Below are positions 1-31,110 of a stretch of 31,110 nucleotides of DNA, piece after piece (position 1 is the first letter of the stretch; each line of letters opens with the position of its first letter). Location of the stretch: IMG/VR virus record IMGVR_UViG_3300031451_000010, positions 1-31,110 of that record; one strand, 5' to 3'. The stretch comes from a virus. Taxonomy: Duplodnaviria > Caudoviricetes. The notes beneath the pieces are model-generated. The model did no database searches. It saw only the letters and a list, made by a program, of their open reading frames with translations, and had not been told where the DNA came from. The position numbers and the translations under genes were made by a program.

Positions 1-127
1 AAACGAACACTTGCCCTGGGACAACATGGCCGTGGTGAAAGTCCAGAGTAGCCCCCGCTTCGGTTAAGAGGCTGTCGCCTGCGTGTCAGGCGGAAGCCCC
101 TGGCTTTAGCCACGGGGAGTTGTCACC
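1..127 (+). mobile_element. Right end (omega-RNA-like 3' region) of an IS200/IS605-family element; body lies outside the window
   Basis: GAAGCCCCTGGCTTTAGCCACGGGGAGTTGTCAC at 94-127: subterminal hairpin plus terminal TCAC. The same GAGTTGTCAC terminus ends the tnpB element at 5588. Confidence 0.8.
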
Positions 128-2018
128 TGACGTGCCGCATGACCCACGCCTGGAAGCCGTCGGCCCACGCCTTGAACCTGTCCACGCGCGCCGACACCGC
201 CGTGATCTTCGCCTCCGCCGCCGTGATCTTCGCCTCCGCCGCCGCGAGCCGCGCCGCCAAGTCCTGCACCTGGGACGACAGGGCCTGCTCCTGCTGGGTG
301 AGCGCCTGTACGTCCGCCAGGTGGAGCGTGATTTCCGAGTCCGCGATTGCCTGCACCTGAGCGCTGGTGAGTCCGCTCGGCGTGGGCGCTTGGGCTGTCG
401 CCCCTGTGACCGGGTGCGCGGCGCTGTCCGGCGGCGGGGTGGACGTGGGGGCCGGGGCGGGAAGCGTCTCGGCCATCTGCCACTGATGGTAACAGCGGAG
501 TATCTGCAACCCGACCGTGCCGGGCGTGAGCATCCCCCCCGCCGTGCTGTCCAGCAGGTTGATCTCGTCTTGGCCGGGAGTTGTCCATGCCCAGGCCGCG
601 ATCAGTTTCAGGTTGGGAATTTGGGTAAGAGCCGCGTGGAACTCCGGTGAGCCGTCATGGTATTCCCACGCGGCCACCGGGAGCGTTCCCGCCGCCTGCA
701 CAATCTGCTCTGCGGGCAGGTAGGGATGCCAGCCGTACACGTCGCACAATCCGTCCGGCAGGGGGTCTGCGCTTGCCGCCCGCCCGTCCTTGCTGTAGCC
801 CTCAAACCCAACCGTGATGTAGGCATGGGGGCTGGCCGCGCGGATCGCCTCGCAGCACCTTTGGGCCACCGGCTTCCAGGCCGCCCACGTCCCGTACTGG
901 TGCGGCTCGTTCAGCACGTCCAGGATGACCGGTAGCCCCGCGAACGCCTGCGCCATGCGCGTGCTGAGCGTGACCAGGTTGTTTTCTCGGTCGGCCATTG
1001 TCGCCCCTGCGGGGAGTTCCTGGGGCGCGAGACACGGCACAAGGCCCCCTTGCAGCATATGGTAGGCCACCTGCTGCACCTGATGGGAGTAGGCCGGTTC
1101 GTTTAGGGCGAGGTCGGCGTTGTAGTTGACGCGCAGCACCTTGAGGCCAATGTTTGCCAGCAGCCGGAAAAACGCCGCGCTATTGTTTTCCGGCGTGATC
1201 GTCCAGTTGATCGCGTTTCCGTAGTTGCCGCCCAGGGTCAGCGGCAGGCCGGGCAGTGGGGCCAGCGCGTCGGCAAGTCGCGGATACCTGGACGGGTCGC
1301 CTTTGTCCACCCAATCGCCGCTGTCGAAGTTAAAGCCAGGCCATGCCCAGCAGAGCATTTCCCAGGACGCCTTGAACAGCCCCGGCTGCAAATTGTAGAG
1401 GCCCGGCGCAGTCGGGAGGGAGAGATCGAAGAACAGGTCCATGCGGGCGTAGTCGTCAAAGGGATCAGTTCCCTGCTTGACATTCGCATCGCCGTCGCCG
1501 AAAGCCGCCCAAGCCTGCTGGAAGCCTGCCGATCCCTTGACCATCGCCCAAAATCCAGCATCGGTGTAGCCTGCCATTTGCCGCCAATTCTTCGGGAACT
1601 TGATGACCACAGGCACATGCACCTTGTCCATGACGGATGCCTGCGAGATTTCGATGGTGGGCTTCGTGACGCGGGTTTGGCTGGTGGCGATGGCGAACGC
1701 CACGGGGACATTCTGCTGGAACGCCGTCTGGCTGTAGCCCGTTCCGGCGACAAAGAGGATGAGGTTTCCGCCCGTATAGTCGCCTTTCGGGAGAGTTTTT
1801 CGCCACGATCCCCGATTCTGTGCGCCGTCTGCCAGCGTCAAAACGGTTTGTGCGCCAGGGCCGATGTCCTGCCAGTCGGTGTCTCCTGTACGCTGGACAA
1901 AAAGCTGGAGCGTGACAGCCCCACTTGAACCAGCAGCCGTGTCGAATTGATAGGAACAGACCACTTCGCCCAGGTCTGTGGTGCAGGCAATCTGTGGGCT
2001 GGAAATGGTGAGGTTCAT
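123..2018 (-). CDS. Glycoside hydrolase family 5-like (clan GH-A) protein with N-terminal beta-rich region, Pro/Thr linker and C-terminal coiled coil
   Basis: Motifs VLRVNYN, ILDVLNEPH (acid/base NEP), YGWHPY and AWEY (candidate nucleophile). The stop TGA lies within the IS terminal TCAC. Start overlaps the upstream stop (ATGA). Confidence 0.7.
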   Translation of the reverse strand: MNLTISSPQIACTTDLGEVVCSYQFDTAAGSSGAVTLQLFVQRTGDTDWQDIGPGAQTVLTLADGAQNRGSWRKTLPKGDYTGGNLILFVAGTGYSQTAFQQNVPVAFAIATSQTRVTKPTIEISQASVMDKVHVPVVIKFPKNWRQMAGYTDAGFWAMVKGSAGFQQAWAAFGDGDANVKQGTDPFDDYARMDLFFDLSLPTAPGLYNLQPGLFKASWEMLCWAWPGFNFDSGDWVDKGDPSRYPRLADALAPLPGLPLTLGGNYGNAINWTITPENNSAAFFRLLANIGLKVLRVNYNADLALNEPAYSHQVQQVAYHMLQGGLVPCLAPQELPAGATMADRENNLVTLSTRMAQAFAGLPVILDVLNEPHQYGTWAAWKPVAQRCCEAIRAASPHAYITVGFEGYSKDGRAASADPLPDGLCDVYGWHPYLPAEQIVQAAGTLPVAAWEYHDGSPEFHAALTQIPNLKLIAAWAWTTPGQDEINLLDSTAGGMLTPGTVGLQILRCYHQWQMAETLPAPAPTSTPPPDSAAHPVTGATAQAPTPSGLTSAQVQAIADSEITLHLADVQALTQQEQALSSQVQDLAARLAAAEAKITAAEAKITAVSARVDRFKAWADGFQAWVMRHVR

Positions 2019-2941
2019 ACGGATTGTTCCTTTGCCGGAGAGAGATCAATAGAGAGATCAATAGCGGCCGGGTCTGTAGGCGCGGCGGAAGGGCCTGCGG
2101 GCACGCCTGCGGGAATGTAGTCTGTCGCCGTGTGGCCTTCAGCAGCAGGAAGCTCCGTAGCAAGAGGCTCCGCCTGCGGAGCCTCGGTCGGCGTGAAGGG
2201 CGGCGTCAAGGTCAGCACAATGGCTCGGTCGGCGTGGGCGTCGTTGACGGACACCCCGAAGCCGAGCTGCGCCAAAACCCCCAGCAGGGGGCGAACGCGG
2301 GCGGCGGCAAAGACGGTCAGTCCGTCCGAGGCCAGCAACCCGCCGTGCAGGTCATCCAAAATCGCCTCGTGCGTGGTGCTCAGGAAGACCTTCAGGGGCA
2401 CGTTCGCGGCCTGCCCTGCGGACAGTGTGCCGGGACTCAGTAGGTGTCCGGGCGTCAGCGCTTTTGTGAGCGTTTTGTTGCCGGGCAGGAGCGTTTTGTT
2501 CACGTCCATTGCGGGGGCGGCTTCCACGCTCTTTATTTCCAGCGGCTCAAAGGCCCCGGCGATCTTTCTGTGCCAGTAGTCCGACCACGGGTAATCCCAG
2601 GACGAGTAGATCACCTTGCCGTCCGAGACGCCGACGTGCCCCGCAAAGCGTTCTGGGTCATGCAGGGGCGCGCAGTGGTCGAAGAAGACGAGCTGCACCC
2701 GCGACAGGTCCAGGGGGGCCGCCTGCCAGCCGAAGCGGGCCGGGGATTGGCGAAGCGCGCGGAAGTTTTCAATGGCCGTGTTGCGCGGGGACGGCATGGC
2801 CTGGGGCAGCATGGGGCGGCCAAATGCGCCCAGAAGGGCCGCGCGTGTGTCGCGCAGGCACCAGTTATGCACGTTCGAGGTCTGCTTCAATATCCGCACC
2901 GCCTCGTGCAGTTTCTGGGCATTCGACTTCGTTTCGCTCAT
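2015..2941 (-). CDS. Putative endolysin with a CHAP/NlpC-P60-like Cys-His domain
   Basis: NWCLR...LVFFD...AGHVGVSDG pattern; lies directly downstream of a holin-like gene. Confidence 0.55.
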   Translation of the reverse strand: MSETKSNAQKLHEAVRILKQTSNVHNWCLRDTRAALLGAFGRPMLPQAMPSPRNTAIENFRALRQSPARFGWQAAPLDLSRVQLVFFDHCAPLHDPERFAGHVGVSDGKVIYSSWDYPWSDYWHRKIAGAFEPLEIKSVEAAPAMDVNKTLLPGNKTLTKALTPGHLLSPGTLSAGQAANVPLKVFLSTTHEAILDDLHGGLLASDGLTVFAAARVRPLLGVLAQLGFGVSVNDAHADRAIVLTLTPPFTPTEAPQAEPLATELPAAEGHTATDYIPAGVPAGPSAAPTDPAAIDLSIDLSPAKEQSV

Positions 2942-2980
2942 GGGGCAGCCTTTTCTTTGGGAGCGGTCACTGGGGACAAG

Positions 2981-3322
2981 TTACTGGGGCGCGTCTTCGT
3001 AAGGCGGCATCGGGTGCTCTTCCGGCCCGTCCGTGCCGGGGGCCGGGGCTGCCCCCAGCTTCCCTGCCTGCGGGCCGCTTTCCGCCGCCCGCCGCGCCTT
3101 CACGTCCGGGCCGGTCGTCAGCCCCGTTTCCGTGCCGGAAAACGACGTCAGAAGCGACCGGCACAGGCCGGAAACAATAGTCGTGAAGGCTCCCACCAGG
3201 GAGATCACGAGCGGCGACAGCGGGACATGGGCATCGCTGTACGCCTTGACGACGGACGGGACCACGATGGACACCAGAAACATTAATGCGGCGACGATCT
3301 GGCTGATGGTGAGCTTTTTCAA
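2981..3322 (-). CDS. Putative holin (2 TM segments)
   Basis: 113 aa with two hydrophobic segments (IVAALMFLVSIVVP; LVISLVGAFTTIVSGL); AAGGA RBS; precedes the endolysin-like gene. Confidence 0.55.
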   Translation of the reverse strand: MKKLTISQIVAALMFLVSIVVPSVVKAYSDAHVPLSPLVISLVGAFTTIVSGLCRSLLTSFSGTETGLTTGPDVKARRAAESGPQAGKLGAAPAPGTDGPEEHPMPPYEDAPQ

Positions 3323-3696
3323 GGGGCGTCCTCTTTCTCTTCGATTGCGGTAGGTTTCAGCGGGAAATCAGGCGCGTGGGTTGCTTCGGCAAAGACGATT
3401 TGCAGTTCTTCCACAAGCGCTTCCCTGCCGTCAAAGTCGCGGTGACGCAGTACCCCCAGAATCTCCGCCTGCTGCTGGCGGCAGCGGCGGGACCTACCGA
3501 CAACGATCCAGGCCAGCCGCCGCACCATATCCTCTAAAATCAGCGCCTTTTCCAGCGCCTCCAGGTACGCATCTGTTTCTTTTTTTTCCTGCGTTGCCGC
3601 CCCCCGCCGCTGCCGCCCCGCAATCACCACCATCAGGCCGGAGACGATGCTTAGCGCGGCGACAACGATGTCTTTCCCGTCTTCAGGATTAACCAT
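3319..3696 (-). CDS. Single-TM membrane protein of the lysis cassette (start MVNPEDG)
   Basis: Sub-ORF of track ORF 3319..3957; hydrophobic IVVAALSIVSGLMVVIAG followed by a charged helical region. Confidence 0.5.
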   Translation of the reverse strand: MVNPEDGKDIVVAALSIVSGLMVVIAGRQRRGAATQEKKETDAYLEALEKALILEDMVRRLAWIVVGRSRRCRQQQAEILGVLRHRDFDGREALVEELQIVFAEATHAPDFPLKPTAIEEKEDAP

Positions 3697-4184
3697 AAGG
3701 AGCGCGCCTTTCGTTGTCTCGACTTCGCGTACTGAGCATTCAGACGGAAACAGGTGTAGAGCGCGGCGCACATGAACAGTAAGTAGTCTTTCCAGACAAT
3801 CGAGTAGACTGTGGACAGCGAAATACTGAGCCACACGCCGAGAAATGTGAGCGCTCCCAGGCCCTGCATCCAGACGCGCAGGTTCAGCCGCCCAAAGAGG
3901 ACGCCGTAGAGTTCCCCCAGGGCCAGGAGCGCGACGACCAGGGCTGCGCCGTCCCACTTGGGCAGCCCGAACCTGGGCAGGACGTGCCAGAGCAGCGTGT
4001 AGCGCGAGTCCAGGGCGTCATTCGCGGCAAGCTGTGTGAACGACGTGGACAGGTTGATCAGCCCCCCGAACACGATGATCTCCAGCCAGTCAATGTGCGC
4101 TTCCAGGTGCAAAAAGCGCAGGCGGTGCACGAGTGCGACCTGCCAAAATACCGCGCGTTCTGCCGATGATGGGGATTTGGTCAT
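3651..4184 (-). CDS. Multi-pass membrane protein, about 4 TM (holin/antiholin-like)
   Basis: Four hydrophobic segments; AAAGGA RBS upstream of ATG 4184. Confidence 0.6.
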   Translation of the reverse strand: MTKSPSSAERAVFWQVALVHRLRFLHLEAHIDWLEIIVFGGLINLSTSFTQLAANDALDSRYTLLWHVLPRFGLPKWDGAALVVALLALGELYGVLFGRLNLRVWMQGLGALTFLGVWLSISLSTVYSIVWKDYLLFMCAALYTCFRLNAQYAKSRQRKARSLWLILKTGKTSLSPR

Positions 4185-4271
4185 GGTTCAAGTCCTTTCG
4201 CGGACGCGGGCAAGGAGACCCCAACTTGCGTTTACGCGGGGGAGGAATTGCCCAATCGGTTTAGTTTGGCA

Positions 4272-4301
4272 TTGACAAGCCTGCGTGATTGCGGGTATAA
4301 T
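4272..4301 (+). promoter_or_regulatory. Sigma70 promoter of tnpB (probably leaderless transcript)
   Basis: TTGACA (4272-4277), 18 nt spacer, TATAAT (4296-4301). GTG at 4311 has no SD. Confidence 0.7.
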
Positions 4302-4310
4302 GTCAGTATA

Positions 4311-5555
4311 GTGAAACTTACTGCCCAAGTCAAACTGCTCGTAACGCCTGAGCAGGCGGACGCCTTGAAGCGAACGATGCAGGCCGCCAACGCCGTCTGT
4401 GACAGCCTGAGCGCATGGGCCTGGGCAAACCAGACTTTCGGGCAGTATCCGCTCCACAAAGGTCAGTACGCGGCTCAACGTGCTTCTTCGGGGCTGACCG
4501 CACAGGTTATTGTTCGTGCTATTGGCAAAGTCGCTGACTCCTACAAGCTGGACAAGCGCACTCAGCGCACGTTTCTGCCCACGGGGGCGATTGCCTTTGA
4601 TGGCCGTATCCTGCGGTGGTATGTTGACAAGGGGCAGGTAAGCATCTGGTCGGTAGAGGGTCGTCTGAAACTGCCTTTCGTGTGCGGTGAGTACCAGCGC
4701 GGCCTTCTTGCTTTTCAGCAGGGCGAAAGTGATTTGGCCTTTGTCAATGGCCACTTCTACCTGATGGCGACGGTCAGCATTCCTGACCCGCCGCTGATTG
4801 AGACGGACGGCGTTCTCGGTGTTGACCTCGGCATTGTCCAACTTGCAACCGACAGCGAAGGCCGTGCCTACAGCGGTGAACCCGTCAAGGCTGTTCGCCG
4901 CCGTGCCCAACGTATTCGCGCTCTTTTGCAAAGCAAGGGAACCAAGAACGCCAAAAAGCACTTGCAGAGAATGCGCCAACGCACGGCCAACTATCAGAGG
5001 TGGGTGAACCACAACATCAGCAAGCAACTTGTTCAGAATGCACTCCTTTCGCGCAAGGCAATCGCTCTGGAAGACCTCAAAGGTATTCGAGAACGAGCCT
5101 CGGCTTTTAGCGAAAAGCGCGGAAGCCGTGAGAGAAAGAAAGCCCGCAAGGTTGTCTCCCGTATCCATGAGCGGGTTCGTAACCGCCGTCACGACTTTGT
5201 TCACCAGACAGCCCGAAGGCTGGTCAATCGCTACGGCACAATCGCCGTTGAGAAACTCAATGTCAAGGGCATGGTTAAGAACCACTGCCTCGCCAAGTCT
5301 ATCTCTGATGCTTCTTGGTCAATGTTCCGTTCCGTCCTAACGAATAAGGCTGAAAGTGCTGGTCGTTTGGTCGTCTCGGTCAATCCTGCGTACACGTCTC
5401 AAATGTGTAGCGGGTGCGGAAACATCGCCAAGAAGTCCCTGTCGGTGCGAACGCATCGGTGTCTCAGTTGTGGCCTCGTGCTTGACCGAGACACCAATGC
5501 CGCCGTCAACATTAAGGCTCTAGGACAATATAGCCTCGCTACTTTGATAGCGTAG
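4311..5555 (+). CDS. tnpB: RNA-guided nuclease TnpB, apparently chimeric (two bridge-helix/RuvC-II segments)
   Basis: MKLTAQVKL N-terminus; RuvC-I GVDLG; IALEDL and IAVEKL; YTSQMCSGCG...CLSCG zinc ribbon; DRDTNAAVNI. Confidence 0.9.
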   Translation: MKLTAQVKLLVTPEQADALKRTMQAANAVCDSLSAWAWANQTFGQYPLHKGQYAAQRASSGLTAQVIVRAIGKVADSYKLDKRTQRTFLPTGAIAFDGRILRWYVDKGQVSIWSVEGRLKLPFVCGEYQRGLLAFQQGESDLAFVNGHFYLMATVSIPDPPLIETDGVLGVDLGIVQLATDSEGRAYSGEPVKAVRRRAQRIRALLQSKGTKNAKKHLQRMRQRTANYQRWVNHNISKQLVQNALLSRKAIALEDLKGIRERASAFSEKRGSRERKKARKVVSRIHERVRNRRHDFVHQTARRLVNRYGTIAVEKLNVKGMVKNHCLAKSISDASWSMFRSVLTNKAESAGRLVVSVNPAYTSQMCSGCGNIAKKSLSVRTHRCLSCGLVLDRDTNAAVNIKALGQYSLATLIA

Positions 5556-5606
5556 AAGCCCGTCCATTTATGGACGTGGAGTTGTCACGGTCTAAATCCT
5601 CCGAAC

Positions 5607-5680
5607 AAAAAAACAGACAAACAATAGCGCCTCCGAACAAAACAATAGCGCCTCCGACGTGCCGCTCTGCCGGAGGCGCT
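5607..5680 (-). terminator. Leader hairpin/intrinsic terminator upstream of the lysis cassette
   Basis: Stem AGCGCCTCCGGC (5680-5669) pairs with GTCGGAGGCGCT (5658-5647), followed by T-rich tracts. Extra arm copies at 5737-5726 and 5636-5626. Confidence 0.6.
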
Positions 5681-5785
5681 GACAAGTGATTTTATCACAA
5701 AAATCAGCGTACCGGAAAAGGGCCTGTCGGAGGCGCTGGGGCCTCTGAAAATGGCTCGTAAAATCACCCGAGGAAATCTACTGGC

Positions 5786-5814
5786 ATTATACAGCAACCG
5801 GACGGGATTGTCAA
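5786..5814 (-). promoter_or_regulatory. Late promoter P2 (consensus sigma70)
   Basis: TTGACA, 17 nt spacer, TATAAT; the -35 overlaps the NIDO gene stop codon. Confidence 0.75.
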
Positions 5815-6560
5815 GACGCATTCCACGTCAGCGAAACACTGCCATCGCAGTGCCCCTGCCCGGCCAGGCCGGTCGGCGGCGCCACCCTCCCATACACAAC
5901 GCCGTTTCTGACTTGGAAGCGGTAGCGCCCCGGCACGTCGCTGCCCAGGGAATGCGCGGCAAGGGCGGACGGCCCGCCGTCTAGGAATGCGCCGGGAATG
6001 CCGGAGCCGGGAAGCTCGTAAAACGTGCCCGGCTGCCCGCTGCCGGAGCTGTAGCCGGCGTGGGCCGACTGACCGCCCAGCCCCCCTGCCCCGCCCGACG
6101 CGTCCCCGGTTTCCCACCGGATTTGCTCGTAATTGAACTCAATGTCGAAGTCGCCCGTCCGCACATCCGCCCGGCTGATCAGGAGTAGCTGGAAGCGGTT
6201 CAACTTGTCGGCGCGCGAGTTGAAGTAGCCGACGCCCAACCAGTCCAGGCCGAAGCAGGGTAGCCCGTCCACCACGTCCTGCCCGTAGGTCATTAGGCTC
6301 GACCCCGCTGCGCGTGTGTCCACGTCCGCAAAGAAGGCCGCGATGATGGGCTGCGGGACGCCGCCGGTCAGCCCGTAGGGCGTGTAGGTGACTTGCCCGG
6401 ACGTGAAGGTGATATTGCCATTGTTGTTCGGAAAAACGGCGGAATACATCGTCCCGAAGTAGTTGACCGGAAAGCCCAGGGCAGTACTTGGGGCGGAAGC
6501 GTCGTCATTGGCGGCCAGCGAACTAGCCCGGAAGCCTGCTAAATCTCTAATGGCGCTCAA
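5811..6560 (-). CDS. Nidogen-like (NIDO) domain protein ending in the first two strands of an FN3 domain
   Basis: GFPVNYFG..NNNGNITF..IIAAFFADVDTR..NRFQLLLI..FDIEFNYEQIRWETGDASGG; C-terminus APPTGLAG..SVSLTWNAS*. TTG start with GGAGAGGG RBS. Confidence 0.75.
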   Translation of the reverse strand: MSAIRDLAGFRASSLAANDDASAPSTALGFPVNYFGTMYSAVFPNNNGNITFTSGQVTYTPYGLTGGVPQPIIAAFFADVDTRAAGSSLMTYGQDVVDGLPCFGLDWLGVGYFNSRADKLNRFQLLLISRADVRTGDFDIEFNYEQIRWETGDASGGAGGLGGQSAHAGYSSGSGQPGTFYELPGSGIPGAFLDGGPSALAAHSLGSDVPGRYRFQVRNGVVYGRVAPPTGLAGQGHCDGSVSLTWNAS

Positions 6561-7843
6561 ATTCCCTCTCCCCCATGCAGGGCATAACCCTCCATGATTT
6601 GTTCGTACATCTTCGGCAGCATCAGGCGCGGGGACTTGTCCGTGCCCGCCAGGTTACTCATAAAGTGCAGGAGGACGGCGGGCTGCCCCTGATAGCTGAG
6701 GCGCAGGCCCTTCGGCGTCATCTCGGAGTGAAACCACGTTTCCGGGGCGTCATTGTGCGAGAACAGATTGTACCGGCGGCTGAGGAAAACGGGGTCGGCG
6801 ACGGCGTGGATGGCGAGGGTCAGCAGGACTTCCTCGGCGAACCACGCAAAGCCGCCCTCGGCCCACAGCACGGCCAGCGGGTTCCACGCGGCGATCTGCC
6901 GGCCAACCGCCTCCATCGCCTCCCGGTGCCCCGCGACAAACCCTCCGTTGAACAGGTAAGGCCGGTCCACAAGGTCGGCGCGACCCGTCACTAGCTCCAC
7001 GTCCGAATCGGGCGCCCCCTGGCTCCTCACCGCCGCGCCGACCGTGTCGTTTGCCCCCCGGTCTTCCGCAGCCGAAGCCAGGAGCGGGTTTGCCGGGGCC
7101 AATGCCTGCACCCCGGCGACGGAGGAGCGCGACAGGTTTGCCACTGTCGCCCGCAGCCCTTCCAGGGAGCCGACCACGAGCGTGTCCAGGTCACAGAGGA
7201 TGAGGTACCGCGCGTCCGTGAAGCGCCAGGCCCCGTACAAAACGCCCTTAATGGACGCGCCGAACGGTGCCAATCCCCTGCCGGGAATGACGCGCACGTT
7301 CAGCGCCGTTAGCTCCTCCGCCGAAAAGCCCAAGTCCGGGGCGTCAATCGCAAACACCAGGAGCGTAGCATCCGGGACGCCGCCGAAGGCGCGCAGGGAG
7401 CGCAGGAACGTGGAAAACAGGTGCTCGTAGCCGGGCGTCAGGACGACCGCGAGGGCGAAGTCGGCGGGGACGGCTTCGGGAGGGCGTGCAAAATCGGTGA
7501 TAAAATCACTAGTAGGGCGTGCAAAAAGGGCGCGCTGCAAAGGGTCGGTGATGTAGTCGCCCTGTAGCGCGTCCGGGCCAGCCGCCTGCCGGACGCGCCG
7601 GAAGGACGCTTCAATCAAGTGTTTCGGGAAGCGGCGGATTTCGCGGAACACCTGCACCCGGCGCCAGTCGCGAGGGTCCGTCATTTCCCGCATTAGCGCA
7701 TTCAGGCGGTCAACGTCCAGTGCGTCTTCAGGCACTTCTTCAGGCACTTCTTCAGGCACTTCTTCAGGCACTTCTTCAGGCATCTCTTCAGGCATCTCTT
7801 CAGGCATCTCTTCAGGCATCTCTTCAGGCATCTCTTCAGACAT
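6557..7843 (-). CDS. GT-A fold glycosyltransferase (GT8-like) with an N-terminal EEMP/EEVP repeat
   Basis: ILCDLDTLVV (DxD), FNGGFV, RRYN, VLLHF. ATG 7843 overlaps the end of the upstream gene. Confidence 0.7.
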   Translation of the reverse strand: MSEEMPEEMPEEMPEEMPEEMPEEVPEEVPEEVPEEVPEDALDVDRLNALMREMTDPRDWRRVQVFREIRRFPKHLIEASFRRVRQAAGPDALQGDYITDPLQRALFARPTSDFITDFARPPEAVPADFALAVVLTPGYEHLFSTFLRSLRAFGGVPDATLLVFAIDAPDLGFSAEELTALNVRVIPGRGLAPFGASIKGVLYGAWRFTDARYLILCDLDTLVVGSLEGLRATVANLSRSSVAGVQALAPANPLLASAAEDRGANDTVGAAVRSQGAPDSDVELVTGRADLVDRPYLFNGGFVAGHREAMEAVGRQIAAWNPLAVLWAEGGFAWFAEEVLLTLAIHAVADPVFLSRRYNLFSHNDAPETWFHSEMTPKGLRLSYQGQPAVLLHFMSNLAGTDKSPRLMLPKMYEQIMEGYALHGGEGI

Positions 7844-7844
7844 C
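7725..7844. repeat. 12-bp tandem array x10 (TCTTCAGGCA[CT/TC])
   Basis: Four copies of TCTTCAGGCACT, five of TCTTCAGGCATC, one of TCTTCAGACATC; spans stop 7836 and start 7843. Confidence 0.95.
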
Positions 7845-8729
7845 TTGATCCTTCCACTCCGCGATCCGTTCCCGCGCTTCCCGCAGGGCGTCTTCCACCC
7901 AGCCTTTCGCCTTCTCGTGGTACTCCGGCGCGTACTCTTTGGACCCGGCATACGAGCGCGGGTGGTCTACCCAGTCATCGCAATGCCGCTCATAGTTGGT
8001 TTCGTGCCCGATGAGGCGCGGCGCGATGCCTGCCGCCCGCAGGCACAGGTTGAAGCAGGTTTCCGTGTCCGGCCATCCCTGCGTGGACCGGGGAACCCCG
8101 AACTGCGTGTGCGCGCGGTTGAAGTTCCAGGATGCGCCGATCCGATGAACTGTTGGGACATGGACCATCGTCGCCGTGTGGCTGACCATGCCCTCCCACA
8201 AGTCGGTCAGCCAGTCTCGCGGGGACATTTCGTAGCCGACGGCGGGGCACTGGGCGCTGCACATCGTCAAGAGGTATTTCAGATAGTCACGCCTCCGCAG
8301 AAAACAGTCTGTGTGCGTGTTGAACATATACTCCGTCTGGACAAGCGCGTAGGCGAGGTCCTGAGCGACCCCCACCGGCTCGGAGGAGTGCCGGTAGGCG
8401 TGGGCGCGCAGGCAGTGAATTTCCACGTCTTCCGCTTCGCAGTCCATCAGCCGCGCCAGGTGCTCCTCGCTGCTGCCGGTGTCCACGACGAGAATGTAGG
8501 GCCGCACGGTCTGAAGCCGAAGCAGCTCAATAACCGTCGGCACAGTTTCGGGCGTGTTGAGGTGCGCCATTGTCGCTGTGACCTGATACTCCCAGGGCTT
8601 TTTCGCGATGACGCCTTCCCACCGCTTGCCGGGAATGTCCGAGGGGGCGACAAGTCTGCGGCGCGCGGCGCGCGGAGACTCGGACGGCGGGAACAGGCCG
8701 GGTTTGGGCGAAACAGAGGCAATAAGCAA
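7836..8729 (-). CDS. Glycosyltransferase family 2-like protein
   Basis: LLRLQT..YILVVDTGS..TEYMFNTHTDCF (DxD-like). Confidence 0.75.
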   Translation of the reverse strand: MLIASVSPKPGLFPPSESPRAARRRLVAPSDIPGKRWEGVIAKKPWEYQVTATMAHLNTPETVPTVIELLRLQTVRPYILVVDTGSSEEHLARLMDCEAEDVEIHCLRAHAYRHSSEPVGVAQDLAYALVQTEYMFNTHTDCFLRRRDYLKYLLTMCSAQCPAVGYEMSPRDWLTDLWEGMVSHTATMVHVPTVHRIGASWNFNRAHTQFGVPRSTQGWPDTETCFNLCLRAAGIAPRLIGHETNYERHCDDWVDHPRSYAGSKEYAPEYHEKAKGWVEDALREARERIAEWKDQDV

Positions 8730-8791
8730 GGGAAACTCTTCCTGGAGGTTGTCCTGAAAACTCTGAATGCTGCCCTGGATTACTCCTGGGA

Positions 8792-10933
8792 CTAGGCTTG
8801 GCTGAGTAGCGTGATGTCCATTTCAGCGGCTATAATGCCCAGTGTGCTGTCCGCGTAGGCATACATCCGTACCTGGTCGCCTGCCGTCAGGCGAGTGGTG
8901 CGTATGTTGAGTGAGCCGTTGCGGGTGCTGGTCGTAACGAACCATTGAAAATGCGGCCCGTCCGCATTCGCTATGCCTGCTCCTTGCCCGTAACTTATGT
9001 TGGCGGGTAAGCCATCCGCAGGTCGCAACTTGGTAGTGATTTGATAGACACCCGTAACAGGGGCTGTATATATATTGGTAGAGGCATTGTAGTTATTACC
9101 AGTGTCAGAAACGACTGTAGGCAAGGTGATAATGTTAAAATTACCCCCTGGGATACTACCGTTCGTAGTGCTTAGTGTGACTACACAAGAGGCAGAAGCA
9201 GCGCCAAATACACGGCTCCATGCCGTCCCCGTGTCCCGATACCACTCGTTCGTGTCGGTCGCGACGTACAGCCGGTTTGCCGTGGACGCGGCGGGCCGGG
9301 CAGCCAGCGTGCCAAAGGAAACCGTCGTGCCGCCGCCGCTGGCGGAAGGGGTCGCCCAGGTCGCCACGCCTCCCGAAACGGTCAGCACCTGCCCCGCCGT
9401 GCCGAGGGCGAGACGCGCCGGCGCACCGCCCGCGCCGCCCGTAATCAAGTCGCCCGCCGCCGTCATGGGGTTTGTCAGGGCGGAAATGGCCGCAAGCGTG
9501 ACACTTGTAATCTGACCTTTGGCGTTGACGACGATGACCGGCACATGGGTGGCATCGCCGTAGGTCCCCGCCGCCGCGCCCGACGCGGGAAGGTCAGCGA
9601 CAGACATGGCGCGGAACGTGGGGGATGCTGCCGCACCCGAAGCAGGCCCGGCGAAAAACAGGTTCGGGTTTTGGGCCGCATAGGTGACGGTCAGCGTGCC
9701 GCTGCCGGTGACGGGGGAGTTCGTGACATTATAAACGGACGGCATGGACAGCCCGACGCTGGTGACGGTCCCGGAGCCGGAACCGGCGGTGCCGCTGCTG
9801 ATGGCGGTGATCTGCCCGCCGGACACGGTGAGGGTCGCGAGACTGTACGTCCCCGCCGCGACCCCGCTTCCCAGCCCGCTGGGACCTGCGGCCCCGTTTT
9901 GTCCTGCCGCACCCGTCGCTCCCGTTGAGCCTGCCGCACCAGTGGCCCCCGTCGGCCCGGCAGGGCCGGTTGCCCCAGGCGCGCCCGCCGGAATGCCGAA
10001 ATTGAACGTGGCCGCTGAGGGTGTGCCGCTATTGGACACGGTTGGCGAGGAACCAGGGGCAAGCGCGGACGCTGTTCCCGGCGCAACCGTCGCCGCCGCT
10101 CCTGCCGGGCCGGTCTGGCCTGTGGCCCCCGTCGGCCCGGCTGCCCCGGTGGGACCCGTGGCCCCTGCCGGGCCGGTCGCCCCGCGAATGTTTGACTGAA
10201 GCGTCCACGCCCCGCTGACCTTGCTATACACGTCTGCCGTGTCGGTCTTCAGGAACATGTCGCCGTTGTTGCCGGTCGCGGACACTGGAACCGTCGTGCC
10301 CGTCGTCCAAACGCTGCCCGCTGTTCCGGCGGCTCCTGTCGCACCCGAGGGGCCGGTCGGTCCCGTCGCCCCTGTCGCACCGATGGCCCCCTGCGAACCC
10401 GTCGCCCCTGCCGGGCCTGCTGCACCCTTCAGGTTGCCTTGCAGCGCCCATGCCCCGGATGCTTTCTTGTAATAGTCGCTCGTGGTCGTGTTGATGTCAA
10501 AGTCGCCGTCCGCGCCCAACGTGGAAGCGGGAACACCGGCGGCCACATAAATCTGCGAGCCTGCCGCCCCTGTTGCTCCCGTTGGGCCTGCCGCGCCGGT
10601 TGCCCCCGTTGGGCCTGCCGCGCCGGTTGCCCCGGCTGCGCCCTGCGGCACAGTGAAATTGAACACGGCGGCGGAAGTTGTCCCGCTGTTTGTGACGCTG
10701 GCCTGACTTCCCGGCGCGCCCGTCGTGGTCGCACCGACGCTAGCGGTCGCTGCGGCCCCGGTCGGACCCGTGGCCCCCGCCGGCCCCACAGGTCCTGCCC
10801 CGGTAATCAGCTTGTTGCCGGACGTTGTGCCGATGTAGAACTCTGCGGTGTCTTCGCAGATCGCCGGTTCCCCGTCTGCAAGTGTGGGTAAACTCGCCTT
10901 TGGCCCGCGCCGGATTTTGATTTGTGTTGACAT
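8792..10933 (-). CDS. Collagen-like tail fibre with a C-terminal C1q-like head
   Basis: N-terminal IKIRRG..LADGEP attachment motif; interrupted G-X-Y (GAT/GPT/GAA) runs; C-terminal NYNASTNIYTAPVTGVYQI...LTAGDQV. Confidence 0.8.
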   Translation of the reverse strand: MSTQIKIRRGPKASLPTLADGEPAICEDTAEFYIGTTSGNKLITGAGPVGPAGATGPTGAAATASVGATTTGAPGSQASVTNSGTTSAAVFNFTVPQGAAGATGAAGPTGATGAAGPTGATGAAGSQIYVAAGVPASTLGADGDFDINTTTSDYYKKASGAWALQGNLKGAAGPAGATGSQGAIGATGATGPTGPSGATGAAGTAGSVWTTGTTVPVSATGNNGDMFLKTDTADVYSKVSGAWTLQSNIRGATGPAGATGPTGAAGPTGATGQTGPAGAAATVAPGTASALAPGSSPTVSNSGTPSAATFNFGIPAGAPGATGPAGPTGATGAAGSTGATGAAGQNGAAGPSGLGSGVAAGTYSLATLTVSGGQITAISSGTAGSGSGTVTSVGLSMPSVYNVTNSPVTGSGTLTVTYAAQNPNLFFAGPASGAAASPTFRAMSVADLPASGAAAGTYGDATHVPVIVVNAKGQITSVTLAAISALTNPMTAAGDLITGGAGGAPARLALGTAGQVLTVSGGVATWATPSASGGGTTVSFGTLAARPAASTANRLYVATDTNEWYRDTGTAWSRVFGAASASCVVTLSTTNGSIPGGNFNIITLPTVVSDTGNNYNASTNIYTAPVTGVYQITTKLRPADGLPANISYGQGAGIANADGPHFQWFVTTSTRNGSLNIRTTRLTAGDQVRMYAYADSTLGIIAAEMDITLLSQA

Positions 10934-10960
10934 GGTTTGCTTTCCTAAGAATTCTACATC

Positions 10961-11062
10961 GAAACTTCCGGCCTAGAAACTTCCGGCCTAGAAACTTCCG
11001 GCCTAGAAACTTCCGGCCTAGAAACTTCCGGCCTAGAAACTTCCGGCCTAGAAACTTCCGGC
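10961..11062. repeat. 15-bp tandem array x6.8 (minus-strand unit GCCGGAAGTTTCTAG = A-G-S-F-stop)
   Basis: Perfect repeats of the last four codons plus TAG of the tail-tip gene. Confidence 0.95.
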
Positions 11063-13612
11063 TTCAATGGCGGGCTGTCCCGGCGCACCGGCAAAGTCGC
11101 CGCCGTCCACCGGGGGCTGTCCAGGCGCACCTGCAAAGTCGCCGCCGTCCAGCAGTGCCCGCAACGGGAAGCCGCCGATGCCGAAGGCCGCCGCGTCATT
11201 GTCCGCGAGGATCGGCCCGATCCACTGGGCCGCAATGCCGTCCGCGCCCGCCCCGGTCCACCCGCTGCCTTTCAGCATCAGCGACAGGTTGGCGACCACC
11301 GGCCCGTACCCGTACCCGCCCGATGTGGGCACATAGACCGTCCAGACGGCCCGGCCCACGTTCGTGCCGTTCGTGTTGCGCTCGACCACGAGGCCCGCGC
11401 TGTCGCTCAGGAGCGCCGCCGAGTAGAGCAAGTTGCTGAACACGCCGACCGCCGACCAGTCCGCCGCCAGTCGGTAGTTCTGCCCGGACTGCGGGAACGT
11501 GATCGCCTTCGTCGCCAGCGTCACAATCCGGTCCGCGACGCCCGACGCGAGGATTTGGTTGATTTCCTGCTGCTGCGTGTTGATTTCCTGCTGCTGCGTC
11601 CCTACCTGCTGCTCCACGGCAGTCGGTGTGCGCGGGGCAATCAGCACCGACTGGGCGGCGGCATCGGCCAGCGCCTGCAAGTTGGACACGCACTTGACCA
11701 GGACGGTCTGCCCCACCAGGATGTCCGGGACATTGACCCGCGCCAGAGCAGGCGTTGCGAGCGCAAACCTCTCGCCGGCGACGTGCCCCGTCATGGGCGA
11801 AGCGCGCACGCCTCGCCGCAGCCGGGACAGGGTGTAGCTTTGCGGCGCGGTCAGCGTGGCCGTCGCGAAGCCGAGGATTTCCCCGCCGAGGGCGGCGGCG
11901 TTGCCTCCGTACAGCACGTCGTTGTCGCTCGTGGAGCCAAGCTGCCCGTCCTGCCGCAAGGCCACGCCGACCGCGTTTGCCGTATCCCAGGCCGTCCGGT
12001 CCGTCCCGTTGCCCAGAGCCGCCCCCGTCATGCCGATCACCGAGCGGTCCAGTACCGTCCCACCCGAAACCCAGGTCTGCCCGTTGTCGGGAGAATAGAA
12101 GATGGCCGCGCCGCTCCACCCCGCCGCGCCTGTGGCCGCGACGTAAAAGCCGGGACGGAGCTGGTCCTGGTCGCGAAGCTCGGCCCCGCTCCACGCGAGA
12201 AAATCCGTGGGGACCATCACCAGCCCGGTGGCGCCGGTCGGGACCGGCGGCGCGCCCGGCACGGTCTGGACCAGCGCGTCCGCGTCATCGGCGACAGCGG
12301 AAAGCCGAAGCTCGCCGAACAGTCCCATCTCAATGGACACGATGCGTACTCGCCGGAGCACGCGGCCTGCCGGCGAAGCGGAAAAGTCGGTGGGCAGCAG
12401 GACCACATCGGCGGGGGCAAGGGCGGCGTAGCGCGGCGGCAGGGAAAACAAGCAGCTCTCGCGCTCGGTCCAGGCGGTGTCTAGCTCACGGGCGGCGATT
12501 TGGCGCGCCTCGGTCGCCGACAGCGACAGCGACAGCGTCAGAGCGAGGGCGTTCTGGACCGGGGCCGTCTGCCGCACGTCGCTTTGCGTGCCCTGCTCAT
12601 AGTCTTTGGACAGGTCGAAATACGTCAGGTCAATCCGGCCCGGCAGCTCCACATCCTGCGCGCGGCGGGCTTCAATCCGGGGCGCGTCGCCCCCGCTGCT
12701 TCCGCCGCCGGAAGCGGACGCCCCGCCAGAAATGGCCGCTCCCAAGTCGGCGGCGTCAATGGTGAGGACGGGCGCGCCGCCGCGCTTCACGGGACGCAGA
12801 AGACCGTCCACTTCCGTGAGGTCATACGCATAGGTGGACAGCACGGGCGCCAGCGCGTCCTGAGCGGTGACGCGGCTGCCGACGACGTAGCCTGAAACGG
12901 GGTCGGTTGCCCTGGATAGGTCCAGGTCGGCGGGCACAAGTCCCACGTCTAGGGCCAAATCGCCCGCGATGTTGCCGACCGTCACGGGGTCGCTTTCAAT
13001 CGTCGCCCGCCAGTTCGGAAGCCGGTTGGCGAAGTCTTTCAGCGGCAAGTCCTGCGCGACAAAATACACCCAGCCCCGGTAGGCAGGGGCCGCGCCTTCT
13101 GCGGCGAGGATCAGGGGGTCGGGCTGCTGGGCCTCGCTGCCGTCGTAGAACCGGAGGTGGTACGGGTCCACATTGTTGATCGCGTCGTAGATCACCACGT
13201 CGTCCGCCCACACCTTTTTGACCCGCAGGTTCCGCCCCGACCGGCACAAGCCGACCGCGCAGGAGGCGGTATAGGTATAAGTCGTCGTGGACGGCCCGCC
13301 GCCGCCCTTTCCGCCCTGTTTCTGGGTCTGGGAGTGCTCCATGAGGTGATTGCCGTGTTTGTCTTTGGCAACCCACAGGACGTTCCCGGCCACGCGCGTC
13401 CGCCCCCACACACGCGGGATGGCCGTGCCGTAGGACGACCCTGAAGCGTGCAGGTCGGAGAGCTTGCCGCTTTCCTGGTGGATGCCGGGGCGATTGGCGG
13501 CATCAATAATGCCGCCGAGGGTCGTCCCAATACTCCATCCGAGCCGGGCGCCGCCAGGTCCAAACGACGAGCCGATTGCCGCTCCAACGACACCTAACGC
13601 TATTGTGGCGAT
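11048..13612 (-). CDS. Tail-tip/host-specificity protein (RcGTA g15-like); probable ATC start
   Basis: The frame is open 67 codons upstream of the track start at 13411 (ATIALGVVGAAIG..SSYGTAIPRVWGRTRVAGNVLW). Also APAYRG..LKDFANRLPN and YTLSRLRRG; position after NlpC/P60. Confidence 0.8.
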   Translation of the reverse strand: MATIALGVVGAAIGSSFGPGGARLGWSIGTTLGGIIDAANRPGIHQESGKLSDLHASGSSYGTAIPRVWGRTRVAGNVLWVAKDKHGNHLMEHSQTQKQGGKGGGGPSTTTYTYTASCAVGLCRSGRNLRVKKVWADDVVIYDAINNVDPYHLRFYDGSEAQQPDPLILAAEGAAPAYRGWVYFVAQDLPLKDFANRLPNWRATIESDPVTVGNIAGDLALDVGLVPADLDLSRATDPVSGYVVGSRVTAQDALAPVLSTYAYDLTEVDGLLRPVKRGGAPVLTIDAADLGAAISGGASASGGGSSGGDAPRIEARRAQDVELPGRIDLTYFDLSKDYEQGTQSDVRQTAPVQNALALTLSLSLSATEARQIAARELDTAWTERESCLFSLPPRYAALAPADVVLLPTDFSASPAGRVLRRVRIVSIEMGLFGELRLSAVADDADALVQTVPGAPPVPTGATGLVMVPTDFLAWSGAELRDQDQLRPGFYVAATGAAGWSGAAIFYSPDNGQTWVSGGTVLDRSVIGMTGAALGNGTDRTAWDTANAVGVALRQDGQLGSTSDNDVLYGGNAAALGGEILGFATATLTAPQSYTLSRLRRGVRASPMTGHVAGERFALATPALARVNVPDILVGQTVLVKCVSNLQALADAAAQSVLIAPRTPTAVEQQVGTQQQEINTQQQEINQILASGVADRIVTLATKAITFPQSGQNYRLAADWSAVGVFSNLLYSAALLSDSAGLVVERNTNGTNVGRAVWTVYVPTSGGYGYGPVVANLSLMLKGSGWTGAGADGIAAQWIGPILADNDAAAFGIGGFPLRALLDGGDFAGAPGQPPVDGGDFAGAPGQPAIEAGSF

Positions 13613-14391
13613 GGCGATGTCCCCCGGACGTCATTGAAAGCGTCCTGGTCGAAGGCGTCCTGGTCGAAGGCGTCCTGGTCGAAGGCGTCCTGGTCGAAGG
13701 CGTCCTGGTCGAAGGCGTCCTGGTCGAAGGCGTCCTGGTCGAAGGCGTCCTGCCGGAAGCGGTAATGGCGCACGATGCGGGCGAACCAATCCGCCGTCAA
13801 GGGATGCTCCACGACAGAGCCGACCGACCGCCAGGCGTGAATGAGGCTCCAGGCGTTCTCCACGCCTGGACCCCCTTCATTTTCTTCCCTTTCTTCTATC
13901 CCTTCGGGCCGTGCCAGTATCCCGCAGTGGTTCGGCATGGTTTGGTCCTGGAAAACCAGGATGTCGCCTTCCTGCGGCTGTTCCAAAAGGGGCAAACACT
14001 CGCAATACCGGTTCAGGTGGCCGGTCAAGCGGTCAAACTCATGGCCGAGGGTGTAGTTGACATCGTCCTCCACGGGTACGCCCAGCCGCCGGGCGACCAC
14101 GATGAGCAGCCCGGCGCAGTCCAGCCCCACGCCGGGCAGACGGGCGGCGTGATGCCAGGGCGTGCCCAGGCATTCGCGCGCCGCCGCAACGATCTCCGCG
14201 CCTTCAACCTTCCGGCATTCAGTCCTGGCGGGCGCGGGGTCCGTGCCGCTATTCTCCGTGCCGCTATTCTCCGTGCCGCTATTCTCCGTGCCGCTATTCT
14301 CCGTGCCGCTATTCTCCGTGCCGCTATTCTCCGTGCCGCTATTCTCCGTGCCGCTATTCTCCGTGCCGCTATTCTCCGTGCCGCTATTCAA
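13600..14391 (-). CDS. NlpC/P60 tail-tip peptidase with repeat-expanded termini
   Basis: IVAAARECLGTPW..GLDCAGL..GDILVF..HCGI..LIHAW. TTG start; (NSGTE)n N-terminus and (QDAFD)n C-terminus. Confidence 0.85.
   Translation of the reverse strand: MNSGTENSGTENSGTENSGTENSGTENSGTENSGTENSGTENSGTENSGTDPAPARTECRKVEGAEIVAAARECLGTPWHHAARLPGVGLDCAGLLIVVARRLGVPVEDDVNYTLGHEFDRLTGHLNRYCECLPLLEQPQEGDILVFQDQTMPNHCGILARPEGIEEREENEGGPGVENAWSLIHAWRSVGSVVEHPLTADWFARIVRHYRFRQDAFDQDAFDQDAFDQDAFDQDAFDQDAFDQDAFDQDAFNDVRGTSPSPQ
13640..13752. repeat. 15-bp tandem array x7.5 (GCGTCCTGGTCGAAG; QDAFD)
   Basis: Perfect repeats right after HYRFR, where the NlpC domain ends. Confidence 0.95.
14240..14389. repeat. 15-bp tandem array x10 (TCCGTGCCGCTATTC; NSGTE)
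   Basis: Perfect repeats; the first unit in transcription order contains the TAG (14384-14386) of the upstream gene. Confidence 0.95.
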
Positions 14392-14614
14392 TGGTGCCGT
14401 CCCATCGGTCCAGCCAGACCATGAACAAATTGCTTTCGGCGTAGGCGTTGTCGTCGTCCCCTCTGTCTTGGTAGCCCAAAAACCGCTGGTGCGTGGCCTG
14501 AAGATGCTCCCAGGTCATTTCGCGCACTTGCTGCTGGCGGCGATGCGACAGGGCTTCGTCCTCCTCGTCCCGCACGTCGCCGGGGAGATCGCTTGGTTTT
14601 CGGATAGGTTCCAC
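14384..14614 (-). CDS. Small acidic hypothetical protein (GTG start, MEPIRKPSDL)
   Basis: AGAAAGG RBS before GTG 14614; in frame with the repeat-borne ATG 14671. Confidence 0.5.
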   Translation of the reverse strand: MEPIRKPSDLPGDVRDEEDEALSHRRQQQVREMTWEHLQATHQRFLGYQDRGDDDNAYAESNLFMVWLDRWDGTIE

Positions 14615-14628
14615 GTTTGCTGCCTTTC

Positions 14629-14772
14629 TCGGAGAGCATCTATTTCGGAGAGCATCTATTTCGGAGAGCATCTATTTCGGAGAGCATCTATTTCGGAGAG
14701 CATCTATTTCGGAGAGCATCTATTTCGGAGAGCATCTATTTCGGAGAGCATCTATTTCGGAGAGCATCTATT
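14629..14772. repeat. 16-bp tandem array x9 (TCGGAGAGCATCTATT)
   Basis: Perfect repeats; the minus-strand unit carries TAG-ATG, including the real stop at 14768. Confidence 0.95.
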
Positions 14773-15658
14773 TTCGCGCGGTCCAAATGATCTGGTCGTT
14801 GCCCGGAATATGCGGCTCGCCTCGGAAGTTGTTGGTGTTGCCCCGGCTTGCCGGCACGGAGGGGTCCGGGTCCCGAAACTTGGTTTTGCATGTCCCGAAC
14901 AGCCGGTCACACCCGGCCTCCAGCGTCGCCGCGTCGCCCACCGACACCGGGTAGGGGAAGCCTGACCGGAGAACGACCTGTGCGGCCCCGCCGGCATTGG
15001 TGTGGGTCTTGACTTCCCGCGCCTGCCCCGCGTTCGCGCCCGACGTCATCCAAACGATCCCATAATCGTAGTAGCCTCCCGGCTGGCTGTCCCCGCCGAA
15101 GGTCAGCGTTTTGAGGGAGACGACGGCGCTCACAGTCCGGGGGAAACGGTAGGCAGCCACATTCACCTTGCACTGCGCGTCGCCGAGCCGCTTCACCCGG
15201 CAGGCCGCGCTCGTGATGTCCCCGACGTACTGCTTGAGCTGCTGGGTCAGCGACCGAAGTTCAGCGACGTACTGCCCGTCGCGCAGGGTCACTTCCCCCA
15301 GGTGCGCTCGGAGCAGCGCGAGGGTGCCTTGCGAGAGGTCCTGCCAGTTCATCTGGAAAAACAGGGCCTCCGCGCCGTCGTAGGCCCCCGCCGCGATGTC
15401 CGCCTCGGTGATCTTGTCCGAGGTCAGCAGGCCGAACAAGTCCAGTGTGTCCACGCCCGTATCCGCCCCTTGCTTCAGCGAAGTGCTGGCAATGCCGCCC
15501 TGCGGCTCGTACAGCGTTCCGGCGATGGTCAGGGGCGCGTCCAGGCTCGTGAAGCCGAGGACGCGCCCGGCGCGGGTCGTCAAGCGGACGCAGTTTGCAA
15601 GCGAGAGCGCCGCGCCCTGGAGGTGCGCGGCCAGGGCCAGGCTAAGGGTTCGCGGCAT
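14768..15658 (-). CDS. Baseplate hub protein, DUF2163/BR0599 family (RcGTA g13-like)
   Basis: CVRLTTRAGRVLGFTSLD..ITEADIAAGAYDGAE..CRVKRLGDAQC..AGCDRLFGTCKTKF..NFRGEPHIPG. Confidence 0.9.
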   Translation of the reverse strand: MPRTLSLALAAHLQGAALSLANCVRLTTRAGRVLGFTSLDAPLTIAGTLYEPQGGIASTSLKQGADTGVDTLDLFGLLTSDKITEADIAAGAYDGAEALFFQMNWQDLSQGTLALLRAHLGEVTLRDGQYVAELRSLTQQLKQYVGDITSAACRVKRLGDAQCKVNVAAYRFPRTVSAVVSLKTLTFGGDSQPGGYYDYGIVWMTSGANAGQAREVKTHTNAGGAAQVVLRSGFPYPVSVGDAATLEAGCDRLFGTCKTKFRDPDPSVPASRGNTNNFRGEPHIPGNDQIIWTARK

Positions 15659-15703
15659 AGCAGGTTCCTACAGCAAAAGTTAAAGCAAGGACCAAAGGGA
15701 AAA

Positions 15704-16303
15704 TCAAAGCAAAAGCTCCACGACGGGGATGTTGTCCCAGTTGTTTTCGTCCCAGTCGGCGCGGGTGATGTCCATGTCGTCAATGTCAAAGCGCACCGGC
15801 ACGTCAAACTGTCCCGACCAGGTGAACACGGCCCCCGGCTGGGCGGCGGTGAGCGTCACGATCCCGCTCGTCGCGTCCAGGGTCCAGTTGCCGGCGGCGG
15901 GGTAGTCCGCGCCGCCCCGCTGAAGCGAGACCGTGCCGACGACGGGCTTTACAATCTTCCGCACTGCGCCGCCCGCGATGTCCGCGTAGGTCTTTTGGAG
16001 CTGAAGCGTCGCCGCGCCCGTGTTCACAAGAGGCTCGGTGGTCGCGACGTAATCCGTCCAGTCCTTGAAGCGGAATCCGTACAGCATCCCGCGCCGCGCA
16101 TGGAAAAAAGCCAGCACTGCGGCAACATCAACCTTTTTCCGGGTCAAGGAAACGGTCCATCGCCCGTGAGACTGCGACCACAGGGCGAGGCGCTGCTCCC
16201 CGCCACTGTCGGTCGTGATGACGCGCGTGCGGTAGCGTGGTCCCCCATGACAGCCATAGGAGACCTTCGGCGAAAGCTGCACTTCGTGGAAATCAACCGG
16301 CAT
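15704..16303 (-). CDS. Distal tail protein, DUF2460 family (RcGTA g12-like)
   Basis: FHEVQL..GGP..SGGEQR..AFFHARRG..GFRFKDWTD..FDVPVRFDID. Confidence 0.9.
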   Translation of the reverse strand: MPVDFHEVQLSPKVSYGCHGGPRYRTRVITTDSGGEQRLALWSQSHGRWTVSLTRKKVDVAAVLAFFHARRGMLYGFRFKDWTDYVATTEPLVNTGAATLQLQKTYADIAGGAVRKIVKPVVGTVSLQRGGADYPAAGNWTLDATSGIVTLTAAQPGAVFTWSGQFDVPVRFDIDDMDITRADWDENNWDNIPVVELLL

Positions 16304-16311
16304 TGTTTTCC

Positions 16312-19300
16312 TTAACCGTTCCTCAAAGCGGCCCGCTTGGCATTGGCGTGGGCTTCCGCCAGCAGCACCGCCTGTGAGCGCCGGAATGCTTCCGGGTTGG
16401 GCGTGTTGATGTTATACTGGAAATGGTAGTGCGTGTCGCCCTGAGCCGGAGCTGCGGCTGAAGACGGGGCGGCTGAAGACGGAGCGCCCGCGAGGTCCCG
16501 GCTGCTCTCCGCCGTTGTCCTGTCCAGTTGGGAGGAGGAGAAGTCCGCAGGCCGGGCCGCCTCGCCGGTGAGATATGCCTGCCCTGCCGCCTGGTTTGGC
16601 GGGGCGGTACTGCGGGCAAAGTCCGGCATGGTCGGCTTAAAATCCACGAGCGCCGGCGTTGCGGGCGGCGCGAGAGCAGGGATCATGGCCGGAGCAACGG
16701 GCGGCGTGAATGCCGACATCGCGCGCGGCGTGAGCGACGGCACTGCGTCCACAACAGCCCTTGCGTCCGCAAGGGCCGTGGCCCCGGCACTGAAACCCTG
16801 CGCGGCCTTGTCCATGCGGGCGACCGTGACAAAAGACATCGCCGCCACTTTCCCCAAAGCCCCCGTCAAGTCCGGTACGGCGCTCTGCATGTTGGCTTTG
16901 ACTGCCGCCCCCAACACCGGAGCCGCCCCCGCGATTGCCGCCCCCAGCATCGGAGCCGCCGCCCCCGCCACGGCCCGCGCTGCCGCCGCCTGCGCGCCGA
17001 CCGAGGGGGCCTGCGCGGAAACAATCGCCCGGCTGACCGGCGCCGGGACGCTGGCGATTGCCCGGCCCACGGCCGTCGGGTTGGCCGCGAGGCGCGGGGC
17101 TTCGGGCGTCAAGGCGAACGCCATCACGGGGGCAGGCAAGATCACGGGGGCAGGCAAGGGGGATGCAGCAGCGGCGATGGCGTGGCCGTGAAGCGGGGAC
17201 GAGGAGGAGATCGCCCCGCCGAGGACGTTGCTGACCGTTCCGCCGATGACGCTGCCGATGACCCCGCCAAGTCCGGGAATGAACCCGCCCAGGACGCTGC
17301 CGAGGGCGCTGCCAGCCGACGCCCCGAACGCTGTTCCTGCCGCCCCGCCGTGGCTGTCGCTCGCCTTGTTTTTGCCACCCAGTAACCCGCCCAGCAGACC
17401 ACCGACACTGCCGTCCCCGCTGCTCCCGCCAAAAACCCCCGACAGCTTCCGGTTCAGAGCCTGCAAAAGCTGGGACTGCAAATACTCCGTCGCCATGCGG
17501 AGCAGCATCTGCTTGAAGCCGTCCAGGACATTGGTGAAGAAGCCCTTGAAGCCGTGCTCGTAGGCGGCGGTGAAGGCCCCCGAAAGGACGTCCGTGATGC
17601 CCTGCGCGGCCTGATGAGCCAGCGCCATCTTCTGCTGGATGTCGTACAGGTTCTTCGCCTGCGCGTCCGTGTAGGGCATCTTCAGCTTCTGCGTGGCCGG
17701 ATCAAGTTCCAGCAGGCTTGCCTTCCATGCCTCAAAGGGATTGGCGGCCCGCATCTGCAACGCCTGCTTCTGGAGGTCCGCGAGGGCCGCGTTATACTTC
17801 TCCAGGTTCTGTACCTGGACGCCCAGATGGAAGCGGTCCTGCATCTGCGACTGCATGTTCTGGACGAACTGCCCGGTCTTGTCCGATCCCCAAATCTGGT
17901 CAAGCTGCGCGATCCATTCCTGGTTCTGGCGCACCCACTCGACCCCGGCCTGCTTTGCCGGGTCATAGGTCCCGGCGAGCTTCGCCTTCAGGTCGCCGAT
18001 ATCATTCAGCAGCGGGATGCTCTGCGCGGACGCGCCCCGGCGCGCGCTCTCCTCGTCCAGCGCGCGGGCGGCGCCCGTGATGCCGTCAATCCAGTTTTTG
18101 AGGTTCGGCGTTTTGGCGGCGATGGGGTCGTTTGCCAGGAGGTTTGCGATGGCGGCAGTGGCTTTGTCCGTCTCGGTCGCAAGCGGCGTCATGCTGTCCC
18201 GCAGGCGATTGAGCGTGTCGAAGTGAAGCTGGTCCAGGCCCGCCGCGACGTTCGTGAAGTGGACCGCGCTCCCCAGAGACGCCTTCCCCTGTGCGTCCAG
18301 GTCGTCGTATTGCTTCGCGCCGCCCGCCGCCTCCACGACCGCCCTCTGCGGGCGCGGCAGGGACAGCAGGGCCAACTTTTCCTGCAAGAGAACCAGTGTT
18401 TTGGCGAGCGCCTGCTCCTGCATCATTCCGAGGATCGTCCGGGACTGCTGCTGCGACAGGGCAATTTTGGCCGCGATCTGCTGGCGCACGGCGGACGTGA
18501 CGCCCTTCAGGGACAGGACCGAAAGGTCCGCCGTCGTCCGGACCGCGTCATACTTAAACGCCTGTATCTCGGTAGCGCCCGCGTGCAGATTCTGGTCGCG
18601 GGTCAAGGCGACGAGCCGTTCCCGGTAGCCGTCCGTGACACTCTTCACCGCCTTCAGTGCGTCCGCCGTGCGCGCCAGCCCCAGCAGGTGCCGCTTCTGG
18701 CCTTCACTGAGGTCCACGAGGTCCGCGCCCGCCTTCTTGCCCTCGGTGTGGTACAGGTCAAAGGCGAGGGCCGCGTACCGGCTGTCGTCCAGGACCTTCT
18801 TGCCGACCATGATGGGCACGGCGTTGAGTTTTGCGATGTCCCGCAGCAGCCCCGCCGCCGACACTTTGTAGGCACCGGCGAGGTCCTGGGCGTCCTTTTT
18901 GGACTTCTGCGCGATTTCCAGGTTGTCAAGCTGCTGCGCGGCAGCCCGCAGGTGCTTCGCCTGGGCCGGGTCCGCGCCCTTCAGGTCGCCCTGCTTCATC
19001 TCGTAGTTGATCTGGGCGACGTGCGTGGCCCGCTTGTCGCCGTCCGCGCCCATCACCGCCTGCGCCTTTTGGATGGCGATCTGCTTCCCCAGGTTCTCGT
19101 TCGTGCTGGCGATGGCGGCGGCCAAACGCTTCTGGGCTTTTTCGCGCGCGCTGTCGGCGGCGGTCATGTCCGCAAGCATCTTCGCGGTGATCTTGCCGTG
19201 CCCCGCCATCGCCGCGCTTGCCGTGGAAGAAGCCGAGGCAGCGGCGGCGGAACCGGGCACGGAAACCCCCGGTGGCGGCACGAAATACTGGAAGTTCTGC

Positions 19301-22242
19301 GGGGCGAAGTGGTTCGCGCCGTACTGGTCAAAGCGCTCCCCGCGCGGGCCGATGGTCTGCACATGGCCCGACCCGTGCCCCATCGTGGCCGAATACAGCA
19401 GCGAGCCGGGGGGCAGTGCCTGCCCCGGCGTGTACGCCCGCGCCAGCCCCGCCTTCTGGAACCGGTGCAGCGCCTCCAGGGCCGACCCCGCGCCCGAAAA
19501 AACGCCGTCGAAGGCGTGGGTGGAGGTCTGGACGGTTTTGCGGGCCAGTTCCTCGCAGTGGTGGACGTACCCGGCGTAGTCGCCGCTCATCTGCTTCTCG
19601 TAAGCCGCCCGCGCGATGGCGAGGCCGGGCGCGGACGTGTCCAGGGTTGCCGAGGCCCCGTGCGCGTCCGCGCCCGAGATGTGCCGGTAGGCCGCCTCGG
19701 TCTTGTTGAGCTGGTGCAGCGTCCGGGTGTAGGCATCTGTGCCCACGCTGAGATGCGAAAGTTCCCCCCGCAAAGCCGCCATTTTATTCACGAGCGGGGC
19801 GAAGTCAGGCAGGGCGTTCAGGCGGTCCTGCGCGTCGTAGCCTTTGTTCATCTGCCCGGTGATCGCCAGCGCCCCGCCCCCGGCCACAAGCGCAGGCAGG
19901 GCGAGGATACTGCCGCCGATAGCCCCAGCCCCCAGCGCCCCGGCCCCCAGCCCCCCGACACCGCTGTACCCAGCCCCTGCCGCGAGGCCCCCTTCGGCCA
20001 GCCCCATCGCGCCCGGCAGCGCCGCCGCGCCCGCCGCGATCCGGGCGGGGAGGCCGGAGAGCAGCCCCTGCGCTTTGGACAGGAAGCCGCCCGCGCCCGC
20101 CGCCAGCCCGCCGCCGGCCAGGGCGTCCCCGACCGACCCGGCCACGAACTTCTTGCCCAGGAGGCCGATGATCCGGCTCAGTACCCCGCCGACCCCCGCC
20201 AACGGGTTCATTAGGCCGAACGAGGCGATCTTCAGCGCGCCTAGCCCCAGCACGGCCTCTTGCACGGGGGCAGGGAGCCGCGTGAAGACGTCCAGGATTT
20301 TCGTCAGTGCGTCGGCAAACTTGAGGAGGATGGGTTCGGCCCGCTCAAACAACGCCGTCACCTTTTCGCCGGCGGGCAGGAAGTCCGCCTGCACCTTGTC
20401 CACAAGCCGCGCCCATCGCTGATGCTGGGTATTCAGGGTGTCATTGTACGCTTTGGCGACAGGGTCGGTCTTCCCGTTCATGGCGTCCGTGTTGTTGGCG
20501 AGGATGTCCCCGTAGTCCCTTGCCGCCGCGCCCGCCAGGACCATCGCCCCCTGCCCGCCGCGCATGGCCGGGATGAGCTTGGTCACAAGGTCGGTGTTGC
20601 CGCCGACGGCCTTCTGCACGTCGGCCAGGACGCCGCTCAATCCCTTCGCCTTCAGGCCCGCCGCCGAAAAGTCGCGCGCTAGGTCTACGCCGGTGATCTG
20701 GGACAGGGCCTGGATGTTTTTCTGGGCGTCCTTGGCCGGATTGATGATATGCACCATCACGTTCTGGACCTGCGTAGCCGCCTCCGCCGCATCAAAGCCG
20801 TGCCGGGTCAGCGCCGACATCGCCGCCGAAACGTCGGTGAGGGGGACGTGCAGGGCCGCCGCCGTCGCGAACGCCTTCCCCGCCGCCGCATCAAACTGCT
20901 CCAGGGTCGTGTTGCCCTGCGCCGCCGACAGGTGCAGGACGTTCATCGCGCGCCCGGCCTCGGCGGCCGGCAGGTTGAACTCGTGGAGCGTTTTGCCCAG
21001 GATGTCTGCTGTGGAGGCCGCGTCCGTGCCCGTGGCGACGGCGCTCTTCATGGCTTCGCGCAGGATGTCCGTGGACTGGGCCGCCGTGAACCCGAAATTG
21101 GAGACGTGCATGAAGCCTTTGGCAAGGTCGTCAAAGGACGCGCCGCTCTCCTTGCCGAGGCTGAGCACCGTCGCCTTCATCGCCTTCATGTCGCCGTCCG
21201 TCATCGTGGTGTTGTTGCGGATGGTGGTGAGGGAGTAGTCGAGGTCTGTGGCAAGTTTTGCCGCCGCCCCGGACAGAAGCGTGATGCCCGCCGCGCCCGT
21301 GGCGGCGAAGTTCCCGGCCCCGGAAATTGCCCCGGTCAGCGCCTTCATCCGTGCCTGGGACGCCGACGCTGCCGCTTCCTGCTGGGCCAGATACTTCGCC
21401 GCCGCCGACGCCCCGCGCGCGCGGGCTGCTTCCTGGGCGCTTTCCTCCTGAGCGACCGAGGCGTCGTAGGCGCGGGCGGCCTCCTTCTGGGCGGCGGCGA
21501 GGGCGCGGGCGTCGGCCTGCTGCTGGGCCGCCGCTTCCTTGTCCAGCCGGGCGATGCGGTTCGTGGCCGCCGTCCACTCCTCGGAGAACGCCTCGTGCGC
21601 GGCCTGCTGCTCGACCAGGGCCGCGCGGTAGTCGGGCAGCGAGACCGCGCCGTGCTGGTACAGCGTTTCCGCGCGCTGCGGGGCGGCCTGGATCGTCTTC
21701 GTCGCCGCCTCGTAGGCCGCCTGGGACGCGACATGGGGGACGCCGGGGGCCGGGCCGAGCTGCTGGTAGACCTGCCGCGCCTCCGCCGCATTGGTCGCCC
21801 CGGTCGCCTTGTGCGTGGCGGCGACCAGGGCGCGGGCCTGGGACTGGGCCAGGGCCTCATTTTCGGCCAAAAGCTTTGCCGCGTCCGCCGTCATGCCGGA
21901 AAAGACGACGCGGGAGGTGGAGGCGAGGGATTTGAGGGCGGTCTCGCCGCGCGCCGCCGCGTCCGTGAGCGACCGGCCCCAGCGGGTCGCGGAGTCGCCC
22001 GACGCGCGCGCCGCCCCGGTGAAGCCCCCGGCGAGGCTTGCCTGCACGCGGCCCGCCGCGCGGGAGGCGTCGCGCGACATGGCGTTCCAGGCGTCCGAGG
22101 AGGCGGCCTGGGACGACTTCGCCTGCTCCCCGGTCGTCCGGGCGAACCGCACCAGCCGCGTTTCGGCCTGCGCCATGCCCCGGTCCAAGCCCGAAACATC
22201 CGCGCCGATCTCGACCTGAAGCTGTGCTACCTCAATTGGCAT
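16312..22242 (-). CDS. Tail tape measure protein (TP901-type core)
   Basis: 1976 aa, Ala-rich and helical; N-terminal VAQLQVEIGAD; follows the tail assembly chaperone; C-terminal FRRSQAVL. Confidence 0.92.
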   Translation of the reverse strand: MPIEVAQLQVEIGADVSGLDRGMAQAETRLVRFARTTGEQAKSSQAASSDAWNAMSRDASRAAGRVQASLAGGFTGAARASGDSATRWGRSLTDAAARGETALKSLASTSRVVFSGMTADAAKLLAENEALAQSQARALVAATHKATGATNAAEARQVYQQLGPAPGVPHVASQAAYEAATKTIQAAPQRAETLYQHGAVSLPDYRAALVEQQAAHEAFSEEWTAATNRIARLDKEAAAQQQADARALAAAQKEAARAYDASVAQEESAQEAARARGASAAAKYLAQQEAAASASQARMKALTGAISGAGNFAATGAAGITLLSGAAAKLATDLDYSLTTIRNNTTMTDGDMKAMKATVLSLGKESGASFDDLAKGFMHVSNFGFTAAQSTDILREAMKSAVATGTDAASTADILGKTLHEFNLPAAEAGRAMNVLHLSAAQGNTTLEQFDAAAGKAFATAAALHVPLTDVSAAMSALTRHGFDAAEAATQVQNVMVHIINPAKDAQKNIQALSQITGVDLARDFSAAGLKAKGLSGVLADVQKAVGGNTDLVTKLIPAMRGGQGAMVLAGAAARDYGDILANNTDAMNGKTDPVAKAYNDTLNTQHQRWARLVDKVQADFLPAGEKVTALFERAEPILLKFADALTKILDVFTRLPAPVQEAVLGLGALKIASFGLMNPLAGVGGVLSRIIGLLGKKFVAGSVGDALAGGGLAAGAGGFLSKAQGLLSGLPARIAAGAAALPGAMGLAEGGLAAGAGYSGVGGLGAGALGAGAIGGSILALPALVAGGGALAITGQMNKGYDAQDRLNALPDFAPLVNKMAALRGELSHLSVGTDAYTRTLHQLNKTEAAYRHISGADAHGASATLDTSAPGLAIARAAYEKQMSGDYAGYVHHCEELARKTVQTSTHAFDGVFSGAGSALEALHRFQKAGLARAYTPGQALPPGSLLYSATMGHGSGHVQTIGPRGERFDQYGANHFAPQNFQYFVPPPGVSVPGSAAAASASSTASAAMAGHGKITAKMLADMTAADSAREKAQKRLAAAIASTNENLGKQIAIQKAQAVMGADGDKRATHVAQINYEMKQGDLKGADPAQAKHLRAAAQQLDNLEIAQKSKKDAQDLAGAYKVSAAGLLRDIAKLNAVPIMVGKKVLDDSRYAALAFDLYHTEGKKAGADLVDLSEGQKRHLLGLARTADALKAVKSVTDGYRERLVALTRDQNLHAGATEIQAFKYDAVRTTADLSVLSLKGVTSAVRQQIAAKIALSQQQSRTILGMMQEQALAKTLVLLQEKLALLSLPRPQRAVVEAAGGAKQYDDLDAQGKASLGSAVHFTNVAAGLDQLHFDTLNRLRDSMTPLATETDKATAAIANLLANDPIAAKTPNLKNWIDGITGAARALDEESARRGASAQSIPLLNDIGDLKAKLAGTYDPAKQAGVEWVRQNQEWIAQLDQIWGSDKTGQFVQNMQSQMQDRFHLGVQVQNLEKYNAALADLQKQALQMRAANPFEAWKASLLELDPATQKLKMPYTDAQAKNLYDIQQKMALAHQAAQGITDVLSGAFTAAYEHGFKGFFTNVLDGFKQMLLRMATEYLQSQLLQALNRKLSGVFGGSSGDGSVGGLLGGLLGGKNKASDSHGGAAGTAFGASAGSALGSVLGGFIPGLGGVIGSVIGGTVSNVLGGAISSSSPLHGHAIAAAASPLPAPVILPAPVMAFALTPEAPRLAANPTAVGRAIASVPAPVSRAIVSAQAPSVGAQAAAARAVAGAAAPMLGAAIAGAAPVLGAAVKANMQSAVPDLTGALGKVAAMSFVTVARMDKAAQGFSAGATALADARAVVDAVPSLTPRAMSAFTPPVAPAMIPALAPPATPALVDFKPTMPDFARSTAPPNQAAGQAYLTGEAARPADFSSSQLDRTTAESSRDLAGAPSSAAPSSAAAPAQGDTHYHFQYNINTPNPEAFRRSQAVLLAEAHANAKRAALRNG

Positions 22243-22248
22243 GGTGAA

Positions 22249-22338
22249 AGCCTAAGAGATTGAGAGCCTAAGAGATTGAGAGCCTAAGAGATTGAGAGCC
22301 TAAGAGATTGAGAGCCTAAGAGATTGAGAGCCTAAGAG
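22249..22338. repeat. 16-bp tandem array x5.6 (AGCCTAAGAGATTGAG)
   Basis: Perfect intergenic repeats ending 6 nt before the tape measure ATG. Confidence 0.95.
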
Positions 22339-22375
22339 CAGCGCTCAAAAGAGGCAAGAGCCGGCAGCGACCCGG

Positions 22376-22926
22376 CTACCGGCTTCGGGCGCGCGCGTCG
22401 TGTTCGGCGCGGCGCTCCAATTCGGCCTCCACGGACCGCTTGACGCCCATCACGGTGATGGCGTGATCGCGCCAGTAGGACGGCATTTGCTCCATTTCCC
22501 ACGGCGGGCAGTGACAATAGTGCGCGGCTTCCAGGAGCAGAAACCAGTCCGGGATTTCGCCCGACCGCCCGCCGGTTAGAAGGTATCGTCGGAGCCGTCG
22601 GACGCTGTCGCGTTTGGGCGCTGGTCCTCCGCCAGAGCTTCCACGATCTTGGCCTGCGCTTCAATGGACAAGAGTTCGTCCAGAGTTTGCGCGCTGAGGG
22701 GGACGGGGCTGCCGTCGTCGTCCACCACGTCCCACGAGCGCAGCACTTTTCCCAGCATCAGGGCGAGCGAATGGCCGGGGCGCGAGCGCCGCACTTCCTC
22801 CATCTCTGCTTCCAATTTGGGCGTGTAGTCGGCTCTGGAGTAGACCACGTTCAGGGTCTCACCCTCCCCGAACGGGATGGCAAGCGATTTGTCGCCGCCG
22901 TTGAGCTTCTTCAGTTTGATCGGCAT
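22376..22926 (-). CDS. Tail assembly chaperone, long form (gpGT-like) made by -1 frameshift
   Basis: Slippery C CCA AAC at 22618-22612. The -1 frame is open: RDSVRRLRRYLLTGGRSGEIPDWFLLLEAAHYCHCPPWEM...RARSR*, stop TAG at 22376-22378. Confidence 0.75.
22576..22926 (-). CDS. Tail assembly chaperone, short form (gpG-like)
   Basis: LRSWDVVDDDGSPVPLS motif; lies between tail tube and tape measure. Confidence 0.8.
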   Translation of the reverse strand: MPIKLKKLNGGDKSLAIPFGEGETLNVVYSRADYTPKLEAEMEEVRRSRPGHSLALMLGKVLRSWDVVDDDGSPVPLSAQTLDELLSIEAQAKIVEALAEDQRPNATASDGSDDTF

Positions 22927-22973
22927 GATGTTTTTCTTTCAGTCAGTTTTCAGGCGTTCAGTTCAGCCCCAGA

Positions 22974-23309
22974 TTAATTCAGCCCCAATCGGGCGAGGAC
23001 GTATTCGCTGACAGCATTGGGGGACACAGTACTCAGGGTGCGGAAGGCGTCCGTGATATAGCCGCGCAGGAGCAGTTCCCCCAGCGCCTGCCCTTCCGGG
23101 CCAATCTGGGCCAGCACAAAGTCCGCCACCTGGTTTGCAGTCTCCGTCCGCGTGGCTCCAAGCCTGAGCACCCCCCATGCGTTGCGTATTGCGCCATCCA
23201 CCTTGCTGCGGGCAATCGCCCGCACAAGAGGCTGGGACTGCGCGGCCTGCTTGTTGAGGGACCGGCCCAGCGGCCCCTGATGGGACAAAAGATTACTCAG
23301 CCAGGACAT
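22974..23309 (-). CDS. Hypothetical protein
   Basis: 111 aa ORF with GAGGGG RBS that fills the operon gap. Confidence 0.6.
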   Translation of the reverse strand: MSWLSNLLSHQGPLGRSLNKQAAQSQPLVRAIARSKVDGAIRNAWGVLRLGATRTETANQVADFVLAQIGPEGQALGELLLRGYITDAFRTLSTVSPNAVSEYVLARLGLN

Positions 23310-23331
23310 CGCGGATACCCCTCACCACCGC

Positions 23332-23369
23332 CTAAAGGGTGGAAATCTTGCTAAAGGGTGGAAATCTTG
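23332..23369. repeat. 19-bp duplication ending exactly at the tail tube stop
   Basis: CTAAAGGGTGGAAATCTTG x2. Confidence 0.9.
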
Positions 23370-24814
23370 TTGATCAGACTGAACTGCCCCAGGCCGAAGT
23401 TCTCATCGTCGGCGATGTCAAAGGTGAACGTGTTGCCGTACACGTCGTTTTTGTTGCCGGGGTCCGGGGTCATCACGCGGACGGGGAGTTGCGCCTTGAA
23501 CTGGTGGTAGATGTTGGGCGTCCCGGCCTCGATCATCGGGCCGGTCGCCTTCAGCCCCAGATGCACCACCTGGTTGTCGTACAGCCGGGCCATGTAGAGG
23601 TCGGCTTCCGTGCCCTCCTCCGTCGTGATCTTCGCGCCGAAGTCGGGCGCAAGCTCCACAGTGTCGTCGTAAGAGGAGGTCGCGTCGGTGACGTGGAACA
23701 CGGGCTTCCACAGGGACAGAAGTCGGATTTCGCCGTCCAGGGTTTTGTTCAGCTGGTTAAAGGTCACGCCGCCATCCGTGGACAGCCACACGCTGAGGGC
23801 GACCGGGCTGACGGCGAGCGGGGGGAGGACGGGGAGCGGGGTCGTCATCGTGATGTTCCGCTGGAGCCTCGTGCCGAATATCTGCCCGTCCATGCTGGCG
23901 TCTTCGGGCGTCCAGGTCAGGTGGCAGCCGCCGACAAAGCCCCAGCCGAACTTCTCCGCCCCGCGCGCGCTGCCCTGCTCGAAGGTCAGGGTGGACTGCA
24001 CGCCCGGCTGGACCGGCGAGGGCTTCCACAGCCGCTGCCGCCCGGCGACGCCCACGGTCGTGGGGGCCACGTCCCCGAACAGCGAGGAAAGGACTAGGTA
24101 GAGCAGGTTGAAGTCCATCGCGCCGGTGAAGGACGCTTCCGTGTGCTCGTGGCCGACCTGCCCGTCCGTGTAGGCTTTGGAACCGCTATGGCGCACACCC
24201 TTTTTGGGGATGATCTGCTTGGGCTGCATCTCCATGTTTTTCAGGCGGATGGTGGCGGGCACGAGCAGGCCCGGCGTGGTTTCCCGCCCGACCTGGATGC
24301 CCTGGTATACGAAAGCGCGTGCCATGCTGTAAATCCCCCCTTGCGAAAGTGTCGCCGCAGCGACGTTGGACGGCGAACTTTCCGCTACGTCCGGGCCTGA
24401 AGACGCGGTGCCCAGCGCGGTCACGATGTATTGGTAGCGGACGTCGTTCTCGGTCGCGTAGTCATCGAAGCTCAGTGCGGACGTTTCCGCCATCCGCACG
24501 AAGGCCCCGATGTCCGGGTTCAGCCGCCACACCCGGTAGCTCGCCGCGCAGGACACCGGCGTCCAGGACAGGCGGATGTGGTTCACGCCCGTGCCGCCCG
24601 TCGCGGTCAGCGCCGTCGGGTCGATCATCGCGACGGCGGCGGTCGCCGAGGGCGCGCTGTCCTGCCCGTTTTCGGTCGCGGTGACGTAGTAGTAGACGAT
24701 CCGGCCAGACGGCTCGCCGGTCCCGGCATAGGCCGGTGTCGTCAGCCCGCTCACCACCAGCGAGAACGGTCCGCCGGGCTGCGAGGCGCGGTACAGGCTG
24801 TATGTTCGCGCCAC
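23351..24814 (-). CDS. Major tail tube protein with N-terminal half-FN3 plus FN3; internal in-frame start at 24325
   Basis: GGAGGAGG RBS with GTG 24814; FN3 W/Y pattern; then GGGGGG RBS with ATG 24325 (MARAFVYQGIQVGRETTPG, tube-like). Position between tail terminator and chaperone. Confidence 0.75.
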   Translation of the reverse strand: MARTYSLYRASQPGGPFSLVVSGLTTPAYAGTGEPSGRIVYYYVTATENGQDSAPSATAAVAMIDPTALTATGGTGVNHIRLSWTPVSCAASYRVWRLNPDIGAFVRMAETSALSFDDYATENDVRYQYIVTALGTASSGPDVAESSPSNVAAATLSQGGIYSMARAFVYQGIQVGRETTPGLLVPATIRLKNMEMQPKQIIPKKGVRHSGSKAYTDGQVGHEHTEASFTGAMDFNLLYLVLSSLFGDVAPTTVGVAGRQRLWKPSPVQPGVQSTLTFEQGSARGAEKFGWGFVGGCHLTWTPEDASMDGQIFGTRLQRNITMTTPLPVLPPLAVSPVALSVWLSTDGGVTFNQLNKTLDGEIRLLSLWKPVFHVTDATSSYDDTVELAPDFGAKITTEEGTEADLYMARLYDNQVVHLGLKATGPMIEAGTPNIYHQFKAQLPVRVMTPDPGNKNDVYGNTFTFDIADDENFGLGQFSLINKISTL

Positions 24815-24842
24815 CGCGCCTCCTCCGGGCCTTCAGTCCAGG

Positions 24843-24932
24843 GTCTTCAGTCCTGCGTGTGTCTTCAGTCCTGCGTGTGTCTTCAGTCCTGCGTGTGTCT
24901 TCAGTCCTGCGTGTGTCTTCAGTCCTGCGTGT
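24843..24932. repeat. 18-bp tandem array x5 (GTCTTCAGTCCTGCGTGT)
   Basis: Perfect repeats of T-Q-D-stop; partial copy at 24831-24839. Confidence 0.95.
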
Positions 24933-25371
24933 AGGCGAAGACGGAATACATGCCGCCCTGGTGGACGTGCTCCACGCCGTCCGCCTCGTCCATGTATTGC
25001 ACCGGGTCCGTGCGGGACACGCCGATCACGGTGGGGTCGTCCCGGTCCTGGGCCTGCTGCAAGAGGGCGTCTATGCGGTCGGCGATCCGCCCGACGGCGG
25101 TGAAGTCCTCGCCGACGTCAATCCCCTTGACCTGGTACAGAAGCCGGGTGCACACGCGCGCCCCGCCGGTCCCCCGCCGGTCCCGCCCGCTGTGGAAGGC
25201 GAAGACCACGCAGGGGAAGCCGCCGTCCTGGGGCACGCGCATCTCGTAAATGCGGCCCGCCACCAGGCTGTCCAGCCCCCGGTACGCCCGCCCCCGCCCG
25301 TCCACGCCGTCCGGGTCGTGGGCGAGCCGCTCGTAAATCCACGCCGCGACCGGGTTGAGTTCGCTCGCCAT
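24919..25371 (-). CDS. Tail terminator-like protein
   Basis: LVAGRIY..PQDGGFPCVVF..IADRIDALL; position before the tube; ATG 25371 directly after the upstream stop. Confidence 0.7.
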   Translation of the reverse strand: MASELNPVAAWIYERLAHDPDGVDGRGRAYRGLDSLVAGRIYEMRVPQDGGFPCVVFAFHSGRDRRGTGGARVCTRLLYQVKGIDVGEDFTAVGRIADRIDALLQQAQDRDDPTVIGVSRTDPVQYMDEADGVEHVHQGGMYSVFAYTQD

Positions 25372-25373
25372 CG

Positions 25374-25808
25374 CTAGTCCTGGGCCGCCTGCGCGACCGC
25401 CTGCCGCATGGCGGCCTCGTAGTCTTCCGCGTGCGCGGCGGCGGCGGGCTGCAAGAACGGCTGCGGGGCCTGCCGCGCCGTCCCCCGCTCCACCCACAGA
25501 CCGTACCGGACGCCGACTACGACCAAGGCGAGAAGCGCGTGGGCTGCGTCCGGTTCTACCGGCTCAAATAGCTCCGCCTTCGGGTCGGCGGCAGAAGCGT
25601 CTTCCCCCGCCTGCCCCGCGCCGCCGTGACCCTCCGCGACGGTGTAAATGGAGGCGCGCATCGCTCCGGTGTCCACGGCGGCCCGGAGTTTGGCGTCGGC
25701 TTCCACGTCCAGGGCGGTCTTTCGCACGACTTGCGCGGCGCGCTCTTTGACGCTCCCGGTCACCCGTCCTAAATTGTTATGGAGCACCTTCGTGCTGAGT
25801 GTCAGCAT
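25374..25808 (-). CDS. HK97 gp10-like tail completion protein
   Basis: AKLRAAVDTGAMRASI..YGLWVERGT..PQPFLQPA. Confidence 0.85.
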   Translation of the reverse strand: MLTLSTKVLHNNLGRVTGSVKERAAQVVRKTALDVEADAKLRAAVDTGAMRASIYTVAEGHGGAGQAGEDASAADPKAELFEPVEPDAAHALLALVVVGVRYGLWVERGTARQAPQPFLQPAAAAHAEDYEAAMRQAVAQAAQD

Positions 25809-25837
25809 CAGAAACCTCTCCGGCTACTGGCCGGACC

Positions 25838-26218
25838 TTACTGCTGGCCGATTTTGATAACGACCGCGCTCAGGCAGAGCTGGGTCGTGCGCGGCAGGGG
25901 CGTCTCCACCTCGTAAGCGCCGCCGTAGTCGCCCCCCGTGATCTGCACCCGGTCTTTGGCGGTGAGGGCCGCGCCGTGGGGCAGGTGGAGCCGGAAGGCG
26001 GCGCTTGACTGCAACTGGTCGCCCTGCACCTGCTCCGGGCGGGGCCGGTACGGAGCAAGACGGGCCGGATAGGTCGGGCCGGGCGGGTAGGTGACGATTT
26101 CGCCGCCGCGCCCGTTGCTCGTCTTGGTATAGACCAGGACCTGCGCCGTGTCCACAAGGGACTCTTCCATCGCCGCCCGCGCGTCCGCGAGTTCCTGCGC
26201 GTCCATCGGCTCAAACAT
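25838..26218 (-). CDS. Head closure (stopper) protein
   Basis: 126 aa; SNGRGG..LHLPHGAALTAKDRVQI..YEV; synteny. Confidence 0.7.
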   Translation of the reverse strand: MFEPMDAQELADARAAMEESLVDTAQVLVYTKTSNGRGGEIVTYPPGPTYPARLAPYRPRPEQVQGDQLQSSAAFRLHLPHGAALTAKDRVQITGGDYGGAYEVETPLPRTTQLCLSAVVIKIGQQ

Positions 26219-26237
26219 GGCCTAAAACCCTGCCCTT

Positions 26238-26639
26238 TTAAGCCGTGTTGTCCGTGTCCGAGACGGCGACAGGGATCGGCAGGAGCGGGAAGGCGGCGCG
26301 GGCCGGGGCCGGGGCCGTCACCGAGCCGGACAGCTTGTTTTTGTATTGGAGCGCCATTTTGCCGCACATCTCAAAGACCTGGGAGCGGGACAGCCTTTGG
26401 TCCGCCTCCTGCATGTCGTAATGGCCCGCGCAGCCCGCCTGTTTCTGTTCCCAGCCCCGGTACAGGGCGTAGTTCAGGTTCCATGTCGGCTCCCAGAGAG
26501 GGTCCGAGGGCGCGCGCCCCCAGTGGTCGGCGCGGCGGGCGGAGGCGACCAGCATCTCCACCTCGTCGCCGCTGAGTTTTGGGTACTGGTCGGCTTTGAC
26601 GAGCAGCCGGATACGCGCGCGGGCCTCATCTTCGGTCAT
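26238..26639 (-). CDS. Head-tail adaptor-like protein
   Basis: ARIRLL..LSGDEVEMLV..QRLSRSQ; synteny. Confidence 0.65.
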   Translation of the reverse strand: MTEDEARARIRLLVKADQYPKLSGDEVEMLVASARRADHWGRAPSDPLWEPTWNLNYALYRGWEQKQAGCAGHYDMQEADQRLSRSQVFEMCGKMALQYKNKLSGSVTAPAPARAAFPLLPIPVAVSDTDNTA

Positions 26640-26664
26640 GCACCTGGCCTACTTCTGAAGGAAA

Positions 26665-27075
26665 CTAGCGCCCGCGCAGGGCGGCTTTGGCCTGTTCCGG
26701 GTTGGTTTCCGGCGTCGGCAAGCCCTGCGTCACGCCGCTGACGGTGTAGTTCTCGCGGGGCGTCGGGTCGGGGATCGTGCCCCGAAACCCCACCTGGTCC
26801 TCAGCGTCCTTTTTTGCCTGCACCTGGGCCGCGCCCGCGTCCTTTTTCGCGTCCGGCAACTTGCCGTCCGGCGCGGAGGTCTGGGCGCTCGGCTCGGCGA
26901 GAGTGGGCGGCTTCGCGGCGACTTCCTCCGGCTTGGGCGGCAGCGCGGCGGCAGGTGTTGCTGCTGTAGGCGCTGCTGCTGTAGGCGCTGCTGCTATAGG
27001 TATTGCTGCTTCAGGTGCTTTCGTATCAGGTGTTGTTTTGGCGTCGGTGCTCGTCGGGGTCGTCTGATCGGCCAT
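26665..27075 (-). CDS. Pro/Ala-rich hypothetical head-associated protein
   Basis: AAGGAG RBS; degenerate AAAPT repeats; C-terminal GFRGTIPDPTPRENYTV. Confidence 0.65.
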   Translation of the reverse strand: MADQTTPTSTDAKTTPDTKAPEAAIPIAAAPTAAAPTAATPAAALPPKPEEVAAKPPTLAEPSAQTSAPDGKLPDAKKDAGAAQVQAKKDAEDQVGFRGTIPDPTPRENYTVSGVTQGLPTPETNPEQAKAALRGR

Positions 27076-27232
27076 AGTTTCTCTCCTTGTTCAAAATCGG
27101 CTCCTGTTTTGCCCGAAGCCGAAGAAACGCGGCGGGTGAACCGCTGAGAAGTCTTGCCAGCGCCGCCTGAGTGAGCGCGCGGTTCGCTTCCTGCTGCATG
27201 TAGGCCAGAGCGCGGGCGTCTTCTTCGGTCAT
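27026..27232 (-). CDS. Small hypothetical protein
   Basis: GAGG RBS; N-terminus MTEEDARA resembles the adaptor's MTEDEARA; overlaps the next gene by 50 nt. Confidence 0.45.
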   Translation of the reverse strand: MTEEDARALAYMQQEANRALTQAALARLLSGSPAAFLRLRAKQEPILNKERNYGRSDDPDEHRRQNNT

Positions 27233-27271
27233 GGACGGACCTCTCAGGCGTACAGACTAGGGCGACGCAGG

Positions 27272-28207
27272 TTAGGGCGACTGGAGCACCGCAAACGGAT
27301 AGCGGTTGGCCTCGGTCTGCTGCTGGTAGTTGATGGTGTTGGCGACCTGGAAGGCGATGCGGAACGTCAGACGGATGGCGATCATGTCCTGCTGGGCGAG
27401 GTTATAGATGATCGCGCCCGTGCCGTCCTGGATGACCGCCTGGTCCAACTTTTTCCAGGTCATGTCCTTGCGCGTGCCGAGGATGCCCTGGCTGAAGTCG
27501 CCCGCGATGACTTCCGCCGCGCCCAGGCCCGCAGGCCACAGTCCGGGCATGGCATAATTCAGCGGCGAGCCTTCAATGGTGTTGGTGTTGATGTCCAGCA
27601 GCTTCTGGCCCATCGTGTCACGCGCGCCGCGCAGGTAGCGTTTGTAGGTATTGGGGAGCACAAAGCCGTTGACGGCGTAGCCGGCGGTTTCCACCTTAGC
27701 CAGCAATTGATTGAAATCCTCGGCGATGCCGCCCTGGGCCTGCGGGGCCGTGCCGCGTGTCACGGTGTTGCCGTGCGCCTTCGCAGCGACGGCGATGGCA
27801 TCGGGCCACGAGGTCGGCTTGCCCGCGCCGAAGAAGATGGCGGCGTCCAGGGCGCGGCCCACGGCTTCCTCGATGAGCGGCTGCGCGGCCCCCCAGAGGT
27901 CGAAGGTCATGTCCTCGTAGACGCTCTCGGCGACGGGCATGATGACGGCCATCTCCTCGACCATGAGGTACTTGTTGCTCCACGCCAGCTCGGTCGTCTG
28001 CTTCTGCCCGGTGTCGCCGTTGACGAAGTAGGCGGTGGGCAGGGCCGAGAGGACGGGCATCCGCGTGACATTCGTGGACATCGGAATTTTTTTGAACAGG
28101 GACAGGGACGCACACATCGTCGTCAGGTTGGTCAGGATCGCGTCGGAGACTTCCTCCGGGATCGTGGCCTGTACGTTTGTGCGCGATGTCAGATTGTTAA
28201 AAGCCAT
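27272..28207 (-). CDS. Major capsid protein (HK97 fold)
   Basis: GGAG RBS with ATG 28207 (MAFNNLTSR); IPEEVS..AYFVNGDTG..GDFS..NLAQQDMIAIR. Confidence 0.9.
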   Translation of the reverse strand: MAFNNLTSRTNVQATIPEEVSDAILTNLTTMCASLSLFKKIPMSTNVTRMPVLSALPTAYFVNGDTGQKQTTELAWSNKYLMVEEMAVIMPVAESVYEDMTFDLWGAAQPLIEEAVGRALDAAIFFGAGKPTSWPDAIAVAAKAHGNTVTRGTAPQAQGGIAEDFNQLLAKVETAGYAVNGFVLPNTYKRYLRGARDTMGQKLLDINTNTIEGSPLNYAMPGLWPAGLGAAEVIAGDFSQGILGTRKDMTWKKLDQAVIQDGTGAIIYNLAQQDMIAIRLTFRIAFQVANTINYQQQTEANRYPFAVLQSP

Positions 28208-28254
28208 TTTGGTTCTCCGTAAAATAGATGAACAGGGGCTGGGCGGAGAACCAA

Positions 28255-28352
28255 ACAAGGGCTTTTCATGCCCCACAAGGGCTTTTCATGCCCCACAAGG
28301 GCTTTTCATGCCCCACAAGGGCTTTTCATGCCCCACAAGGGCTTTTCATGCC
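28255..28352. repeat. 20-bp tandem array x4.9 (ACAAGGGCTTTTCATGCCCC)
   Basis: Perfect intergenic repeats starting 5 nt after the scaffold stop. Confidence 0.95.
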
Positions 28353-28357
28353 TCTGT

Positions 28358-28912
28358 CTAGCTCCGCAGCAGCGTGTTCATATCGGCGCGAGCGCCCTGG
28401 GTGTTGCGGGCCGCCCCCGCGTCTCCGCCAAGCGCCCCCGCGCCGAACAAGGCGGGGTAGCTCTTTTGGAGCTGCGTCAGTGCCGCTTTCAGGGCGGCGG
28501 GGTCCGGCTCGCCCGTTTTCGGGTCGGACGGGACCAGGGCCTCGCTGATCTTGGCGACGATCAAATCCGGGTACAGCGCGTTCGTTTCCCCCACGGCGCG
28601 GGTCAACGATTTTTCCCGCGCGTCTTGCAGACGGGCCGCCTTCAGCGTGTTATTTTCGTCTTCCAACGCCTTCAGCCGGTCGGCGGCGCGCTGGGCTTCG
28701 GTCTTGTTCGCTTCCTCAAACTGGGTCACGCGGCCCTCGGCGGCAGTCGCGCGGACGCGGTGCTGGGCAGCTTCCTGCCGAAGTTTTTGCACGTATTCGA
28801 GGCTGAAGGTCTCCGGCTCCGGGCCGGGCGACTGTGCCGCTGCCTCGGCTCCGGTTCCTCCGGCGGCCTCGGCGGGCTGGGGTGCGGCGACTGGCACGAC
28901 TTCTTCTGACAT
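28358..28912 (-). CDS. Capsid scaffolding protein
   Basis: YVQKLRQEAAQHR coiled coil..YPALFG..DMNTLLRS; directly upstream of the major capsid gene. Confidence 0.8.
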   Translation of the reverse strand: MSEEVVPVAAPQPAEAAGGTGAEAAAQSPGPEPETFSLEYVQKLRQEAAQHRVRATAAEGRVTQFEEANKTEAQRAADRLKALEDENNTLKAARLQDAREKSLTRAVGETNALYPDLIVAKISEALVPSDPKTGEPDPAALKAALTQLQKSYPALFGAGALGGDAGAARNTQGARADMNTLLRS

Positions 28913-28983
28913 CGGGAAAAGTGCCTCCTGGACACAGCGGGGAAAGGGATTCAAATCGCGTGGCTTGAAAGCTCGGGGCTTTG

Positions 28984-29044
28984 AAAACGAAAAAGACGCC
29001 CCGCGACAGTCGGCCCTTGCGGGTGGCCTGTCGCGAAGCGTCTT
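28984..29044 (-). terminator. Intrinsic terminator in the leader of late promoter P1
   Basis: AAGACGCTTCGCGACAG pairs with CTGTCGCGGGGCGTCTT, followed by TTTCGTTTT. Confidence 0.75.
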
Positions 29045-29125
29045 GTCTATGTTCCCCTGGAATGATGCACCTGGCATCAGTGACTAGGGGCTAGTCAATC
29101 TTCGTGAAAATGGCAATGTGTGGAT

Positions 29126-29154
29126 AGTATACAGCAGGCGGACGAGATTGTCAA
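29126..29154 (-). promoter_or_regulatory. Late promoter P1
   Basis: TTGACA, 17 nt spacer, TATACT; 25/29 identical to P2. The -35 is duplicated with a 15-bp period (29146-29174). Confidence 0.75.
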
Positions 29155-29240
29155 GCCCGTGATTGTCAAGCCCGCGCTTTATTTTTGTTTAAGGCGGCTG
29201 TCGCCTGTTTCCCGCGTCGCGGGAAGACTACCCGCGCGCC

Positions 29241-30302
29241 CTATTTTTTACCCTTCGCCGTCGCCAGATTGTTCTCAAACCGCACCCGCCCCCACTTGGG
29301 ATCGTCGGCCTCCCCTACCAGCGAGGCCAGCGCGATTTCCCCCGCCTTCCACGCCGCGAACTTGGCCGGGCCGAGGATGGATTTTTGCACGTCCTCAGAT
29401 TGCGAGAGGAACCACTCGCCGCCCGTCTGAGCCGGTTTCACAACCACATCGGGAACGTCAAAATCAGACATATCAAAGCCGAGCAAAAGTCTATCCTCGG
29501 CCCAGGTCGCCGTTACGGGCCGGGGTGAGCATCGGCAGCGCGGGTGGGACGCGAACTCCTCGTCCAGCGGATGCACCGTGCCGTCCATCATCAAACATAG
29601 GATACAGGTGTTCGGGCCGGGGTCGCACGTCCAGCACCACGCCTGGGCCACGTCCGCGTTCGCCCGGTAGATTTCCAGGCTCGCCTCCCGGTAGGCGGTC
29701 ATCGAAGTCGTGCGGGCGATGGTCAGCGCGCGGGACAGGGTTCCCCCCAGCACGGGGGCGATCTGCCGGGCGACCTGGGCCGGGCCGTTTCCCAGCGCGT
29801 TGTTTTGCAGCAGGGCGGCACGGACGCGCGCGCCCGCGTCTTCCGGCAAAGCGTCCAGCATGCCGCGCAGGGGAGTACCAGGTGCCAGCGAGACGGTCAG
29901 CTTTTGGAAGGCGACAGGGTGCAGCCGGTTAAAGGTCGTGAGCGCATTTGGCGGGGCGGGGCCGCGCCCTTCGGTGAGGTAGAAGCGCGCGTGGGTCTCG
30001 GCCAGCCGCAGGCGGGCGTGGGCAGCGTCGGCGATCACCGGCCCGGCGGCCTCGGCGAAGGCGGCGAGGCGGGCCTGCACCCCGGCCAGCAGCCGGGGCA
30101 GCCGCTCCCCCGCGTACAGCCAGCCCGCTGTCCATGCGCCCGTGCGGGCGGCCTCCTCCGCCTGCCGCTGCAAGTCGTCCAGCGCGCCCGAAATGTCGTC
30201 CGTGGCTTTGCGGAAGAGGCCCAGGAGGGCGAGCGCGAGGGCGGCGTCGGCGGCGAGCAGGGCGGCGCGGAACGCGGCTTCCGGGGCGACGGGCTTAGGC
30301 AT
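29241..30302 (-). CDS. Minor head morphogenesis protein (SPP1 gp7/Mu F family)
   Basis: RALTIARTT..WCW..TCILCLMMDG..HPRCRCS; start in a TGATG overlap. Confidence 0.85.
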   Translation of the reverse strand: MPKPVAPEAAFRAALLAADAALALALLGLFRKATDDISGALDDLQRQAEEAARTGAWTAGWLYAGERLPRLLAGVQARLAAFAEAAGPVIADAAHARLRLAETHARFYLTEGRGPAPPNALTTFNRLHPVAFQKLTVSLAPGTPLRGMLDALPEDAGARVRAALLQNNALGNGPAQVARQIAPVLGGTLSRALTIARTTSMTAYREASLEIYRANADVAQAWCWTCDPGPNTCILCLMMDGTVHPLDEEFASHPRCRCSPRPVTATWAEDRLLLGFDMSDFDVPDVVVKPAQTGGEWFLSQSEDVQKSILGPAKFAAWKAGEIALASLVGEADDPKWGRVRFENNLATAKGKK

Positions 30303-30532
30303 CAGCCAAAACTCCCGGCCAGAACCTTCGGCACGACGCAAACGACGCCCGTATACTTTTTGAAGGAAAGCGTGACGGTCCCGGCGGCAGAGGGCGCGTC
30401 GGCCAGGTGGGTCAACGTGTAGACGACACCCAACTCCTCGTCGGCCAGCAGCGCGTGTTCTATGGGCCGTCCGTCGCAGAAGACAACGTACTGCCGGGTG
30501 CATTCGTCGTGATCGGGGAAGAAGTAGACCAT
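30302..30532 (-). CDS. Small hypothetical protein
   Basis: 76 aa, translationally coupled at both ends. Confidence 0.6.
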   Translation of the reverse strand: MVYFFPDHDECTRQYVVFCDGRPIEHALLADEELGVVYTLTHLADAPSAAGTVTLSFKKYTGVVCVVPKVLAGSFG

Positions 30533-30583
30533 CGGTTAGTAGACCATCGGTTAGTAGACCATCGGTTAGTAGACCATCGGTTA
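30523..30583. repeat. 15-bp tandem array x4 (minus-strand unit TAA CCG ATG GTC TAC)
   Basis: Perfect repeats spanning stop 30581 and start 30532. Confidence 0.95.
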
Positions 30584-30823
30584 CTCGGGGGAGCCGAAAC
30601 AAGAAAAATAGTGGAAAACGGAAAGCCCACATCCGCAGGACGGACAATCAACACGCGCTTCCCGTCCGCCGCTGGAGCGGAGGCTTTCCTCCACCACCTT
30701 GTCCCCCGCTTCCAGCTGCACAATCGCGCTGCACTGGCGGCACACAATGCGTTTCCCGACCCACCACGGCGGGCGCGGCTTTTGTCGTTCCTCTTTGCTC
30801 ATGCCGGCAATAATAATCTTCAT
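30581..30823 (-). CDS. Small zinc-ribbon protein (MKIIIAG)
   Basis: CRQC...CPSC; AAGGA RBS before ATG 30823. Confidence 0.6.
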   Translation of the reverse strand: MKIIIAGMSKEERQKPRPPWWVGKRIVCRQCSAIVQLEAGDKVVEESLRSSGGREARVDCPSCGCGLSVFHYFSCFGSPE

Positions 30824-30856
30824 GGCGTTGATCCTTAGCGCGGGCAGTAAATCATT

Positions 30857-30946
30857 CTCAAAATCTTTTTGCTCAAAATCTTTTTGCTCAAAATCTTTTT
30901 GCTCAAAATCTTTTTGCTCAAAATCTTTTTGCTCAAAATCTTTTTG
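30857..30946. repeat. 15-bp tandem array x6 (CTCAAAATCTTTTTG)
   Basis: Perfect repeats, probably non-coding. Confidence 0.95.
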
Positions 30947-30985
30947 ACAGGGGCGGGAATTGCACCCGCTTGGGCCTCTTAACAT
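30945..30985 (-). pseudogene. tRNA-like 3' half (possible GTT anticodon)
   Basis: ATGTTAA-GAGGC-CCAA-GCGGG-TGCAATT-CCCGC-CCCTGTC-A matches the spacing of a tRNA 3' half; no 5' half in the window. Confidence 0.35.
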
Positions 30986-30989
30986 TTAT

Positions 30990-31110
30990 CATAATGCGCG
31001 TAAGACCCCTGGCTTTAGCCATGTGGGATATAAGCGCAACGTCTTTCCTAAGACGTTCTCTTTCTGTGTGTATTTTATAGCAAAGCGTGGTATAATAATC
31101 ATGTGAACAC
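30990..31110 (+). mobile_element. Left end of an IS200/IS605-family element, running off the window
   Basis: GCGCGTAAGACCCCTGGCTTTAGCCATGTGGGATATAAGCGC shares its hairpin core with the right end at 94-127; TATAAT at 31091-31096. Confidence 0.7.

Follow-up and report, generated by a model that had tools for sequence, protein, structure and literature searches.

A fibronectin type III domain divided between a phage tail tube and an accessory protein: a probable strand-complementation clip

The major tail tube gene and a gene for a NIDO-domain protein in the 31,110-nucleotide stretch of viral DNA analysed here (hereafter the window) encode two complementary parts of a single fibronectin type III (FN3) domain, strands A and B at the end of the NIDO protein and strands C to G at the start of the tube protein. 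On the basis of sequence comparison and structure modelling, the best overall explanation, which we consider quite probable, is that a strand-complementation clip hangs the NIDO protein, here called the passenger, on the tail tube. The original prediction had offered two interpretations, fragment complementation between the two proteins and a circularly permuted DNA segment. The first has stood, and clipping of the NIDO protein onto the tube is now well supported by a second phage that has both halves with another passenger, by a control phage that has neither, by a modelled complex measured against controls and by a shared pair of cysteines; the second is not supported. The cysteine pair and a probable inner start within the tube gene had both been missed and are added here. 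Coordinates are collected in Table 1.

Table 1. Features of the window that bear on the divided FN3 domain
Feature	Position	Strand	Remarks
sigma70-type promoter	5786..5814	-	12/12 match; -35 box contains the NIDO stop codon
Passenger (NIDO) gene	5811..6560	-	249 aa; NIDO ~aa 1-224 plus FN3 A-B tail
Stop codon of the NIDO ORF	5813-5811	-	
FN3 strands A-B ("tag")	5814..5885	-	aa 226-249, profile columns 19-41
Codon of tag Cys238	5849-5847	-	
Two genes between collagen-like fibre and NIDO gene	6557..8729	-	no Pfam family
Major tail tube gene, long form	23351..24814	-	487 aa: half FN3, whole FN3, tube domain; start GTG 24814
Tube domain	23351..24325	-	aa 164-487; best fold matches are siphophage tail tubes
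Inner ribosome site and ATG (Met164), tube-only short form	24323..24342	-	ATG 24325; putative
Intact second FN3	24350..24622	-	aa 65-155
Codon of tube Cys89	24550-24548	-	in the B-C loop of the intact second FN3
FN3 strands C-G ("catcher"), without A-B	24629..24814	-	aa 1-62, profile columns 44-101
Shine-Dalgarno of the long form	24819..24826	-	GGAGGAGG at 24826-24819; duplex -12.1 kcal/mol
In-frame stop upstream of the tube ORF	24835-24833	-	

Do the two halves add up to one FN3 domain? Since neither Pfam nor PHROGs assigned the tube ORF to a family (the Pfam fn3 model is silent on its N-terminal part, the intact domain included), an own FN3 profile was built from 400 natural domains of multi-FN3 proteins, with the intact FN3 of the tube as seed. 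Over the columns given in Table 1 the NIDO tail alone scores 14.7 bits, its match stopping exactly at the stop codon, and tube residues 2-62 alone score 36.5 bits, with zero overlap between the two and a gap of 2 columns (1 counting the initiator residue). Joined, the halves reach 55.3 bits as compared to 57.9 bits for the intact second FN3, and they give the seven-strand FN3 pattern, a Trp in B and a Tyr in each of C and F, with no strand absent or doubled. Among 4475 stop-to-stop segments in all six frames of the window and of loci L001-L010, no match confined to the A-B columns was better than that of the NIDO tail (8.6 bits, next 5.2). The earlier reading of the NIDO C-terminus as strands A-B, of the tube ORF as beginning at strand C behind a strong ribosome binding site and an in-frame stop and continuing into an intact FN3, and of the joined halves as one domain with no strand missing or redundant is thus borne out.

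A start at strand C is found in nine of 39 tube relatives (profile column 44-47 within the first five residues), and in a quick tree, calculated without P0160 and with the rows of P0002 and P0258 cut too early, these tubes are scattered across a 25-row clade and do not form one recent branch. A second phage, G001 (IMGVR_UViG_3300033070_000686; like the control phage G002 79% complete), has a strand-C tube (L014:9503-10951) that is 35% identical to that of the window, and in addition an ORF of 218 aa (L089:787-1443), unrelated to NIDO, that has the same A-B tail at its end and lies directly before the lysis genes. Against the window tail the G001 tail scores 57, with 29 as next best among 564 G001 segment ends; a score of 57 was reached by none of 300 shuffled tails and none of 350 natural FN3 A-B segments (maximum 42 in both sets). 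Scored by itself with the generic FN3 profile, the G001 tail gets only 2.1 bits, and joining it to its half gains 1.7 bits. In G002, the tube of which lacks FN3, the best tail score among 494 ends is 26, no passenger-type gene was seen, and lysis-like genes follow directly after the tail-tip gene. A half-FN3 tube and an A-B-tailed protein hence occur together in two of the two phages with readable genomes, set against this one control, and split forms do exist among relatives, a point that the original prediction had left to a survey. The tail of the G001 passenger looks like an add-on, because structural neighbours in the Atlas align from residue 1-4 up to residue 197-212 and stand-alone viral proteins resembling it are 192-214 aa long; a search with this passenger and its tail found only itself among 50 candidates.

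Viral-contig scans with the tube, P0140 and A4 as queries yielded no new strand-C genome (A4 led only to G001), and a scan with A1 yielded two loci, both of the FN3-less type. One motif scan of viral contigs gave four matches, all by chance, and a second gave 55 loci with an FN3-bearing tube in one (L014); a scan with the tail motif gave six loci, G001 and five chance-like ones, none of the five ending within a few residues of the Trp. A metagenome scan returned the contig of the window itself and otherwise only the FN3-less type. The first scan of GTDB found nothing and the second 22 loci, with short tube relatives in five, and 401 genomes from the phylum of G004 gave seven matches, none over the FN3 part. 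Annotated phages gave one weak FN3 match, and no RNA holder of the sequence was listed. A long frame in G353, considered as a tube extension, was rejected since it is not an extension.

Co-folding of tube residues 1-158 with the C-terminal 34 residues of the NIDO protein, a check of the kind proposed at the outset, gave an ipSAE of 0.82 as compared to 0.02 for the best of three controls, a score that shows fit and not binding, because a pair of FN3 halves may score well through resemblance to domains of known structure. The ipSAE mark was calibrated on 157 solved complexes, 116 of which reach it, versus two of 215 mismatched pairs. Between model runs at least 96% of the contacts agree, and the pLDDT of the partner is 79-81. 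In a model of the NIDO protein alone residues 230-249 have a pLDDT below 50, which may be due to the presence of the tail in only two of 30 alignment rows.

It could be imagined that the half FN3 folds or packs alone, or on the next FN3 or a neighbouring subunit, and that the A-B tails are non-binding leftovers of old gene breaks. The tube half is indeed modelled as a sheet without partner (pLDDT 73-83), and passages on anastellin, a fragment of fibronectin III-1 that lacks strands A and B (PMC2671840; PMC13233970), describe its self-association (PMC2671840). In addition, in the relatives P0004 and P0005 a whole Ig domain precedes the half FN3 and A-B strands are missing in cis, an arrangement compatible with a donor not yet seen or with a half domain that requires none. 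However, a useless tail should not persist in two phages with tubes of 35% identity and unrelated passengers, both phages have the cysteine and the gene slot in common, and the control phage is without the tail; we consider this explanation unlikely.

The contacts in the modelled complex include those of tube Cys89 with tail Cys238, which is situated in the A-B loop (expected error 0.5 Å), and G001 has tube Cys89 and tail Cys209, while among 350 natural FN3 domains a cysteine in these two loops was found in 5 and 6. A disulfide between Cys238 and Cys89 is moderately probable. Such a lock would not be universal, because the second cysteine is absent from four of the nine strand-C tubes (P0003, P0006, P0007 and P0138). 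The cysteines also bear on an alternative in which the halves bind and the passenger acts as cap or chaperone during assembly, or as a partner outside the virion, with no displayed arm. Neither passenger has a known ligand, and an open FN3 core is aggregation-prone, as described for anastellin in passages of two papers (PMC2671840; PMC13233970). Yet for capping the hairpin alone would serve and a folded domain of 200 aa would be superfluous; moreover, the predicted disulfide suggests a lasting joint, and the precedent of phage Tuc2009 is, in the relevant passages, a permanent part of the virion (PMC4742702). Capping without display therefore appears improbable.

By its fold and by its position between tail terminator and tape measure, the acceptor of the proposed clip is a siphophage major tail tube protein. 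In a fold search its model best matches 8ed0, the tube of P74-26 (E 1.7e-11), and also 8xan (E 1.6e-10) and FN3 arrays, and the neighbouring genes carry PF11367 and PF10145 (Pfam). Met164 has the strongest initiation context of 11 in-frame Met codons (-11.0; next -5.0), its counterpart in G001, Met159, the strongest of 16 (-8.2), and relatives without the N-terminal extension begin at this position. As far as sequence comparison goes, it is likely that the inner start yields a short form consisting of the tube domain only.

The donor carries a clear NIDO domain (PF06119; E 2.5e-23, 83.5 bits against a cut-off of 25 in Pfam). An N-terminal extension of at least 15 residues, present in 114 of 119 NIDO homologues, is absent from the window protein, and a loose pattern finds a PEP-like motif within the final 45 aa of 81 of the 119, a PEP-CTERM-like anchor being usual in relatives where the window protein has the FN3 A-B tail. 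The FN3 tail is absent from the NIDO locus L001. A whole FN3-like domain C-terminal to NIDO occurs in one of the 119 relatives (P0034). No solved structure matched the NIDO model at E≤0.001 in the fold search, we know of no ligand for this domain, which makes the name adhesin in the original prediction tentative, and among titles and beginnings of abstracts no published NIDO domain on a virion was found. The gene adjoining the NIDO gene resembles a glycosyltransferase, which is to be taken as a lead only. A contig of run X3 has a loose end at 5884, the start of the tail. The promoter at the end of the NIDO gene points at genes of the lysis region.

Could the halves instead be joined at the level of DNA? 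The segment 5814-24814 might be circularly permuted, or circularise, to give a fused NIDO-FN3-FN3-tube gene; its ends would fuse in frame with almost no residue lost, and the stop codon of the NIDO gene falls within a perfect promoter box. However, the tube gene occupies its usual place between tail terminator and chaperone-tape measure genes, as in G001 and G002, and a start at strand C is common to the nine relatives mentioned above. G001 has the same two-gene layout with different junction DNA and, by eye, no promoter-like box at its tail stop, so that the promoter is not conserved there, and no NIDO domain was seen on any of the tube relatives with inspected N-termini. Furthermore, no word longer than 8 nt, direct or inverted, is common to the two junction regions of 180 nt each, in agreement with the earlier remark that there is no att-like repeat, and contigs of three runs, X1 and X2 (possible source samples) and X3 (another study), cross both points unbroken. 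A 5814/24814 joint was not among the 15 joints listed (13 more are unlisted, and contigs drop rare variants). Neither recombination sites nor a joined form, as would be expected of an excisable or circularly permuted module, were found, and rejoining of the DNA is very improbable. Joining at the RNA or peptide level, by back-splicing or protein trans-splicing, would also leave a nearly seamless junction. Each of the two genes, however, carries a start, a ribosome site and a stop of its own, the residues at the junction are not the same in the two phages, no intein-like motif is visible by eye, and the gene of the donor is downstream of that of the acceptor, which makes splicing very improbable.

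Completion of an Ig-like fold by a peptide of the partner is known from chaperone-usher pili, in which donor-strand complementation involves one strand and the help of a chaperone, and from the engineered SpyTag/SpyCatcher pair, which is locked covalently by an isopeptide bond; the joint in the window would differ from both by its two strands and a predicted disulfide. In phage Tuc2009, according to passages of PMC4742702, a 25-residue C-terminal hairpin of BppU completes the β-sandwich of BppA domain 2 and thereby attaches the accessory protein, and, judging from sequence and model, the joint in the window would work like this hairpin completion. There, the accessory BppA is carbohydrate-binding and holds the open domain, the scaffold donates the hairpin and the site is the baseplate (PMC4742702), whereas in the joint proposed here the accessory protein would supply the hairpin and the major tail tube would receive it, the genes lie 19 kb apart, one tail is used by two unrelated passengers in the two phages, and a disulfide lock and long and short tube forms are predicted. 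With a tail tube as acceptor and an accessory protein as donor the pair is no member of the BppU/BppA system, and homology is not claimed. FN3 or Ig domains outside the siphophage tube and two forms per gene are described in passages on SPP1 and other Ig-decorated tail proteins, where gp17.1 and gp17.1* arise from one gene in a ratio of 3:1 by addition of a whole C-terminal FN3 through frameshifting (PMC8718954); in the window, by contrast, the tube is extended at its N-terminus, the putative inner start would account for the short form, and the FN3 that comes first is incomplete. Anastellin is cut at the same point, its strands C-G having an exposed core and binding to other FN3 modules through strand exchange, but it is a recombinant or proteolytic fragment from animal matrix with promiscuous partners and, in the passages concerned, no separately encoded pair (PMC2671840; PMC13233970). 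Split monobodies, for which PMC11666773 cites Dutta et al. 2005, show in the passages concerned that two FN3 fragments can refold functionally without ligation; they are engineered, with the cut in the C-D loop and not, as in the window, in the B-C loop (PMC11666773). No published split FN3 on a tail tube was found among the listings of a literature search that covered few subscription journals.

In the proposed strand-complementation clip, the late operon would give two separate translation products. One, the long tube subunit, starts with an FN3 minus strands A and B, which would leave its core open, and the other, the passenger, NIDO here and an unrelated domain of ~200 aa in G001, ends in exactly these two strands. 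The hairpin would then insert and complete the FN3, displaying the passenger outside the tail tube, and in the window and in G001 the cysteines of the A-B loop and of the B-C loop of the next FN3 would probably form a disulfide once the particle is in oxidising conditions. Only some subunits would carry an arm, because the inner start probably also makes plain tube subunits, and from its variable slot before the lysis genes the passenger could be exchanged with the tube untouched. The halves would bind in vivo, the passenger would be displayed on the virion, and it may serve surface or host attachment. More tentatively, and with some doubt, the pair could be seen as a disulfide-locked tag-catcher system with a portable 24-residue tag, passengers in a cassette slot and an inner start that tunes catcher density.

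By moving the 24-residue tag onto a new domain, a phage could change its tail decoration with the conserved tube gene unaltered, and, if the tag-catcher reading is true, the tail would be coated with exchangeable modules at tunable density. At 24 plus ~155 residues the pair is small, and should the cysteine lock prove true, it would be the natural equivalent, openable by reduction, of engineered tag-catcher pairs and could serve to display proteins on protein tubes. What looks like a "truncated" FN3 end in a phage gene may be a functional joint and not a product of decay.

The split FN3 domain is real and conserved. The two open reading frames, the NIDO stop codon, the GTG start of the tail tube gene, its ribosome-binding site and the in-frame stop upstream are all as described in the original prediction. 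Pfam detected no FN3 in the N-terminal part of the tube and, since it is blind to FN3 there, a separate profile was built from 400 natural FN3 domains. On this profile the last 24 NIDO residues fall on columns 19-41 and tube residues 2-62 on columns 44-101. Together the halves score 55.3 bits versus 57.9 for the intact second FN3 of the tube, bearing out that they read as one FN3 when joined. Among 4475 segments of a six-frame scan the NIDO tail, which terminates at its own stop codon, was the top match to strands A-B only. The predicted tube model matches solved siphophage tubes.

Would the halves assemble? When tube residues 1-158 were co-folded with the 34 C-terminal residues of NIDO, a check proposed with the prediction, the ipSAE was 0.82, and the best of three controls gave 0.02. 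Of 157 solved complexes 116 reach the ipSAE mark, as do 2 of 215 mismatched pairs. At least 96% of contacts agreed between runs, and the partner pLDDT was at least 79. As joining the halves restores a widespread fold, this pass may stem from FN3 likeness. A detail that such likeness does not account for is the modelled contact between tail Cys238 and tube Cys89, which lies in the second FN3 (B-C loop). In G001 (IMGVR_UViG_3300033070_000686), a second phage whose tube starts at strand C, cysteines occupy both equivalent positions, whereas only 5/350 and 6/350 natural FN3 domains, respectively, carry one there. The second-FN3 cysteine is present in five of nine strand-C tubes and absent in four. 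When the NIDO protein is modelled alone its tail is unstructured (pLDDT below 50), the alignment being shallow over this part.

Two protein searches yielded a tube family with highly diverse N-terminal extensions. In 9 of 39 tube proteins, chosen from the search hits and two loci, the first FN3 match begins by residue five, at column 44-47; P0160 appears similar by eye and is excluded by the pattern used for this count. The remaining tubes have a whole FN3, other domains or no extension. Beyond these nine, P0004 and P0005 carry the same FN3 half after a whole Ig domain. A quick tree disperses the strand-C tubes through one 25-row clade, where they are intermixed with extension-less tubes, so the split is either old or has moved between lineages; the tree fits a single origin as well as several. 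Tube relatives (P0002, P0004, P0005, P0141, P0142, P0154, P0164, P0166, P0176, P0198, P0215) show a wide variety of N-terminal passengers fused in cis (F5/8-like, N_BRCA1_IG, PA14-like, FN3 arrays), followed by a Met at which the tube domain begins; some also contain internal insertions. The DUF2460-like tip gene of the G002-type phage (L002:15091-16386) is extended at its N-terminus by about 210 aa.

Scanning for a motif turned up one viral contig whose tube starts at strand C, namely L014 in G001; the remainder of that record was then examined for a donor gene. Between tail-tip and lysis-like genes lies a 218-aa ORF that matches no Pfam family, NIDO included, and shares the C-terminus LAGxGxCxGSVxxxW with the window NIDO protein (nine identical columns). 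Its tail scores 57 against the window tail; the second of 564 G001 segment ends reaches 29, generic FN3 A-B segments at most 42 (350 tried), and none of 300 shuffled tails attains 57. Hence the two tails are homologous beyond shared FN3 likeness. The generic-profile scan missed the G001 tail because it scores just 2.1 bits there. The predicted fold of this passenger resembles that of viral proteins which occur on their own and are about 200 aa long. In the relative G002, whose tube lacks FN3, no A-B tail was found (best of 494 segment ends, 26) and the tip gene directly adjoins lysis-like genes. A donor thus accompanies the strand-C tube in two of two phages and is missing from the one without it, the G001 and G002 records each being 79% complete.

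An alternative reading took segment 5814-24814 for a circularly permuted tail module. The junctions share no repeat longer than 8 nt, in agreement with the earlier statement that no att-like repeat is present. In X1 and X2, possibly the samples of origin, and in X3, from a different study (about 96% identity), contigs span both points unbroken, and none of the 15 contig joints listed, of 28, lies at either. Strand-C starts spread over tube relatives also argue against a one-off break or permutation in this genome, and this reading is not supported. Variants P0133 and P0135, whose contigs equal those of X3 in length, keep both halves; P0135 has seven changes in NIDO and none in the tail, whose last residue is missing. 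One X3 contig has a loose end at 5884, the exact border of A-B tail and NIDO domain, where the tail may be fused to other DNA or the match may be short and due to chance.

The minus strand of the 31,110-bp record is a siphophage late region, running from head genes, connectors, terminator, tube, tape measure and DUF2460/BR0599/NlpC tip genes to a collagen-like fibre. Two genes, one resembling a glycosyltransferase, the NIDO gene, a TnpB-only insertion and lysis-region genes follow. The runs containing the window are labelled rock metagenome. The matching X3 contig aligns only from 5584, suggesting that this strain is without the TnpB element. By eye, G001 has no counterpart of the promoter over the NIDO stop. 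The window also holds ten near-perfect tandem arrays (units of 12-20 bp, 4-10 copies, each array with its own unit); contigs of X1, X2 and X3 break at several, so the arrays are present in a second strain too.

Features of the window
Feature	Position	Strand	Location
GH5 (cellulase family) domain and C-terminal coiled coil, 631-aa protein	123-2018	(-)	far end of lysis region
TnpB-only IS200/IS605-type element	about 4190-5588 (TnpB 4248-5555)	(+)	between promoter at 5814-5786 and lysis-region genes
Second 12-of-12 sigma70-type promoter	4272-4301	(+)	within left end of TnpB element
Tandem arrays	7725-7845, 10961-11062, 13636-13752, 14240-14389, 14629-14773, 22245-22338, 24843-24932, 28255-28352, 30523-30583, 30857-30946		at the end or start of a gene in nearly all cases

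In ribosome-site context the Met opening the tube domain ranks first, both of 11 inner Mets for the window tube and of 16 Mets in G001, and relatives without extension begin at this point. Judging from sequence, long and short tube forms are likely made, as described for SPP1 (PMC8718954).

As for the passenger, an N-terminal extension seen in 114 of 119 NIDO homologues is absent from the window protein. Where the window protein has the hairpin, 81 of the 119 have a terminal PEP-like motif (many with PF07589). The simplest history would be the loss of the leader from a secreted bacterial surface domain, whose anchor to the cell was replaced by one to the virion. On another viral contig (L001:253-1005) a NIDO protein that stands alone and has no FN3 tail lies among virion-like genes.

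In the solved Tuc2009 BppU-BppA joint a C-terminal hairpin completes the partner's sandwich (PMC4742702), as is predicted for the window pair. Anastellin is the same FN3 C-G fragment as the tube half (PMC2671840), and engineered monobody halves refold together (PMC11666773). Among the literature listings searched, no report of a split FN3 on a tail tube turned up. Of the proposed fragment-complementation clip, the predicted joint itself is well supported by the conserved halves, the homologous tail on an unrelated passenger and the modelled complex; the adhesin role is conjectural. The split FN3 is thus quite probably a clip for displaying an exchangeable passenger on the phage tail. Compared with known joints, the acceptor, a tail tube, is new, and so is the donor gene, which is distant, cassette-like and known with two unrelated passengers; a disulfide lock and two tube forms, both predicted, would be new as well.

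Follow-up and report, generated by a model that had tools for sequence, protein, structure and literature searches.

The short tandem arrays in the DNA analysed here, a single viral contig of 31,110 bases with 65% GC (IMGVR_UViG_3300031451_000010; hereafter the window, meaning the whole of this stretch), are real, young, unique to their loci and variable in copy number, are filtered for reading frame and are enriched at translation stops. They are probably locally born minisatellites, arising from a duplication habit of the host lineage that is raised about tenfold in the phages and filtered by selection, without any coded system. These repeats behave like the Borg repeat pattern, and the element that carries them is itself no Borg.

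The gene content of the window (Pfam scan of 31 ORFs, PHROGs scan of 30) identifies it as the structural operon of a phage with a long tail, lying on the minus strand and comprising a Mu F-like head protein, scaffold, capsid, neck, terminator, putative tail tube, tape measure, DUF2460, hub, NlpC/P60, Rcc01698-like tail protein and collagen-like fibre. Beyond this operon lie one TnpB gene and one GH5-domain gene, and IS200/IS605-type ends are present at both contig ends (Table 1). Portal, terminase and replication genes are absent from the 31-kb fragment, and neither polymerase nor RT was found among its 31 scanned ORFs. The sequence is part of the genome of a tailed, probably temperate phage. 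Its host is probably a Capsulimonadaceae bacterium, as inferred from GH5 homologues (close members in three genomes of one phylum), from a TnpB region that has matches in 29 of the 39 genomes covered from the family of genome G054, and from gene-caller fit (29 window genes reproduced by a caller trained on host-family chromosomes). DNA or spacer matching against the 39 genomes gave no decisive match. As for relatives of the phage, a tail tube scan of viral contigs found no close ones, hub scans of metagenomes and of genomes found at least two distant loci each, and a capsid scan found 80 loci (49-63%; 985,046 bases), all of them free of arrays and without a single perfect three-copy array. Only one of the 39 family genomes (G107) has a capsid relative, in a decayed, frameshifted prophage that also lacks arrays.

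Table 1. Genes, arrays and duplications of the window, with the basis of each assignment
Position	Strand	Feature	Basis
123..2018	-	GH5-domain gene, main host clue	named homologues Capsulimonas / Capsulimonadaceae
197..244	-	in-frame 21-bp duplication in GH5 gene	exact scan
4248..5555	+	IS200/IS605-family TnpB gene	76-90% DNA matches in host-family genomes
7725..7845	-	12-bp array x10.1, two ordered variants	TRF, exact scan
8792..30303	-	siphophage-type structural operon	Pfam, PHROGs, gene calling
10961..11062	-	15-bp array x6.8, holds TAG of Rcc01698-like tail protein gene	TRF, exact scan
13640..13752	-	15-bp array x7.5 within NlpC/P60 gene C-terminus, (QDAFD)n	TRF, exact scan
14240..14389	-	15-bp array x10, holds TAG of small gene	TRF, exact scan
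14629..14773	-	16-bp array x9.1, holds TAG-ATG at baseplate hub gene end	TRF, exact scan
16312-22242	-	tape measure gene	operon annotation
22249..22338	-	16-bp array x5.6, holds TAG of ORF upstream of tape measure gene	TRF, exact scan
22945..22990	-	decayed stop-spanning duplication, 13/16 alike	comparison of array-free stops
23332..23369	-	19-bp perfect duplication (x2), ends in TAG of putative tail tube gene	TRF, exact scan
24843..24932	-	18-bp array x5, holds TGA of tail terminator gene	TRF, exact scan
27272-28207	-	capsid gene	operon annotation
28255..28352	-	20-bp array x4.9, intergenic, between scaffold and major capsid genes	TRF, exact scan
30523..30583	-	15-bp array x4.1, each unit TAA..ATG	TRF, exact scan
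30857..30946	-	15-bp AT-rich array x6, intergenic	TRF, exact scan
30985..31082	-	IS200/IS605-type end	83-91% alike to multi-copy host-family sequences

All ten arrays listed by the initial annotation were recovered by TRF plus exact scan, each with a local unit of its own (at most seven consecutive bases are common to any of the ten units compared), and they are spread across the fragment, so that the label 'genome-wide' holds for these 31 kb only. The units share no sequence motif and the arrays no RNA fold (z from -4.7 to +2.8), nor is this a CRISPR organisation of constant repeat and unique spacers, the units being arranged head-to-tail without spacers. Several arrays are built into the ends or beginnings of genes. 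At 7725 the upstream gene stops (TGA) and the following one starts (ATG) within the first unit, and the array is translated into an (EEMP/EEVP)n N-terminal tail; the array at 13640 lies about 12 codons ahead of the NlpC/P60 stop; that at 14240 shares the NlpC/P60 reading frame when translation is taken from a TTG at 14391, which yields (ENSGT)n; and that at 30523 forms three-codon mini-ORFs, the next gene starting at the last ATG. Decayed copies lie downstream of the 10961 array. Smaller events include further in-frame perfect two-copy duplications at 2039, 10578, 11558, 17123 and 26959, and a second decayed stop-spanning duplication (12/15 alike) at the capsid gene stop, 27272.

The remaining arrays had been described as starting just past a stop, a domain end or a tRNA-like 3' end. 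This is correct for the array at 28255, which begins 5 nt past a TAG and in which every unit is a small hairpin. The tRNA-like end at 30950-31020 could not be upheld, with no hit from ARAGORN, none from Rfam at the gathering threshold and only weak 24-bit matches. It is a short, T-arm-like hairpin (30950-30969) beside the IS200/IS605-type end, and the array at 30857 directly follows the two. A tRNA or attachment-site remnant was rejected, the 24-nt motif (at most two mismatches) being present in none of the 39 family genomes. The hairpin motif also occurs in two viral contigs without a tRNA.

Chance does not produce such repeats. There are 19 perfect duplications in the window (units of 11-30 bp), 11 with at least three copies (the array at 7725 is counted twice), while across 30 simulated sequences (fifth-order Markov) the mean was 0.1 and the maximum one, none with three or more copies. 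That the arrays are an assembly artefact is scarcely credible and largely refuted, even though the longest (145-150 bp) are near read length and contigs cannot fix exact copy numbers. Spanning sequence with single copies had been named as the sign of an artefact, but contigs from three public runs of three studies (X1, X2 and X3) break inside arrays instead. Those of X1 terminate 30 bases inside all nine arrays of the stretch 10900-30899 (7725 lies outside it), those of X2 do likewise at eight of the nine (14240 is ambiguous), and both cross the 19-bp duplication at 23332 without a gap; breaks of this sort call for about three or more copies. X1 may itself be the source sample of the window. 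Equally hard to reconcile with an artefact are the two ordered variants within one array and the arrays common to separately assembled phages described below. A practical corollary is that array-rich phages fragment in short-read assemblies.

The third run holds a strain about 95% identical to the window phage and shows how the arrays change. Here the contigs are interrupted at 10961, 13640 and 24843 and, judged by letter count, at 14240 too; they seem to read through 14629 (about two copies), 22249 and 28255, and the contig pieces suggest that the 23332 duplication is probably missing. This strain thus appears to have short repeats or none at four of eight checkable sites. The genes were functional and under purifying selection, since the differences from the window are mostly synonymous (28 synonymous and 12 non-synonymous among 40 listed differences; 13 of 487 tail tube residues differ). 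The arrays that the two strains would share have triplet units (15, 15, 15 and 18 bp) and those presumably short or absent have non-triplet units (16, 16, 19 and 20 bp), an apparent persistence (4 versus 4 sites) that is left unexplained.

Arrays of the same class occur in a second, unrelated phage group, which was reached through G102, a phage found by scanning with the GH5 alignment. G102 differs in its head module, encodes a Bet-like annealase together with a replication initiator and DnaB, and carries 13 duplications in 20.1 kb. The group consists of three species (G102, L285/L286 and L287/L288) with 70-84% DNA identity between them, and perfect duplications per 100 kb amount to 61 in the window, 65 in G102, 56 in L285, 62 in L286, 71 in L287 and 76 in L288. 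Separate assemblies share arrays (L285 with L286, L287 with L288), and one orthologous gene end has different units, a 22-mer in L286 and a 14-mer in L287. Turnover is rapid, as L287 and L288 are 99.86% alike and their one gap is a 21-mer present in 5.9 versus 4.9 copies. This density is far from general in phages: 24 distant relatives of the second group have no duplications in 250,035 bases, G103 (a second GH5-bearing phage) has none in 60 kb, and other phage-gene loci have eight in 1,171,282 bases (<1 per 100 kb).

The host-family chromosomes contain the same kind of repeat at a lower level. Sampling of 41 genomes, namely 39 family members together with G076 and G087, covered 2,483,764 bases and yielded 128 perfect duplications, ranging from 0 to 16 per 100 kb per genome; the first pass, which was unbiased, gave 28 in 673,945 bases (4.2 per 100 kb), and later sampling favoured duplication-rich genomes. 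These counts are low, as several host arrays lie at contig ends, where short-read genomes lose them. Unit-length modes are 15 and 18, as in the phages, and 40 of 43 duplications inside called genes have triplet units. An equal density in the host would have made the arrays a host trait, and the outcome is divided, the kind being shared and the density being 4- to 15-fold lower. No support was found for a phage-specific programme, given that the same class is found in an unrelated phage group and in chromosomes, that units differ at orthologous gene ends, that most gene ends have no array and that the related strain appears to lack four of eight repeat sites.

The association with translation stops is real and has limits. 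The upstream stop codon lies inside seven arrays (7725, 10961, 14240, 14629, 22249, 24843 and 30523) and inside the 19-bp duplication at 23332, so the principle proposed initially stands with its count corrected from six arrays plus the duplication. With arrays collapsed, a stop is contained in 8 of 10 duplications outside gene interiors (null 0.25, p=4e-4); a stricter null of 0.52, excluding long gaps and start-only sites, weakens the enrichment to 8 of 9 (p=0.024), and the second phage group alone gives 11 of 23 (null 0.148, p=1.8e-4). When the four phage species are pooled, 18 events fall on stops (1357 positions at risk), 5 in short gaps (1051), 2 on starts (1233 start-only positions), 7 in long gaps and 20 in gene interiors, that is, rates per 100,000 positions of 1326, 476, 162, 153 and 27, respectively. 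The AT-adjusted odds ratio for stops is 6.2 when every non-interior site serves as reference (p=6e-7) and 2.6 when only short gaps do (p=0.03). In the host chromosomes, with gene ends from our own gene calling, stops are no richer than short gaps by the matched method (40.7 versus 38.7 per 100,000 positions, 12 and 8 events; starts 15.3, genes 2.4); two cruder tests disagreed with each other (p=7e-4, biased upward; p=0.76, biased downward). All translated arrays (7725, 13640 and 14240) have units divisible by three, as had been claimed, and so have 7 of 8 gene-interior duplications in the window, the sole non-triplet perfect repeat within a gene being a GC-only 11-mer (x2.2) at 25161. The earlier suggestion of error-prone copying filtered by selection is supported.

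Clues to the mechanism come from the units, which are richer in AT and poorer in CG than the DNA around them. The AT bias survives adjustment for position class (p=3e-4, four phages), A content on the coding strand of the window is 0.26 in units versus 0.19, and AAA/TTT occurs 39 times in the units of the four phages where 15 are expected. In 21 of 52 phage arrays there is no partial end copy, which is close to the proportion of about 50% expected without microhomology; the remainder have longer partial or decayed copies, mainly downstream. No breakpoint motif was visible by eye among 47 zero-overhang junctions. Several repair functions were considered and rejected: Ku is present in 3 of 39 genomes, which have no duplications; MutS (36 of 39), the Pol I 5' nuclease domain (35 of 39) and RecJ (37 of 39) do not sort rich from poor genomes; and ExoI, present in none of the 39, does not discriminate. 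Exonuclease VII was detected in four of the 39 family genomes and in G087, and not one duplication was seen in 342,228 bases of these five, whereas the 36 genomes in which it was not detected, some of them incomplete, had 128 in 2,141,536 bases. This link is confounded with ancestry, which may be the cause, four genomes that lack exonuclease VII but have the Pol I length signature of the positives showing just two duplications in 120,000 bases. In E. coli, to judge from the available portions of the two reports, single-strand exonucleases limit initial duplications, which are governed by 3' single-strand ends (PMC1428787), and Red-mediated uptake of single-stranded DNA ends works better once ExoVII is removed (PMC3434165). 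By analogy this might extend to the present arrays, although the systems in these portions differ, involving kilobase amplifications with microhomology or added oligonucleotides and no 11-23-bp duplications (PMC1428787, PMC3434165).

Taken as minisatellites of host-lineage origin, the arrays could arise in four steps: (i) replication or repair of the host lineage would double a stretch of 11-23 bp, preferably AT-rich and often without flanking microhomology, (ii) the doubled unit would gain and lose copies (a variation that is directly visible), presumably by slippage or unequal annealing, (iii) rate or retention would rise about tenfold in temperate phages of this host, perhaps through a host polymerase working with a phage Bet/RecT-type annealase in a host without exonucleases I and VII, and (iv) selection removes frameshifts, as the triplet units document. 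What survives is any unit lying in a gap or across a stop, together with triplet units where the end of a protein tolerates them. Stop-spanning arrays are tolerated because translation of the upstream gene is completed within the first copy, while the last copy recreates the surroundings of the gene that follows, and in a packed operon this leaves arrays on gene 3' ends. The origin in host replication or repair, the amplification by an annealase and the loss of exonuclease VII are suggested by the comparisons above, and the annealase role is borrowed from the second phage group, as the window holds no replication genes (RecT/Bet is present in 2 of 5 sibling-group fragments, G102 and the provirus G142). 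Part of the tenfold step may come from a high-rate host that lies outside the sampled genomes. The graded level in host chromosomes, together with a candidate repair-gene correlate, favours this general origin by mutation plus filter.

Other readings have to be weighed against it. The 2.6-6-fold stop excess in phages is an unexplained residue beyond a pure filter, and it keeps alive the unlikely proposal of a mechanistic tie between duplication and gene ends. In phage operons under heavy transcription, the fork would be stalled where ribosomes come off the message, by R-loops, by RNA left bare or by a backtracked RNA polymerase, and restart would copy 11-23 bases twice. The pooled counts at stops, starts and short gaps fit this, as do independent units at orthologous stops and the older decayed duplications at array-free stops (5 of 22 above the 90th control percentile; p=0.06, not significant). 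However, in host chromosomes stops do not exceed short gaps; of 53 phage duplications, 20 are gene-internal and 12 fall in gaps; few events at starts are also what the filter predicts; and the short-gap comparison comprises 24 events only. The earlier idea of gene-end-linked duplication is the less likely of the two.

It is improbable that the density is purely a trait of a high-rate host lineage whose prophages merely share it. The 0-16 per 100 kb span of the host genomes, the counts lowered by arrays at contig ends and the proviral state of G142 would all agree with such a trait, but the top sampled genomes (12-16 per 100 kb) stay 4-5-fold under the five phage records and, by the definition used for Borgs, hosts have 10 arrays per Mb against 321 in the window and 249 in G102. 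Even more doubtful is that the arrays are selected tuning devices whose copy number sets coupling, readthrough protection or disordered virion tails. Two arrays (14629 and 30523) do form stop-start relays, triplet arrays were apparently kept in the related strain, and a function has been proposed for Borg repeats in the available part of the main Borg paper (PMC9879509). Against this, the arrays have neither motif nor fold in common, units are not conserved across related species, the change from nine to two copies at 14629 does not preserve frame and the related decayed prophage (G107) does without arrays. The copy-number dial on coupling or virion stoichiometry imagined at the outset has found no support.

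Bacterial minisatellites, or VNTRs, have locus-specific units of 10-25 bp and strain-variable copy number, usually at few loci per megabase, whereas here there is one array per 3 kb of structural operon. The titles and abstract openings covered by a literature search, which did not extend to supplements, gave no account of such arrays in bacterial phages or Armatimonadota. With regard to synthesis of repeats by an RT (DRT, retron, DGR), no RT was found in the window ORFs and Rfam gave no match; RT, PolA and PolB were found in none of the five sibling-group fragments (16-46% complete).

The closest likeness, as the initial annotation proposed, is to the repeats of Borgs. The window has ten perfect arrays of at least 50 nt with at least three units in 31,110 bases, the longest word shared between loci is seven bases, all translated arrays with at least three copies have triplet units, units are A-enriched, and gain and loss between close relatives is rapid (L287 versus L288, and seemingly the related strain). 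Beside the near absence of such repeats from the host chromosome that belongs to the Borg pattern, the sampled host family, which stands in for the true host, has 10 arrays per Mb by the same definition. As far as the available parts of the sources go, perfect, unique, fast-changing units that are triplet in genes are common to the Borgs and mini-Borgs of Methanoperedens and to the window phage (PMC9879509; bioRxiv 10.1101/2023.08.02.551345; 10.64898/2026.05.22.727314). The accessible text of the Borg paper, which had already noted first repeat units inside gene ends, adds many intergenic arrays or first units in gene ends, partial flanking copies, an A/AT bias and an element far denser than its host, and points to an uncharacterised polymerase and regulatory roles (PMC9879509). 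From the same text, Borgs have about 55 arrays per Mb covering 0.62% of bases, which makes the window, with 321 per Mb and 3.2%, about sixfold denser (PMC9879509). Unlike the Borgs so described, linear archaeal elements of Methanoperedens with terminal inverted repeats, the carriers here are bacterial tailed phages, the window having an HK97-type head, siphophage tail genes, 65% GC and Capsulimonas-type homologues; no PolB9 was found in the five sibling-group fragments, and repeats of this class are present, though more sparsely, in host chromosomes as well. The pattern described for Borgs is now seen in two unrelated bacterial phage groups whose sampled fragments have no polymerase. Tentatively, and at less than even chances, a natural two-factor system might be envisaged for the temperate phages of one bacterial family, in which loss of host exonuclease VII and a phage Bet/RecT protein seed Borg-type repeats preferentially at translation stops; if true, it would provide a bacterial and in principle culturable counterpart of Borg repeats, for which a dedicated polymerase such as PolB9 would be unnecessary.

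The NlpC/P60 protein of the window phage would carry pentapeptide repeats at both termini, (ENSGT)10 and (QDAFD)7, and both arrays have apparently been kept in strain X3, a strain about 95% alike to this phage that was found in a public run. Within genes, the indels that separate X3 from the window (at 12371, 12728, 25553 and 29463) are 12 or 15 bases long, and the one at 12371 is similar to the sequence beside it. Near the apparent start of the tail protein gene, ATG, GTG and TTG are all absent; the conserved N-terminus of this tail protein seems to begin at an ATC codon downstream of a GGGGGA motif, in overlap with the stop codon of the NlpC/P60 gene. At its N-terminus, the putative tail tube protein is extended by an additional region of ~160 residues, and a protein search returned a single distant homologue (29%).

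Features of the window and their coordinates
Feature	Window position	Strand
GH5-domain protein	123-2018		
Near-consensus sigma-70 promoter, TTGACA-17-TATAAT	5788-5815	minus
Apparent start of tail protein gene	13600-13630		
NlpC/P60 protein	13600-14391		
Putative tail tube protein	23351-24814		
Near-consensus sigma-70 promoter, TTGACA-17-TATACT	29126-29174	minus
Region ahead of Mu F-like gene	30302-31110		

The two sigma-70-type promoters share 25 of 28 bases, which suggests that they are co-regulated late promoters; in the TATACT one, the -35 box is doubled (15 bp x1.9). In the stretch 30302-31110, neither portal nor terminase was found ahead of the Mu F-like gene. Their place is taken by an IS end and two genes of small size, so that the head module may be rearranged.

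The window also encodes a member of an unusual GH5-domain protein family, together with loci L091, L092, L093 and L094. This family is common to Capsulimonadaceae-type chromosomes and several phages, including G102, a phage of an unrelated group in which the gene sits amid head genes.

As for related loci, L149 (G107:C1:4655001-4675000) is a decayed prophage with frameshifts, which has the gene order of the window and no tandem duplications, and its genome (G107) has Ku and exonuclease VII. In two other host-family genomes, G121 (L273) and G120 (L274), tandem duplications of 12 and 18 bp are also found at IS200/IS605-type ends.
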